Source: Deferribacterales bacterium | Lineage (GTDB): Bacteria; Chrysiogenota; Deferribacteres; Deferribacterales; Geovibrionaceae | Direction of reading: 5' to 3' | Length of the DNA: 64,000 nt | NCBI GenBank assembly: GCA_050251945.1 | Contig: JBFWLW010000001.1 | Coordinates: 224,001-288,000, forward strand | Part shown: positions 1 to 64,000 of the stretch, piece after piece | Numbering within the stretch: position 1 is the first letter of the stretch | How the letters are laid out: each line of letters opens with the position of its first letter | Made by a program: the position numbers and the translations under genes | Notes under the pieces: model-generated | The model's database searches: none | Seen by the model: the letters and a program-made list of their open reading frames with translations, nothing else | What the model was told of the DNA's origin: nothing

Positions 1-528
1 TCACTGAATCTCGCTCCCACTTCAAGCACCACGGCGGCGCTTGCCGTTGGCGATGCTCTCAGTGTTGCGCTCCTGGAAAAGCGCGGGTTCAGTGCGGACG
101 ATTTTGCGCTTTATCACCCGTCAGGTTCACTTGGCAAAAGACTGCTCACCCGTGTGAATGACCTTTGCCATACAGGCGACAGTGTGCCCGTAATTGAGAA
201 CACTAAGAAAGTTTCCGACGCTGTATTTGTAATGAGTGCAAAAGGCTTCGGGTGCACGGCGGTAACGGATGCCGACGGAAAGCTGACAGGCATTATAACC
301 GATGGCGATCTTAGACGCGGACTTGAAAAATATAAAGATATTTTTTCTATGAATATAAAAGATTTACCGTTGAAATACCCCAGAACGGTTGAAAGGAAGG
401 CGCTGGCTGCCAAGGCTTTGCAGATAATGGAAGAATTCTCCATAACGTCCCTTTTTTCCGTTGATGAGAACGGCAGACCGGACGGTCTGATACATCTCCA
501 TGACCTGCTCAGGGAGGGTATCGTATGA
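1..528 (+). CDS. kdsD: KdsD/GutQ arabinose-5-phosphate isomerase, 5'-truncated by the window edge
   Basis: Frame is open from base 1: LNLAPTSSTTAALAVGDAL...HPSGSLGKRL, then a CBS pair (GIITDGDLRR, IHLHDLL). Lies directly upstream of kdsC. Confidence 0.92.
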   Translation, partial: SLNLAPTSSTTAALAVGDALSVALLEKRGFSADDFALYHPSGSLGKRLLTRVNDLCHTGDSVPVIENTKKVSDAVFVMSAKGFGCTAVTDADGKLTGIITDGDLRRGLEKYKDIFSMNIKDLPLKYPRTVERKALAAKALQIMEEFSITSLFSVDENGRPDGLIHLHDLLREGIV

Positions 529-1019
529 TAAAGCTCCTCGTGCTTGACGTTGACGGGGTTCTCACAGACGGCGGCATAATTTACGATGAGAACGGTGTTG
601 AGACAAAGCGTTTCGACGTTAAGGACGGGCTTGGCATTAAGCTGGCTCAGAACTCCGGCGTTGAAGTGGCGGTCATATCCGGCAGAAAATCGAAAGTTAC
701 GGAGATAAGATGCCGCGAACTCGGGATAAGGCGCTGTTTCACAGGTGTTAAGAATAAATCCGAGTGTTTTGATGCACTTGGAAAAGAGATGGATATAACT
801 GCTGATGAAACGGCTTTCATCGGTGATGATGTTAACGATCTGGCTCTTTTGAAAAAAGCAGGATTTTCTGCAACAACTTCCGACTCTTTTGACTATATTA
901 AGTCACAGGTGCATTATGTCACCCTCAGAACAGGCGGGCACGGAGCCGTGCGGGAATTCATCGAAAAGATTCTGGAAAAGAACGGCGTATGGGAAAATAC
1001 ACTAAACTCATTCTTGTAG
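525..1019 (+). CDS. kdsC: KDO-8-phosphate phosphatase (HAD family)
   Basis: LDVDGVLTDG, DVKDG, IGDDVND and GGHGAVRE motifs; kdsD-kdsC-lpt synteny. Confidence 0.93.
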   Translation: MIKLLVLDVDGVLTDGGIIYDENGVETKRFDVKDGLGIKLAQNSGVEVAVISGRKSKVTEIRCRELGIRRCFTGVKNKSECFDALGKEMDITADETAFIGDDVNDLALLKKAGFSATTSDSFDYIKSQVHYVTLRTGGHGAVREFIEKILEKNGVWENTLNSFL

Positions 1020-1525
1020 TATCGGTTTTGGTGCTTGCCCTTGGTTCGCTGACACTGTTTAAAAGCGACAAGAACAAGATCAAATTCGATCTGAAAGAGA
1101 ATGAAGTTGTAATAGACGATTTTGAGATGGGCAAGGTTCTGGACGAGCAGAACAACTTTTACAAGGTGACCGCCAGACAGGCGAGGATAAACCGCGAAAA
1201 GGAAACTGCTAAACTTACGGACTTTGGCGCTGTCTATAAAAAAGGTAAGACCGACGTTGAGCTTTACGCTCCGGTCGGTTATATGGAAAAGGAATACATG
1301 GTTAGCGTAAACGGCACCATAAAAGGTCGTTTCAACGAACTCGATTTTTCATCGGGAAAGGACGGACGCTTTCACTATGATTTCCTGACAGGCGTTGGCA
1401 CTATGCTCGGAAGGTTTGAAATAAGCCATAACGATGGCGCCATTTCCGCCGATAAGATGCTGATATTCTCGAAAAATAATTATGCGGAGTTCATTGGTCA
1501 TGTTCAGGTCACTTATAACAAATAG
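989..1525 (+). CDS. lptC: LPS export protein LptC-like
   Basis: N-terminal TM anchor and beta-rich periplasmic part; position between kdsC and lptA. Confidence 0.7.
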   Translation: MGKYTKLILVVSVLVLALGSLTLFKSDKNKIKFDLKENEVVIDDFEMGKVLDEQNNFYKVTARQARINREKETAKLTDFGAVYKKGKTDVELYAPVGYMEKEYMVSVNGTIKGRFNELDFSSGKDGRFHYDFLTGVGTMLGRFEISHNDGAISADKMLIFSKNNYAEFIGHVQVTYNK

Positions 1526-1994
1526 TTTCGCTGCTCTGCTTTTGGTTTTCGCACTCACTGCACATTCTGCGGAGGGTGTTGTTAAACCTGCAGGCAAAAA
1601 ACCTGTAAAGATACTTTCCGATTACATGAAATACACAGGCGACGACAACGTATCCAGATTTTCAGGAAACGTTATTGTTACCGACGGCGATATGCGCGTT
1701 ACATCAGACTATATGGACGTATCGTTCGATAAACAGAACAACGTTAAGGAGATATATGCACAGGGAAATGTAAAGATTGAGAAAGAGGGTCTTTTAGCGC
1801 TTTCGGATAAGGCAAGACTCTATGCCGCAGAAGAAAAAGTAGTTCTTTTTAACAACGTCAGGGTTTGGCAGGGCGATAATTACCTTGAGGGTGAGAAAGT
1901 TACCCTTTATAATCAGAATAACAAGATATTTGTCGACCGCGGTTCAAACAAAAGGGTCAAGATCATCATAGCACCGAAAGAGGCGAAAAAGTAA
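1500..1994 (+). CDS. lptA: LPS transport periplasmic protein LptA
   Basis: Signal peptide and OstA-like motifs ([23 protein letters not shown]). Start taken at the second Met, uncertain. Confidence 0.85.
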
Positions 1995-1995
1995 A

Positions 1996-2715
1996 TTGGG
2001 ACTTAAAGCAGAACACTTAAAGAAAGTATATAAAAAACGTGCCGTTGTTAACGGCGTCAGTATCTCTGTCAGCAAAGGCGAGATAGTGGGGCTGTTGGGA
2101 CCGAACGGTGCCGGCAAAACTACCACGTTCTATATGATCGTCGGGTTGGTCAGACCGGATGCCGGTTCCGTGTTCCTTCACGACGAGGACATAACGAAAA
2201 GTTCTATGCACAAACGCAGCCGCAGCGGTATAGCGTACCTTCCGCAGGAAGCGTCCATATTCCGCAAAATGTCTGTTTATGACAATATTTATGCTGCGCT
2301 GGAACTTAAATATGACGATAAGAAGTTTATGCAGGAGCGCACCGAGCTTCTCATTTCAGAATTCGGTCTGGAAAAGGTCTGGAAATCACAGGGATACGCC
2401 CTGTCCGGCGGTGAGAGAAGGCGTGTGGAAATTGCCAGATGCATGGCAGGCGAACCTGACATAATACTTCTTGATGAACCGTTTTCCGGTATAGACCCTA
2501 TATCTGTCAGTGACATACAGAAGATGATATTCGACCTCAAAAAAAGAGGTATAGGCGTTCTCATCACCGACCACAACGTTCGTGAAACACTTAAAATAAC
2601 TGACAGAGCGTATATTATAGCCGACGGCAGCGTGTTGACCCACGGAAAACCGCAGGATATAGTACAGGATCCGCAGGTCATAGACAGGTACCTTGGCAAG
2701 GACTTCTCATTGTGA
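1996..2715 (+). CDS. lptB: LPS export ABC transporter ATPase
   Basis: [50 protein letters not shown] start. Confidence 0.96.
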
Positions 2716-4145
2716 AAGGCGGCAAGCTTAACCTTGAAATAAGCGGTAAACTATCACAAAAACTTCACATCACGCCTCAGATGAAGCAGTCCCTTTCTAT
2801 TCTCCAGATGCCCATTACGGAGCTTCTGCAGGAACTGAACAGCTATCTTGAGGATAACCCGGTTCTTGAAGAATCCGAAAATAAAGAAACCGAAGAATCC
2901 GCCCAGTCAACGGAAGAGAAAAAAGAGGAAGAGCCGCTTCGCGAAGATACGGACGGAGACGATCTTGATAAGATAGATTGGGAAGAATTCTACCGTGACA
3001 ATAACGATATAACTTTTACTCCATCCGACGAGGAGGGATACGACCTTGAAAAATTCGTTTCAGGTGACAAGACCCTTTACGAACATCTCATAGAACAGCT
3101 TAAAATGTCGGGATGCCGCAGAGAAGTCGCTTTGGCGGCTGAAAACATCATCGGCAACCTTTCCGGCGAAGGATATTTTCTGGACGAGTTCTTTGAGGTT
3201 GCCCGGGACGTTGACGTTGAAGAATCCGATGTGGAAGAGGCATTGGAACTTGTTCAGACGTTCGATCCGGCAGGTATCGCAGCCAGAAGCCTGAAAGAAT
3301 GTATACATATACAGCTTTCTCAGTTTGACGTTGAACAGGTTTATGTGGAATTCATAGCAGAGATGCTTGAAAAACATGAAAAAGATCTGATAGCTTATAA
3401 ATATGACGAAATAAGAGCGTCCCTCTGTATCGAGGACGATACTTTTGAATATATGATGTTCCTTATGCGTAAAACCGATCCGAAACCGGGACTTAATTTC
3501 GGCGGCAGAGGAAATCAGGCGATAAAACCTGATGTTTATATTGTAAAAAAAGATGATGAGTACGATATTGTACTTAATGAAGAGGGAATTCCCTCGCTCC
3601 GGATGAATACCTATTACCTGAGCCTTCTTAAAAACAAAGCTCTGGACGGCGACACAAAGGAGTATATCGAAGAAAAAGTTAAAAACGCTCTCTGGCTCAT
3701 CAAAAGTTTAAATAAGCGTCAGAAAGCGATATATCGTGTCGTTAAAGTTCTGACCGAAGTCCAGACAGACTTCCTCGAAAAGGGCATAAACTACCTGAAA
3801 CCCCTTAAACTTAAAGATGTTGCCGATGAGACAGGATTGCACGAATCCACAGTCAGCCGTGTTACATCCGGTAAATATGCCATGACTGCGCAGGGACTTA
3901 TAGAACTTAAATCATTCTTTGTCAAAGGGTTGGACACCGATACCGGTGATATGTCCACCCAGAAGGTTAAGAATATGATAAAGGATATCGTTGACAGCGA
4001 GAATCCTGATAAACCTTTCAGCGATCAGAAGATAGTCGAGTTATTGAATGGTCAGGGCATCAACATTGCCCGTAGAACCGTGGCTAAATACAGAGATGAA
4101 CTCAGCATACCGACAAAATCACAACGTAAACGTATCAGGAGGTAA
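2712..4145 (+). CDS. rpoN: RNA polymerase sigma-54 factor
   Basis: Q/L-rich region I, HESTVSR helix-turn-helix, RpoN box ARRTVAKYR. Confidence 0.97.
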
Positions 4146-4147
4146 GT

Positions 4148-4687
4148 ATGCAAATTCTAATCAACTCAAAAAACATCGCCGTCACCGATGCGATCAGGAG
4201 CTATGCAGAGAAAAAGGTGGGCAAACTCGAAAAATATTTTGACGGCTCAACAGAAGCTACAGTGCTTCTTGATGTTCACAAGAACCTGCATACCGTTGAA
4301 GTGTTGATCTCAACAAAAGGCGTTTTCATGAAAGGTCTGGAAAAATCTGAAGACCTGTATGCTTCGATTGACCTAGCAACTGATAAGATTGAAAAACAGC
4401 TTGTCAAATATAAAGAAAAGCTGAAATCCAAAAAACTTCAGGATAAAGAGTTTGAAGCGCCCCTTAGACTGAACGTATTTGACACAGCCAGTATTGAAAG
4501 CATGGACGAGGACAACAGGATCGTCATTACAAAAGATATCCCTGTTAAACCTATGGATATGGAAGAAGCTGTCATGCAGATGGATCTTCTTAACAAGCAG
4601 TTCTTCGTATTCAGAAATTCCGAAGACGGTCAGATTGCTGTTGTTTACCAGCGCGACGATGGCAACATCGGTCTGATAGAGGCATAA
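4148..4687 (+). CDS. hpf: Long-form ribosome hibernation promoting factor
   Basis: DLYASID and the C-terminal KPMDMEEAVMQM...VVYQRDDG domain; follows rpoN. Confidence 0.93.
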   Translation: MQILINSKNIAVTDAIRSYAEKKVGKLEKYFDGSTEATVLLDVHKNLHTVEVLISTKGVFMKGLEKSEDLYASIDLATDKIEKQLVKYKEKLKSKKLQDKEFEAPLRLNVFDTASIESMDEDNRIVITKDIPVKPMDMEEAVMQMDLLNKQFFVFRNSEDGQIAVVYQRDDGNIGLIEA

Positions 4688-4695
4688 CGGAAATA

Positions 4696-5163
4696 ATGGA
4701 ACTTACTGAACTTGTCTGCGAAGAATGTATTGTCCCGGAACTGAAGGGCGATTCCAAGTCCGACGTTCTCAGGGAGATGATGAACACGCTGGCAAAAACA
4801 GAAAACAAAATAGATGCCGAAGCCGCCCTCTCTGCCATTATGGAGAGGGAGGCGCTCGGCAGCACCGGCGTTGGGGAGCAGGTGGCGATACCCCACGCCA
4901 AAATAGCCGATATTGAAGAAGTCGCCATTGTGATAGGCGTTAAACGCTCAGGCATTGAGTTTGATTCTGCGGACGGGAAACCTGTCCGGCTGTTCTTTAT
5001 GCTGATATCCCCTGCTAAGCAAATGAACATACACCTGAAAACTCTTGCCAAAATAAGCAAACTTGTCAAAATGACGGATTTTAAAGAACGAACGATGGCA
5101 GAAAAAATAACCGCTGAAAAGATATATGCTATACTTAGAGAGGAGGAGTCGCGACTGGGATGA
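4696..5163 (+). CDS. ptsN: PTS IIA (Ntr/Fru type)
   Basis: EREALGSTGVG..VAIPHAK with the phospho-His; FDSADGKPV. Confidence 0.9.
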   Translation: MELTELVCEECIVPELKGDSKSDVLREMMNTLAKTENKIDAEAALSAIMEREALGSTGVGEQVAIPHAKIADIEEVAIVIGVKRSGIEFDSADGKPVRLFFMLISPAKQMNIHLKTLAKISKLVKMTDFKERTMAEKITAEKIYAILREEESRLG

Positions 5164-6152
5164 AAAGTGTACCTGTTGCCGAACTTGTCTCGCCTGATGC
5201 CGATCATCTGGGATTTAAGGTTTTATTCGGCGAAAACATACTTAATGAGAAACAGATAACGCATTTTCGCATCCAGAAGCCGGGTCTTGCCCTTGCAGGG
5301 TATTGCGACCATATACATAGCGGACGCGTTCAGATACTCGGAAATACCGAGGTCTCTTATCTCTGGACGCTCGATCCTGAACTCAGAAGACACGCAATGG
5401 CGGGCATCTGCAAGAAAGATGTCTGCTGCTTCATTGTTACGAAAGACCTGAAACTGCCCGACGAAGTCACAGAGACTGTCATGGCTTTTTCAATACCGCT
5501 TTTCAAAACCGACAGAGTAAGTTCGGAGACAATAATCGACCTTTCAGTGTTTCTTGAGGACAGGCTGGCACCCGATACTGTTTGCCACGGCGTGTTCCTT
5601 GATGTTTTCGGTATCGGAACGCTGATTACAGGCAGAAGCGGGATAGGAAAAAGCGAATGTGCCGTTGAACTTATCAAGCGCGGTCACAGGCTTGTTGCGG
5701 ACGATGCCGTTCGTGTTAAGCGTATACAGGACTATCTGGAAGGCTCAAGCTCCGACATGCTCCGTTATCACATGGAGGTCAGGGGGCTTGGCATCATAAA
5801 CATAAAGGACATGTTCGGCGTTGCCGCTATCAGACTGCGGAAAAAACTGGAACTTGTCATCGAGTTCACTGACTGGAACCCAAACGTTTCATACGACAGG
5901 CTGGGGCTTGATAACGTATACGAAGAGATACTCAGACAGAAGGTGCCGAAAATAATCCTGCCCATCAGCGCGGGACGCAATATGGCTGTTATCGTTGAGA
6001 TAGCCGCCAGAAATCACCTGCTTAAGATAATGGGTTATAACTCCGCGCAGGAATTTTCCGAAAGATTGATGCATACTATAAACGAAGGGGAATCCCAGAC
6101 GATAATTTCCGATGAACTGGAAAAACGTATGGGAAGAAGAGGGGTTGAATAA
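5160..6152 (+). CDS. hprK: HPr kinase/phosphorylase
   Basis: GRSGIGKSECA Walker A, HRLVADD, MEVRGLGII. Confidence 0.96.
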   Translation: MKSVPVAELVSPDADHLGFKVLFGENILNEKQITHFRIQKPGLALAGYCDHIHSGRVQILGNTEVSYLWTLDPELRRHAMAGICKKDVCCFIVTKDLKLPDEVTETVMAFSIPLFKTDRVSSETIIDLSVFLEDRLAPDTVCHGVFLDVFGIGTLITGRSGIGKSECAVELIKRGHRLVADDAVRVKRIQDYLEGSSSDMLRYHMEVRGLGIINIKDMFGVAAIRLRKKLELVIEFTDWNPNVSYDRLGLDNVYEEILRQKVPKIILPISAGRNMAVIVEIAARNHLLKIMGYNSAQEFSERLMHTINEGESQTIISDELEKRMGRRGVE

Positions 6153-7006
6153 TGGAGAGTGACAAATCCCTTGTGGTTCTCACAGGATTGTCAGGCGGCG
6201 GGAAATCCGTTGCGGCGGCAACACTGGAAGATCTGGGATTTTATACTATTGATAACCTGCCGCTCAGGCTGCTGGACAAATTTGTTGAGCTTATGCTTAT
6301 GTATGATAATGAGCTGAATAAAGTTGCCCTCGTCATTGACAGCAGAAGCAAGGACATCTCCGCCGCAGTGGAGAAGATAAAGATTTTGCAGGAGAAGTAT
6401 GCCGCAAAGGTCGTTTATCTCCATGCGTCCGATGATGTTCTCATAAGACGTTTCAAAGAGACCAGAAGGAAACACCCCATGGGTGACAACCTCACCGAGG
6501 CTATTGCCTCAGAAAAGGAAAAACTTACGCCCATAAGAGATTATGCAGACCTTGTGATAGATACGTCGACGCTGAACGTGCATGAGTTTAAAAGACGGGT
6601 CGAGGACTTCTTCTCAACAGAGATGCAGTCCGGACTTATAATAACTGTTCAGTCGTTCGGATTCAAATACGGTCTGCCGCAGGATTCCGACCTTGTTTTC
6701 GACGTGCGCTTTATGAAGAACCCGTACTTTGTCGATGAACTGCGTGAAAAAACCGGACTTGAACAGACGGTTAGCGATTATGTGTTGTCAGACCACAATG
6801 CAAAACAGTTTCTGTTCAAACTGAAGGGGCTTTTGGGATTCCTTATCCCAAACTACATACGGGAAGGGAAAAAATTTCTCACCGTGTCCATAGGCTGCAC
6901 CGGCGGACGGCACAGATCTGTCGCCATTGCGGAATTTGTTGCCAAATACCTTGATCAGAAAGCAAAGATCAAGGTAAATATCAGACATAGGGATGTTAAC
7001 AGGTGA
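6152..7006 (+). CDS. rapZ: RNase adapter RapZ / P-loop YvcJ family
   Basis: TGLSGGGKS, DNLP, SFGFKYG, FDVRF, IGCTGGRHRSV. Confidence 0.95.
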   Translation: MESDKSLVVLTGLSGGGKSVAAATLEDLGFYTIDNLPLRLLDKFVELMLMYDNELNKVALVIDSRSKDISAAVEKIKILQEKYAAKVVYLHASDDVLIRRFKETRRKHPMGDNLTEAIASEKEKLTPIRDYADLVIDTSTLNVHEFKRRVEDFFSTEMQSGLIITVQSFGFKYGLPQDSDLVFDVRFMKNPYFVDELREKTGLEQTVSDYVLSDHNAKQFLFKLKGLLGFLIPNYIREGKKFLTVSIGCTGGRHRSVAIAEFVAKYLDQKAKIKVNIRHRDVNR

Positions 7007-7010
7007 TCAG

Positions 7011-7415
7011 ATGATCGGAATAATCTTGGTTACTCACGGACTTTTTTGCGAGGAACTTATCAAAACGGCGGAGATGATAGTCGGACATCAGGACTGTATA
7101 GAGACTATCTCAATGCTGGACGGTTCGTCCCTTGCAGGTGTTGCTGATGAAATTGAAAAAGCTATAGAGAAATACGATTCAACCGGAGCCATCGTGTTTA
7201 CAGATATGTTCGGGGGCAGTCCTTCAAATATATCAATGGCATATCTCGGCACTAAAAATGTTGAGGTTGTTTCCGGAGTGAATCTGCCTATGCTCATCAA
7301 AGCGCTGAGCGCCAGAAAGGAGAACAAATCGCTCACAGCCATTTGTGAGGACTGTGCGGAATCCGGCAGGAACAGCATAATCGTTGCCGGACAGCTTCTG
7401 AAAGGGAAGGCATGA
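7011..7415 (+). CDS. PTS mannose/fructose-family EIIA
   Basis: IILVTHG, DMFGGSPSN, GVNLPML; start moved to the second Met. Confidence 0.9.
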   Translation: MIGIILVTHGLFCEELIKTAEMIVGHQDCIETISMLDGSSLAGVADEIEKAIEKYDSTGAIVFTDMFGGSPSNISMAYLGTKNVEVVSGVNLPMLIKALSARKENKSLTAICEDCAESGRNSIIVAGQLLKGKA

Positions 7416-7903
7416 AAAAAATAATTTTCCGGGTGGACGACAGACTGATACACGGACAGGTGATCGAAGGCTGGCTTAAACACTTCAAGATCAACCATGT
7501 CATTATCGCCAATGATAAAGTTGCCCAGAATCCTCTGCAAAAAATGATATATGCCAGCACTCTGCCGCCGGGTACGGAGATATCTATTTTGACAATTGCC
7601 GAGTTCATCAGTTCATTTCGTTCCGACCGGTATAAAAAGGACTACGTTCTTGTCCTTTTGGAGAGTGTTGACGATCTTTACGCCATCAAAACAATGATAA
7701 GTGACGATATTTATGTGAATATCGGCTGCGTCGCCTGCCGGGAACATAAGATAGAGGTCTCAAACACAGTGTTCCTCAATCCGGACGAGATAAAGAAAAT
7801 ATGCGAAATCAGACAGAGCCATGAGGTGTTTATACACAAAGTTGCATGGGAACCCAGTGTGGAGATCAGAAATTTTAACAACATACTGGAGGGCAATCTG
7901 TGA
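7412..7903 (+). CDS. PTS mannose/sorbose-family EIIB
   Basis: RVDDRLIHGQV signature. Confidence 0.9.
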   Translation: MKKIIFRVDDRLIHGQVIEGWLKHFKINHVIIANDKVAQNPLQKMIYASTLPPGTEISILTIAEFISSFRSDRYKKDYVLVLLESVDDLYAIKTMISDDIYVNIGCVACREHKIEVSNTVFLNPDEIKKICEIRQSHEVFIHKVAWEPSVEIRNFNNILEGNL

Positions 7904-8550
7904 ACATAGCCTTTGCCGTTCTTTATGCAGGGGTCATCTCGGTGGACAGGTTCGCCGCGTTCAACGTGATGCTTTCGCGCCCCATCGTAATTTCGATGAT
8001 AATGGGGCTTCTGCTGGGGAACAGCATGGAGTGTTTCTATGTGGGTATAATTTTTGAGGCAATCGGTCTTGTTGATGTTCCGTTCGGAACCCGTGTTCCG
8101 AAAGAGGACAGTTTCGGAGCTTTTGCCGGCTGTGCGCTTCTGTCACTTATGCCTCAGGCGCATGAACCCAACTACGTTCTTTTGTTTCTGCTTATTCTGC
8201 TTATGATGTATCCGGTGACACTTTCACTTTATATCACCAGAGCTTTTAACAAAACACTTTACACGCGTCAGCAGAAGGCGGGGCGTATATACCCTCTGCG
8301 TCTGCTTGTGTCTGGCTTTTGCTTTTCATATATGCGCGGGGTGATATTTTATACGCTGGGTACCTTCATTATTTATCATATATACATGTTTCTGCACGGC
8401 AGCAAGAATACGGAGATGAATTTTTATATCTACGCGCTGATGCTGTTTGCGTTTCTGTCCGGCTATGTTCTGCGTTTTCTCTCCGCGAAGACGTATCTTA
8501 AGTATGCGTTCTTTATGCTGGGACTTTTCATAGGCTGGGTGATCTTATGA
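7900..8550 (+). CDS. PTS mannose-family EIIC, divergent and short
   Basis: Hydrophobic protein with MLSRPIV and FGTRVP motifs; lies between EIIB and EIID. Confidence 0.75.
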   Translation: MNIAFAVLYAGVISVDRFAAFNVMLSRPIVISMIMGLLLGNSMECFYVGIIFEAIGLVDVPFGTRVPKEDSFGAFAGCALLSLMPQAHEPNYVLLFLLILLMMYPVTLSLYITRAFNKTLYTRQQKAGRIYPLRLLVSGFCFSYMRGVIFYTLGTFIIYHIYMFLHGSKNTEMNFYIYALMLFAFLSGYVLRFLSAKTYLKYAFFMLGLFIGWVIL

Positions 8551-9245
8551 AAAGCCTGATAGTAGGATTTTTCAGCTTTTTTTATCAGGCGAATCTGAAC
8601 CATGAGAACATGCAGGGAACCGGCTTTGCCTATCTTATACGAAAAGCGGCACGGCTCAAGGGAATGGAGCTTGAGGTCGGAAAGGTGTATGAGCAGACTT
8701 CGTACTTCCATACCCACCCGTATCTGGTGAATTTCATCGTGGGTATGTGGGTACGCGAGTTTGAGCTGAACGGTGAAGAGGATTTTCATAAAAAGATATA
8801 TTCCTCTGCATTCGGGGCGCTTGGCGACAGTTTTTTCTGGCACTCGCTTCGTCCGCTCTGTTTCGCTACTGCGGCAATTGCAGGACTTTATAACCCGTTC
8901 GCGGGCATACTTTCATATCTGGTGCTGTATAACCTGTTTCATCTTTCCTTCCGTTTCACCGGATTCAGGATAGGCTACAGCCTCGGAAGAGACGTTATAA
9001 CGTTCTTTAACAGGATACGTTTTAATAAATGGGCTACGTATTTTGATCTGGGTTCTTCGCTCATGCTGGGTATCCTTCTGTCATATATGGCAAAGACCAG
9101 TGCGGATTTCAACTCTGTACTGCTTGGCACCCTCACGGTTTACATCATGCTGGGCATGGCGTTGGCAAAGAAGCTGGATATTGTTCTCGGACTTGTTCTT
9201 ATAATTATTACTACAGGATTTTTTCTTTTTATAACAGGAGTATAG
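8547..9245 (+). CDS. PTS mannose-family EIID
   Basis: NHENMQGTGF, YFHTHPY, GALGDSFFW..LRP motifs. Confidence 0.85.
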   Translation: MKSLIVGFFSFFYQANLNHENMQGTGFAYLIRKAARLKGMELEVGKVYEQTSYFHTHPYLVNFIVGMWVREFELNGEEDFHKKIYSSAFGALGDSFFWHSLRPLCFATAAIAGLYNPFAGILSYLVLYNLFHLSFRFTGFRIGYSLGRDVITFFNRIRFNKWATYFDLGSSLMLGILLSYMAKTSADFNSVLLGTLTVYIMLGMALAKKLDIVLGLVLIIITTGFFLFITGV

Positions 9246-9246
9246 G

Positions 9247-9519
9247 GTGAGTATTAAAAAGGAATTGGAGATCGTTAACGAACTCGGAATGCACGCAAGG
9301 GCTGCCGGTGCATTCGTAAAAACCGCCGAAAAGTTCTCTTCTGAGATAAAGGTGGAGAGGGACGGAATGGAGGTCAACGGCAAAAGCATTATGGGACTGA
9401 TGATGCTTGCGGCGTTCAAAGGCTCCTGTATAACCGTCTGCTGCACCGGAAACGACGAAGAGGATGCTTTTACGGCACTTGAGGAGCTTATCTGTAATAA
9501 GTTCGGAGAGGAACGTTGA
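9247..9519 (+). CDS. ptsH: Phosphocarrier HPr
   Basis: GMHARAA (His15 equivalent) and NGKSIMGLM (Ser46 equivalent); GTG start. Confidence 0.95.
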   Translation: MSIKKELEIVNELGMHARAAGAFVKTAEKFSSEIKVERDGMEVNGKSIMGLMMLAAFKGSCITVCCTGNDEEDAFTALEELICNKFGEER

Positions 9520-11258
9520 AGGTTCTGAAAGGTATTGCTTCAAGCGAAGGCATATCTTACGGCGTGTGCTATATTCTGGACAGAGCTAAAGTTGCTGTCG
9601 GAAAATATACTATTGCCCAAAGTGAGATAGAATCGGAGACCGGGCGCCTTAGAAAAGCTGTTGAAAAGACCGCATGGTTCATTCAGCAGTCGAAGAACAT
9701 CAGTAAAGATTCTCTTTCCGAGGAAAATTCATTCATTTTTGATATTTATCTTATGCTTCTTAAGGATACTATGCTTATAGGCGAGGCGGAAAAGCTTATC
9801 GCCGAAAAGCTGATAAATGCTGAATATGCTCTTGAGACCGCCTGTAACGGTCTTGTGGAGCGGTTTAATATGTCGGAGAACGGATATCTGCGCGAGCGGA
9901 AAACGGATGTTATAAACGTCGTGCAGAAAGTTCTGCGGTTCATGACAGGCGGAGGTCCCGATTCAATCCTTAAGATTGAGGATGCGGAGATAATAATTGC
10001 CCACGACCTCACACCTGCCGACACGTCTCATATGAAAAAGAATAATATCAGAGGTTTCGCCACTGATCTGGGCAGTAAAACCGCCCATACGTCAATCCTT
10101 GCCCGCTCGCTGGGAATACCCGCCGTTGTAGGGCTTGTGGACATCGCAAAAATAGCGCAGACGGGCGATTTCATCATCATAGACGGGTTTGAAGGACTTG
10201 TTATCATCAATCCGAACGATGAAACCCTTGAATCGTACAAGCTGAAAGGCAGCAGATACACTGATTATGTCTGCGAACTCGGACAGATGCGCGGCGAGTC
10301 TTCAGTCACTAAAGACGGATGCATTATAAAGCTGTTCAGCAACGTTGAGATGAATGATGAGCTTGAAAAAGCAAACGAATACAAATCCGACGGAGTGGGG
10401 CTTTACAGGACAGAATATATTTATATGCAGCATGGGGATGTTGATGAAGATACCCAGTTTAATATTCTTAAAGAAGCGGCTGAGCTTAATTACGGCCGTC
10501 CGCTGACAATAAGAACTTTTGACCTCGGTTCGGATAAACTCTCAAAATATATGCCGCACCCGAAAGAGCATAATCCGGCAATGGGGTTGAGAGCTATCAG
10601 ATATTCCCTTAAATATCAGGAATTTTTCATGAAACAGCTTCGCGCTGTTCTGCGGGTTTCCGCCATTGCGAACGTTAAACTGATGTTTCCTATGATATCC
10701 GGACTCGAAGAGCTGAGAGACTGTAAGATTGCTCTGAACGAAGCTAAAAGACAGCTTAGAGAAGAGAATCTGCCGTTTAACGAGAATATAAAAGTCGGCG
10801 TTATGATGGAACTTCCGTCGCTGGCTGTCATAAGCGAAATGGCGGCGGTTGAGGTTGATTTTTTCAGCGTCGGCACTAACGACCTCATACAATATGCTCT
10901 GGGCATAGACCGCAACAATGAATTTGTGGCATATCTTTATGAACCGTGTCATCCGGCGGTGCGCACTCTGCTTAAAAAGATTGTGGCAAGTGCTGACAGC
11001 GCCGGTATAGAATGTACCGTATGCGGTGAAATGGCGGGCGAGCCGAAATACATACCGATGCTTATCGGTATGGGTTACAGGCAGCTCAGCATGAGTCCTT
11101 CTTCTATCCTGCGTGCAAGAATGATAATTCGCTCACTTAATGTTCAAGACTGCGAAGAACTTGTAAGCGATCTCACTTCATGCGCATATGCACAGGATTC
11201 TGAGAACAGGCTCATGGAATTTATAAGGAACAAGTCAACTGACGTATATTTCCATTAA
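9516..11258 (+). CDS. ptsI: PEP-protein phosphotransferase (enzyme I)
   Basis: TAHTSILAR, GVGLYRTE, FSVGTNDLIQY, VCGEMAG. Confidence 0.96.
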   Translation: MKVLKGIASSEGISYGVCYILDRAKVAVGKYTIAQSEIESETGRLRKAVEKTAWFIQQSKNISKDSLSEENSFIFDIYLMLLKDTMLIGEAEKLIAEKLINAEYALETACNGLVERFNMSENGYLRERKTDVINVVQKVLRFMTGGGPDSILKIEDAEIIIAHDLTPADTSHMKKNNIRGFATDLGSKTAHTSILARSLGIPAVVGLVDIAKIAQTGDFIIIDGFEGLVIINPNDETLESYKLKGSRYTDYVCELGQMRGESSVTKDGCIIKLFSNVEMNDELEKANEYKSDGVGLYRTEYIYMQHGDVDEDTQFNILKEAAELNYGRPLTIRTFDLGSDKLSKYMPHPKEHNPAMGLRAIRYSLKYQEFFMKQLRAVLRVSAIANVKLMFPMISGLEELRDCKIALNEAKRQLREENLPFNENIKVGVMMELPSLAVISEMAAVEVDFFSVGTNDLIQYALGIDRNNEFVAYLYEPCHPAVRTLLKKIVASADSAGIECTVCGEMAGEPKYIPMLIGMGYRQLSMSPSSILRARMIIRSLNVQDCEELVSDLTSCAYAQDSENRLMEFIRNKSTDVYFH

Positions 11259-11269
11259 AAAAAATTTAC

Positions 11270-11298
11270 TGGATAAATACTTCTGATGGCTGTATAAT
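11270..11298 (+). promoter_or_regulatory. Sigma70-type promoter for the pgsA operon
   Basis: TGGATA-17 nt-TATAAT upstream of the pgsA RBS. Confidence 0.55.
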
Positions 11299-11323
11299 CA
11301 CCCCCGACAGAGGGAATTTAATT

Positions 11324-11878
11324 ATGTCGTTATCAGCTCAAATGAACATTGCAAACTGGCTTACGATATTCAGAATAGTCATGGTACCCGTATTTATATG
11401 GCTGATGTATCTGGATACTTTCTGGAGTGATGTTCTTGCCACAGTTCTTTATACAATTGCTGCTTCAACTGACTACGTTGACGGTTATATTGCCAGAAAA
11501 TACAATCTTATAACTGACTTAGGGAAAATACTTGATCCGATAGCTGATAAAGTTCTCGTAACTGCCACATTGGTAGTGTTTGTTGAGCTTCACAGGCTGG
11601 AAGCGGTGGTTGTTATCATCCTTATCACGCGCGATCTTGCCATCAATGCACTGCGCAGTTTTGCCGCCAGCAAAGGACAGGTTATCGCCGCCGGGATGGG
11701 CGGAAAGATAAAAACCGCTTTTCAGATGGTAGGCGTCGGCTGTATAATCTTTAAAAACCCGCTGTTTGGTCTGGATGTAATGTTGATAGGAAAAGCACTT
11801 GTGTACCTGTCAGTTATTCTTTCCGTCCAGTCCGCATGGGTATACTACAGGAACTTCATAATATCCGAAAATGCGTAA
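11324..11878 (+). CDS. pgsA: CDP-diacylglycerol--glycerol-3-phosphate 3-phosphatidyltransferase
   Basis: TDYVDGYIARK...GKILDPIADK CDP-alcohol phosphotransferase motif. Confidence 0.93.
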   Translation: MSLSAQMNIANWLTIFRIVMVPVFIWLMYLDTFWSDVLATVLYTIAASTDYVDGYIARKYNLITDLGKILDPIADKVLVTATLVVFVELHRLEAVVVIILITRDLAINALRSFAASKGQVIAAGMGGKIKTAFQMVGVGCIIFKNPLFGLDVMLIGKALVYLSVILSVQSAWVYYRNFIISENA

Positions 11879-12953
11879 ACTATTCGCCGCGCAATGCGGA
11901 AGCTATCAGGATGATAGCCTTAAAGAGCTGATAGACAAATACTTTGAATATGAAAAGGACAGACTTGCTTCTGCGTCCAAAATCCTTATAAAACCTAATC
12001 TTCTCTCCGCAACACCACCCGAAAGAGCTGTTACGACACATCCCGACTTTGTTCGTACCGTGATTTCATCACTTAAAAGTTTCACAAAAGCGGAGCTTAT
12101 GCTTGGCGACAGCCCCGGTGCAAATTTCGGTAAATACGAAAAGGTTCTTGATGTTACGGGCATCGGCAGGGTAGCAGAGGAAGAGGGTGTCAGAATCGTT
12201 CGAGTGGAGAGTTACGAGCCTGTTCAGAAGGACGGCTTCATGTACTCGTCCCTTGCAGATGAAGCGGATGTGATAATCAATCTTCCGAAACTCAAGACCC
12301 ACTCGCTGACAGGGCTTACTCTGTCCGTAAAGAACCTTTTCGGGCTTGTTCCGGGTACGGCGAAAGTGGGCTTCCATAGAAAATATCCTTCTGATACCGA
12401 GCTTGGAGCCAAGATATATCAGTATTTTACGCTTCTAGGCGATAAAACCATGCATATCATGGACGGCATAATCGCACACGAAGGGGACGGACCCTCAAGA
12501 GGAACACCCATTCAGCTTGGAATTGCCGCCGCCTGCTCGGATGCGGTGGGGCTTGATATTGCCATCACCCGTATGGTCGGTCTGAAAGACTCTTTCTGCC
12601 TGACAAGTGCGGAGGCACTGCGCATGGGTTATGACACATCGTGGCTTGACGTGCCTGAAACGAACGTTCCTTTAATGAAAATACCCATGTCCAGAAAGGT
12701 GCGTGTGCCGCTGTTTATGAAAAAATTTGTTGCGGAACAGGTCTATGTGAAACCTGTGGTTCTGAAGGAACCCTGCATAAAGTGCATGCTCTGCAAAAAG
12801 AGCTGTCCTGTTGACGCTATTTCAGTAGTAGATTCCTATCCTTTTATAGATAAAAACAAATGTATCGAATGTTTTTGCTGTCACGAAGTCTGCGAATCCG
12901 ATGCAGTGGGTTTGCAGAGGTCATGGCTGCATAAGATTATGGTGAAATCATGA
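11871..12953 (+). CDS. DUF362-domain protein with C-terminal 2x[4Fe-4S] ferredoxin
   Basis: ILIKPNLL, VTTHP, INLPKLKTH, KNLFG; CIKCMLCKKSCP and CIECFCCHEVC. Confidence 0.85.
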   Translation: MRKLFAAQCGSYQDDSLKELIDKYFEYEKDRLASASKILIKPNLLSATPPERAVTTHPDFVRTVISSLKSFTKAELMLGDSPGANFGKYEKVLDVTGIGRVAEEEGVRIVRVESYEPVQKDGFMYSSLADEADVIINLPKLKTHSLTGLTLSVKNLFGLVPGTAKVGFHRKYPSDTELGAKIYQYFTLLGDKTMHIMDGIIAHEGDGPSRGTPIQLGIAAACSDAVGLDIAITRMVGLKDSFCLTSAEALRMGYDTSWLDVPETNVPLMKIPMSRKVRVPLFMKKFVAEQVYVKPVVLKEPCIKCMLCKKSCPVDAISVVDSYPFIDKNKCIECFCCHEVCESDAVGLQRSWLHKIMVKS

Positions 12954-13558
12954 TAGTATCTGTTTTGACCGCAGCTGCAGTAATTGCGGTGTGCTATGTA
13001 ATCGGGTCTGTTCCCACTGCATATCTGGTGGTAAAAAAGATCAAAGGTATTGATATCAGAACCGTGGGGAGTGGTAACGTCGGGGCCAGCAATGCCGCCC
13101 GCGTACTTGGCAAATGGGGCTTCATAGGCGTGCTTTTCGCCGATATGATGAAAGGTTTCATCCCTGTGTTCGTTATAAAGCATTTTTACGGCGAAAGCTG
13201 GATCGTGCTTATAGGCGCTGTTGCAGTTATAGTGGGACACAGCTTCACCTGCTTTCTGAAATTTAAAGGCGGCAAGGGTGTTGCCACCGGAGTTGGTGTT
13301 TTTCTGGCACTGGCACCGTTTCAGCTTCTTGTGGCTGCCGTAATTTTCGGTATAATGCTTGCAGTTTTCCAGATGGTTTCCATCGGTTCCGTAACTGCTG
13401 CGGCTTTTCTTGCCGTAATGGTCTGGTTTACTTCGGAATGGGATCATTTGCGGTATATAACCTTTGTCATTGCCCTCCTGATAATCTGGCTCCACAGAGG
13501 AAACATCGCCAGAATGGTCAGGGGCGAGGAGAGAAAAATTGGAAAAAGGACTCCTTAA
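12950..13558 (+). CDS. plsY: Glycerol-3-phosphate acyltransferase
   Basis: GSGNVGASN, FKGGKGVAT, HRGNIAR. Confidence 0.95.
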   Translation: MIVSVLTAAAVIAVCYVIGSVPTAYLVVKKIKGIDIRTVGSGNVGASNAARVLGKWGFIGVLFADMMKGFIPVFVIKHFYGESWIVLIGAVAVIVGHSFTCFLKFKGGKGVATGVGVFLALAPFQLLVAAVIFGIMLAVFQMVSIGSVTAAAFLAVMVWFTSEWDHLRYITFVIALLIIWLHRGNIARMVRGEERKIGKRTP

Positions 13559-14708
13559 TCCGCTGGATGTGATGCAGGAGTGTGTTCAGCTTGCGCTTCT
13601 GGGCAAAGGGTACACAAAGACCAACCCCTGTGTCGGCGCTATCGTTGCGAAAGATAATAAAATAATCTCCCGCGGCTGGCACATGGCATACGGCGAGGCT
13701 CACGCAGAGGTAAACGCAATAGATGGCAGTCCGGAAAGCGTTGAGGGTGCTGATATTTATGTCACCCTTGAACCCTGTTCCCATTTTGGGAAAACACCGC
13801 CTTGTGTTGAAAAGATAGTTGCGTCCGGAATAAAAAGAGTTTTCATCGGCGTCGTTGACCCGAACCCCGTTAATGCAGGAAAGGGTGTAGAGTATCTGAG
13901 ACAGCACGGAGTCGAGGTTTTCATCGGCTACATGGAAGAGCTTTGCGCCTCTATAATAGAAGATTTTTCAAAATTCATATATACCGGCATGCCTTATTTC
14001 ACCGTCAAACTTGCGCAATCCGTTGATGGAAAGATAGCTTCCCGCACGGGTGATTCAAAATGGATAACATCCCATTCGTCAAGAGCCTATGCACACTATC
14101 TGCGCGCAGTTTCCGATGCTGTTCTGGTTGGCGTTTCCACTGTTGAGCAGGACGATCCGGAGCTTACCGTAAGGCTTATTAAATCTGACCGTGACCCTTA
14201 CAAAATAGTGCTGGATCCCAATGGGCGCATGAGCCTTGAACGCAAACTGGTTCAAAATTCAAAGGACAAACTCATATATGTTACGTCTGAACGCAATAAA
14301 AATATTGATAAATATGAAAAATGTGGCATAGATGTATTATCCGTTCCGTTTGCGGAAAACGGACTTGATCTGCAATATTTGTCTAAGAAGCTGATAGAAC
14401 GGAAGATTCTTAATATTATGATAGAAGGCGGCGGCAAAACTGTCGGTTCCTTCTTTGATGCAGGGCTTATCGACAAGACAGATTTTATCATCGCCCCCAT
14501 AGTTATAGGCGGCGACAGAACGTCTGTCTGCGGAAACGGTGTTGAATCCGTTTCGCTTGCGCATAAATTAACAGATGTACAGACCAGAATGTTTGAGGGC
14601 GATATGCTCTACAGCGGCAAGGTGACGGATTTCACGAAGCCTGTTCTGGCGCTTACGGAAAAAATAAGAGGGTGCAGTGCATGCGGATGCTCGGCACACA
14701 AGGAATAA
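13539..14708 (+). CDS. ribD: Riboflavin biosynthesis deaminase/reductase
   Basis: HAE...LEPCSH..TPPC, SKWIT, IEGG. Confidence 0.95.
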   Translation: MEKGLLNPLDVMQECVQLALLGKGYTKTNPCVGAIVAKDNKIISRGWHMAYGEAHAEVNAIDGSPESVEGADIYVTLEPCSHFGKTPPCVEKIVASGIKRVFIGVVDPNPVNAGKGVEYLRQHGVEVFIGYMEELCASIIEDFSKFIYTGMPYFTVKLAQSVDGKIASRTGDSKWITSHSSRAYAHYLRAVSDAVLVGVSTVEQDDPELTVRLIKSDRDPYKIVLDPNGRMSLERKLVQNSKDKLIYVTSERNKNIDKYEKCGIDVLSVPFAENGLDLQYLSKKLIERKILNIMIEGGGKTVGSFFDAGLIDKTDFIIAPIVIGGDRTSVCGNGVESVSLAHKLTDVQTRMFEGDMLYSGKVTDFTKPVLALTEKIRGCSACGCSAHKE

Positions 14709-15344
14709 ATGTTCACAGGTATTGTTGAGGAGACAGGAAAGATAGTTTCCATCGACCGCAGGGGCGATTTCGCCATTGTCACGGTGGGCTGTAAAAAAGT
14801 GCTGGAGGGTTCTGCCATCGGTGATTCGATAGCGGTTAACGGCACATGCCTTACCGTTACGTCCATGTCCGGTGACACTTTCAAAGCAGACATCTCCTAT
14901 GAAACCCTGAAAAAGAGTGCTTTTGCCTCGGCATCAAACGGTACCAAGGTGAATCTTGAAAGGGCGCTGACCCTTAATACGCGTTTGGGTGGACACCTTG
15001 TCAGCGGACACGTTGACGCCACAGGTACCATAGAAAAGCTTGAGAAGAAAAGCAACGCGTATATACTGACGGTCAGATATCCGCAGGATATAGACAGATA
15101 CATAGCTGAGAAGGGTTCGGTATGTGTGGACGGAATAAGCCTTACGACGGCGCGCGTTGGCGGATTTACGTTCGACGTGGCTGTTATTCCGCATACATAT
15201 GAGAACACTGCTCTTGCAGATAAAAAACATGGCTCCATCGTGAATCTTGAAGTTGACACGGTGGCGAGATATCTGGAAAAGCTGCTGAAAAAAGAAAAAA
15301 ACAGCGGCGATTTTCTGGAAAATCTGAACAGCCTTATGGACTAA
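14709..15344 (+). CDS. ribE: Riboflavin synthase alpha chain
   Basis: MFTGIVE, GDSIAVNGTCLT, GGHLVSGHVD. Confidence 0.96.
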   Translation: MFTGIVEETGKIVSIDRRGDFAIVTVGCKKVLEGSAIGDSIAVNGTCLTVTSMSGDTFKADISYETLKKSAFASASNGTKVNLERALTLNTRLGGHLVSGHVDATGTIEKLEKKSNAYILTVRYPQDIDRYIAEKGSVCVDGISLTTARVGGFTFDVAVIPHTYENTALADKKHGSIVNLEVDTVARYLEKLLKKEKNSGDFLENLNSLMD

Positions 15345-15353
15345 GGAGTTATC

Positions 15354-16577
15354 ATGAGCGATATGAAAAAGGCGCTTTGCACTGTTGAAGAAGCGCTTGA
15401 GGACATACGAAACGGCAAGATGATCATTCTGGTGGATGACGAAGACAGGGAGAACGAGGGTGATCTTGTTTTTGCCGCAGATTTCGTTACGCCGGAGAAG
15501 ATAAATTTCATGGCGAAATACGGACGGGGGCTTATCTGTCTTGCAATGCCGTCGAAAAGATGCGACGAGCTCGGTCTTGACCTTATGGTACGCGAAGACC
15601 GCAATTCCGCTCGTTTCGGCACTGCCTTCACAGTTTCCATAGAGGCGAAGGACGGCGTTACGACAGGTATATCTGCCCACGACAGAGCGCAGACAGTGCG
15701 CGTTGCCAACGATCCCGCAAAAAAAGCTGAAGACCTTGCACGTCCCGGACATATATTTCCTCTGCGCGCTCGCGAGGGTGGAGTTCTTGTCCGCGCCGGA
15801 CAGACCGAAGGCTCGGTTGACCTTGCCATGATGGCAGGTCTTAACAACTATGGCGCTGTAATCTGCGAAATAATGAACGACGACGGTTCCATGGCAAGGA
15901 TGCCCCAGCTTCTTGAGTTCGCAAAGGAACATAATTTAAAGATACTGACCATTGCTGATATGATAAAATACAGAATGGATACCGAACAGCTCATTCAGGA
16001 GACCACAACGGCTCACCTGCCCACAGAATTCGGTGATTTCAACATAACAGGTTTCAAAAGCAGTGTTGACGGACAGGAAGCCGTGGTTATCTGGAAGGGC
16101 GACCTTCAAGCACCTAATCCTGTGCTTATGCGCATACACTCCCAGTGTCTGACCGGCGATGTTTTCGGTTCGGAACGCTGCGACTGCCGCGACCAGCTCC
16201 ACGCCGCAATGAAAATGGTGGAAGAAGAGGGCAGAGGCATGGTACTCTATCTCTTTCAGGAGGGCAGAGGTATCGGCATCCTGAACAAAATTAACGCTTA
16301 TCACCTTCAGGACGAAGGGCTCGACACCATACAGGCTAACATTCAGCTTGGTTTCGAGGAGGATCTGCGGGACTACGGTTTCGGTGCGCAGATAATCAGA
16401 CATATGGGCATCAGGGAGCTGAGACTTATAACCAACAACCCCAAAAAGATGCGCTGTCTTTCCGGTTACGGGCTTGAGATTGTTGAGCGCGTCGGCATCA
16501 CATGCGGTGTGAATCCCAACAACGAATATTACATGAAGACCAAAAAAGAAAAGATGGGACACCATCTGGACATATAG
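15354..16577 (+). CDS. ribBA: Bifunctional DHBP synthase / GTP cyclohydrolase II
   Basis: DDEDRENEGD, RIHSQCLTGDVFGSERCDC, TNNPKK. Confidence 0.97.
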   Translation: MSDMKKALCTVEEALEDIRNGKMIILVDDEDRENEGDLVFAADFVTPEKINFMAKYGRGLICLAMPSKRCDELGLDLMVREDRNSARFGTAFTVSIEAKDGVTTGISAHDRAQTVRVANDPAKKAEDLARPGHIFPLRAREGGVLVRAGQTEGSVDLAMMAGLNNYGAVICEIMNDDGSMARMPQLLEFAKEHNLKILTIADMIKYRMDTEQLIQETTTAHLPTEFGDFNITGFKSSVDGQEAVVIWKGDLQAPNPVLMRIHSQCLTGDVFGSERCDCRDQLHAAMKMVEEEGRGMVLYLFQEGRGIGILNKINAYHLQDEGLDTIQANIQLGFEEDLRDYGFGAQIIRHMGIRELRLITNNPKKMRCLSGYGLEIVERVGITCGVNPNNEYYMKTKKEKMGHHLDI

Positions 16578-16583
16578 GAGAAA

Positions 16584-17054
16584 ATGATGGAAGTTAAAAC
16601 AGTACAGGGGATATACAGCGGCAAAGGAATGAAATTTGCCATAGTCGGCGGCAGATTCAACGACTTTATATCTAAAAGCCTCATAGGGGGCGCTGTAGAC
16701 GCACTGGTTCGTCACGAGGCTGCTGAAGAGGACGTTGTAGTTTATAAAGTTCCCGGTGCTTTCGAGATTCCGCTTATGGCGAAAAAACTTGCGATGACAG
16801 GAAAATATGACGCAATTATCACTCTCGGCGCAGTTATCAGAGGCTCAACCCCCCACTTTGACTTCGTTTCATCAGAAGTTTCAAAAGGTGTTGCTAAAGT
16901 ATCTCTGGATACAGGCGTTCCTGTTATCTTCGGTGTTCTGACAACAGACACTATAGAGCAGGCTGTTGAAAGAGCGGGAACAAAACACGGCAATAAAGGT
17001 GCAGAGGCAGCAATGTCCGCACTCGAAATGGTTAACGTGCTGAAGCTGGTATAA
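16584..17054 (+). CDS. ribH: Lumazine synthase
   Basis: [24 protein letters not shown]. Confidence 0.97.
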
Positions 17055-17500
17055 TGAAGAAACAATACAAAGAACGCACAAAAGGAAGAAGATACGCTTT
17101 TGAGATGATGTACAGATTTTCTGTCAATGCAAACGAAAATCCAAAGGACATCTCCGATTCATACTGGAAATCTGTCGAGGAAGAGAGTGAGGATACGAAG
17201 GAATTCGCCTGTTCTCTTTTTCTTGGTGCGTCTGCGGATGTGGATACCAACGATGATATAATCAAATCTTTCATCCGGGAAGACTGGAATTACGACCGTA
17301 TGGGCGAAGTGGACAGAAGCATCCTGCGTGTTGCCGTTCATGAGCTTTTCGGCGGCAACGCTCCTTTCTATGCAATTGTGAATGATTTCGTTACACTTGC
17401 AAGAAAATATTCCGATGAAAAATCGGCATCTCTTGTTAACGGTATTCTGGAAAATATCAGAAAGAAATATAATCTCGCGGAGGACAAGGTTGAGTCCTGA
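17054..17500 (+). CDS. nusB: Transcription antitermination factor NusB
   Basis: R-rich N-terminus, VDRSILR, LVNGIL; ribH-nusB synteny. Confidence 0.9.
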   Translation: MKKQYKERTKGRRYAFEMMYRFSVNANENPKDISDSYWKSVEEESEDTKEFACSLFLGASADVDTNDDIIKSFIREDWNYDRMGEVDRSILRVAVHELFGGNAPFYAIVNDFVTLARKYSDEKSASLVNGILENIRKKYNLAEDKVES

Positions 17501-17891
17501 TTTCCCCGCAACAAAGATAACTTACAGAGACCTTGATATCTTTCCCGTATTTGTGGATTACGATATGCAATCGGGTAAATGCAGAGGCATGAGCGCCCGC
17601 ATCGACCTTTTCAGCTATGGCGCTCTGACCGCAGAGATTGATAAACTGAAAGGCGAAGGTCTCAGATTTGCTGTGGAAGAAGGAATAATGATCCGTAAAA
17701 AAGGATTGATATTCAATAACGGATTCTTCTTGTTTGACTTCAACTATTTCATGCAACATATTGAAAAATTTGCAGAAAAAATAAATAGCCTTAATGTGCC
17801 TCTGGTATACGTTGAAAACTCGGACAGGTTCGACCTTACGCCGCTTCTCGGCGCCGGTGTGAATTGCCGTGTTGAACTTCTGGAGTTTTAA
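17490..17891 (+). CDS. Hypothetical protein, about 133 aa
   Basis: Fills the gap between nusB and the next gene. TTG start chosen after GGAGG and overlapping the nusB end; start uncertain. Confidence 0.6.
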   Translation: MSPDFPATKITYRDLDIFPVFVDYDMQSGKCRGMSARIDLFSYGALTAEIDKLKGEGLRFAVEEGIMIRKKGLIFNNGFFLFDFNYFMQHIEKFAEKINSLNVPLVYVENSDRFDLTPLLGAGVNCRVELLEF

Positions 17892-18140
17892 ATGCCGCAT
17901 ACTGTCAGAGTTAAATTCAACATTAATAAGCAGGATGTGCTTATCGTCAACAGCATAGTGGATTCCCATGAGGGAATCGGGCTGGTGCGCACAGTGGATG
18001 CAAAAAAAGGCGCTATGGTAATATATTCCACCGACGACCAATATGAAAAAGTCCTTCTGGTTCTCCAAGACCTGAAAAAATACGGAATGACCATTGAAAA
18101 TATTCATACCGAAGTGAGCGAAAAAATTGATGAATGGTAA
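17892..18140 (+). CDS. DUF4911-like small protein
   Basis: 82 aa; IVDSHEGIGLVRTVDAKKG resembles DUF4911. Confidence 0.65.
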   Translation: MPHTVRVKFNINKQDVLIVNSIVDSHEGIGLVRTVDAKKGAMVIYSTDDQYEKVLLVLQDLKKYGMTIENIHTEVSEKIDEW

Positions 18141-19497
18141 TTTTTCGGAAGCTGTCATTCACAGGATATTGAAAAAACTTTCAGCTCATGGGGTTTACGC
18201 GGAAATATTTGCAGAGGAAACCGAAAGGCTGGCAGCAGTTTTTGAGAACGGCAAGCCTGACAGACTGGAAAATACGATTGAGCAGGGAGTTGCTTTCAGG
18301 CTCATAGACGGCGGAAAAACCTTTTTCGGCTATACCACGGATACCGATGAGATGTCTCTGTGGGACACTGCGGAAGCGCTTTTATATTCAGTCAGGAACG
18401 GCGCGCGGGATATCTCTTTTGGGAATCCTGTTTCCGTTAAAAATTATAAGACGCTGAGCAGACTGCCCATTGAAAAGAAAATAGCAATCATTTCCGAAAT
18501 GGACAGGGCTGCGTCTGTTGACGCCTGTATAATACAGAAAACAAGCATGTATTCCGAGGTTGTGCGCAATACGCGCGTAATAAACAGCCTTGGTGACGAC
18601 ATATCCCAGGGTCTTAATTACGTTACCGCGTATACCGTGGCAACGGCATCCGACGGCAAAACCATGCAGACCGCGTATATTCCCGAAGGCGGAGCTTTCG
18701 GTGCGGAAGAGGCTGGAAATATAGATTTTGCTTCCATCGGTGAGCGTGCGGGAAAACTTGCCATGCAGAACCTTAGGGCAAAAAATGCACCCGCAGGGAT
18801 GATGCCTGTTGTTTTAGGCTCTAAAGCTGGCGGTACGATGGTGCATGAAGCTGTCGGACACGGACTTGAGGCTGACCTTGCATGTAACGGCATGAGCGTT
18901 TTTGCCGGAAGACTTGGCGAAAAGGTTGCTTCAGAGCTTATCAGCGTCGTCGACAACGGCACACTGACCGACAGACGCGGCAGTTATTTATATGACGATG
19001 AGGGAACTTCTTCATCGGAAAATGTTCTTATAGAGAACGGGATACTGAAAAGCTATATGTATGACAGACTGTATGCAATGAAAGAGGGTAAAAAGCCCAC
19101 AGGCAACGGACGCCGGCAGGGTTTTCGTTACAAACCTATCGTACGCATGACGAACACATACATAAAACCGGGCGCATCAAAGCCCGAAGATATAATAGCT
19201 TCCGTCCGGAAAGGTCTTTATGTTGCCGGAATGGGCGGAGGACAGGTCAATACCGTCACAGGCGATTTTGTTTTTGAAGTGACGGAAGGTTATCTGATAG
19301 AGAACGGCAGGATGGGTGAACCTGTGCGAAACGCCACACTTACGGGCAACGGACCGGAGGTAATGGCAAAAATAGATATGGTCGGCTCTGACCTCGGTTT
19401 TGGCATGGGAACATGCGGAAAAGAGGGGCAGGGCGTACCCGTTACTGATGCACAGCCTACGCTGCGCATACCTGAAATAACAGTCGGAGGGCGTTAA
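18127..19497 (+). CDS. tldD: TldD/PmbA-family metalloprotease (TldD type)
   Basis: HEAVGHGLEAD, DDEG, RMTNTYI, GTCGKEGQGVPV. Confidence 0.92.
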   Translation: MMNGNFSEAVIHRILKKLSAHGVYAEIFAEETERLAAVFENGKPDRLENTIEQGVAFRLIDGGKTFFGYTTDTDEMSLWDTAEALLYSVRNGARDISFGNPVSVKNYKTLSRLPIEKKIAIISEMDRAASVDACIIQKTSMYSEVVRNTRVINSLGDDISQGLNYVTAYTVATASDGKTMQTAYIPEGGAFGAEEAGNIDFASIGERAGKLAMQNLRAKNAPAGMMPVVLGSKAGGTMVHEAVGHGLEADLACNGMSVFAGRLGEKVASELISVVDNGTLTDRRGSYLYDDEGTSSSENVLIENGILKSYMYDRLYAMKEGKKPTGNGRRQGFRYKPIVRMTNTYIKPGASKPEDIIASVRKGLYVAGMGGGQVNTVTGDFVFEVTEGYLIENGRMGEPVRNATLTGNGPEVMAKIDMVGSDLGFGMGTCGKEGQGVPVTDAQPTLRIPEITVGGR

Positions 19498-20405
19498 TGG
19501 AAATACCCGGCAGATACATGCTTACAGACATCATAAAAAGCAAGACAAAGGACGGCAAACCTTATCTTCGCGCCATAATGTGCGACAAAGAGGGCAGCCG
19601 GCGCAACGGTATCATGTTCGAGAGCAACAAACTGGAATTTGACCCGCAGAACGGTGATATCGTCGATGCGGTGGGCATGATACAGCAGTTCGGCGGACAG
19701 GATCAGCTTAAGATATCCACCATGACCGTTGTTAAAGATGCCGATCCGTCTGATTTCCTGCCGAAAAGGGGTATAGACTCCGAAGAGCTTATTCAGGAGC
19801 TTGAACTTCTCCTTCTGGAAAAGATAACAGACCCGCACCTCGCCGGACTTGTTGACAGATTTTTTAAAGACACGGAAACCCTTGAAAGCTTCAAAAAGAT
19901 GCCAGCGGCAAAATCCGTACATCATGCGTACGTCGGCGGGCTTTTGGAACATACTCTGAGCATTGTTCGACTTTCGGTTCTGGTGGGCGATTACTATAAA
20001 GACCTTGTAAACACACAGCATCTTATCATGGGCGCACTGTTCCACGATCTTGGCAAAGTGAAGGAGATGCAGGCGGGAACCGGACTTGAATATACCGACA
20101 GCGGTAAACTGCTGGGACATCTTCTGCTTGGCGTTGAGATGCTGAATAAATACATTTCAGAGATAGAAGACTTTCCGGAAGATCTGAAATATCTTATATC
20201 CCATCTTATTGTGAGCCACCACGGACTTCTTGAATACGGCTCACCTAAAAAACCGAAAACCCCCGAAGCGTTCATTCTTCATCATCTGGACGACATGGAT
20301 GCAAAACTGAACACCTTTTTCTCCATTTTTGAAAGGGACGGGGTGGAAAAAGGATGGAGCGGTTACGACAGGCTGCTTGAAAGGCAGCTTTTTAAACATA
20401 GCTGA
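19497..20405 (+). CDS. OB-fold/HD-domain 3'-5' exonuclease (YhaM/Cbf1 family)
   Basis: N-terminal OB fold (KDGKPYL), HHAYVGGLLEHT, FHDLGK, SHHG. Confidence 0.88.
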   Translation: MEIPGRYMLTDIIKSKTKDGKPYLRAIMCDKEGSRRNGIMFESNKLEFDPQNGDIVDAVGMIQQFGGQDQLKISTMTVVKDADPSDFLPKRGIDSEELIQELELLLLEKITDPHLAGLVDRFFKDTETLESFKKMPAAKSVHHAYVGGLLEHTLSIVRLSVLVGDYYKDLVNTQHLIMGALFHDLGKVKEMQAGTGLEYTDSGKLLGHLLLGVEMLNKYISEIEDFPEDLKYLISHLIVSHHGLLEYGSPKKPKTPEAFILHHLDDMDAKLNTFFSIFERDGVEKGWSGYDRLLERQLFKHS

Positions 20406-20425
20406 TTATTTTTGGGAGGCATTAA

Positions 20426-21079
20426 ATGCTTGGCAAGTTCAGGGTGTTCGTTCAGCGTTCGCTGATAACAGGTATTCTGGCTACGCTTCCTCTTATTGTG
20501 ACCTTCTGGGTCATTAAGTTCCTTTTTGAAAAGTTTTCCAGCTTCTTCCTGCCGTATCTGGGCATGATAACCAGACATATGGAAGTTGAGATACACATTT
20601 ACATACAAAAAGTTATCTCATTTTTTATCATTCTTATCATTCTAGTGCTGATAGGGGTTGCTGCGAAACACTACATCGGCAAGGTCACACTGAACTTTGT
20701 AGAGCGCATTGCAGACAAGATACCAGTTGTGCGCAGTATCTATTCATCCATCAGGCAGGTCGTTCAAGCTGTTCAGACGGCCGGCGGCGGAAGCTTTCAA
20801 AAAGTCGTGCTGGTGGAATATCCCAGAAAAGGGATGTATAGCCTTGGATTTCTGAGCAGAGAATCCTGTGAATTTTTCAATAAGGCGACAGGAGAGGTCT
20901 GCATCAACGTATTTATCCCCACAACTCCCAACCCCACGTCGGGATTTGTGCTCATCATACCGAAGAAAGAGATAGTTGATGCCGAAATATCAGTGGATGA
21001 CGGCATTAAGTTTATCATTTCCGCCGGACTTGTTGAACCTGATGACAGCAAGAATATTGAGGAAAAAAATGTTTCTTAA
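20426..21079 (+). CDS. DUF502 membrane protein
   Basis: IPVVRSIYS, VVLVEYP, FIPTTPNPTSGF. Confidence 0.9.
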   Translation: MLGKFRVFVQRSLITGILATLPLIVTFWVIKFLFEKFSSFFLPYLGMITRHMEVEIHIYIQKVISFFIILIILVLIGVAAKHYIGKVTLNFVERIADKIPVVRSIYSSIRQVVQAVQTAGGGSFQKVVLVEYPRKGMYSLGFLSRESCEFFNKATGEVCINVFIPTTPNPTSGFVLIIPKKEIVDAEISVDDGIKFIISAGLVEPDDSKNIEEKNVS

Positions 21080-21875
21080 TCTGGCGCTCATCGGCAATCC
21101 TTTAAGCCATACCTTTTCCCCTTTTATCCAGACCCGTTTTCTTAAAAGCTCATCTCTTAACGGCGGGTTCTGCTGTTTTGAAACAGACGGCGGTCAGGCA
21201 CTTGCCGAAACCATTGACATTCTTCAAAGATTCTCATTCAGAGGCTTTAACGTCACTGTTCCGCACAAGGAAGAGATAAGACAATATCTTATATCGGAAG
21301 ACGAAGTCGCTTCCGGCGTGGGCGCAGTTAATACGGTTCTTAATGAGAACGGTCTTAAAGGATTCAACACGGATGTTTACGGCTTTGAAGGGATGCTGGA
21401 AGACGGCGGGTGCGACATGAACGGCGCGGAAGTTCTTCTTCTGGGCTGTGGAGGGGCATCAAAAGCTGTGCTTTATTCGCTGAAAAAGAGCGATGTGAAG
21501 CTTACCGTGGTCAACCGCGACACTGATAAAGCTAAAAGAATTTTAAAAGCAATGAACTTTGACAGAGCATCTGTTCAGGATTATAATTTTATTAAAGCTG
21601 ACAGAAATTTTGACTATGTGATAAACGGCACCAGCATGGGACTTAAAGACGGTGTTTTCGCAGATATGTCACGCGTGGGCTGTTCTGTGGCTGCTGTCGA
21701 TCTGCAATACAAGAAGGGGCTGACGCCGTTTCTTATGCAGATGTCCGGCTGCGGGTGTAAACTTCTGGACGGGTTCCCGATGCTGGTCTATCAGGCGGCA
21801 AAAGCCTTTGAAATATGGACGGGGATACACCCCGCATTCAGTGTTGAGGAGATTGCCGGAGAGCTTGGTCTTTAG
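21069..21875 (+). CDS. aroE: Shikimate dehydrogenase
   Basis: GNPLSHTFSP, GFNVTVPHK, GAVNT, NTD, GCGGAS; start re-set to MFLNLAL. Confidence 0.92.
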   Translation: MFLNLALIGNPLSHTFSPFIQTRFLKSSSLNGGFCCFETDGGQALAETIDILQRFSFRGFNVTVPHKEEIRQYLISEDEVASGVGAVNTVLNENGLKGFNTDVYGFEGMLEDGGCDMNGAEVLLLGCGGASKAVLYSLKKSDVKLTVVNRDTDKAKRILKAMNFDRASVQDYNFIKADRNFDYVINGTSMGLKDGVFADMSRVGCSVAAVDLQYKKGLTPFLMQMSGCGCKLLDGFPMLVYQAAKAFEIWTGIHPAFSVEEIAGELGL

Positions 21876-21884
21876 GAGGCGGAT

Positions 21885-22961
21885 ATGTCTTATAACCTGC
21901 AGGAACTGCTTACCAAAATGGTTGATATGGATGCAAGCGACCTTCATATCACAGCCGGTTCACCGCCTGCATTCCGCATAAGCGGCGATCTCATTAAAAT
22001 GGATGACGAACCTCTTTCGCCTGCAGATACTAAGGCTATGTGCTACAGTATTCTGAACGAATCCCAGAAAAAACGTTTTGAAGAAGAGTGGGAACTTGAC
22101 CTTTCATTCGGAATAAAAAACGTAAGCCGTTACAGGGCAAATTTCTTTATGCAGAGGGGTGCCGTTGCTGCCGCTTTTCGTATAATTCCATATAAAATAA
22201 GAACTTTTGAACAGCTTAACCTTCCGCCTGTAGTGGCGGGTCTCTGCGATAAACCCAGAGGGCTTGTGCTTGTCACGGGTCCCACCGGAAGCGGTAAATC
22301 CAGCACTCTTGCGGCAATGATAGACAAAATAAATTCCGAGCAGCCTGTTCACATTGTCACCATAGAGGATCCTATTGAGTTTGTGCATCCGCACAAGATG
22401 GCTACTGTGAACCAGAGAGAGCTGAATGCAGATACGAAATCGTTTGCGAATGCACTTAAATATCTTTTAAGACAGGATCCCGACGTATGTCTTATAGGCG
22501 AAATGCGCGATACGGAGACCATTGAAGCGGCGCTTACAATAGCGGAAACCGGACACCTTACCATGGGAACCCTGCATACCAACAGTGCAGTGCAGACCAT
22601 AAACAGAATAATAGACGTGTTCCCTTCCAATGCGCAGTCTCAGGTGCGGGCGCAGCTGTCTTTCGTTCTGGAGGGTATCATCTCCCAGCAGCTTGTTCAG
22701 AAGGCTGACGGAAAGGGCAGGGTCATGGTGTGCGAAGTGCTTATTCCTACTTCCGCCATACGCAACCTGATACGCGAGGACAAGCTTCATCAGGTCTATT
22801 CGTCCATGCAGGCAGGTCAGGGTGAACACGGGATGCAGACCATGAGCCAGTCGCTTATGGACAACTTCCGCAAGGGGCTTATAACTAAAGAAGAGGCAAT
22901 AAACAGAGCTATTTACCCCGAAGAGGTAAAGCAGTTGATGAAGCGCGAAGGCTTTATGTAA
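21885..22961 (+). CDS. pilT: Type IV pilus retraction ATPase
   Basis: GPTGSGKS, TIEDPIE, LRQDPD, AETGH, AIRNLIRE, GMQTM. Confidence 0.95.
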   Translation: MSYNLQELLTKMVDMDASDLHITAGSPPAFRISGDLIKMDDEPLSPADTKAMCYSILNESQKKRFEEEWELDLSFGIKNVSRYRANFFMQRGAVAAAFRIIPYKIRTFEQLNLPPVVAGLCDKPRGLVLVTGPTGSGKSSTLAAMIDKINSEQPVHIVTIEDPIEFVHPHKMATVNQRELNADTKSFANALKYLLRQDPDVCLIGEMRDTETIEAALTIAETGHLTMGTLHTNSAVQTINRIIDVFPSNAQSQVRAQLSFVLEGIISQQLVQKADGKGRVMVCEVLIPTSAIRNLIREDKLHQVYSSMQAGQGEHGMQTMSQSLMDNFRKGLITKEEAINRAIYPEEVKQLMKREGFM

Positions 22962-22989
22962 AATATTAAATGACTGTTTTTACAGCCTT

Positions 22990-23130
22990 CAGGTTGTTGA
23001 CAAACTAAATTTACACAGACTCACATTAGACTGCTTCGGGTTAAAACCCTCGCAGAGACGGTTTTTTGTCTTCGCGAGGAATGCATGCGACGACGCGATC
23101 TAGCATTTTACTGACTTTGCCATCAGTCTG
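22990..23130. mobile_element. MITE-like element copy 1 (141 bp)
   Basis: Imperfect TIRs CAGGTTGTTGACAAA / TTTGCCATCAGTCTG. The reverse complement matches 52238-52378 at 131/141 positions by hand alignment. No ORF. Confidence 0.85.
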
Positions 23131-23140
23131 AGGTCTGTTT

Positions 23141-24397
23141 TCACAACCCTTGTTTTTCTGTTATTCTTTCAATTTCCGCAATTGCTTCATAGATGTTGTA
23201 ACGCGCAGTGTTCTGGTTGCTCTCCGCGCGGGTAAGCATTACTCTGGCATCCAGCAGATCGGTGTTGGTTGCCACCTTCTGTCTGAATCTGTTCTGCGTT
23301 ATGCGGTAGTTCTCTGTCGCTGAATCCGCTTCGCTGTTTGCCGTTTCAAGGCTTGCTTTCGCCAGTGCCAGATTTTCCAGAGCAGTCTTAAGCTGTAGTT
23401 CCATTTGTGATTTGAGGTCGTTCAGTTTGTAAACAAGCGCGTTCTTTGCCGATTCCTGCGCCATGATATTGTTCTTTTTTGTAAAACCGTCGAAAAGATT
23501 CATGTTGACCGATGCGGAAAGCAGCGTTTCCGAATCGTATGTATAATCCCTGTCCGCAGGAGAAACGTCCTGTCCGTATGAATAGAACCCTGCGCCTACG
23601 TCAACTCGCGGCATATATCCTGCTTTGACAGCCTTTTTGGAATACTCTGCCGACTCGATAAGACTGCGGGTATATTTTATCTCACTCCGGTTTTCAAACA
23701 TCTCTTTTTTCAGTTCGTCGTAAGGCGGGGTGTTACCGGAAAGCTGAAACGGCTCAAACACTTCATTTCTGGGGTAGTCGATTCCGGTGAGCTGTTCCAG
23801 AGAGAACACCGCAGTCCTGTAACCGCTGACAGCGGAAAGATTTGTCTGTTTTGCGGATGCCAGTTCCGCTTCGACCTTCAGCACCTCATTTTTTGCGACG
23901 TATCCGACGGAATAGGCAAGGTTTATATCTTTAAGCTGATTTTCAAGCAGAGCAACGGCACGTTCCGCCACTGTTATGTTTTCTTTTGCCTTGAGTATTT
24001 GAATGTAGGCTTTTTTTACGGACAGTTCCATATCCTGTTTCATAGCTGTTTCAGTAAACCTCTCTGCTTCATATTGTTTTTCGGCGGAAAGATAACCGTA
24101 TTTGTCAGCACCGCCGCTGAAAAGGTTATAGGATATTTCAAGTCCGACCTGAGAGAACTGTTCCTCGACGTAATTGAAGGCTTTCTCGGAGCTGTGCTTA
24201 TATGCGTATCCCGCATCCGCTTTCGGAAAATAGCCGCTCTTTTGCGCCTGTGCCTGATATTGTGATGATTTAACTGTGTATCTTTGTGATTCAAGCGAGC
24301 TGTTGTTTTTGAGAGCCGAATCAATTGCGGCATCCAGCGTCATTGCGGAAGCCGAAACGGCTGAAAGAAGAATCATTCCAAGAATATATTTGTTCAT
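23141..24397 (-). CDS. TolC-family outer membrane efflux protein
   Basis: Reads on the minus strand: CAT at 24395-24397 and TCA at 23141; the ORF track's + label is wrong. Signal peptide and two OEP repeats (GYFPKAD, GYMPRVD, TNTDLLDAR). Confidence 0.88.
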   Translation of the reverse strand: MNKYILGMILLSAVSASAMTLDAAIDSALKNNSSLESQRYTVKSSQYQAQAQKSGYFPKADAGYAYKHSSEKAFNYVEEQFSQVGLEISYNLFSGGADKYGYLSAEKQYEAERFTETAMKQDMELSVKKAYIQILKAKENITVAERAVALLENQLKDINLAYSVGYVAKNEVLKVEAELASAKQTNLSAVSGYRTAVFSLEQLTGIDYPRNEVFEPFQLSGNTPPYDELKKEMFENRSEIKYTRSLIESAEYSKKAVKAGYMPRVDVGAGFYSYGQDVSPADRDYTYDSETLLSASVNMNLFDGFTKKNNIMAQESAKNALVYKLNDLKSQMELQLKTALENLALAKASLETANSEADSATENYRITQNRFRQKVATNTDLLDARVMLTRAESNQNTARYNIYEAIAEIERITEKQGL

Positions 24398-24504
24398 ACA
24401 AGCCTCTTATCTTTCGATTATATCAGATACGGACAGTAAACGCAGTGATATTATCAAGGATTAAACGCCTGTTCAACATATTTAAGCCGATTGAAAACCG
24501 GACA

Positions 24505-24942
24505 TTAATAGTTTTCTACAGCTTTGATGTTTCTTATAAATGTTTTGAGCACATTTTTTGCCGTTTCATATTCTTCTCCGGAGATATCTTTCAGGAAGTT
24601 CTCTGAATAAAAGTTTATGATCGGTTCAACGGGAATGAGAGCATCTTTTCCTGCATCCGTGATGAAAACATGCGTAACCCTGCGGTCTTTGCGGTTTTTA
24701 ACCTTTTTTACATATTTTTTCTTCACGAGACGGTTGACAACGCCTGTTGTTGTGGGTTTGTCAAAATAAAGAAGGTGCCCCAGTTCGGTCATATTCAGCC
24801 CGTCCTGCTCGGAAAGGCGAATGAGAACCGCCCACTGTGCCGGAGTGAGGTCAAACTTACGCAGTTTGCCTTCAAACTCTTGTCTGGCAAGTGTTGAAGC
24901 CCTGTTGATCAGAAATGTGAGTGTATCGTCAAGTCCTAACAT
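24505..24942 (-). CDS. MarR-family transcriptional regulator
   Basis: LTPAQWAVL, TTGVVNRLVKK, DRRV..VFITDAG. Confidence 0.92.
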   Translation of the reverse strand: MLGLDDTLTFLINRASTLARQEFEGKLRKFDLTPAQWAVLIRLSEQDGLNMTELGHLLYFDKPTTTGVVNRLVKKKYVKKVKNRKDRRVTHVFITDAGKDALIPVEPIINFYSENFLKDISGEEYETAKNVLKTFIRNIKAVENY

Positions 24943-24948
24943 AGCGCT

Positions 24949-24977
24949 AGATTAGAGATGTGTTTGTTTTTTGTCAA
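24949..24977 (-). promoter_or_regulatory. Sigma70 promoter of marR, probably leaderless transcript
   Basis: Minus strand reads TTGACA-17 nt-TAATCT-6 nt-ATG. Confidence 0.7.
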
Positions 24978-25062
24978 CATATTAGTTGTGTCAATAAAAT
25001 AAATTTATACTATTTCTTTTACTATTTGCATCGCAAACATTACGGTGCTTTTCAATATTCAA

Positions 25063-25091
25063 TTGAAAACAGAACGTATTTTGTGTATTTT
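25063..25091 (+). promoter_or_regulatory. Possible sigma70 promoter for the LOG operon
   Basis: TTGAAA-17 nt-TATTTT. Confidence 0.35.
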
Positions 25092-25109
25092 AATTGTTTC
25101 CTGTAATGG

Positions 25110-25802
25110 ATGGTGTTTATGAAAGATTGTAACGATATCGGCGGAATGCAGTATCTGATTGATGATATGAAGGTGGGTGACACCTGGCGTATATTCAAGA
25201 TTCTCGCCGAATTTGTAGAGGGATTTGAAAAGCTTTCCGGAATTGACCCTGCGGTGACGGTTTTCGGTTCCGCAAGGGTGAAAGAGGGCGACGCGAAATA
25301 TGAACTTGCCAGAGAGATAGGCAGGAAGCTTGCCGCGGAAGGGGTCAGCGTTGTTACAGGCGGCGGTCCCGGTGTTATGGAGGCGGCGAACAGAGGCGCT
25401 TTTGAGGCCGGAGGTCAGTCCATCGGACTTAATATAGAACTTCCGTTCGAGCAGAAAATCAATCCTTATGTAAAAAAGTCAGTGACTTTCGACTATTTTT
25501 TTGTAAGAAAGGTAATGCTGGTCAAGTACGCCAATGCGTTTATAATTCTTCCCGGCGGGTTCGGCACGATGGACGAATTTTTTGAGGCGATAACCCTCAT
25601 TCAGACGGGGAAAATAATACCTTTCCCAATGATACTCGTGGGTACGGAATATTGGAGCGGGCTTTTGGACTGGCTGAAAAACTCTATGCTTGAGAACGGC
25701 TTCATCAAAAAGCAGGATCTTCAGTATATCCAGCTTGTCGATACCCCTGATGAGGTCATAACAATAGTAAGACAGTTTCTGGATACAAACAGGACGGTGT
25801 AG
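25110..25802 (+). CDS. LOG-family (TIGR00730) nucleotide phosphoribohydrolase
   Basis: VFGSAR, TGGGPGVMEAAN, FFVRKVML, PGGFGTMDE. Confidence 0.92.
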   Translation: MVFMKDCNDIGGMQYLIDDMKVGDTWRIFKILAEFVEGFEKLSGIDPAVTVFGSARVKEGDAKYELAREIGRKLAAEGVSVVTGGGPGVMEAANRGAFEAGGQSIGLNIELPFEQKINPYVKKSVTFDYFFVRKVMLVKYANAFIILPGGFGTMDEFFEAITLIQTGKIIPFPMILVGTEYWSGLLDWLKNSMLENGFIKKQDLQYIQLVDTPDEVITIVRQFLDTNRTV

Positions 25803-25803
25803 C

Positions 25804-26472
25804 ATGAAATTATATGACCTGCACACGCACACGACATTCAGCGACGGAGCGCTTATCCCCGCCGAATCGGTACGCAGGGCAAAAACGGACGGCTATGGCG
25901 GCATGGCTATTACAGACCATGCGGACGAGTCCAATTATTTGCTTATATTGGAGAACCAGCTCCGTTTCAAAGAACAGGTGAACGCTAAGAACGATGATTT
26001 CAAGGTCATAATCGGTCTTGAGCTGACCCATGTCAACCCCGACAGGATAGGCGAACTCACGGTTAAGGCGCGCAAAGCGGGCGCAGACATTATTGTGGTA
26101 CACGGCGAGACCATAGTCGAACCCGTGGAAGAGGGTACAAACCTTGCTGCCGTTGAAGCCGGGGTGGATATCCTGGCACATCCGGGGCTTATAACTGAAG
26201 ATGTTATCAGAAAAGGCATCGCTAAAGGCGTTTTTTTCGAGATATCAACCCGCAAAGGACACAGCATCACCAACGGACACGTTGCAAAAACAGTGCTGGA
26301 ACTTGGCGGCGAACTTGTTATAAATAACGATTATCATGCACCCGGCGACAGAGTGAGCTTTGAACAGGCAAAAAGAATCCTTGCAGGAGCAGGGCTCAAC
26401 AATGAACAAATTGAGAAAGTAATTAATAATAATAAAGTTCTTTTTGACAGACTTTACGGAGGAAGAAAGTGA
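25804..26472 (+). CDS. PHP-domain phosphoesterase (histidinol-phosphatase-like)
   Basis: DLHTHT.FSDG, ITDH, VVHGET, ILAHPG, NDYH. Confidence 0.85.
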   Translation: MKLYDLHTHTTFSDGALIPAESVRRAKTDGYGGMAITDHADESNYLLILENQLRFKEQVNAKNDDFKVIIGLELTHVNPDRIGELTVKARKAGADIIVVHGETIVEPVEEGTNLAAVEAGVDILAHPGLITEDVIRKGIAKGVFFEISTRKGHSITNGHVAKTVLELGGELVINNDYHAPGDRVSFEQAKRILAGAGLNNEQIEKVINNNKVLFDRLYGGRK

Positions 26473-27047
26473 GCAATAGAAAACCTGTTATTGACATCGA
26501 AGAAGAACCTATTGATAAGGTTGAGCATTTTTTAGCAAGAAACCTTAAGAAAATGGTTGTAGGGCTTGTAGCCCTTCTTGTTCTGTTCGTGCTTGGTTAT
26601 ACGTTCACAAAAATGAACAAATCCAAAGACACTATGCTGGTTAACAGAGTCGGTATGCTTGAGCTTACCGCTATAATGAACAACTACGAAGCTTCAAAAG
26701 TTGCTGAATACAGCAAATCCGCATCCGAATTCAAAAATGCATCCGACTACATAAACCTGCGCTCAGCAGAGATGTACGTTCAGGGTAAAAATATCAAAGC
26801 CGCTGACGAGATGCTGGCAAAATCCGGCGGTGAAATGAAAGAACTTGCCGACAGTCTTAAAGCGGATATCGAAGGTCAGGGTGTTGACCCCAAAGCCTAC
26901 ATAAACTCCGGTAAACTCGGTTCAGTATGGTATTACAGAGCTTGTCTCGCAGCCGCCGGCGCGGACAAAGAGAAACTGATGAAAGAGTTTGAAACTGCAT
27001 ATCCCGAAAGCGAACTTCTGAAACAGCTTAAAAGGTGGAATGGCTGA
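26469..27047 (+). CDS. Single-TM periplasmic helical protein (TPR/YfgM-like)
   Basis: One N-terminal TM helix, helical remainder, overlapping start and stop with neighbours. Confidence 0.55.
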   Translation: MSNRKPVIDIEEEPIDKVEHFLARNLKKMVVGLVALLVLFVLGYTFTKMNKSKDTMLVNRVGMLELTAIMNNYEASKVAEYSKSASEFKNASDYINLRSAEMYVQGKNIKAADEMLAKSGGEMKELADSLKADIEGQGVDPKAYINSGKLGSVWYYRACLAAAGADKEKLMKEFETAYPESELLKQLKRWNG

Positions 27048-28783
27048 TGAAGAAGGTTTTAAGCGGTAATGAAGCATTCGCCCGCGCGGCATACGAAGCG
27101 GGCGCGGGTGTCGTCAGTTCTTATCCCGGGACACCCAGTACAGAGATAACTGAGAACGCTGCACACTATAAAGAGATATACACCGAATGGGCGACTAACG
27201 AAAAAGTCGGTCTTGAGGTTGCCATCGGCGCCAGCCTTGGCGGAAAAAGAGCTATGTCCTGCATGAAGCACGTCGGGCTTAACGTTGCAGCAGACCCGCT
27301 TATGACCCTTTCATACACGGGGGTTAATGCAGGTCTCGTCGTAATCGTTGCTGACGATCCCAACATGTACAGCTCGCAGAACGAACAGGACAGCAGGCAT
27401 TACGCCCGCTTCGGCAAGGTGCCTATGTTTGAACCCTGCGACAGTCAGGAAGCGAAACAGTTTACCAAAGACGGGTTCGCACTTTCCGAGGAATACTGTA
27501 CGCCTGTTCTTGTACGCTCAACCACAAGAATATCCCACGTTCAGACAATAGTTGAACTTGAAGACAGAGCTGAGGCACCAAAATTTGCACCTGAAAATAA
27601 TATCTCCAAATGGGTCATGATCCCGGCAAATGCAAGGAAGAGACACAGGTTTGTAGAGAACAGACTTGAACTTCTCACAGAACTTGCCGAGAGTGAAAAA
27701 TATAACAAAATAACCATGAGAGACAAGACGATAGGTATTGTATGCTCAGGTGTTGCCTACACTTATGTCAGAGAGGCTGTGCCAGAAGCATCAACACTTA
27801 AACTTGACCTCGCATGGCCGCTCCCTATGAAAAAGATAGCAAAATTCGCCGCATCCGTTGATAAGATGTATGTGGTCGAAGAGCTTGATAAATTCTATGA
27901 AACCGAAATAAAGGCAGCAGGAATTGCAGTTGAAACCCTTGAAAGGGATGTCTGCGGAGAGCTTTCCGTTGACGCTGTTCGCGAACTCTTCGGACTTCCC
28001 CCCGTTGAGGCGGATGTGGATACCACTCTTCCGTTCCGTCCGCCCAATATGTGTCCCGGCTGTTCCCACAGAGGAATTTTCTATGCCATTAGCAGACTGA
28101 AACTGTTTGTAACGGGCGACATCGGCTGTTACACCCTCGGTCTTCTTCCGCCTCTTCAGGCTATCAATACGACAGTCTGCATGGGCGCAAGTATCGGCAT
28201 GGCGCACGGTCTGGACAAAGCCACAGACGATATGTCAAAAAAATCCGTCGCTGTTATAGGCGACTCCACATTCCTGCACACAGGTATAAACTCTCTGGTG
28301 AACACTGTTTACAATCAGGGTCACTCAACGGTTATCATCCTTGACAACACCATCACCGGTATGACCGGACACCAGCCCAACGCAGGCTCCGGTAAGGATA
28401 TTCACGGCAACCCCACGCCTAAGATAGACTTTGCGGCGATCTGCAAGGCCGTGGGCGTTAAAGAGGAGAACATCCGCGTTATCGACCCGTTTGACATTGC
28501 AAACGCTATGGAAGTGCTTAAAGAGGAAACGTCCAAGCCTGAGCCCAGCGTTATCATCACGAACAAGCCCTGCATCTTCGCTGACAGAACCGTCATTGAA
28601 GAACCTTATTTCATACACGAGGACAAATGCAGCGGGTGCCGCGTATGCACTAAGCTAGGCTGTCCCGCGATAGCCTGGAACGCCGAAAAACGCATTGCGC
28701 TTATCGACGAAAACCTCTGCACCGGATGCCATCTCTGCATCAAAGTATGCAAATTCGGCGCTATTGAGCAAAGGAGCAAATGA
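27035..28783 (+). CDS. iorA: Indolepyruvate:ferredoxin oxidoreductase alpha subunit
   Basis: YPGTPSTEI, MKHVGLNVAAD, CPGCSH, GDIGC, GDSTF, C-terminal 2x[4Fe-4S]. Confidence 0.95.
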   Translation: MEWLMKKVLSGNEAFARAAYEAGAGVVSSYPGTPSTEITENAAHYKEIYTEWATNEKVGLEVAIGASLGGKRAMSCMKHVGLNVAADPLMTLSYTGVNAGLVVIVADDPNMYSSQNEQDSRHYARFGKVPMFEPCDSQEAKQFTKDGFALSEEYCTPVLVRSTTRISHVQTIVELEDRAEAPKFAPENNISKWVMIPANARKRHRFVENRLELLTELAESEKYNKITMRDKTIGIVCSGVAYTYVREAVPEASTLKLDLAWPLPMKKIAKFAASVDKMYVVEELDKFYETEIKAAGIAVETLERDVCGELSVDAVRELFGLPPVEADVDTTLPFRPPNMCPGCSHRGIFYAISRLKLFVTGDIGCYTLGLLPPLQAINTTVCMGASIGMAHGLDKATDDMSKKSVAVIGDSTFLHTGINSLVNTVYNQGHSTVIILDNTITGMTGHQPNAGSGKDIHGNPTPKIDFAAICKAVGVKEENIRVIDPFDIANAMEVLKEETSKPEPSVIITNKPCIFADRTVIEEPYFIHEDKCSGCRVCTKLGCPAIAWNAEKRIALIDENLCTGCHLCIKVCKFGAIEQRSK

Positions 28784-29352
28784 TGAAACTGGATATACTC
28801 ATGGTAGGTGTGGGCGGACAGGGTACCGTCCTTTCCAGCAACATCGTGTGTGATGTTGCCTTGGCAGCGGGATACGACGTTAAAAAGAGCGAGATTCACG
28901 GTATGGCGCAAAGGGGCGGCAGTGTCGTTACCCACATACGCATAGGCGAAACGGTTGATTCGCCGACCATCCCACTCAAAAGTGCAGATATTGTAGTTTC
29001 GTTTGAAAGAATGGAATTTTTAAGATATTCTGAATATATTTCGGATAACACTACGCTTATTCTTAATACGCAGATGATACTTCCACCCTCTGTGGCGGAT
29101 GGTGCGGCGGAATATCCGCAGAACAAAGTTGATTCTGTTAAGTCAAAATTCAGCAAAGTGTACGAAATTGACGCCATATCCAAGGCGATAGAGCTTGGCA
29201 ATCAGAAGATTGCCGGCATGGTGGTTCTGGGTATTCTCGCGAAATCGGTTCCTTTCGCAAAAAAGGTATGGGAACAGGCAGTTAAAGACCGCGTCCCCCC
29301 GAAGACCATTGAACTGAATCTTAAAGCATTCGATACCGGATATAACTATTAA
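28780..29352 (+). CDS. iorB: Indolepyruvate:ferredoxin oxidoreductase beta subunit
   Basis: GVGGQG, SEIHGMAQRGGSV. Confidence 0.94.
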   Translation: MMKLDILMVGVGGQGTVLSSNIVCDVALAAGYDVKKSEIHGMAQRGGSVVTHIRIGETVDSPTIPLKSADIVVSFERMEFLRYSEYISDNTTLILNTQMILPPSVADGAAEYPQNKVDSVKSKFSKVYEIDAISKAIELGNQKIAGMVVLGILAKSVPFAKKVWEQAVKDRVPPKTIELNLKAFDTGYNY

Positions 29353-29374
29353 TAACTACTGACGGAGGTGTGGT

Positions 29375-30280
29375 TTGGAATATTCTGTGGGCAGTTTCGA
29401 TCTGCATATACATTCCTGCCACAGCTCCGATGGTGTTCTTACTCCCGCGCAGATACTGACTGTTGTCCGCACAAGGGGTATCGGCACCTTTTCCATAACC
29501 GACCACAACACCCTGACAGCCTGTAACGAGATGAAATGGAACAAGGGGCGCTACGGTTCCGAGACCATGTTCATTAACGGAGTGGAGCTTTCAACGTACC
29601 ATGGGGACAGAGAAATACACGTTTGCGCATACGGCTTTAACGAAGGCTGTCATGCACTTCTCGGGATTCTTGAGATATTTAAGCAGAACCGCGACCTGCA
29701 GACCCAGATGCGTGTGGAAAGGCTTCAGGATATGGGTTTCAATATCGACTATGCGGAGCTTATGAAAGCGGCGGGTGGAAAGACCCCCTCTGGTGTGACG
29801 TTCCTTACAGTGCTTTCAAAACATCCCGAAAACAGGGAAGCGCTTAAAGATTATCTTGAAGGCGAAAAGTCCATATCACCGTTCACCAATTTCTATTTCG
29901 ACTATTTCTTTAAAGGCGGAAAGGCTTGGGTGGACATCCGTATGCTGGATTATTACGACACCATCGAAAAGCTGAAGGATAAGGCTGTTCTCTGTATAGC
30001 TCACCCCGGACTTTATAAGGACAGGGATATCGAAGAACTTGTCACTGACGGTATATCGTGTATTGAGGCATACAGCACATATCACAGTCCTGAACAGGTG
30101 CAAAAGTATCTGGATGCGGCGAAAAAACACAACCTGCTTGTAACAGCCGGAAGCGATTTTCATGGCGAACGCATAAAACCCGGTATCCACATCGGCGGGC
30201 ACGGATGCACAGACCCGACGCTCGTGGACGGATTCATCGAAAGAGTGGTTGACCTTAAATACGGCTTCTATTTTATCTGA
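29375..30280 (+). CDS. PHP-domain protein (TrpH/YciV-like)
   Basis: DLHIHS.SDG, ITDHN, GVELS, AHPG, GSDFHG. Confidence 0.88.
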   Translation: MEYSVGSFDLHIHSCHSSDGVLTPAQILTVVRTRGIGTFSITDHNTLTACNEMKWNKGRYGSETMFINGVELSTYHGDREIHVCAYGFNEGCHALLGILEIFKQNRDLQTQMRVERLQDMGFNIDYAELMKAAGGKTPSGVTFLTVLSKHPENREALKDYLEGEKSISPFTNFYFDYFFKGGKAWVDIRMLDYYDTIEKLKDKAVLCIAHPGLYKDRDIEELVTDGISCIEAYSTYHSPEQVQKYLDAAKKHNLLVTAGSDFHGERIKPGIHIGGHGCTDPTLVDGFIERVVDLKYGFYFI

Positions 30281-30314
30281 AACCGCTTAAAGCGGGCATT
30301 TTGAAATAAAGTGC

Positions 30315-30343
30315 TTGCTATTTAACCAGTCGTGTGCTAGAAA
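30315..30343 (+). promoter_or_regulatory. Promoter of the rimP-nusA-infB operon
   Basis: TTGCTA-17 nt-TAGAAA with extended -10 TG. Confidence 0.5.
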
Positions 30344-30351
30344 CATCCTCA

Positions 30352-30377
30352 GGTGGGCATAGCCCGCCAATTTTTTT
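30352..30377 (+). promoter_or_regulatory. rimP leader hairpin with U-tract (attenuator-like)
   Basis: GGTGGGC-ATA-GCCCGCC followed by AATTTTTTT in the rimP 5' UTR. Confidence 0.7.
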
Positions 30378-30418
30378 GTAAGGTATCGTACAGGTTATAT
30401 ACCATTATCCGGAGACAG

Positions 30419-30904
30419 ATGAAGAACGCTGTTAGCAAAATAATTCTTGATAAGATAAGACCACAGGTCAAATCTATCGTCCAAAACAAAAGCTGCGAGC
30501 TTTTTGATATGACACTCAAAAGCGAACCGGGCGGCAAAATACTGAGAATCACCATCGACAATGACAAGGGGACAGGTATTGAAGACTGTTCCGAGATCAG
30601 CAAGCTTATCTCTGCATATCTGGATGCTGACGAAACTCTCATCCCGTATGAAAGCTATATGCTTGAGGTTTCCACACCCGGACTTCTGCGTCCTCTGCGT
30701 ACAGAGACCGAGTTTAAAAGGTTTTACGGACGCAAATGCAAGATAGTTACAAAAAACAAGGATGAATCAGGCAGATCCAACTATACAGGCGTTATCAGCG
30801 CAGCTGAGAACGGTGTTGTCGATCTGTTCGTTGAAAAAGAAAACAAGACATTTAAACTTAATATAGAAAATATTTCCAAGGCCAATCTGGAGATTGAGTT
30901 TTAG
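30419..30904 (+). CDS. rimP: Ribosome maturation factor RimP
   Basis: IEDCSEISK, YMLEVSTPG..RPL; ATG chosen after GGAG. Confidence 0.93.
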   Translation: MKNAVSKIILDKIRPQVKSIVQNKSCELFDMTLKSEPGGKILRITIDNDKGTGIEDCSEISKLISAYLDADETLIPYESYMLEVSTPGLLRPLRTETEFKRFYGRKCKIVTKNKDESGRSNYTGVISAAENGVVDLFVEKENKTFKLNIENISKANLEIEF

Positions 30905-30912
30905 GAGGACTA

Positions 30913-32226
30913 ATGAGCAAGGAACTGACGAAAGTTGTCGATGAACTGGGCAGAGAGAAAGGCATATCCAGAGATATTCTCTGTGATGCTCTCAGAGAAG
31001 CCATTCTGGCTGCCGTTGCAAGAAAAATCGGCAAACTTCTTGAACCCGACGTGGATGTTGACATAGATAAAGGCATTATAGATATCCTTCTGCCCAAAGA
31101 GGTTTGCGAAGGTGTGGACGATAAATGGACTGAGATTTACATCGACGATGCCCAGCAGTATAAAGAGAACGCGCAGCTCGGCGACGTTATCATGGTTCCC
31201 ACAACCCTTGAGGAACTTGGTCGTCAGGCAGCCCTTGTTGCTAAACAGAAACTTTTTGAAAAAATACGCGAAGCCGAAAAACAGGTTGTCCTTGACCAGT
31301 TTCAGGACAGGGTCGGCGACGTTGTTAACGGTGTCGTTCTTAAGACAGACAGAGATAACCTTATAATAAACATTGGAAAAACAGAAGCAATTCTCCCCAA
31401 AAGAGAGATGATCGGCGGCGATTTCTATAACCGCGGCGATTATGTACGCGCACTGCTTCTGGATATAAAAATAGTGAAAGGCTGGCCTCAGCTTATCCTT
31501 TCCAGAACACATCCCCAGTTCCTTAAAAAACTGTTTGAGGTTGAGATTCCCGAAGTTTACGAAGGTATCATCGACGTTAAGGCTGTGTCCAGAGAACCCG
31601 GCGACAGGGCGAAAGTGGCTGTTTACACAATGAACAGCAGCATCGACCCCGTTGGTGCCTGTATCGGTCTTAAAGGTGTGCGTATCAACGCCATCAGCAA
31701 CGAGCTGAGAGGCGAAAAAATAGATGTTATCGAATGGTCTCCGGATCCCATCAAATTCGTTTGCAACGCTATTTCCCCCGCGGAAGTCGTGCTTACCAAC
31801 GTTTTTGAAGACGAGGATACTATCGAGATAGTGGTTCCCGACGATCAGCTTTCACTCGCCATCGGTAAAAAAGGTCAGAACGTAAGACTGGCGGCTAAGC
31901 TTACCGAATGGAGACTTGATGTTCTGAAAGAATCCGAATATGCGGAGATCAGAAAAGAGCGTATGCAGGATCAGGAACAGGAACTTAAAGAATTCTATGA
32001 GATTTATAACCTTGAGAACCTTTCCGTTCTCTCTGCCGAAGAAGTATCAAAGCTCATCGAATCAGGGCTTGACGATATAGAAAAACTGTCAAACGCCAGC
32101 CCCCACGAGGTTGCGTACGCAGTAAGCAAAGGCGAGGACGAAGCGGTGAATATCATCAATGCCGCAATTGACTTCCTTGCAAGTAAATTTGAAGATATGG
32201 ATTCTGAGGAGCAAGAAGAAAATTAG
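30913..32226 (+). CDS. nusA: Transcription factor NusA
   Basis: REPGDRAKVAV, GEKIDVI, LSLAIGKKGQNVRLA. Confidence 0.97.
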   Translation: MSKELTKVVDELGREKGISRDILCDALREAILAAVARKIGKLLEPDVDVDIDKGIIDILLPKEVCEGVDDKWTEIYIDDAQQYKENAQLGDVIMVPTTLEELGRQAALVAKQKLFEKIREAEKQVVLDQFQDRVGDVVNGVVLKTDRDNLIINIGKTEAILPKREMIGGDFYNRGDYVRALLLDIKIVKGWPQLILSRTHPQFLKKLFEVEIPEVYEGIIDVKAVSREPGDRAKVAVYTMNSSIDPVGACIGLKGVRINAISNELRGEKIDVIEWSPDPIKFVCNAISPAEVVLTNVFEDEDTIEIVVPDDQLSLAIGKKGQNVRLAAKLTEWRLDVLKESEYAEIRKERMQDQEQELKEFYEIYNLENLSVLSAEEVSKLIESGLDDIEKLSNASPHEVAYAVSKGEDEAVNIINAAIDFLASKFEDMDSEEQEEN

Positions 32227-32232
32227 AAGATC

Positions 32233-32454
32233 ATGAAAAGGGTCATTAGAACCTGCGTGTCCTGTGGTATTAAAAAGGAAAAAACAGAGCTTGTTCGCTT
32301 CGTCTATTCCGATAAACCCGAAGAGGATGCAAATGGGAGCAGGCACGGGCGCGGAGCCTATGTCTGCGATAACGAAAAGTGCAGAGATATCGGGCTGAAA
32401 AAAATGAAGCTGACAAGATCTCTGCTTTGCAACCAATTTAGACGAACCCGCTGA
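32233..32454 (+). CDS. ylxR: YlxR/DUF448 RNA-binding protein
   Basis: RTCVSC..K.K.ELVRFV, GRGAYVC; lies between nusA and infB. Confidence 0.88.
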   Translation: MKRVIRTCVSCGIKKEKTELVRFVYSDKPEEDANGSRHGRGAYVCDNEKCRDIGLKKMKLTRSLLCNQFRRTR

Positions 32455-32468
32455 ACAGGTGAAATTAT

Positions 32469-35400
32469 ATGTCTGGAATCAAACTGACTGATGTAGCGAA
32501 AAAACTTGGAAAAAACGAAGACGAGATTCTGAATAACGTACAAGGAGCAGGACACAATATGGCTGACGACGGCACCATTTCCGATGACGCCGTTAAGTCG
32601 CTCGGGCTTGACCCGAAACACCTGCATCTTGACCGCAGACAGGAGATGCTTAAAAAAGCTATGGAACGCCATAAAAAATATCCGAAATCCAGAGAAGTTA
32701 AAATGGGTTCTGGAGATAATGAAGCAGTCAGAAAGATTTCCAAACAAGAGCTTATCGATAGAAAGAAGAAACTTGAGAATACAATTCGTAATGTTGACGA
32801 AATAAGAGAAACTACACGCGATGATGCTGCACAGGCTCCTGTTGAAGAGAGAGCTGCTGCAAATTCTTCACCCGCTGCGGAAGAGGTTAAAACCGTGAAA
32901 CCGGAAGTTCAGGAAACTGCCAAACCTGCTGCTCAGTCTGAATCCGCTGAACCTGTTAAACAGGCGCAGCCCCAGCAGAATACACAGGCTCCACGTCCCC
33001 AAAGAGAGGATCGTCCCCAATATACCCGCGATGACAACCGCCAACAGGGCGACAGACCGTCTTATCAGGGAGACCGCCCGCAATATAACCGCGAAGGTGG
33101 AGACAGACCTCAGTATAACAGAGACAACCGCCCCCAAGGCGACAGACCGCCTTATCAGGGTGACCGCCCGCAGTACAACCGCGAAGGCGGAGACAGACCC
33201 CAATACAACAGAGACAACCGCCCCCAAGGCGACAGACCGCCTTATCAGGGAGACCGTCCTCAATATAACAGGGATAACCGCCCCCAAGGCGACAGACCTC
33301 CCTATCAGGGCGACCGTCCTCAATACAACAGAGACAACCGTCCCCAAGGCGACAGACCTCCCTATCAGGGAGACCGTCCTCAATATAACAGGGATAACCG
33401 CCCCCAAGGCGACAGACCTCCCTATCAGGGTGATCGTCCTCAATATAACAGGGATAACCGCCCCCAAGGCGACAGACCTCCTTATCAGGGAGACCGTCCG
33501 CAATATAACAGGGATAACCGTCCCCAAGGTGACAGACCTCCTTATCAAGGTGATCGTCCCTATAACAGAGACAACCGCCCCCAAGGCGACAGACCTCCTT
33601 ATCAGGGCGACCGTCCCTATAACAGAGACAACCGTCCCCAAGGTGACAGACCTCCCTATCAGGGCGACCGTCCCTATAACAGAGACAATCGTCCTCAGGG
33701 TGACAGACCGCCTTATCAGGGCGACCGTCCCTATAACAGAGACAACCGTCCCCAAGGTGACAGACCTCCTTACCGTCCGCAGGGCGGCGGCGCAGGCAGA
33801 CCTCAGATGGAGGAAAAATCCATAGCTGAGCTTGCTGAAAAGAAAAAAGTAATGCGCGAGAAACCCAAAACGGAGACTGTCGAAACCAAAAAGGTAAAGG
33901 CTAAGGCTGCCGTTGCTAAAAAAGAGAAAAACATCCATAAGGGTGTTGATGAAGGCATCGAGCTTTTTGAACTTGAAAAGCAGATACTGTCTTCAGATGG
34001 TGCTCCCGTTGTTGAAGCTGGAAAAGAAGTTGTTGAAGAAGCACCAAGAGAAAAAAGAACTGACAACAGAAATAACCGTAGACCTTTCAAAAAACAGAAG
34101 GGCAGAAGAGAGGAAAAACAAGAGCCTGTTATTGTGCGCCCGTCAAGCGTTCAGATAGGCGAGAATGTTGTTGTTTCCGAATTTGCCAAGCTTATCGGAG
34201 TTAAAGCGACTGAAGTTATCAAAAAACTTATCGGTCTCGGCGTTATGGCGAGCGTTAATCAGGCGATTGACGGCGACACGGCGACTCTGCTTGCTTCTGA
34301 ATACGGTATAGACGTTAAAGTGAAATTCCTTACGGAAGACGACCTTATCCCCAAACACGAGGACAAGGACGAAGACCTTGTTTCCAGACCGCCTATCGTT
34401 ACCGTCATGGGTCACGTTGACCACGGTAAAACATCACTGCTCGACAGAATCCGTCTTACGGCTGTTGCAGAGGGCGAAGCAGGCGGTATCACACAGCACA
34501 TCGGTGCGTATGAGGTCAAGCTTGAACACGGAACTATAACTTTCCTTGATACACCCGGTCACGAGGCGTTCACAACCCTTCGTGCAAGAGGTGCCAGCGT
34601 TACGGATATAGTTATACTTGTTGTTGCGGCAGACGACGGCGTTATGCCCCAGACAAAAGAAGCTATTGACCACGCGAAAGCGGCAGGCGTTAAAATTATT
34701 GTTGCCATCAACAAAATAGATAAAGAAAATGCCAACCCTGATATGGTTCGTAACCAGCTTTCCGAATACGGACTTATTTCGGAAGACTGGGGAGGCGATA
34801 CACAGTTTCAGGAGATTTCGGCAAAACAGAACATCAAAGTTGATGCACTGCTTGAAAGAGTGCTTCTTGAAGCTGAACTGCTTGAACTTAAAGGCAATCC
34901 CAACGCTCCGGCAGAGGGTATCGTTATCGAATCAAAACTGGACAAACAGAAAGGTCCGGTTGCGACAGTGCTTATCAACAGAGGTACACTCACCAGAGGC
35001 GATAACTTTGTTGTCGGTACCGAATCAGGCAAAGTAAGGGCGATGTTCAACTATAAAGGCGTTGCCATTAAGGAAGCCGGACTTTCAGTTCCCGTTGAGA
35101 TAATGGGATTTTCCGGCGTTCCCGAATCAGGCGACAGATTCATCGTTACAGCTGATGAAAAAACAGCAAGAGCAATCGCAGAACTGCGTACTGAAGAGAA
35201 ACGCAAACACACGCTGGCGGAAAAAACCTCTGTCAGTCTTGCGGATATCTTCAACAGAATAAAAGAGGGCAAGCTGAAAGAACTGAATATCGTGCTGAAA
35301 GCCGACGTTCAGGGTTCACTGGAAGCTCTGAAATCCTCTCTGATAAAACTTTCCAACCCCGAAGTGAAGATAAATATCATTTCAAGCGGTGTGGGCGGTA

Positions 35401-35936
35401 TTTCGGAGAACGATATCATCCTCGCAACTGCATCCAGCGCTATTATCATCGGTTTCAACGTCCGTCCCGGACAGCAGGCGAAAGCCAAAGCAGAGCAGGA
35501 GGGCGTTGAGCTTAACCTTTACTCTGTAATCTATCAGGCGATAGACGATGTTAAACAGGCGATGGAAGGTATGCTTGACCCGTCGCGCAAAGAGGAAGTT
35601 CTCGGTCGTGCGGAAGTTCGTCAGGTGTTCTCTGTGCCGAAAATCGGCAAGATCGCAGGTTCATACGTTACCGAGGGCAAGGTTGCCAGAAATGCCAGCG
35701 TCAGGGTCATCAGAGACTCTATCGTTATCTATGACGGCAAACTCCACTCTCTTAAACGTTTCAAAGACGATGCGAAAGAGGTTGCACAGGGTTACGAGTG
35801 CGGTATCGGAGTTGAAAAATACAACGATATCAAAGAAGGAGACGTTTTCGAGTTCTATATCATGGTTGAAGAAAAAAGAACTCTTGAAGATGTCCGCAGA
35901 GATTCAGAAGCAAAAGAAAAGGAAGAGAGCAAATAA
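32469..35936 (+). CDS. infB: Translation initiation factor IF-2 with long repetitive N-terminal region
   Basis: [37 protein letters not shown]. Confidence 0.98.
33033..33773 (+). repeat. Tandem coding repeat in infB, 12 units of [16 protein letters not shown] sequence
   Basis: Unit starts at 33033, 33123, 33213, 33273, 33333, 33393, 33453, 33513, 33570, 33627, 33684, 33741 (periods 90, 60, 57 nt). Confidence 0.95.
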
Positions 35937-35973
35937 GTTCTTGACGTTTTCTGAAATATATATGATAGTTGCT

Positions 35974-36065
35974 GTTCCGCATCCCTTTGGGTGCGGAACG
36001 CATTTTGCCGGCCGTTGATACGGTTTCCGCTCATGATGGGGCGGTTGCTGTGCAATCGGAGAATG
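35974..36065 (+). other. Multi-hairpin structured intergenic segment between infB and rbfA
   Basis: 11-bp hairpin 35974-35999, hairpins 36010-36025 and 36027-36044, and a possible closing helix CATTTT/AGAATG. Confidence 0.5.
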
Positions 36066-36078
36066 AGCAGGAGATATT

Positions 36079-36417
36079 TTGGTGAGAGACAGAAAAGTTG
36101 CGGAGCTTTTACGTTCCGAGATCGCTAACGTGATCATTATGGGGGTCAAAGACCCGAAAGTTAAAGATGTTGTTATCACGGGCGTTGAGATATCCAAAGA
36201 CCTGTCCAGTGCCAAAATATTTTTCAGCACTTATAATAAAAGTGCAAAAGAAGGGATTGAAAAAGGGCTTAACCGTTCTGCAGGCTATATCAGGCACTGC
36301 ATTATAAAAGGCCTTACCATCAAAAAAGTTCCCGAACTCCGCTTCATTTATGACGATTCATCCGATTACGGCCAGAAAATTGACGAAGTTTTAAAAACCA
36401 TCAGTCATGAGCAGTAA
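36079..36417 (+). CDS. rbfA: Ribosome-binding factor A
   Basis: KDPKV, SKDLSSAKIF, VPELRFIYD. Confidence 0.94.
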   Translation: MVRDRKVAELLRSEIANVIIMGVKDPKVKDVVITGVEISKDLSSAKIFFSTYNKSAKEGIEKGLNRSAGYIRHCIIKGLTIKKVPELRFIYDDSSDYGQKIDEVLKTISHEQ

Positions 36418-37310
36418 TGGATGGCGTTGTAAATATCTACAAAGAAAAAGGTATTTCATCATTTTCAGTTGTCAGGTCGGTCCGCAGAATTTTTAATACA
36501 AAAAAATGCGGTCATACCGGCACTCTCGACCCGCTGGCGGAAGGCGTTCTTCCCGTCTGTCTGGGTTATGCCACCAAACTTGCAGATTACATGATGGCTC
36601 TTGATAAAGAGTATGTTGCTCAGTTCCGCCTTGGCGAAGCCAGAGACAGCTATGACACGGACGGCGTGATAACTGCCGAAAACCGTGATATCAGACCTTC
36701 AAAAGATGAGGTCGAGGCTGTTCTTCACACTTTCATAGGCGATGTGGAGCTTACTGTTCCCGCGTATTCAGCCGTTAAAATAAACGGTGTGCGGGCTTAC
36801 GATCTTGCCAGAAAAGGCGAGATTGAGGATGCCGGAAGCCGCGTGATGTCAATCACAGATATTGAGCTGATGGATTACAGCTATCCCGACGGGCTTTTTC
36901 GCATGAAATGCAGAAAAGGTACTTATGTAAGGAGCGTTATCCACGAGGCAGGGCTTAAGCTGGGCTGTTACGGTGTCATGAGCGGACTTATCCGCACGGT
37001 GAACGGAAAGTTCACGCAGGCGGCGGCTTATAAGCTGGGCGACCTTGACCGGATGAAAGAGGAGGGCAGACTTGACGAGGCTGTCATTCCTGTGGACAAG
37101 GCTCTCGGATGGGCAAAGGCGATCGTTCGCGACGAAGCTGTGAAGCTTGTGAAAAACGGCGTCTCCGTGAAAAGACATAACTACCTGACCGTACCGGACA
37201 ATGACGGCGGTCATGTTTTTCTGACGGACAGAAACGGCGAACTGCTGGCTTTTGCGGAACAAAGCGGACTTGCCGACCAACCTTTCATAATTGTGAAATT
37301 ACTGGTCTGA
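36417..37310 (+). CDS. truB: tRNA pseudouridine-55 synthase
   Basis: GHTGTLDPLAEGVL, YSAVKING, KGTYVRS. Confidence 0.96.
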   Translation: MDGVVNIYKEKGISSFSVVRSVRRIFNTKKCGHTGTLDPLAEGVLPVCLGYATKLADYMMALDKEYVAQFRLGEARDSYDTDGVITAENRDIRPSKDEVEAVLHTFIGDVELTVPAYSAVKINGVRAYDLARKGEIEDAGSRVMSITDIELMDYSYPDGLFRMKCRKGTYVRSVIHEAGLKLGCYGVMSGLIRTVNGKFTQAAAYKLGDLDRMKEEGRLDEAVIPVDKALGWAKAIVRDEAVKLVKNGVSVKRHNYLTVPDNDGGHVFLTDRNGELLAFAEQSGLADQPFIIVKLLV

Positions 37311-37315
37311 CAGAC

Positions 37316-37344
37316 TGGATTTAATAAGATAAATTTGCTATAAT
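37316..37344 (+). promoter_or_regulatory. rpsO promoter
   Basis: TGGATT-17 nt-TATAAT with extended -10 TG. Confidence 0.6.
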
Positions 37345-37372
37345 ACTAGCTTATCATGGAGGTAATTTTAAA

Positions 37373-37642
37373 ATGGTAATGACCAAAGAACGCAAGGAAG
37401 AGATTATCGCAGGAAACAAAACCCATAATGCTGATACAGGCTCTCCTGAAGTGCAGATAGCGCTTCTGACAGAAAGAATCACTTATCTGACAGAACACTT
37501 CAAAACTAACCCCAAAGACCACCACTCAAGAAGAGGTCTTCTTCTTCTCGTTGGTCGCCGTAGAAAGCTTCTCGACTATGTGAAGAAGAAAGATTATATG
37601 AGATACCGCAAAATCATCGAAGCTCTCGGAATCAGGAAGTAA
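37373..37642 (+). CDS. rpsO: 30S ribosomal protein S15
   Basis: [22 protein letters not shown]. Confidence 0.98.
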
Positions 37643-37648
37643 TACTAG

Positions 37649-39787
37649 ATGGAAAAAAATATTCAGACTTTCCCTATTCGCCTGCGTGAAGACGCCGACG
37701 AAATAATTTTTGAAACCGGCTGGAAAGCCAAGCAGGCAAACGGCAGTGTATGGATCAAACAGGGCGGCACAATCGTCCTCGTTACTGCTGTCGGTCAGAA
37801 AAAAGCAGCTGCAAATCAGGGATTTTTTCCCTTGACTGTCAACTACTTTGAAAAATTCTACGCAGCGGGCAAGATTCCCGGCGGTTTCTTTAAAAGAGAG
37901 GCTAAACCCTCCGATAAAGAAACGCTCATTTCCCGTCTGATAGACAGACCGCTGCGCCCTATGTTTCCCGACGGTTTCAGAAACGAAACTCAGGTGATAG
38001 CTACTGTCGTTTCATATGACGGCGTTAACTCGCCCGATATGCTTGCGATGAACGCTGCCAGTGCCGCGCTTATGATATCCGATATTCCCTTCAACGGACC
38101 TATAGCCGGTGTCAAAGTGGGCAGACTGGACGGTAAGCTTCTCATAGATCCCCCCTCAAACCGCGTCAGCGAGCTTGACATCAGCATGACCCTCGCCGGT
38201 ACTGACGATGCCATCGTTATGGTTGAGGCAGGGATGAACAACGTTTCCGAAGAAGAGGTTGTTGAAGCTCTTCAGTTCGGACACAAACACATCCGTATGC
38301 TCGTTGCTCACCAGCTTGAAATGGTTAAAGCGCTTGGCAAAGAGAAATTTGCCTATGAAAGCTTCGCCGTTCCCGCTGACGATGTCAACGACGCTATGGC
38401 TGTTATCGGCGACAAGATCAAGGCTGCACTGGTTATTCCTCAGAAACTTGAGAAATACGCAGCTATCGACAAGCTTGAAGAGGAATTCCTTGTACTCATG
38501 AAAGAAAAAGTGGGTGAAGAGGAATACGCCGCTAAAGAAGGTCACTTCAAAAATATCTACCACGAAGTTGAGAAAACAGCTTTCAGAAACTTCACAATAG
38601 ATTCTAAAACAAGGATCGACGGACGTTCTTACACAGAAGTCCGCCCCATAGACATTGAGCACGCTCTTCTGCCTATGACCCACGGTTCCGCTCTCTTCAC
38701 CAGAGGCGAAACTCAGGCGCTGGTGGTTGCAACGCTTGGTACAAAAATGGATACACAGATCCTTGACAACATCGACGGCGAAGGCAGAAAACGCTTTATG
38801 CTGCACTATAACTTCCCGCCTTTCTGCGTTGGCGAGGTCGGCTTCATGAGAGGACCCGGCAGACGCGAGATCGGTCACGGTGCGCTTGCTGAAAGAGCTC
38901 TGTCATACGTTCTGCCCGATGAAGACAACTTCCCCTATACCGTGCGCATCGTTTCTGAGGTTCTTGAATCAAACGGTTCATCCTCTATGGCGACAGTGTG
39001 CGGCGGATGCCTCAGCCTTATGGATGCAGGCGTTCCGGTCAAAGCTCCCGTTGCGGGCGTTGCTATGGGTCTTATCTATGAAGGAAAAGACAGATACGCA
39101 GTCCTCAGCGACATCATGGGAACTGAAGACCACCTTGGCGATATGGACTTCAAAGTTGCAGGTACCAAAGACGGTATCACCGCGCTTCAGATGGACATCA
39201 AAATAGAAGGTCTTTCAAAAGAACTTCTTGAGACAGCTCTTGAGCAGGCGAAAGCTGCAAGACTTCATATTCTCGGCAAAATGATCGACGTTCTGCCCGA
39301 ACCTAAAGAAGACCTTGCTCCTACAGCCCCCAGATACCTCACCATGAAGATCAACCCCGAGAAGATCGGTATGGTTATCGGACCGGGAGGAAAGATGATC
39401 AAATCCATCATCGAGGAATCAGGCGCGTCCATAGACATCGACGATACTGGCAAGATAAACATCTTTGCTGTAAGCAAAGACGCTATAACCATCGCTCAGA
39501 GACGTGTGAACGAGATCGTTGCAGAAGTCGAAGATGGTGCTGTTTACGATGCTGTTGTCAAAAAGATAATGGAATACGGCGCATTCGTGGAGCTTATCCC
39601 CGGAATCGAGGCACTGCTTCACGTTTCCCAGTACAGCAACGAACGCATTAACAAGATTGAGGACTACCTCAGTGTCGGTGACAGCGTTCAGGTGAAAGTT
39701 GTGGGCAAAGATCCCAACGGACGCTACAAACTCTCCAGAAAAGTTCTTCTCTCCGCAGAAAAACCTGAGGAAAAAGAAGAAAATTAA
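37649..39787 (+). CDS. pnp: Polyribonucleotide nucleotidyltransferase
   Basis: FFPLTV, RREIGHG, SNGSSSMA, GDMDFKVAG, KH and S1 domains. Confidence 0.98.
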   Translation: MEKNIQTFPIRLREDADEIIFETGWKAKQANGSVWIKQGGTIVLVTAVGQKKAAANQGFFPLTVNYFEKFYAAGKIPGGFFKREAKPSDKETLISRLIDRPLRPMFPDGFRNETQVIATVVSYDGVNSPDMLAMNAASAALMISDIPFNGPIAGVKVGRLDGKLLIDPPSNRVSELDISMTLAGTDDAIVMVEAGMNNVSEEEVVEALQFGHKHIRMLVAHQLEMVKALGKEKFAYESFAVPADDVNDAMAVIGDKIKAALVIPQKLEKYAAIDKLEEEFLVLMKEKVGEEEYAAKEGHFKNIYHEVEKTAFRNFTIDSKTRIDGRSYTEVRPIDIEHALLPMTHGSALFTRGETQALVVATLGTKMDTQILDNIDGEGRKRFMLHYNFPPFCVGEVGFMRGPGRREIGHGALAERALSYVLPDEDNFPYTVRIVSEVLESNGSSSMATVCGGCLSLMDAGVPVKAPVAGVAMGLIYEGKDRYAVLSDIMGTEDHLGDMDFKVAGTKDGITALQMDIKIEGLSKELLETALEQAKAARLHILGKMIDVLPEPKEDLAPTAPRYLTMKINPEKIGMVIGPGGKMIKSIIEESGASIDIDDTGKINIFAVSKDAITIAQRRVNEIVAEVEDGAVYDAVVKKIMEYGAFVELIPGIEALLHVSQYSNERINKIEDYLSVGDSVQVKVVGKDPNGRYKLSRKVLLSAEKPEEKEEN

Positions 39788-39791
39788 TATC

Positions 39792-39811
39792 AAGGGAGCT
39801 TCGGCTCCCTT
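39792..39811 (+). repeat. Left copy of the duplicated terminator hairpin (target duplication)
   Basis: AAGGGAGCTTCGGCTCCCTT is identical to 39996-40015. Confidence 0.92.
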
Positions 39812-39995
39812 CAGACTGATGACAAAGTCGAAAAAGACGAGATCGCTTCGTCGCTTTATTCGACAAATAGTTTAAAGTGGACTCATTCAGCCTTCGGCTA
39901 GTGCTTCTCGCGAAGACGTAAGTTACTGTCATTGCGAGGAAGCCTCAGGCTGACGCGGCAATCTCATTGATTTTAACCAGTTTATCAGCAACCTG
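39812..39995. mobile_element. MITE-like element copy 2 (184 bp, variant interior)
   Basis: TIRs CAGACTGATGACAAA / TTTATCAGCAACCTG; 20-bp perfect direct repeat on both sides; internal palindromes homologous to the other copies. Confidence 0.85.
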
Positions 39996-40019
39996 AAGGG
40001 AGCTTCGGCTCCCTTTTTT
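39996..40019 (+). terminator. Intrinsic terminator of pnp (right copy of the duplication)
   Basis: GGGAGC-TTCG-GCTCCC followed by TTTTTT. Confidence 0.88.
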
Positions 40020-40025
40020 ATTCAA

Positions 40026-40054
40026 TTGACCACACAACCTTTGCGGTGTAAAAT
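40026..40054 (+). promoter_or_regulatory. Sigma70 promoter for the M16 peptidase-dut genes
   Basis: TTGACC-17 nt-TAAAAT. Confidence 0.7.
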
Positions 40055-40084
40055 CTTCCTTCATTCAATTCAAAAGGACACTTA

Positions 40085-41302
40085 ATGAGAGAAATATACA
40101 AAGTCGGCAACATTCCTGTTATCTACGAGAATGTAACCAGCCTTCCGGGGCTTTTCACCATATCCGTATTTTTCGACACGGGTTCCGCAAACGAAACAAA
40201 AGCAAACAACGGTGTTTCCCACTTCATCGAACACATGGCATTCCGCGGCACCAGAGACTATTCAAATGAGGAGATAAGCAGACTTTCCGAAATGTACGGC
40301 GGCTACATGAACGCCTATACGTCGAAAGAAACAACTGCATATTACATAAAGGGTTTTTCAGGAAATTTGGAACTTTTCATAAAACTGATGGCAAATATCT
40401 GTTTTTATCCGGTGTTCATCGAAGATGATTTTTTGCAGGAAAAACAGATAATCATAGATGAGATAAACTCCATTATGGACAGCCCCGATGAATATCTGGG
40501 CGAGGTATCGGAAGAGGAGCTTTTCAGAGGCTGTTCGCTTGAGTACCCTGTGTCCGGCACCGTCGCTTCAGTTGAACAGCTTGAGTTCTCAGAACTCAAC
40601 CGTTTTTACAAGGAAAACTACACTCCGGACAATTGCATAATAACAATAAGCGGCGATGTGAAAATGGATGATGTCTCTAAATATATTAGTAAATATTTTC
40701 CTGCTTCACAAAATAATTATGCCGGAAAGCTAAACCATTACATTCCTGCATATTCGCCCAAAAATCACGATTTTCATTTCAAATCAGGACAGAGTTACGT
40801 TCAGCTTATGTACCCGGCGTTTGAATACGGCAATGTTGAAAGATACGCTCTGTCGGGCGGTGTGATGATTCTGGGCGGGCTGATGAGTTCAAGGCTTTTT
40901 CAGGAGATACGGGAAAAACGCGGACTCTGCTACAACATTGAAGCGGAGGCTGTTCTTTACAGAAAGGCGGGATATGCAAACATCATGTACTCATGCGCAG
41001 AAAAATCAGGCGACAAAGTGCTTGAACTTGTATTTACGGAAATAAAGAAGCTGGTTGAAAATGGAATCACAGACGACGAGCTTACTATGATAAAGAATCA
41101 GCTCATCCTTTCTTATGTTTCAAACTTTGAAACCCTTGAAAGCCGCGTACAGATGAATTTTCGGCAGTTTTACCATTACGGCAGACTGCTTGAAAGCGAA
41201 GAGATAATGGGCAGGATAGAGACGCTGGATAAAGTGAGTATACAGCGTACGGCTGCAGAAATATTTAAGAGGGAGTATTCGGTATGCAGACTTGTAAAGT
41301 AA
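40085..41302 (+). CDS. M16 family zinc peptidase
   Basis: HFIEH inverted zinc motif, [21 protein letters not shown]. Confidence 0.92.
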
Positions 41303-41718
41303 AGATAAAAGCAGACGATCCGGCGCTTATGCCGGAGTATAAGACGGAACACGCGGCGGGCGTTGACCTTATGGCGGCGCACAGCGGCGAGATAAAACCT
41401 TTTGAAAGGACACTGGTGAAAACAGGTCTTTATATCGAACTGCCGGAAGGTTTTGAGGCGCAAATACGCCCCAGAAGCGGTCTGGCGCTTAAAAACGGCA
41501 TAACACTGCTCAACACTCCCGGAACAATAGATTCCGACTACAGGGGCGAGCTTGGAATAATTCTTATAAATCTTTCTCAGGATACGTTTGTTTTCAAGAA
41601 AGGCGACCGAATAGCGCAGATGGTAATAGCACCCGTTACCAGAGCTGTTTTTGAACATGCGACCGAATTGTCTGAAACCGAAAGGGGCGCAGGCGGCTTC
41701 GGACACACAGGAATATGA
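41284..41718 (+). CDS. dut: dUTPase
   Basis: [32 protein letters not shown]. Confidence 0.97.
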
Positions 41719-41787
41719 CACAATTATGTTTATAAATTTTCTCATTTGTGTGCTAATATGACTTATCAAGTTTTTAAGGGTGATTCT

Positions 41788-44340
41788 ATGAAAGTCTATG
41801 AATTCAATGTGAAAACCAAACTCCCCGACAAGCTCCGTCCGCTGGAGCAGATAGCGCATAACCTCTGGTATAGCTGGAACTGGGAGGCGAGAGAGCTTTT
41901 CCGTATGATAAATATGGAACTTTGGGAGCAATGTGAGCATAACCCCGTGTGGGTGCTTTCAAAGCTCAATGACAAAGACTTCCGCAGACTTGTCGGCGAC
42001 CCCGTTTTCATGAATGTAATGGACAACGTACACGAACGCCTCAACGAATATAAAATGCTCCCTAAATGGTTTGATCTTGCTCACAGCGGCAAGAGAGAAG
42101 AGGGGATGCAGATAGCCTATTTCAGCGCGGAATACGGCATACATGAATCCGTGAAGCTCTATTCCGGCGGTCTCGGCGTCCTTTCGGGCGACCACTGTAA
42201 ATCTGCCAGCGACATAGGTATTCCTTTCATAGCGGTTGGTTTGCTCTACAGAAACGGCTATTTCCACCAGTACCTTAATTCCGACGGCTGGCAGCAGCAG
42301 TCGGTTCCGTACAACGATTTTCACAGGATGCCGATAACACCAGTTAAAGATGCGGACGGTAACGAGATATGCGTTCAGGTCAGAATAGCCGAAAGCGACG
42401 TAAACGTTAAGGTCTGGAAACTGGAGATCGGCGTTATCACTCTCTATCTGCTTGACACCGACCTGACAACTAACAGCCCCCAACATAGAAACATTACGGC
42501 GCAGCTTTACGGCGGCGATTCGGATATGAGGCTGAAACAGGAGATAATCCTCGGCATTGCCGGCGTTCGCGCTCTGAAAACCATGGGATTCCGCCCGACA
42601 GTATACCACCTGAACGAGGGACACCCTTCATTTGCGGCACTTGAGCGTATCAGACTCTGCGTCGAAGACGGAATGAACCTTCGCACAGCGGCAGAGGTTG
42701 TTAAGAAAAGTACGCTGTTCACCACACACACGCCTGTTCCCGCAGGTTTCGATGTGTTCAGTTTCGACCAGATAAAAAAATACCTTGGTCCGATATTTGA
42801 ACCGTCAGGCTTCAATATAAATCAGATAATGGGATTCGGACGCGAGAACCCGTTCAACGAATCAGAGAGTTTTGCTATGGCGATCGCAGGTATCCGTCTG
42901 AGTACCTTCCGCAACGGCGTCAGCGCACTGCACGGCGAAGTTTCCAGACAGATGTTCAAGAACCTCTGGAGCAACGCGCTTGACAATTATGTTCCCATTG
43001 GGCACGTTACAAACGGCATACATCTTCCCACGTTCATAGCCGAAAGCTTTAAGACGATATACACCAGATATCTTTCCGAGGCGTGGTACTACAAACCATA
43101 CGATTTTGACGTATGGCACGACGTTGAAAAGATACCGGACAACGCCTTCTTTGATGCGAAACGCAAACAGAGGGAGAGACTTGTCATTTTCGCCCGTGAA
43201 AGGCTGAAAAAACAGGTTATGAAACGCGGCGGAACAGCCAGCGAAATAACAAAAGCGGACGACGTTCTTAATTCCGATACGCTTACCATCGGCTTTGCGC
43301 GCCGCTTTGCAACATACAAACGCGGCTATCTGCTGTTCATGGACGAGGAACGTCTCGCGAAAATTCTGAATAACCCCGAAAGACCAGTTCAGATAATTAT
43401 AGCGGGTAAAGCACACCCAAAAGACGACGGCGGAAAAGAGATAATCAAAAAGATATTCCATATCTGCCGCAAACCCGAATTCAGAGACAAAGTTACCTTT
43501 GTTGAGGACTACGACATTGAAGTGGCAAGACACCTTGCCCATGGTGTTGACATATGGCTCAATACACCTCTGCGCCCTATGGAAGCATCAGGCACCAGTG
43601 GTATGAAGATCGCAGCTAACGGAGGTCTGAACCTTTCCATCCTCGACGGATGGTGGGCGGAGGGCTATAACGGCGAAACAGGCTGGGCTATAGGTGCCGG
43701 TGAGGAATACGACAAACAGGATTATCAGGATTTTGTCGAAAGCATGGAGCTTTATGACAAACTTGAGAATGAGATAATCCCTCTGTTCTATAACCGCGAT
43801 AAAGTTGGCATACCCAGAGAATGGACGCATATGATGAAGCAGGCTGTTAAAGTTTGTGCCGCTTTCTTCAATACTTCCAGAATGGTTATGGAATATACTG
43901 ATAAATATTACGTTCAGCTTCATGAACTTTATAAAGATATCTCATCCAATGGTTTTGAAGGTGCTTCCAAGTATCTGGAATGGAAAGAGAATGTTATAAG
44001 TGGATGGGATTCTGTTGAAATAGTTGAGAGCGGTGTTCAGGCTGATTCCATAGAAATGGGCGGTTATGTGACATTTGAAGCAAATATCCGCTCACCGAAG
44101 ATAGATAACGAAAGCCTCGCAGTTTACGCCGTTGTTGAGTTTGACGGTGAGAGCGGGGTGCTTAAAAACCCGAAATTCATCGCCCTTGAACTTGCGGAGA
44201 AAAACGGGGATATCAGCACTTATAAAGCGCATTTCAGAATTGACAATGCAGGCAAGATGAAGGTCGGCTTTGCTGCCGTGCCTTGCCATAAGTATCTGAA
44301 AAATATATTTGAATTGAATCTTGTTATGTGGGCAAAATGA
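41788..44340 (+). CDS. glgP: Alpha-glucan (glycogen/maltodextrin) phosphorylase
   Basis: YSGGLGVLSGDH, HLNEGH, FARRFATYKR, EASGTSGMK (PLP lysine); start re-set to MKVYEF. Confidence 0.95.
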   Translation: MKVYEFNVKTKLPDKLRPLEQIAHNLWYSWNWEARELFRMINMELWEQCEHNPVWVLSKLNDKDFRRLVGDPVFMNVMDNVHERLNEYKMLPKWFDLAHSGKREEGMQIAYFSAEYGIHESVKLYSGGLGVLSGDHCKSASDIGIPFIAVGLLYRNGYFHQYLNSDGWQQQSVPYNDFHRMPITPVKDADGNEICVQVRIAESDVNVKVWKLEIGVITLYLLDTDLTTNSPQHRNITAQLYGGDSDMRLKQEIILGIAGVRALKTMGFRPTVYHLNEGHPSFAALERIRLCVEDGMNLRTAAEVVKKSTLFTTHTPVPAGFDVFSFDQIKKYLGPIFEPSGFNINQIMGFGRENPFNESESFAMAIAGIRLSTFRNGVSALHGEVSRQMFKNLWSNALDNYVPIGHVTNGIHLPTFIAESFKTIYTRYLSEAWYYKPYDFDVWHDVEKIPDNAFFDAKRKQRERLVIFARERLKKQVMKRGGTASEITKADDVLNSDTLTIGFARRFATYKRGYLLFMDEERLAKILNNPERPVQIIIAGKAHPKDDGGKEIIKKIFHICRKPEFRDKVTFVEDYDIEVARHLAHGVDIWLNTPLRPMEASGTSGMKIAANGGLNLSILDGWWAEGYNGETGWAIGAGEEYDKQDYQDFVESMELYDKLENEIIPLFYNRDKVGIPREWTHMMKQAVKVCAAFFNTSRMVMEYTDKYYVQLHELYKDISSNGFEGASKYLEWKENVISGWDSVEIVESGVQADSIEMGGYVTFEANIRSPKIDNESLAVYAVVEFDGESGVLKNPKFIALELAEKNGDISTYKAHFRIDNAGKMKVGFAAVPCHKYLKNIFELNLVMWAK

Positions 44341-44837
44341 GAGAATACATTCCCCATTCCACAGGGTGTTTCATCTGCGGACAGCAGAACCCTGTGGGGT
44401 TGAAGCATAGGTTTTTTGCAGAGAACGGAGCGCTTTACAGCGACGTATGCGTTCCTGCGGATTATTGCGGGTTCAAGGATGTTGTGCATGGAGGCATATG
44501 CACTGCTCTTCTGGACGAAACAATGGGTTGGTCACCGTTCATCTTTGAGGATTCACTGGACAGGCTCTGCTTTACAAGAAGTCTGGAGGTTAAATTCCGC
44601 AAAAATACCCCCACGATGACTAACCTGATAGTCGAGGCAAAATATCAGGGGATGCACAAAGGTATCTGCGAAGTGACAGGCGAGCTGAAAGATGCTTCCG
44701 GTACTGTGTTTGCGTCTGCTTCCGGCAGGTTTATCCCTATTCCGCCGGAAAAAATGAATGAGACGATTCAGTATCTTGTCATGGAAAAGGGCGTGTGCTA
44801 CCATGAAAAATGTATTAAGTATCTGAAGGGTATATGA
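44328..44837 (+). CDS. PaaI-family thioesterase
   Basis: CFICGQQNPVGL, VHGGICTALLDETMG. Confidence 0.88.
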   Translation: MGKMREYIPHSTGCFICGQQNPVGLKHRFFAENGALYSDVCVPADYCGFKDVVHGGICTALLDETMGWSPFIFEDSLDRLCFTRSLEVKFRKNTPTMTNLIVEAKYQGMHKGICEVTGELKDASGTVFASASGRFIPIPPEKMNETIQYLVMEKGVCYHEKCIKYLKGI

Positions 44838-45985
44838 TCCGAGAAAATCGCAGGGACATGTTCGTTTTCCTGCTTTTATTAAATCTTGCTGTGTACATAT
44901 CGTTCCAGAGCTGGTCGACGATATTCAATAACTTTGCTGTTGAAAATGCCTCTCTGGACGGCTTTTACATGGGGCTTACCCAATCCATAAGAGAAATCCC
45001 CGGTTTTCTGTCTCTGCTTGTGATACTTGCGATCGTTGTTCTTCCAGAGCATAAACTCGCCGTGGTGAGCCTTATTGTTCTCGGAATAGGCATCGCTGTG
45101 ACAGGCTATCTGCCATCCACCACAGGCGTAATAATTTCAACATTAATAATGTCTTTCGGGTTCCATTTCTTTGAAACGGTTAACCAGTCACTGACATTGC
45201 AGTATTTCAATAAGCTTGAAACTCCGCTGGTTCTGAGCCGTTTGCGCAGTGTTGCCGCCGGTGGAAACATTGCCGCTGGAATACTGGTCATCATACTGCT
45301 TAAGTTTTTGGAATATAAATATATTTTCCTGATAACCGGTTTGATAGCCGTAGCGGCGGGCATATACTGTCTGAAACTGAATCCTATTGACAGCAGTCTT
45401 CCTGTTCAGAAAAAGAAATTACAGCTTAAGGCGAAATACTGGCTGTATTATGCGCTGACATTTCTTTCTGGTGCCCGCAGGCAGGTTTTCACGGCATTTT
45501 CCGTGTTTCTGATGGTGGAAAAATTTCATTTCTCAACTAGAGAAGTTGCAATACTCTTCATTATCAATAACCTGACGAATTTCTTTTTTAATCCTGTCAT
45601 TGGTAAGATGGTGAATAAATACGGCGAGCGCAGGCTTTTAAGTATTGAATACTCAACACTGGTAGTTGTTTTCGTAGGATATGCTTTTTCTGAAAGCAAG
45701 CTGTTTGTTGCTCTGCTGTATATTATAGACAACCTTGTTTACAGCTTTGTCATATCTATCAGAACATTTTTTCAGAAAATAGCCGAACCGGAAGACTTTG
45801 CGAACGGCTCTGCCATGGGATTCACCATAAATCACATAGCGGCTGTTTTTATCCCGTTTGCCGGAGGTCTGCTCTGGATGGTTGACAGAAAGATACCGTT
45901 CCTTGTGGCGGCACTTCTGGCGTTCGTATCCTTTGTTCTGGCGCAGTTCGTGCCTTCTGAACTCAGAAAATATCAACAGCAATGA
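44834..45985 (+). CDS. MFS transporter
   Basis: About 12 hydrophobic segments; SIREIPGF, FTINHIAAV. Confidence 0.85.
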   Translation: MIRENRRDMFVFLLLLNLAVYISFQSWSTIFNNFAVENASLDGFYMGLTQSIREIPGFLSLLVILAIVVLPEHKLAVVSLIVLGIGIAVTGYLPSTTGVIISTLIMSFGFHFFETVNQSLTLQYFNKLETPLVLSRLRSVAAGGNIAAGILVIILLKFLEYKYIFLITGLIAVAAGIYCLKLNPIDSSLPVQKKKLQLKAKYWLYYALTFLSGARRQVFTAFSVFLMVEKFHFSTREVAILFIINNLTNFFFNPVIGKMVNKYGERRLLSIEYSTLVVVFVGYAFSESKLFVALLYIIDNLVYSFVISIRTFFQKIAEPEDFANGSAMGFTINHIAAVFIPFAGGLLWMVDRKIPFLVAALLAFVSFVLAQFVPSELRKYQQQ

Positions 45986-46734
45986 GCGCCCCTTCATACC
46001 GCGAATTCAAACCTGCAGAGCATTTAAGACCGTTCATAGCGGCATACTGGCTGTCTGATGGTTATTACGCCGAAGAGGTTCTTTTTCCGGTTTTCGCTGA
46101 CGGCTGCTGCGATATAATCTTTGATATTGCCGGAAATTCTCCTGCTAAAATGGTTGGCACAGGAGTGAATCTGGAATATGTGCCGCTGAGTGGTAAGGTT
46201 CGTCTGGGAGGGATACGCTTCCTGCCTGGGGGATTCACGGCTCTGACAGGCATCCCCGCCGACAGAATATACGACGGAGCCGATGCTTCGGACGTTCTTA
46301 ACGGTAAGCTCATTGAAGGACTTAAAAGAATAGACGAAGGCTTCTCGCCATCCGCTCTTGATGCGGTTTTCAGCTCATGTGTTTCCTGCCAAAATCCTAT
46401 GATGTCTTTCTGGCTTTCGTCACAGGACAGCGATATAGGCGGTATCGCGTCATATTTCGGATGCTCGGTCAAAACAGTCAGCAGGACTTTTCTGCACCAC
46501 ACCGGTGCAACACCTTCAAAAATGTTATCTGTCAGGCGTTTCCAGCACGCATTAAAAATGATTACGCAAAGCTGCAGCTGTTATACCGAAATAGCTTATG
46601 AAGCAGGATATTATGACCAGTCGCATTTTATAAGGGACTTTAAAAAATATGCAGGTTCGGCGCCGTCGGATTTTTTGCACTATAAAAATTCGCTTGGTGT
46701 CCGTTTCATACAATTTCCAACCGGATGTATATGA
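45982..46734 (+). CDS. AraC-family regulator
   Basis: ADGCCDIIF N-domain; AGYYDQSHFIRDFKKYAG HTH. Confidence 0.9.
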   Translation: MSAPSYREFKPAEHLRPFIAAYWLSDGYYAEEVLFPVFADGCCDIIFDIAGNSPAKMVGTGVNLEYVPLSGKVRLGGIRFLPGGFTALTGIPADRIYDGADASDVLNGKLIEGLKRIDEGFSPSALDAVFSSCVSCQNPMMSFWLSSQDSDIGGIASYFGCSVKTVSRTFLHHTGATPSKMLSVRRFQHALKMITQSCSCYTEIAYEAGYYDQSHFIRDFKKYAGSAPSDFLHYKNSLGVRFIQFPTGCI

Positions 46735-46759
46735 TATTTTCCTGTTCAGGAGGTGCTGT

Positions 46760-47215
46760 ATGATAAAATATGGCGGTATGGCTGTCATGGCTGAGGACGT
46801 CCGGACTTCACTGGCTTTTTACAGAGATATTCTCGGGCTGGAACTGATGATGGATAACGGAAATGAACATGTTATGTTTAAATGCGGTGTTGCGCTCTGG
46901 AAGAAGGATGCGGCGCATAAGCTTATCTTCGGTTCTGTCTGCGACGGCAGGTCGTCGATGTTTGAGCTTTTCTTTGAAAGCGACGATATCAACGGTGATT
47001 ATGAACGGCTGTCAAGGGCATCAAAAGTCGTTAATCCACTTGAAGAACAGCCGTGGGGACAGCTTACGTTCAGGATATCAGATCCCGACGGGCATCTGAT
47101 AGAGGTGGGTGAAAAGCTGTCTGGTACCATCAAACGGTTCAGAGAATCCGGAATGACCGACGATGAAATAAGCTCCAGAACACACGTGGCAAAGGATATG
47201 CTGGATTCCCTTTAA
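46760..47215 (+). CDS. VOC/glyoxalase-family protein
   Basis: SLAFYRDILGL, EQPWGQ..FRISDPDGHLIEV; ATG after AGGAGG. Confidence 0.88.
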   Translation: MIKYGGMAVMAEDVRTSLAFYRDILGLELMMDNGNEHVMFKCGVALWKKDAAHKLIFGSVCDGRSSMFELFFESDDINGDYERLSRASKVVNPLEEQPWGQLTFRISDPDGHLIEVGEKLSGTIKRFRESGMTDDEISSRTHVAKDMLDSL

Positions 47216-47223
47216 AATCACTC

Positions 47224-47260
47224 AACAGCTCCGTTTCCTGCGGGGCTGTTCTCTTTTTTT
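47224..47260 (+). terminator. Intrinsic terminator
   Basis: AACAGCTCCG/CGGGGCTGTT stem followed by CTCTTTTTTT. Confidence 0.75.
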
Positions 47261-47262
47261 AC

Positions 47263-47291
47263 TTGAAGTACAAACCCACCCGCTGTATTAT
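47263..47291 (+). promoter_or_regulatory. Sigma70 promoter for the pgeF operon
   Basis: TTGAAG-17 nt-TATTAT. Confidence 0.55.
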
Positions 47292-47319
47292 GACCTTAAA
47301 ATAGGAGCAATTTGCCTTT

Positions 47320-48060
47320 ATGACCAATATAATCATAAATTCATATAAAACAGTTCCCGAAAATGTCGACTGTTTTGTCACAACCCGCCACGGCGGATAC
47401 AGCAGAGGGGACTACGGCAATTTCAACCTTGCCGTGAGCACAGCGGAAGACCACCGGATTGCGATGAAAAACATTGAACTTCTGAAAAATGAATTTCACC
47501 TTTCAAAGCTCGTCAATCTCAATCAGGTTCATGGAAATATGGTCTATGAAGTGACATCTGACAATTATACCGATATAATGTACAGAGAGGGTGACGGACT
47601 TTTCACTTTGGAAAGCGAAATAGCCCTTGGCGTTCTCACCGCAGACTGCTATAACGTTTTTCTCGCCGGAAAAAAAGCTGTCGCCGCTCTGCATTGCGGA
47701 CATAAATCCGTTTCGTCGGATATTATGGGTGAGGCTATAAAACTTTTTGTCAAACATGGAGATTTTCCCGTGTTTGCCGGTATAGGTCCGGGGATATCAT
47801 GCGCCAATTACGAGATAGGTCCGGAACTGGCGGATACATTCGGCAAAATATGCCACGACAGTATCGTGGTTAAGGACGGAAAACTTTATCTGAGCCTGCG
47901 CACCGTGATAGAGCAAAATCTCACAAAGGCGGGTATCAGACACATTGAGCATCTGCGTAACTGCACCTTTGAAGACGAAAGCCTGTATTCTCACCGCAGA
48001 GACAAAGGCGTGACAGGGCGTATGATGGGGGTTATCGTAAGGAGAAGCGATGTTCGCTGA
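47320..48060 (+). CDS. pgeF: YfiH/PgeF laccase-domain protein
   Basis: TTRHGG, NQVHG, LTADC, ALHCG, YSHRR. Confidence 0.88.
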   Translation: MTNIIINSYKTVPENVDCFVTTRHGGYSRGDYGNFNLAVSTAEDHRIAMKNIELLKNEFHLSKLVNLNQVHGNMVYEVTSDNYTDIMYREGDGLFTLESEIALGVLTADCYNVFLAGKKAVAALHCGHKSVSSDIMGEAIKLFVKHGDFPVFAGIGPGISCANYEIGPELADTFGKICHDSIVVKDGKLYLSLRTVIEQNLTKAGIRHIEHLRNCTFEDESLYSHRRDKGVTGRMMGVIVRRSDVR

Positions 48061-48727
48061 CAGACTTGCCGAGGTCAGAAAAAATATAGACGCCGCCATG
48101 AAAAAGGCAGGCAGAACTGACAGCGTTGAAGTCGTTGCCGTGAGCAAATATTATCCGGCGGAGGCTATTCTTGATGCATATGGATGCGGACACAGAATAT
48201 TCGGTGAAAGCCGTGTTCAGGAAGCCGTTGAAAAGAAAGAGATACTTAAAGATCTGACGGAGCTTGAGCTTCATTTCATAGGGCATCTTCAGACCAATAA
48301 GGTGAAGTATCTGGAAGATATATTCGGGCTGATACATTCAGTTGACAGCGAAAGGCTGGCGGATGAACTTAACAGGTATTTCAATAAGATAGACCGTGTT
48401 CAGGATATTCTCGTTCAGGTGAACATAGCGAACGATCCTGACAAATCCGGAGTTACAGGAGAAGAGGCGGAAAGCCTTTGCAACGCAGTGAAAGATATGC
48501 CCAACCTGAACCTGAGAGGGCTTATGATGATACCTCCTCTGACAGATAATGAGGAAAAAAACAGGAAATATTTTACTGCGATGAAAGAACTTTTTGATAA
48601 ACTGTCTGTCAAAAATGAGAATACCATGGATATTTTGTCTATGGGAATGAGCGATGATTACACAATAGCTGTTGAAGAGGGCAGTACGATGGTGCGCATA
48701 GGCACGGCTCTTTTCGGCGGACGATGA
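48050..48727 (+). CDS. yggS: PLP homeostasis protein YggS
   Basis: VAVSKY, FGESRVQE, HFIGHLQTNK, SMGMSDD, VRIGTALFG. Confidence 0.95.
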   Translation: MFADRLAEVRKNIDAAMKKAGRTDSVEVVAVSKYYPAEAILDAYGCGHRIFGESRVQEAVEKKEILKDLTELELHFIGHLQTNKVKYLEDIFGLIHSVDSERLADELNRYFNKIDRVQDILVQVNIANDPDKSGVTGEEAESLCNAVKDMPNLNLRGLMMIPPLTDNEEKNRKYFTAMKELFDKLSVKNENTMDILSMGMSDDYTIAVEEGSTMVRIGTALFGGR

Positions 48728-48740
48728 TAAAGGGGAAACA

Positions 48741-49565
48741 ATGGCTATTATTTCAATGCTGATAAAATCTTATCTGGTCGTGCTGCTCTTGCGCAGTGTC
48801 ATGACCAGACAGGAGCTTTATTTCAACCCCTTCGGTAAGATGGTGGCGAAGCTCACCGACCCCCTCATGGAAAAATTGCTTAAACTGAACAAAAAGAACG
48901 CCGACAGGTCAACCCTTCTGTTCATTCTGCTTGCGACGGCGCTTACGGCTCTGCTGTATTATGCCATGGGCGGAATGAGCCTCGCGATATCTGCGTTCTT
49001 TGCCATATCAGACATGCTTAACTTCCTGATGATGTTCTACATTGTCAGCATAATACTCGGCATTTTTGCCGGAAACAGCCGCATGTCATATTTCTCTATG
49101 TATTTTAACCGCCTCGGCTCTTTTTGGGTCAATGCGGTGCGGGCGATTCTGCCTATACGGTCAAACGCCGTGGCTGTCCCTGCAATTGTTTTTGTCTTTG
49201 TCTTTTTTACCGTTGTAAACGGAGCAGTCATTCTCTTTATGCAGCACGGGACAGACTTTACGTTTGTTTCATCCAGTCTTATTTCCTCGATGTTCATGTC
49301 CCTTAAATCCGGTCTGTTGTCAATTGTCAGCCTGCTCGGTATCTATATCTGGGTGATAATCATCCGCGCACTGATGAGCTGGGTCAGTCCCGACCCTTCA
49401 AATCCTGTTGTGCAGACGATAATAGCCCTGACAGATCCTGTGCTGGTTCCTTTCAGCCGGATAATTCCCCCGCTGGGACCTGTGGACATCAGCCCTATGA
49501 TTCTGATATTCCTGCTGTATTTTCTTAAGAATATGCTGCTTAGGCTTATCGGAATGCTCCTTTAA
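48741..49565 (+). CDS. Extended YggT-family membrane protein
   Basis: C-terminal IIRALMSWV.PDP.NP...TDP..P...IIPPLG.VDISP; a second YggT-like segment at the N-terminus (NPF..MVAKLTDP). Confidence 0.8.
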   Translation: MAIISMLIKSYLVVLLLRSVMTRQELYFNPFGKMVAKLTDPLMEKLLKLNKKNADRSTLLFILLATALTALLYYAMGGMSLAISAFFAISDMLNFLMMFYIVSIILGIFAGNSRMSYFSMYFNRLGSFWVNAVRAILPIRSNAVAVPAIVFVFVFFTVVNGAVILFMQHGTDFTFVSSSLISSMFMSLKSGLLSIVSLLGIYIWVIIIRALMSWVSPDPSNPVVQTIIALTDPVLVPFSRIIPPLGPVDISPMILIFLLYFLKNMLLRLIGMLL

Positions 49566-50566
49566 TGGAATTCAGCAAGCTCAAATACGTTTACATCGGC
49601 ACAGCACTTATATTTCTTGTCGGAGTGACAGGAACACTCGGTTATATGCATATTGAGCATGCGAATATGCTCGATTCACTGTATATGACAATTATCACCA
49701 TGGCCACAGTCGGTTATGGCGAGATATTCCCTCTGTCGGATGCGGGTAAGATATTCACTATCTTGATCATCATATCCGGCACAGGTACGGTTGCATACAC
49801 GGCGACACAATTTATCGACTACGTTGTCACAGGCGACCTTACCAATTTTTTCGGGAGAAAAAAGATGAACCACATCATCGACAACATGAACAGCCACTAT
49901 ATCCTTTGCGGTTTCGGACGTATGGGAAGGATAATTGCGGGACTGCTCAGAGAGAACAATGTGCCGTTTGTCATAATCGACCCCGAAGACAGGGCGAGCG
50001 AATCCGCGGAAGAAAAATACGTGTTTGTTACAGGCGACGCAACCCATGATGCGGTTCTTAAAAAAGCGGGTGTGATGCGTGCGAAAGGACTTATCACCGT
50101 CGTTGATACGGATGTGAAGAACCTTTACATCGTCCTTACCGCCAAGGGGCTTAACAGAAATCTTTACGTCGTCGCAAAAGTTGCGCAGGAAGACGCCGCA
50201 ACAAAGTTTGAGTGGGCGGGAGCCGACAAGATTGTTTCGCCGTATACCATCGGCGGGCAGAGCATTGCTTACAGCATCATAAAACCATATGTAACGGATT
50301 TCCTCTCCATGGCGATGGGAAATCAGGAATACGGCATCATGGTTGAAGAGGTTATGATACATGAAGGCAATGTTCTGGAAAACACTTCAATTGTTGATTC
50401 CAACGTCCGCAAGATCGGTATCATTATTGTCGCCATAAGAAAAAGCGACGGAGGGTTTATTTATAACCCCGGACCCAACGAGGTCATCAGAGCGAACGAC
50501 ACCCTTATCGCACTTGGCAGAAAGGGTGATTTTGAGGCTCTGAATAAACATTTAAAAAGAGGATAA
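49565..50566 (+). CDS. Potassium channel with TrkA-N/TrkA-C (RCK) domains
   Basis: Selectivity filter TVGYG, CGFGRMG Rossmann motif, C-terminal TrkA-C. Confidence 0.92.
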   Translation: MEFSKLKYVYIGTALIFLVGVTGTLGYMHIEHANMLDSLYMTIITMATVGYGEIFPLSDAGKIFTILIIISGTGTVAYTATQFIDYVVTGDLTNFFGRKKMNHIIDNMNSHYILCGFGRMGRIIAGLLRENNVPFVIIDPEDRASESAEEKYVFVTGDATHDAVLKKAGVMRAKGLITVVDTDVKNLYIVLTAKGLNRNLYVVAKVAQEDAATKFEWAGADKIVSPYTIGGQSIAYSIIKPYVTDFLSMAMGNQEYGIMVEEVMIHEGNVLENTSIVDSNVRKIGIIIVAIRKSDGGFIYNPGPNEVIRANDTLIALGRKGDFEALNKHLKRG

Positions 50567-50567
50567 C

Positions 50568-51542
50568 ATGTGGGTTTTCAGAATATTATATGCAGTTTTC
50601 ATTATGGCGGCATTCGTGCTGGTCAGAGACACGCTGGGCATAGGCATGCCGCAGGCTGTTCTTTATTCTATGGGCGTTATTTTCGCAATAGTTTTCATAG
50701 AAACACTTATCGCAGATATCAAAAGCTATAAGTTCTATGGCGGGCTTGCCGGTGCTGTTGTCGCTATTATTGCCGCGTATTTTATAGCGTCTATATTTGA
50801 GACGTATTTCAATAACGATTCTCTGCGTCTGGCATTCTATTTCTTCGCGCTTTATCTCGGCGTTGCGACTGGTCAGAAATTTTCATGGATAATTGAGAAC
50901 GTACTTTCAAGACTTATGGCAAAACAGCCGAAACAGATAAAATTCAGCGCGTCTTCAAAAGTGCTTGATACATCAACACTTATAGACGGTCGTATGGCAG
51001 ATATCGTCGATACAGGACTTATAGAGGGCGGGCTGGTCATTCCTACCTTCATCCTGAAAGAACTCCAGAATATCGCTGATTCCCACGATCACCTGCGCAG
51101 ACAGAAGGGCAGACGCGGGCTTGATGTTCTGAAACGCTTACAGGAGCAAACAGCCGTGCCTGTTGAGATAAACAACACTGATTTTCTGGAAATAGGCACT
51201 GTTGACGAAAAACTTGTTGCCTTGGCGAAAAAGCTGAAAGCTGATATAATAACAACAGATTTTAACCTTCTGAAAGTTGCTGAAATACAGAATATCAAAG
51301 TTCTGAACATAAATACGCTGTCAATGGCGATGCGCCAGTCTGTTCTTCCGGGTGAGGAATTTGAGATAAGCGTTGTTAAAGAGGGTAAGGAATCCAATCA
51401 GGGTGTCGGCTATCTCGACGACGGCACGATGGTTGTTGTGGAAAACGGGCGCAAATTGATTGGTAAAACAGTAAAAGTTAACGTTACAAGTCTCCTTCAG
51501 ACAGAATCGGGACGTATAATATTTACTAAGGTGAAATATTGA
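50568..51542 (+). CDS. PIN/TRAM-domain membrane protein (YacL family)
   Basis: LDTSTLIDGR, GRRGLD, TTDFNL, QGVGYLDDGTMVVVE. Confidence 0.92.
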   Translation: MWVFRILYAVFIMAAFVLVRDTLGIGMPQAVLYSMGVIFAIVFIETLIADIKSYKFYGGLAGAVVAIIAAYFIASIFETYFNNDSLRLAFYFFALYLGVATGQKFSWIIENVLSRLMAKQPKQIKFSASSKVLDTSTLIDGRMADIVDTGLIEGGLVIPTFILKELQNIADSHDHLRRQKGRRGLDVLKRLQEQTAVPVEINNTDFLEIGTVDEKLVALAKKLKADIITTDFNLLKVAEIQNIKVLNINTLSMAMRQSVLPGEEFEISVVKEGKESNQGVGYLDDGTMVVVENGRKLIGKTVKVNVTSLLQTESGRIIFTKVKY

Positions 51543-52219
51543 ATATAACCGCAATAATACCTGCCGCCGGAATGGGCAAACGTTTCGGCGGCGACGTTAA
51601 AAAGCAGTTTTTCGAGGTTCTCGGGCATACTGTTCTTTATTATACTCTTACGGCTCTGAACCGTGCCTATCCTTTCAAAGAGTTTATCCTCGGCGCCGAT
51701 CCCGACGATTTTTATTTTTTATACTCACAGCTTTCAATGGCGGATATTAAGAATTATCAGCTTGTTCAGGGCGGCGGAGAGCGGTATGAGACAGTTTATA
51801 ACTGTCTGAAAGCGGTCACGACGGACTACGTTTTAATACACGATGCCGTGAGACCGTTCGTGACAGAAGATATCGTGCGAAACGTTGCGGATGCCGCAAA
51901 AGATACAGGTGCGGCGATATGTGGTCTGCCTGTGCGTGATACTTTGAAAAAGATATCCGGCAGTTTCGTTGAAAAAACTGTAAGCAGAGACGAATACGTT
52001 CTTTCACATACCCCGCAGATATTTAAAACATCACTTCTTAAAAAAGCGGTGGAAAATGCCGATGAACGGGGAATTGTTATCACCGATGAGGCTCAGGCTA
52101 TGGAGCTTTTCGGAGTTCGTGTGAAGTGGGCTATGTCTCTGTCTGACAACATAAAAATAACCTTTCTGAACGATATGGATATGGCGGAAGGGCTGGTTCG
52201 TAAATATTTCGGGCAATAA
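51539..52219 (+). CDS. ispD: 2-C-methyl-D-erythritol 4-phosphate cytidylyltransferase
   Basis: PAAGMGKRF..KQF, IHDAVRP, TPQIF, TDEA, NIKIT. Confidence 0.92.
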   Translation: MNITAIIPAAGMGKRFGGDVKKQFFEVLGHTVLYYTLTALNRAYPFKEFILGADPDDFYFLYSQLSMADIKNYQLVQGGGERYETVYNCLKAVTTDYVLIHDAVRPFVTEDIVRNVADAAKDTGAAICGLPVRDTLKKISGSFVEKTVSRDEYVLSHTPQIFKTSLLKKAVENADERGIVITDEAQAMELFGVRVKWAMSLSDNIKITFLNDMDMAEGLVRKYFGQ

Positions 52220-52220
52220 A

Positions 52221-52237
52221 AGGGGCGCGAAGCCCCT
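52221..52237. repeat. Left copy of the duplicated hairpin (target duplication)
   Basis: AGGGGCGCGAAGCCCCT versus AGGGGCGTGAAGCCCCT at 52379-52395 (1 mismatch). Confidence 0.88.
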
Positions 52238-52378
52238 CCGACTCATGACAAAGTCAGTAAAATGCGAGATCGCGTCGTCGCATGCGCTCCTCGCGAAGAC
52301 AAAAGAACGTCTCTGCGAGGGTTTTAACCCGAAGCAGTCTAATGTGAGTCTGTGTAAATTTAGTTTGTCAACAACCCA
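52238..52378. mobile_element. MITE-like element copy 3 (141 bp)
   Basis: Inverted near-copy of 22990-23130 (10 mismatches), flanked by a 17-bp hairpin direct repeat. Confidence 0.87.
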
Positions 52379-52401
52379 AGGGGCGTGAAGCCCCTAATGT
52401 T

Positions 52402-53037
52402 TTATCCTGCAACGGCAGTGAAGCGTTTTTGGATATAATTTCCTTTTTCTGCTTCGTCTATCATGGCGATAGCGTAATCCGCGTAGCTTATCTCGCTCTT
52501 TCCTTCCGAATTCAGAATAAGCTCATCCTGACCAAGTGTATATTTACCTGTGCGTTCGCCGTCTGCCATAAAAAATGCGGCTGGGCTGAAGAACGTCCAG
52601 TTCACATCGTTTCTTTGTTTGAGAGTATCAAATGCCGCCGCCATGCTTCCGGCGACTCCCTTCCATGCGTCGGGAAAATCCGGAGTGTCAAGCAGACGGA
52701 CTTTATGGTCTTTATCCACATAAAGGGTGCTTGCGCCGCCTACCACGAGGAATCTGTTCGGTTTTCCGGCTAAAATATCAATCAGATGTGTCATGACTGT
52801 CTGATGAAGAATAGGGTCATCATTGACTCCGGTACCGAATGCGTTAATGATAACGTCGTTATCTTTGATATCTGAATATGCGAGTGCCAGAATGTCTTTT
52901 TCGACTATATTTCCTTTGAGACCAGCCATTTTAGCTTTGTTTCTGACAACCGCAGTGACGTCGTGACCTCTTTTCTGTGCTTCCTCCACAAGCATTTTTC
53001 CCTGTTTTCCGCTTGCGCCTATAACTGCTATTTTCAT
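52402..53037 (-). CDS. NAD(P)-dependent oxidoreductase (COG2910/YwnB-like)
   Basis: MKIAVIGASGKQG, VVGGAS, WTFFSP, ISYADYA. Confidence 0.9.
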   Translation of the reverse strand: MKIAVIGASGKQGKMLVEEAQKRGHDVTAVVRNKAKMAGLKGNIVEKDILALAYSDIKDNDVIINAFGTGVNDDPILHQTVMTHLIDILAGKPNRFLVVGGASTLYVDKDHKVRLLDTPDFPDAWKGVAGSMAAAFDTLKQRNDVNWTFFSPAAFFMADGERTGKYTLGQDELILNSEGKSEISYADYAIAMIDEAEKGNYIQKRFTAVAG

Positions 53038-53102
53038 AACGTTCTCCTTGTTAAATCAATTTGTATGACTACATTATGGTTTATAGGATATTTTGTAAAG
53101 TA

Positions 53103-53140
53103 AGCACCTTTTTGTGCTATAGTTACCATTTGGAAACTAT
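53103..53140. promoter_or_regulatory. Two palindromes in the divergent promoter, candidate HxlR operators
   Basis: AGCAC-6-GTGCT and ATAGTTACC-4-GGAAACTAT. Confidence 0.55.
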
Positions 53141-53153
53141 TGAGGGGGAAGAT

Positions 53154-53483
53154 ATGAAAAGAGAAATGCCTGCCTGTCCTGTGGAAGTTACGCTGATGCT
53201 TATGGGTGATAAGTGGAAGATACTTATAATACGCGACCTTCTGGATGGGACGAAGCGCTTCGGCGAGCTGAAAAAATCTGTTTGCGGCATATCCCAGAAG
53301 ATGCTGACATCAAATCTTCGCGCGATGGAGGAGTGTATGCTTGTTGCCAGAAAGGTCTACGCAGAAGTGCCGCCAAAAGTCGAATATACGCTGACAGAAA
53401 CAGGGTACAGCCTTAAAACGGTATTGGATTCAATGGCAGAGTGGGGTGAAGCGTACAAAAGACAGGCGTCGGCGCTGGTTTAA
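53154..53483 (+). CDS. HxlR/DUF24-family winged-helix regulator
   Basis: CPVEVTL..MGDKWK, RFGEL, VPPKVEYTLT; start re-set after GAGGGGG. Confidence 0.92.
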   Translation: MKREMPACPVEVTLMLMGDKWKILIIRDLLDGTKRFGELKKSVCGISQKMLTSNLRAMEECMLVARKVYAEVPPKVEYTLTETGYSLKTVLDSMAEWGEAYKRQASALV

Positions 53484-54769
53484 TCCTCCGCCTTTTGAGA
53501 AACCGATTTGTAGTAATCCTGAAGCTTGTCCGTAAGCATTTTACATGTGTGGTACATTCCGGCATTTATGCGCGTCTGGTAAACGTTATCTGCTTCAATC
53601 TTAACATCTTCCGGTATAAACGTTTTATGCTGTCCGGCATGCAGACAGTTTGGTTTCGGGCAAAGGAATTTCACAGGCAGCATGTCGCCTATGGTACTCC
53701 ATATAACCGGGTCTGCGCCGCAGCTGTTTTTGATTTTATAAGCGTATTCCAGAACCAGTGATTTAACGGCAGGCAGGAAAAGCTTACTGATGAATGACAC
53801 CATCTCTTTATCTGCGTAGCCAAGTTCTGCAAGTTCATAAAGCGATTTATGCACCTCAAGGTTATGCGGATCGGTTTTATTTATTTTAACTAATTCCACA
53901 AAGAGGTTGACCGTTATCAGCATGCGCAGGAAGAAATTTTTTCTGTTCATCTGGTCGGTGAATATCGGCACGGATTTGTCGCCGTCGGCATATGTTTTAA
54001 TTCGTATCGCCTCTTCAACGGAGTCGTCGTTTATCAGCGACTTAGCTATTTGCGCAGAGCGATCTATGCAGTCCTGATTCCGGTCGCAGTCCATAAGCTC
54101 TGCTATGTTCTGCAATACGGAGGTCAGTGCTATCTTCGTGAGGAAACCGCCGGATTCGTCGCCAATGAGAATATTTCTGGAAAAAGGTGTGAGCGCGAGA
54201 CTTATGAATGCCGAATTGAAATTATCGGTTATCAGTTCCCTTTTATCAGTAGCATTTTTGAATATCTTCACCATTGCGGTTATGCCGTCGGACGAGGCAA
54301 GCATGTGATCCACAGCTCTGTTGAAAACGTCAAGTGTTTTGACTTCAAGCAGGTTTTCCCTTATCTTATTGTAAAATGAGCTGTATTGATCCTGCGAAAA
54401 GATGAAATCATTCAGTATCATCTCTATGCGCTCATATGTTTTTGACCGATAGTAGCTCAGAACATCGGACGTACATTTGATGGATATTGATGACGTGTGG
54501 AACCTGTCGTCGTTTACATATCTGTCAAGGAGTGCATCAAGATATTTTCCGATCGGAACTCCTGAATTGATAAGGATTTTACCGTTCGGATCGAAAACTT
54601 CTGAACCGAATGGCATCGACGTGCCTATAAGGGTTAATCCGTTCTTTGCAGCATAATCCAGAAACGAACGTCTGCCCATGCTGCGTAGTTTTGTGATCAG
54701 ATCGTTTTCAGAAATCCCTGTATCTAAAGAAATTAATTCAAAAATGTTGTTATGTTCGATATTTCTCAT
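53480..54769 (-). CDS. Hypothetical protein, degenerate HD-GYP-like fold with Cys-rich C-terminus
   Basis: Long ORF filling the gap; remote motif resemblance described under findings. Confidence 0.6.
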   Translation of the reverse strand: MRNIEHNNIFELISLDTGISENDLITKLRSMGRRSFLDYAAKNGLTLIGTSMPFGSEVFDPNGKILINSGVPIGKYLDALLDRYVNDDRFHTSSISIKCTSDVLSYYRSKTYERIEMILNDFIFSQDQYSSFYNKIRENLLEVKTLDVFNRAVDHMLASSDGITAMVKIFKNATDKRELITDNFNSAFISLALTPFSRNILIGDESGGFLTKIALTSVLQNIAELMDCDRNQDCIDRSAQIAKSLINDDSVEEAIRIKTYADGDKSVPIFTDQMNRKNFFLRMLITVNLFVELVKINKTDPHNLEVHKSLYELAELGYADKEMVSFISKLFLPAVKSLVLEYAYKIKNSCGADPVIWSTIGDMLPVKFLCPKPNCLHAGQHKTFIPEDVKIEADNVYQTRINAGMYHTCKMLTDKLQDYYKSVSQKAED

Positions 54770-54921
54770 ATCTTCTCACATAGAGTAAGCATCGCTAAGT
54801 ATAATACAAATTTGAGTTTTGAACAGCATAATGTATATATTTGCATGATTATTATCTTAAAATTGAACATATCTCAATTCGTAAAGTCTTTGACTTGAAA
54901 TGTAAGAGGTGATAAATAATT

Positions 54922-55566
54922 ATGATGGATTTTAATATAGCGGAATACATACGATTTATAGCGCTGGCGATAGTTCCGTTCATGTTTGCGGTGACCGTTC
55001 ACGAGTTTTCACACGGCATGAGCGCATATATGCTTGGCGACGACACGGCAAAACGAGCGGGCAGGCTGACCCTTAACCCAATCGCCCATATTGACCTTTT
55101 CGGGCTTTTGTTTCTGATAATCACACGCCTTTTCGGGTGGGCAAAACCTGTTCCGGTGAATTACGGCAATCTTTACCGAAAAACCAGATACGGTCCCGCC
55201 ATAGTGGCTTTCGCAGGTCCACTGTCAAACTTTGTGCTGGCGATAGTTTCGGCGATTATCCTTCGCATACTGTACAATGTTCAGGTGCAGGAAGGCAGTA
55301 TGCTTATGAAAGTGCTGGTTCCCGTTGCGGGGATGCTTAAAATATCGGTATCCATCAACCTTGCGCTGTTCATTTTCAACCTGATACCAATTCCGCCGCT
55401 GGACGGAGGGCGCATCGTCACGAATTTCCTGCCTTATGACAAGGCTGTTAAATTTGCTTCCATAGAGAGATACGGGTTTATCATCATCCTGCTTCTGTTC
55501 CTTACAAGGGCGATAGACTACGTTCTTTTGCCGGCGATGAATTTTTTTATGAATATTCTTCTTTAG
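54922..55566 (+). CDS. Site-2 protease (M50 family)
   Basis: HEFSH, LNPIAHID, AGPLSN, FNLIPIPPLDG. Confidence 0.93.
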   Translation: MMDFNIAEYIRFIALAIVPFMFAVTVHEFSHGMSAYMLGDDTAKRAGRLTLNPIAHIDLFGLLFLIITRLFGWAKPVPVNYGNLYRKTRYGPAIVAFAGPLSNFVLAIVSAIILRILYNVQVQEGSMLMKVLVPVAGMLKISVSINLALFIFNLIPIPPLDGGRIVTNFLPYDKAVKFASIERYGFIIILLLFLTRAIDYVLLPAMNFFMNILL

Positions 55567-55577
55567 AGGTTTTATAG

Positions 55578-56558
55578 ATGGAAAAAGTATTGAGCGGGAT
55601 GCGTCCCACGGGCAGACTGCATATCGGACATTATTACGGAGCGCTTAAAAACTGGCTGGATCTGCAGGAAAAGCATGAATGCTTTTATTTCGTTGCAGAC
55701 TGGCACGCACTCACAACTAATTATGAAAACCCGGAAGACATTATAGAGAACCGCAGACAGCTTGTTTTCGACTGGCTGAGTGTCGGCATCGACCCCAACA
55801 AATGTACTATGTTTGTTCAGTCTCATAACATCTATCATGCAGAACTGAGCCTTCTGCTCTCGATGCTTACACCTGTGAGCTGGCTGGAAAGATGTCCCAC
55901 ATACAAAGAGATTAAACAGGAACAGACGAATAAGGATCTGTCAAACCTTGGTTTTCTCAGCTATCCGGTGCTTATGACCGCGGACATCATCATGTATAAC
56001 GCAACCTATGTGCCTGTCGGCGAAGACCAGCTCCCACACATAGAGATAAGCCGTGAGATAATCCGCAGATTCCACCACCTTTATAACTGCGAAGTGTTTA
56101 CAGAACCGAAAGGTGTTCTGACGGAAGTTCCAAGACTCCCAGGGCTTGACGGAAGAAAGATGAGCAAAAGCTACGGAAATGCCATAATGCTTTCAGAAGA
56201 CCTGAAAGAGGTTGAGAGCAAAATTAAAAAGATGGTGACTGACACCAACCGCCAGAGACTGAAAGACCCCGGAAACCCAGAAATATGCCCTGTGTTTGAC
56301 TATCATAAAGTGTTCTCCACCGAAGAGGAAAGAGAATATATCATAAAGGGCTGCACATCGGCAGGAATAGGCTGTATGGAATGTAAAATGATACTATACA
56401 GGCACATGCAGAAACTTCTGGAACCCATTCAGGAGCGCCGCAGAAAATTTGAAAGCGAGATCAAAGACATAAATGAGTTCTTAAAGCCCATGCAGGACAA
56501 AGCCAACGAAGAGGCAGCCTGCATGATGGAAAAAGTGAGGAAAGCGCTTAAAATATGA
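55578..56558 (+). CDS. trpS: Tryptophanyl-tRNA synthetase
   Basis: HIGH, VPVGEDQ, KMSKS. Confidence 0.97.
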   Translation: MEKVLSGMRPTGRLHIGHYYGALKNWLDLQEKHECFYFVADWHALTTNYENPEDIIENRRQLVFDWLSVGIDPNKCTMFVQSHNIYHAELSLLLSMLTPVSWLERCPTYKEIKQEQTNKDLSNLGFLSYPVLMTADIIMYNATYVPVGEDQLPHIEISREIIRRFHHLYNCEVFTEPKGVLTEVPRLPGLDGRKMSKSYGNAIMLSEDLKEVESKIKKMVTDTNRQRLKDPGNPEICPVFDYHKVFSTEEEREYIIKGCTSAGIGCMECKMILYRHMQKLLEPIQERRRKFESEIKDINEFLKPMQDKANEEAACMMEKVRKALKI

Positions 56559-57277
56559 GCCATTTGCTCGACGTCCGGCTGGATAATTTTGAAGGTCCTC
56601 TCGACCTGCTTATCCACCTGATATATAAGAACGAACTGAATATTTACGACATTCCCATAGCCTTCATTGCCGGACAGTTTGTCGATGCGGTGCAGGAGAT
56701 GGAAAAGATGGATATTGAGATTGCCGCCGAGTTTATAAACATGGCGTCATATCTCATCTATCTGAAATCAAGGATGCTTCTGCCGAAAGAATCTCTGCCT
56801 CTGGAAGAGCTTGATCCGGAAGAGGAAAAATTCATTCTGACACAGAGACTGGTGGAATATTCGTTCTATAAGGACATTGCGCTGAAACTGAGAGAACTTG
56901 AAAATGACTCCGGAAAATATCTTATGAGAGGTTCCGCAATATTCATTGAGCGCGAATCCATACAGACGGAGGATCCATACCGTATCGCGAACGCCTTTTT
57001 CTGCGCGTTGGAAAAAGACGTTGAAAAACCCATGAAGTTTGAAAAAAACATAGTGGATGTATCTGATGTCATTGTGAAGATAAAGGATCTTGTTTATGAA
57101 AAGCAGAAGCTTTTCTGGACTGATATCGTCAAAACCTGCGTAAGCAGACGTGAAGTGGTCATATCCTTCCTTTCAGTTCTGGAACTGATGCGCCTTGCCA
57201 TCATCCGCGCTATGCAGGCTGAAACCTTCGGGGAGATAGTGATAGAGCAAATTCAGCAGGGAACGGCAAATGGATAG
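56555..57277 (+). CDS. scpA: Segregation and condensation protein A
   Basis: FEGPLDLLIHLI, LKSRMLLP, FLSVLEL. Confidence 0.94.
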   Translation: MSHLLDVRLDNFEGPLDLLIHLIYKNELNIYDIPIAFIAGQFVDAVQEMEKMDIEIAAEFINMASYLIYLKSRMLLPKESLPLEELDPEEEKFILTQRLVEYSFYKDIALKLRELENDSGKYLMRGSAIFIERESIQTEDPYRIANAFFCALEKDVEKPMKFEKNIVDVSDVIVKIKDLVYEKQKLFWTDIVKTCVSRREVVISFLSVLELMRLAIIRAMQAETFGEIVIEQIQQGTANG

Positions 57278-57785
57278 AGAAAAGAAAATATTCTACAGCT
57301 CACTGTTTCTGGCAGGCGAACCGCTGGATAATAAATTTTTCCGCAAGATACTCGACCCTATCAACCTCGAAAACAGGCTTCTGGACTATATGGAGCAGTT
57401 TAACGGCATGTCGCTGGGTATGAAGATACGTCAGGTGTCCGGCGGTTTTCAGATGGTCACCGATAAAGAACTCTTCACAGAACTGGAACCTTTCTTCGGT
57501 GAAAAAACAGAGACACTCAGCCGCGCATCGCTTGAAACGGCTGCAATAATAGCCTACAAACAGCCTATCACAAGGCTTGAAATAGACGAGATCAGAGGGG
57601 TTAATTCCTCCGGAACTGTAAGATATCTGCTGGACAAGAACCTTGTAAAGGTTACTGGCAGAAAGGACGTTCCGGGAAAACCTCTGCTCTACAGCACAAC
57701 CAAGTTTTTCCTTGAATATATGGGAATCAACGACATCTCCGAACTGCCGACGTTCAGAGAATGGCAGGAACTTAAAACCAAATAA
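57270..57785 (+). CDS. scpB: Segregation and condensation protein B
   Basis: LETAAIIAYKQPIT, IRGV, PGKPLLYSTT. Confidence 0.94.
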   Translation: MDREKKIFYSSLFLAGEPLDNKFFRKILDPINLENRLLDYMEQFNGMSLGMKIRQVSGGFQMVTDKELFTELEPFFGEKTETLSRASLETAAIIAYKQPITRLEIDEIRGVNSSGTVRYLLDKNLVKVTGRKDVPGKPLLYSTTKFFLEYMGINDISELPTFREWQELKTK

Positions 57786-58471
57786 TGATAAGACTTAACA
57801 AATATTTAGCAGAGAATACATCTCTTTCCAGAAGGGATGCCGACAAAGCTGTTGCGGATGGACGGGTAACCGTTAACGGTGCAGTTGCCGAAGGTCCGTG
57901 GGTACAGGTGGATGAAACCTCCGCTGTAACTCTTGATGGTGAGAAAGTTGGAGTGGAAGACTACTTCTACTGGGCATTTTACAAGCCTGTAAAGATAGTT
58001 ACGGCATATGGCGACGGACAGGGAAAAGAGACTCTGGATGTTTTTCCGAAACTGGCAGAGAAAAAACCGGCATATTCCGGCAGGCTCGATTATGACAGCG
58101 AAGGGCTGATAATTTTCAGCAACGATGGCGATTTCATCAGAAAATTGCAGAAAAGCGATGAAAAGATACAGAAAGAATATATCGTAAGTGTGACAAGACG
58201 TCTGCATCAGGCTCAGATTGATGAGCTGAAACGCGGAATCACATATGAAGGCATAGACTATCTGCCGTGTATCGTCACGGAGACCGAAGAGAGACGCTAT
58301 CGTGTAATTCTTTATGAAGGAAAGAAGCGCCAGATACGCAACATGTTCAGGTATTTCAACATTCAGGTGAAGAGACTGAAACGTGTACGCATCGGTCGTA
58401 TAAACCTCGACGGCATGAAGGCGGGCGAAATGAGGGTGCTTTCACGAAAAGATCTGGAAGGAATGTTATAA
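57785..58471 (+). CDS. RsuA/RluB-family rRNA pseudouridine synthase
   Basis: S4 domain (SRRDAD), GRLD catalytic motif, EGKKRQIR. Confidence 0.9.
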   Translation: MIRLNKYLAENTSLSRRDADKAVADGRVTVNGAVAEGPWVQVDETSAVTLDGEKVGVEDYFYWAFYKPVKIVTAYGDGQGKETLDVFPKLAEKKPAYSGRLDYDSEGLIIFSNDGDFIRKLQKSDEKIQKEYIVSVTRRLHQAQIDELKRGITYEGIDYLPCIVTETEERRYRVILYEGKKRQIRNMFRYFNIQVKRLKRVRIGRINLDGMKAGEMRVLSRKDLEGML

Positions 58472-58833
58472 TGTACAGAGTAAGAGTTATACAGCAATTC
58501 AATGGTGCGCATAACCTGCGGAATTATAACGGAAAATGCGAAAATCTGCATGGACATAACTGGCGTGTCGAAGCCTATCTTCAGGGTGACAGACTGAACG
58601 GAACGGAGATGCTTGTGGACTTCACCGTGCTTAAAAAAAGACTTAAAGACATACTTGAGGAATTAGATCATAAATACTTGAATGAACAGGTTGAATTCTT
58701 TGTTCAGAATAACCCGACAAGCGAAAACATCGCCCGGTTTATATATGGAAGACTTAAAGATACATTCGGAGAACTTACCGAGCGTGTTGTCGTCTGGGAA
58801 ACAGACGTTCAGGCGGCAGAGTACTTTGAATGA
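58471..58833 (+). CDS. queD: 6-carboxytetrahydropterin synthase
   Basis: CENLHGHNW, LDHKYLN, PTSENIA, VWET. Confidence 0.93.
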   Translation: MYRVRVIQQFNGAHNLRNYNGKCENLHGHNWRVEAYLQGDRLNGTEMLVDFTVLKKRLKDILEELDHKYLNEQVEFFVQNNPTSENIARFIYGRLKDTFGELTERVVVWETDVQAAEYFE

Positions 58834-58872
58834 TCCTAAGTTTCAGTTAAAATAATAGAAAAAGGATATCTG

Positions 58873-60285
58873 ATGCTTTTCGGAACAAAAGAGCCGGATA
58901 TTTTTGAAGCCCACAGCCTGTATGTGGAGGGGAAATATGCAAAAGCCCTTCACGCATACGAAGCGTATTATGCTCAAAACAGCGATAGTTTATCCGCTGT
59001 CAGAATGATGTCTAACATCTGTTTCATGGCGGAGGACAGGGAGAAAGGCGAATTACTCCTTATCAAACTTACAGACAGATTCCTTGCCGCAGGGTACTTT
59101 TATGAAGCACTCAGCATCGTTTCAAAACTGATAATAGTATCCTCCGATAAACCGAGGTTTTACAGGCTTGCCCATGACATATATGAAAAAATGGGGCGGC
59201 AGAAACTTGCCGTGCGCTATCTTTTCGCTTTGGCGGATATGTATAAATCTGCAGGGAAATTCAGCGAATGTTCCGTTCTGCTGACAGAAATATTCAGACG
59301 AAACGCTGACGACAGGCGCTTAATAATCAAAGTTTTACGTAAACTTACTGTTCTGGGGTCGTATCAGGAGCTTTCGGATATTTTGGCTGACTGTGTTGAA
59401 AGCCGTGTTTTGAGCGATTTCGAGATTGATGATATGGTAGTCTACCTTCTGGAATCCGGATGCAGAGCTGACCTTGTAATGCCTTTTCTGAAAAGCTTCC
59501 TCAAACGCAACCCGGATAACTTTGAAATGGCGGAAGGAGCAATTACGGCTTATTTCAGCAAAGATTTCAATGCGGATGAATTCAACGAAATCATCGCCTC
59601 GGCACCAGCGGAAGCAACATACGGCATATCCATGGAGATAAAAGAGGCGGTTGCGGACAAAGCAGTTTTAAATCATCTGCTCTATCTTGAATCGCTGAAA
59701 GAGGACAGGAACAGGATAAAAGGGCTGATATGCGAGATGTATCTTGATAATGCGCTTGATATGAGGAGCATAGAAGACATATGCGCAAGATCCGGCTGTG
59801 ACATCGCACTTGAGGAAGCCGGCAAAATGGTGGCTTCGGAATCCCATGCTCAGGAAAAGCCTGCTGTGGAACAGACAGAACCTGTGATTGAAACCTTTGA
59901 ACAGACAGAGGATATCTCGGAATATGAACCGATGAAGCTGGATAGTTTTGTGGCGGACGATGGAGCGCCGACAGTGGACACGGCAATTGATATAGCAGAC
60001 GATTTCGGACTTACGGATCCGGTGCAGAATTCGGACACCTCGTTCAGCGGATTTGAAACTTTTAATTTGGCGGATGAAAAGCATAACAATGACAATGTAT
60101 TCAAAGGTTTTGAGGATATAGATATAGACGCAAAGAATGAAACAGACTATTTTGAAGGTCTGGTTGAAGAGAAAAAAGAGGAAAAGAAAGAGAAGGTTGT
60201 GTCGATAAGTTTTGACGAATCCGACCTGAAACCGTCGTCTGAAAAAAAGACTGACGATTTCTTTTCTCAGGAAATGGAAGGCTGA
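58873..60285 (+). CDS. Hypothetical protein: TPR-like helical N-terminus, acidic low-complexity C-terminus
   Basis: Helical repeats such as GKYAKALHAY, GYFYEAL and GKFSEC; D/E/F-rich tail. Confidence 0.7.
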   Translation: MLFGTKEPDIFEAHSLYVEGKYAKALHAYEAYYAQNSDSLSAVRMMSNICFMAEDREKGELLLIKLTDRFLAAGYFYEALSIVSKLIIVSSDKPRFYRLAHDIYEKMGRQKLAVRYLFALADMYKSAGKFSECSVLLTEIFRRNADDRRLIIKVLRKLTVLGSYQELSDILADCVESRVLSDFEIDDMVVYLLESGCRADLVMPFLKSFLKRNPDNFEMAEGAITAYFSKDFNADEFNEIIASAPAEATYGISMEIKEAVADKAVLNHLLYLESLKEDRNRIKGLICEMYLDNALDMRSIEDICARSGCDIALEEAGKMVASESHAQEKPAVEQTEPVIETFEQTEDISEYEPMKLDSFVADDGAPTVDTAIDIADDFGLTDPVQNSDTSFSGFETFNLADEKHNNDNVFKGFEDIDIDAKNETDYFEGLVEEKKEEKKEKVVSISFDESDLKPSSEKKTDDFFSQEMEG

Positions 60286-60286
60286 C

Positions 60287-62446
60287 GTGAGATTCAGATT
60301 CAGACCCAAACTCTCGGGAACTTCCGGGGCAAACTGGAAAAACAAATACACATACGCTTTTATCCTTGTGACACTGCTGGTGTTCAATATTATGGCATCG
60401 TCCGAAATATTCGATAACGAGTTCCCATGGTATTCAAACATATCCATCTTCCTGTTAGTCAACATAAATATCATCCTGCTAATTGTTGTCTGCATACTTA
60501 TATTCAGAAACCTTGGCAAGCTTTACATAGACCGCAAAAAGAACATCTTCGGCACCAGACTGCAGGGCAGGCTGGTCTCGTTTTCAATAATCATAGCGGT
60601 AATTCCTGTTGTCATTGTTTTTGTGTTCTCCAATAAGGTCATAAACAAAAGTATAGATAAATGGTTTAATTCCCAGATACAGCAGGCACTTGAAAGCTCT
60701 GTCAGCCTTATGCAGAAATATCAGACCCAGCTTGAAAACTATGTCATTGAACAGAGCGACCTGCTGGCGAGCTTTATATCATCCGGCGATTTCGTTTATA
60801 AAAACAACAAAACAAAAATGGAAAAATTCATTAACGGATATATGGAAAAAGACCGCATTGACGGAATTTCCATTTATAACTCCTATAATGAAAAGATATT
60901 GTCCGTTCACAAAAAGAAGGACAGAACCAGAAAGGTTGTCGATAATGATACGATCGACCGCATACTGAACAAAGAGCTGATAGCCAGATACGCAATGGAC
61001 AAGGACAACCAGATATATTGGGTCGGACGCCCGATATATTCGGGAAAGAACACGAACAAAATAATCGGCGCGGTAGTCGTTTATAAAAAAGTGCCTAAGA
61101 ACGAAGCGTCCGATATTGCAAATATTCTCACATCTTACAATACATACAGACAGACCGAGCATTTCGCCAATCCGGTTAAGAACTCGTTCAAGGCTCTTAC
61201 TATGCTGATGACGCTTCTGGTGGTGTTTGCCGCCATTTGGGGCAGTCTCGTGTATGCGAAGAGTATAACACGCCCCATAGAAAACCTTGCGTCTGCGTCG
61301 GCTGCCGTTTCCAAGGGTAATCTTGATGTCGAGGTGGACGTGCAGGGCAACGACGAACTTGCATACCTCGCCCGATCGTTTAACTCCATGATAAAGCGGC
61401 TGAACGCCCACAACACCGAACTGAATCTGAAAAACGAAAAGCTGTCGGAAATGTTCATACAAATAACACGGGACAATCAGTACATTGACTCAATATTCAA
61501 GAACGTTAAATCAGCAATATTCCTTTATACCCATAGCTTTGAACTGCTGAAAAAGAACGATTACGCGGAAACGGTCATAGAATTTGCGAATGAGGCTTTC
61601 CTTTCTTCCGTGCTCACGCCCGCTGCGTCATTTATTGAAACCGAGGAGCGCGAGACCCAGTTCCAGATTGAGATACTGCTGAAAGGTGAACTGCGCACAA
61701 TGACCACCACCATAACCAAGATTTTCAGCCGCGACGGAGAGGTTGACAACCTTGTTATAGTTCTGGACGACATAACCGACCTGATGAACTTCCAGCGCGT
61801 CGGTATCTGGAAAGAGATAGCAACCCGCATCGCACACGAGATAAAAAACCCGCTGACCCCTATAAAGCTCACTGCGGAAAGGATAAGACGAAAGGCATCC
61901 ATGGGGGAGAGCGACAAAGACACCATAATGAACAGCATGGACACCATCATTGCTGAGGTGGAGAGCCTGCAAAGCATGGTGAACGAGTTCAACATGTTTG
62001 CGCGTCTTCCGGAGCTTAAGATGGTGCAGTTCAGTCTTAAGGGGCTTTTTGACGAGATATATGCTTTTTATGCGGCGTCAAAAACTGTCGACTTTGAAAT
62101 AAACTGCCCGGAGATAGGATTTGTGGGCGATAAATCCCAGCTTAAAAGAGTTTTTATCAATCTGATAAATAATTCCATTGACGCTATGAACAGGAAAGGT
62201 AAAATAACCGTGAACGTATCTGAAATCGACGGCATTATCCGCATAGATTACAGAGACAACGGAGAGGGTATCCCTCAGGAAGACGTCACAAGGGTCTTCA
62301 TTCCGTATTTCAGCAAGAAACCGGACGGCACAGGGCTGGGGCTTGCTATTGTTAAGAAAATAATTGAGGTTCACAACGGAAGTATTACCGTTGAGAGCGA
62401 ATACGGACAATACACACGTTTTCTTATGGAGTTTCGCAAGGCTTAA
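60287..62446 (+). CDS. NtrY-like membrane sensor histidine kinase
   Basis: Multiple N-terminal TMs, SIDKWF, HAMP domain, RIAHEIKNPLTPI, GTGLGLAIV. Confidence 0.9.
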   Translation: MRFRFRPKLSGTSGANWKNKYTYAFILVTLLVFNIMASSEIFDNEFPWYSNISIFLLVNINIILLIVVCILIFRNLGKLYIDRKKNIFGTRLQGRLVSFSIIIAVIPVVIVFVFSNKVINKSIDKWFNSQIQQALESSVSLMQKYQTQLENYVIEQSDLLASFISSGDFVYKNNKTKMEKFINGYMEKDRIDGISIYNSYNEKILSVHKKKDRTRKVVDNDTIDRILNKELIARYAMDKDNQIYWVGRPIYSGKNTNKIIGAVVVYKKVPKNEASDIANILTSYNTYRQTEHFANPVKNSFKALTMLMTLLVVFAAIWGSLVYAKSITRPIENLASASAAVSKGNLDVEVDVQGNDELAYLARSFNSMIKRLNAHNTELNLKNEKLSEMFIQITRDNQYIDSIFKNVKSAIFLYTHSFELLKKNDYAETVIEFANEAFLSSVLTPAASFIETEERETQFQIEILLKGELRTMTTTITKIFSRDGEVDNLVIVLDDITDLMNFQRVGIWKEIATRIAHEIKNPLTPIKLTAERIRRKASMGESDKDTIMNSMDTIIAEVESLQSMVNEFNMFARLPELKMVQFSLKGLFDEIYAFYAASKTVDFEINCPEIGFVGDKSQLKRVFINLINNSIDAMNRKGKITVNVSEIDGIIRIDYRDNGEGIPQEDVTRVFIPYFSKKPDGTGLGLAIVKKIIEVHNGSITVESEYGQYTRFLMEFRKA

Positions 62447-62449
62447 ACT

Positions 62450-63820
62450 ATGGCAAGAATACTGATTATTGATGATGAAAAAGGAATATGCACGGCCATT
62501 AAAGATATCCTTGAAGACGAAGGATATGCGGCTGATTACGCACTGACTTTCGCTGACGGTTTTGCTCAGCTTAAAAAATGCGTTTACGACATACTGTTTC
62601 TGGACATCTGGCTTCCCGACAAAGACGGCATAGACGGTCTGCGTGATATTAAAAGCTATTTTCCCGACCTTGAGGTTGTGATAATCAGCGGTCACGGAAA
62701 CATCGAAAACGCCGTTGAGGCAACCCGCAGGGGCGCGTACGACTTCCTCGAAAAACCCTTGTCGCTGGAACGCATACTCCTTATCGTAAAACATCTTACG
62801 GACAAATTCCAGCTTATGCACGACCTGCGTGAAACCAGAAGCGACCTGATCAAAAAATACGACATTATCGGTGTCAGCAGACCCATAAACGAACTTAAAA
62901 AGAAGATCGAAAAGATAGCCCCCACAAACGCTTGGGTTATGATAAACGGTGAAAACGGCACAGGAAAGGAACATGTTGCACGTCTTATCCATATGCTAAG
63001 CCGCAGAGCGAAGGATGCGTTCGTAGAGATAAACTGCGCCGCCATCCCTTCGGAACTGCTGGAAACAGAGATGTTCGGACATGAAAAAGGCTCTTTCACA
63101 GGGGCTGTTGCTCAGAAAATGGGTAAATTTGAAGAAGCGGACAACGGCACCGTATTTCTCGACGAAATAGGCGACATGACGATGCCCTCACAGGCGAAGC
63201 TTCTGCGCGTGCTGGAAAACAACAGCTTCACCCGCGTAGGCGGCAATACGCCCTTTAAATCTGATTTCAGGCTTATAACAGCCACAAATAAGAATCTCGA
63301 AGAGGAGATAGAGGCGGGGAACTTCCGCGAAGACCTCTATTACAGAATAAACGTGGTACCGCTTACCGTTCCGCCTCTGCGCGAACGCAAAGAGGATATA
63401 CCGATACTGATGCAGCATTTCATCCGCGAGGCCTGCTCGCTGAACGGTCTTGAACTGAAAAAGGTCAGCCTTCAACTCATGGAGCTTTTCATGGTTTTTG
63501 AATGGCCGGGGAACGTCCGCCAGCTTAAAAACCTGATAGAACGTATGGTTGTGCTTTCCGAACATGAGACCATGGACGTTGAAGATGCTCCCGATTTCCT
63601 GCGCGCATTGGAAGAGGACAAATACGAGTCCGAGAACGGTGCGGCTCTGCGCAACGCGAAGGAAGGTTTTGAAAAACAGTATATTCTCCAGACACTTCAG
63701 GCGAACGACTGGAACATAAGCCAGTCCGCGAAAATACTTGAGATAGAACGCACCTATCTGCACCGCAAAATTAAAGTGTACGGGCTGGAAAAGTTTAAGC
63801 CTGTCGATGGAAAAGCCTGA
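62450..63820 (+). CDS. NtrX-like sigma54-dependent response regulator
   Basis: Receiver (LDIWLP), GENGTGKE, GSFTGA, WPGNVRQL, Fis-type HTH. Confidence 0.92.
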   Translation: MARILIIDDEKGICTAIKDILEDEGYAADYALTFADGFAQLKKCVYDILFLDIWLPDKDGIDGLRDIKSYFPDLEVVIISGHGNIENAVEATRRGAYDFLEKPLSLERILLIVKHLTDKFQLMHDLRETRSDLIKKYDIIGVSRPINELKKKIEKIAPTNAWVMINGENGTGKEHVARLIHMLSRRAKDAFVEINCAAIPSELLETEMFGHEKGSFTGAVAQKMGKFEEADNGTVFLDEIGDMTMPSQAKLLRVLENNSFTRVGGNTPFKSDFRLITATNKNLEEEIEAGNFREDLYYRINVVPLTVPPLRERKEDIPILMQHFIREACSLNGLELKKVSLQLMELFMVFEWPGNVRQLKNLIERMVVLSEHETMDVEDAPDFLRALEEDKYESENGAALRNAKEGFEKQYILQTLQANDWNISQSAKILEIERTYLHRKIKVYGLEKFKPVDGKA

Positions 63821-64000
63821 TGGGTAAATATCTTATGGGTTCGGTTCTGGTGGCGCTGATAGCGTTTCTGTTTGTAAACTACGCCCTTAAAAATTCAGAA
63901 ATTTCAAAAAAGATAGACGAAGCAACCGACGTTCCGTCAGGAGAGTTTAGCTCGATAGACATAAAAGAGAACTCCGACGGCACATATGCGCTGGAACTTT
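63820..64000 (+). CDS. Partial ORF with N-terminal TM segment, runs off the window
   Basis: ATG overlaps the upstream TGA; MGKYLMGSVLVALIAFLFVNY... stays open to the end. Confidence 0.6.
   Translation, partial: MGKYLMGSVLVALIAFLFVNYALKNSEISKKIDEATDVPSGEFSSIDIKENSDGTYALEL

Follow-up and report, generated by a model that had tools for sequence, protein, structure and literature searches.

The three short non-coding elements found in the window (the whole stretch of 64,000 nucleotides analysed here, from contig JBFWLW010000001.1 of a Deferribacterales bacterium, assembly GCA_050251945.1) belong to a genome-wide family and are best explained, with a probability of about 0.88, as non-coding miniatures in which IS1182 ends enclose a REP pair. 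An IS1182-family DDE transposase probably mobilized them in trans; it is predicted to join them to the 5' feet of terminator hairpins, with the result that a full copy of the hairpin comes to lie on each side. The original prediction gave the coordinates and sizes of the elements (141, 184 and 141 bp) correctly. Their features are:

22990..23130, + strand: copy 1, miniature element of 141 bp with ends at 22990-23005 (left) and 23115-23130 (right), between a convergent pilT-family gene (21885-22961, +) and TolC-family gene (23141-24397, -)
22972..22989: copy 1, left duplicated hairpin, decayed (14/18 against the right copy); single hairpin in G002
23133..23150: copy 1, right duplicated hairpin, overlapping the TolC-family stop
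23028..23059, - strand: copy 1, type-A REP, first of an inverted pair
23068..23101, + strand: copy 1, type-A REP, second of the pair
39812..39995, - strand: copy 2, element of 184 bp from another subfamily with ends at 39980-39995 (left) and 39812-39827 (right), 3' of pnp (37649-39787, +)
39792..39811: copy 2, left hairpin of a perfect 20-bp duplication
39996..40015: copy 2, right 20-bp hairpin, with the T-run after the hairpin kept
39840..39917, - strand: copy 2, type-A REP with a nested insert in its inner loop
39855..39902, - strand: copy 2, nested unit of 48 bp (net +44 bp)
39928..39964, + strand: copy 2, type-A REP, second of the pair
52238..52378, - strand: copy 3, 141-bp element, subfamily of copy 1, flanked by two convergent genes, ispD (51539-52219, +) and a putative gene for an NAD(P)-binding oxidoreductase (52402-53037, -; putative, as its family matches are weak only)
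52221..52237: copy 3, left hairpin of the duplication (16/17 against the right copy)
52379..52395: copy 3, right hairpin of the duplication
52267..52300, - strand: copy 3, type-A REP
52309..52340, + strand: copy 3, type-A REP

As had been noted earlier, the two 141-bp copies lie in opposite orientations and show 10 differences over their 141 positions. The terminal inverted repeats of about 15 bp had been called imperfect, and the two ends of one element indeed agree at only 11/15, 11/15 and 9/15 positions, since the left end and the right end each follow a fixed type of their own. Every element lies directly 3' of a gene end, as claimed, starting 18-28 bp past the stop codon of the pilT-family ATPase gene, pnp and ispD, respectively. 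The flanking hairpins match at 20/20 positions at pnp, 16/17 at ispD and 14/18 at the decayed pilT site.

A scan with matrices of the ends identified 89 paired-end copies in the genome, which bears out the predicted abundance. In shuffled sequence 0 end matches reached 15 bits, compared with 30 on one strand of contig C1, and with a matrix built from the ends of full IS only, 89/89 copies scored at least 8 bits at both ends. A duplicated terminator-like hairpin (at least 14 bp at no less than 75% identity) flanks 71 of the 89 copies, with lengths of 14-33 and 26 perfect cases, against 0/1000 random windows; clear flanking duplication is absent at the other 18. Hairpin length and duplication length are correlated (rho 0.83, n=22), partly in a circular way, as hairpin lengths were taken from within the duplication. 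Near-identical copies occur at unrelated sites, each with its own perfect duplication. By crude ORF calls, an element lies within 60 bp of a stop codon in 68/77 cases, and 46/82 elements are located between convergent genes, compared with 199/1204 gaps (odds ratio 8, p 1e-17). The elements point either way relative to the gene (18 versus 16). A separate orientation tally left 4 elements unclassified. By a crude count, 66/260 terminator-like sites are filled. The end scan of the genome gave neither empty shells (25-80 bp) nor long composites (450-6000 bp).

At least five T follow the hairpin in 3/82 gene-side copies versus 55/82 far copies. The gene-side hairpin thus usually lacks a U-run, and the element is therefore predicted to form part of the transcribed 3' UTR. 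The earlier claim that the elements do no damage to genes is left unproven by these missing U-runs. Coverage of the loci in RNA runs was of no use (a share of 0.20 in X3, which is RNA by guess, and not more than 0.08 in the others).

Sister genomes of the same genus provide the empty sites. G002 carries a single hairpin and no element at all three window sites, just as the original prediction expected of relatives. At pnp the empty interval in G002 amounts to 93 bp, i.e. 297 minus 184 minus 20 bp, and the corresponding figures are 27 (G002, empty) versus 182 at ispD and 16 (G002, empty) versus 179 at pilT. A contig from DNA run X2 is also empty at the pnp site, where it skips exactly 204 bp. 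The same hairpins serve again as targets in sister species, frequently with another orientation or cargo.

The cognate IS was predicted to have the same ends, and it is present in G002 and G004 and absent from this assembly. Both sister genomes hold IS1182 transposase pieces which share the 16-bp ends and the hairpin duplication with the miniatures; the IS ends adjoin hairpins, one of which is common to left and right IS ends lying on different contigs. The pieces match NF033551 and DUF772 (IS1182) below the whole-protein cut-off, because contig ends interrupt them, and are 61% and 77% identical to the protein of G023. This near-full relative passes NF033551 with 486.6 bits (cut-off 270), and ISBspe1 and ISBma2 are among its top plasmid matches. 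The full IS contains no REP and makes the same hairpin duplication as the miniatures. Among the 11 full-length metagenomic IS loci listed, matching flanks were found only at L244 and L246/L248, and most of the remaining ones have two different hairpins as flanks. IS1182-type ends of this kind were found across many phyla.

The window had been described as free of a transposase; for IS1182 this extends to the whole assembly, in which searches with NF033551, PF05598 and tblastn detected neither gene nor remnant. Completeness is 99.97% by markers, with multi-copy IS collapsed at contig ends, and none of these collapsed ends shows family ends followed by IS DNA. Y1 transposases (PF01797) and short, Ssn-like GIY-YIG genes were likewise not found in this genome. 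Family abundance, the cognate IS in G002 and G004 and the empty sites in G002 together favor the mobilization by IS1182 that was originally proposed. The absence of an IS1182 gene from this assembly, the 18 copies without a clear duplication and the differing flanks of most metagenomic IS loci count against it.

Inside the ends of about 16 bp, the elements bear no resemblance to the IS. All 89 copies contain repeats of two REP families (79 type A, 8 type B, 2 both), which also occur free-standing outside the elements. Ends, multi-copy non-coding form, filled/empty polymorphism and target duplication are those of an IS1182-derived MITE, whereas the interior did not arise from the parent IS by deletion, a variant feature. 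The interior, which the original prediction had missed, is captured REP DNA rather than a deleted IS.

The type-A pattern has 507 matches in the genome (10 in shuffled sequence) and type B about 60. Of the type-A REPs, 321 stand free, 107 free dimers being among them, and 464 of the 507 have C or T before GTC in the head. By description, type A shows the traits of CGTC-tagged REPs: an unpaired CGTC/TGTC head, a conserved hairpin, inverted dimers and a high extragenic copy number. Free type-A REPs are diverse (278 distinct among 321), whereas the passengers are clonal (78 distinct among 138). An origin of the free REP pairs by erosion of miniatures was rejected, since 72/75 isolated free pairs lack a flanking duplication. 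The nested 48-bp unit has 42 matches in the genome, all inside type-A REP loops; some hold a further insert or an IS break. G001 and G003 carry 40 and 17 type-A REPs, respectively, and only 2 exact end matches each.

In the proposed mechanism, the transposase would join the element at the 5' feet of the terminator hairpin, and the hairpin would be copied to both sides. The target may be recognized as a structure (a cruciform), in which case the hairpin itself would set the duplication length. REP pairs probably got into the shells on several occasions and later multiplied as their passengers, although the end scan found no empty shell below 80 bp. The transposase appears to have been lost from this genome, which would leave the family idle unless an IS returns. 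The far hairpin copy would keep termination, with transcription running on through the element; the REP pair, thus placed in the 3' UTR, may influence mRNA decay.

An account in which a single ancestral insertion of an IS or shell stayed put while REP pairs took over its interior or it inverted locally, shared sites being due to descent rather than repeated insertion, has some points in its favor, but we consider it unlikely. At 4/5 full-IS sites of G002 and G004 a miniature occupies the same hairpin in this genome, 6/11 scorable miniature sites of the sister genomes are filled here too, and at site L312 the orientation agrees between genomes with cargo B in one and A in the other. The palindromic duplications would let an element flip where it stands, and there are inversions confined to the cargo, with their switch point in the shared TGACAAA core. 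However, the hairpin copies at L295 agree within each species and differ between species, which fits insertion after divergence; all three window sites are empty in G002; and the near-identical copies with their own perfect duplications at unrelated sites indicate that whole elements moved as units.

It is very improbable that the REP pair is itself what moves, with a nuclease of its own (Ssn-like GIY-YIG or DUF559) as the mobilizer and the IS-like ends as passive flanks. In its favor, type-A REPs of relatives flank 5/12 loci of short GIY-YIG genes (96-aa protein) and type-B repeats flank 7/7 stand-alone DUF559 genes, and free REPs are more numerous than passengers. Such an origin accounts for the free REPs, but not for the shells: the duplication begins exactly at the IS ends, nearly all free pairs lack it, and the full IS makes it without any REP. 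The empty-site arithmetic largely refutes it. A conserved non-coding RNA family at gene ends is scarcely credible. The copies are predicted to be co-transcribed and compensatory change in the REP stem is strong (of 380, T-A 200 against C-G 168, and T-A 232 against C-G 138), but the covariation belongs to the REP, whether free or carried, and the elements take both orientations relative to the gene. Six loci had 0 matches in Rfam at the gathering score, and the orthologous sites without an element refute this origin, though the elements may have a secondary role as RNA.

Transposition by an IS1182-type enzyme, the preferred reading, has precedents: some IS1182 members are already known to target hairpins, and miniatures that insert at terminators (YPAL) are known as well. 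The YPAL/RU-2 elements of Yersinia were reportedly the subject of De Gregorio 2006. They resemble the present elements as non-coding units of about 170 bp with filled and empty sites, and are described with variable duplications of 3-26 bp at dyad-symmetry sites and a proposed effect on the stability of upstream mRNA (PMC2229807). The table of PMC2229807 gives no terminal inverted repeats for them, and the passages cited name no cognate IS; both points set them apart by description. The IS1182-family element IS1272/TnSha1 is described as using hairpins and terminators as targets, without a primary-sequence consensus and with re-use of targets (PMC4923244, PMC5678879). It shares 16-bp ends, a DDE transposase, the kind of target and its re-use with the family studied here. 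IS1272, however, deletes or replaces the hairpin, whereas the present clade duplicates it, for which pathway b in Fig. 13 of PMC5678879 offers a model; unlike IS1272, the elements are non-autonomous with a non-IS interior.

With the CGTC-tagged REPs of PMC3733652, described there as without a dedicated transposase and with some dimers inside longer palindromes, type A shares the (C/T)GTC head, the variable-loop hairpin and the inverted pairs. Ssn nuclease systems with SRM/NTS repeats (PMC11893778) may have a counterpart in the loci of relatives at which the repeat flanks short single-domain GIY-YIG genes. They differ in that an Ssn-like gene is absent from this genome and type A misses the published SRM pattern (13 matches in the whole genome); membership was rejected, as 0/89 elements match. 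As far as the cited parts of PMC3733652 and PMC11893778 go, such repeats are not placed between IS ends.

The BIME-1/RIB units of E. coli, the spread of which is ascribed to TnpA-REP/RAYT, also consist of an inverted REP pair with a linker, and differ by GTAG-type REPs and an IHF site in the linker (PMC3333891, PMC2817692). No REP-flanked Y1 transposase gene, as in RAYT/REPIN systems, exists in the present genome, and an IHF consensus site is not general here (exact in 1/89 elements, with one mismatch in 12/89). In E. coli, many BIME-1 copies form units of 151-152 bp that bear IS1182-type ends, and some of these lie between two copies of a hairpin; 10/25 units tested had both ends. Two E. coli strains have a single rlmC-artJ terminator, and in two more a BIME-1 sits between two copies of it; the artJ flank query matched in 3/5426 E. 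coli genomes, the empty state coming from 2 strains. Two Escherichia genomes contained no IS1182 above the cut-off, the matches being IS5-sized. In the literature searched, outside which the classic BIME papers fall, no link of BIME-1 or REP doublets to IS1182 ends was found. Tentatively, and at slightly less than even odds, one widespread clade with IS1182 ends may be a general carrier of the REP pairs of other systems to terminators. BIME-1/RIB would then be such a carrier, with outer segments that are IS1182 ends, spread by terminator-duplicating DDE transposition and not only by TnpA-REP, and with a central IHF site that may bend the ends together.

The value added lies in the clean split of shell (IS1182 ends) and cargo (REP pairs), which gives one concrete amplification route for CGTC-type REPs, said to be without a transposase. 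About one quarter of the terminator-like sites of this genome are predicted, on the crude count above, to have gained a structured 3' UTR insert. A testable origin is offered for E. coli BIME-1 and for its position at transcription-unit ends. For gene-sparing insertion, a transposase that recognizes hairpins by their shape and does not disturb termination would be a useful tool.

The three elements of the window, which belongs to a 3.07-Mb genome (G000:C1:224001-288000), were re-found at the positions and with the sizes of the original prediction:
22990-23130: element after a pilT-family gene
39812-39995: element after pnp, of a separate subfamily with a nested insert
52238-52378: element after ispD
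The pilT and ispD copies measure 141 bp each, are mutually inverted and differ at 10 positions. A near-identical element is held by Seleniivibrio sequence L194. A survey of the genome with a profile of the element ends, taken as pairs, confirmed the expected abundance: 89 paired elements of 107-238 bp, of which 48 are 139-142 bp long and 83 pair a typical left-type end with a right-type end. Tandem or fused miniatures occur at C5:33672, C1:187371, C17:36585 and C6:50982-51281; in some, the TGACAAA core common to the elements is the junction, and one pair has its middle hairpin copy in common. Near C4:3327 (L304), a relic of ~38 bp with end-like tips lies between two decayed hairpin copies, and is possibly an eroded or cargo-less shell. 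Elsewhere in the window, the 1155-aa translation initiation factor IF-2 (32469-35936) has a long N-terminal region encoded by tandem repeats of 57, 60 and 90 nt.

Of the 89 elements, 71 stand between direct repeats of 14-33 bp (mode 20), perfect in 26, against 0/1000 random windows. The repeat, in the 22 cases examined that were perfect and in register, consists of a GC hairpin with 0-2 additional bases per side. By crude ORF calls, 68/77 elements are no more than 60 bp from a stop, 5/89 run into an ORF, and there is an excess of elements between convergent genes (46/82 vs 199/1204); the two orientations relative to the gene are about equally common (18 vs 16). Hairpin duplication and gene-end position bear out terminator-like hairpins as the target. 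The T-run is kept at the gene-side hairpin copy in 3/82 elements and at the far copy in 55/82, so that transcription is predicted to read through into the element. Other collapsed multi-copy IS are found inside hairpins at contig ends and at C3:250178-251737; one, which its ends lead us to take as IS3-like, lies within the duplicated hairpin of a miniature.

Empty sites with a single hairpin were found in the relative G002 at all three loci: 93 bp vs 297 at pnp (a difference of exactly 184 + 20), 27 vs 182 at ispD and 16 vs 179 at pilT. In G004 and G005 the pnp and ispD sites are empty and the pilT site holds a different, decayed element; at pnp and ispD, G006 carries free REP pairs that lack the element ends. 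In DNA run X2, which comes from the same study as X1, possibly the source sample, a single low-depth contig lacks exactly the pnp element plus one hairpin.

An IS1182 with the same ends had been expected; the G000 assembly contains no IS1182 match. Among 40 relatives searched, the same-genus G002 and G004 carry, at the ends of contigs, N- and C-terminal pieces of IS1182, which start and finish with the miniatures' 16 bp and adjoin hairpins. These common ends uphold the family assignment. In each of the two genomes a left and a right IS end, on separate contigs, have one hairpin in common. A near-full copy above the family cut-off is present in G023, and metagenomes contain complete elements, 1.57-1.72 kb long, that have the miniatures' ends. 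Among the 11 listed, hairpin flanks match in L244 and L246/L248; in most of the rest the two hairpins are unlike each other, perhaps through chimeric assembly or rearrangement.

In the most likely mechanism, a DDE transposase would bind both element ends, the ends would be joined at the 5' feet of the extruded hairpin, and repair would then copy the hairpin (model b of PMC5678879). The preference for T/A at the junction (52/89) is in keeping with a weak dependence on sequence at the hairpin foot. Since the hairpin copies are palindromic, loss or inversion of an element by recombination between them would also be possible. As far as the accessible portions of PMC4923244 and PMC5678879 describe it, IS1272 has terminators as targets but deletes them; on the targeting of palindromes by IS1182-family members, both refer to Siguier 2015. 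The closest miniature is YPAL, judged from the accessible part of PMC2229807. A term search of the available text of the MITE review PMC10969869 returned neither IS1182 nor YPAL.

Sites appear to be re-used. Four of five full-IS sites of G002/G004 hold a miniature in G000 (two decayed); G005 is filled at the fifth. Scoring was possible at 11 of the 22 sister miniature loci tested, with 6 filled and 5 empty in G000; of the filled ones, four are in opposite orientation, one has the same orientation with other cargo, and one is inherited. A crude census found 66/260 terminator-like sites filled in G000. At this rate P(>=4/5) is 0.017, and P for 10/16 lies below the 0.006 computed for 10/18, both for kin that are not independent. 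The best fit to these data is given by preferred targets from which elements are lost and which are then refilled; swapping in place is less probable.

Similarity between the elements and the IS stops after the 16-bp ends and does not extend into the interior. REP-type repeats occur in 89/89 elements (79 type A, 8 type B, 2 both). Type A, whose stem shows strong covariation, has 507 matches in G000 (10 after shuffling): 138 in paired elements, 48 near single ends and 321 free. Free pairs lack the duplication in 72/75 cases, the other three being decayed miniatures, and their diversity far exceeds that of the passengers. In G001 and G003 the REP occurs almost without the ends. The end-to-REP spacers are unlike among subfamilies, which suggests that cargo was captured or exchanged several times. 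A shell with foreign REP cargo is what sets this family apart from the known kind. Within type-B repeats lies another of the collapsed multi-copy IS, presumably IS481-like from its ends. A 48-bp unit (window 39855-39902; 42 matches in G000) lies in the inner loop of type-A REPs; these REPs belong to several stem variants and include both free and carried copies. A second unit of ~47 bp is inserted inside the 48-bp unit; an element that we take to be IS630-like, from its TA-type junction, breaks several contigs at the CTAG of the 48-bp unit. Long alternating type-A arrays at C10:67135-67700 and C10:700-1240 resemble BIME-2 clusters.

Type A lies on both sides of short GIY-YIG genes at 5/12 loci examined in relatives, with a related repeat at 2 more, an arrangement similar to the Ssn systems as presented in the accessible text of PMC11893778; the SRM pattern given there matches 0/89 elements. 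Type B lies on both sides of stand-alone DUF559 genes in 7/7 cases, six in relatives and one in G000:
C4:8141-8467 (L039:1483-1842): stand-alone DUF559 gene, type-B repeats on both sides, B-type element directly downstream
The locus has the appearance of a REP-nuclease cassette that parallels Ssn; a brief literature search returned no paper on it.

A GTDB genome scan for two ends 95-125 bp apart, a length range imposed by the search pattern, found at least 117 loci in many phyla, some due to chance. Among these matches listed, 71/117 have a duplication of at least 14 bp, 8/117 have a 4-bp CTAG-like duplication, and interiors are unrelated from lineage to lineage. Tagged REP pairs could be recognised in a minority of the loci (by pattern, 6 of CGTC/SRM type; 3 of E. 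coli type), so that REPs are a common cargo, not a universal one. An enterobacterial family of 140-142 bp (L127, L132, L148 and others, in Serratia, Dryocola, Scandinavium and Buttiauxella) shares these ends, stands between perfect duplicates of a terminator and has an IHF-like palindrome at its centre.

The three E. coli-type loci are REP-linker-REP units of 152 bp, that is, BIME-1. Twenty-five BIME-1 loci of one Escherichia genome, chosen by their REP, were scored with a matrix from 18 full-IS ends. Both ends reached at least 8 bits in 10/25 (null 0.35%), one end at least 12 bits in 15/25 (null 0%), and duplicated hairpins lie on both sides in 6/25 (null 1/300), two of the six being one tandem pair; the remaining loci are eroded or negative. 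Between rlmC and artJ, strains 042 and GF43 have a single hairpin in 28 bp, and in strain 720632 and in G041 the element has a hairpin copy on either side (198 bp = 28 + 152 + 18 in 720632). The filled query is found at 80% coverage in 1702/5426 genomes. The empty allele could be a product of recombination between the hairpin copies, in which case the duplication would still be demonstrated. Two Escherichia genomes tested had no IS1182 above the cut-off. The link between BIME and IS1182 was not found in the literature searched, a set without the classic BIME/RIB papers and supplements, and its novelty is uncertain. Most of the interest of the finding lies in this extension to BIME-1.
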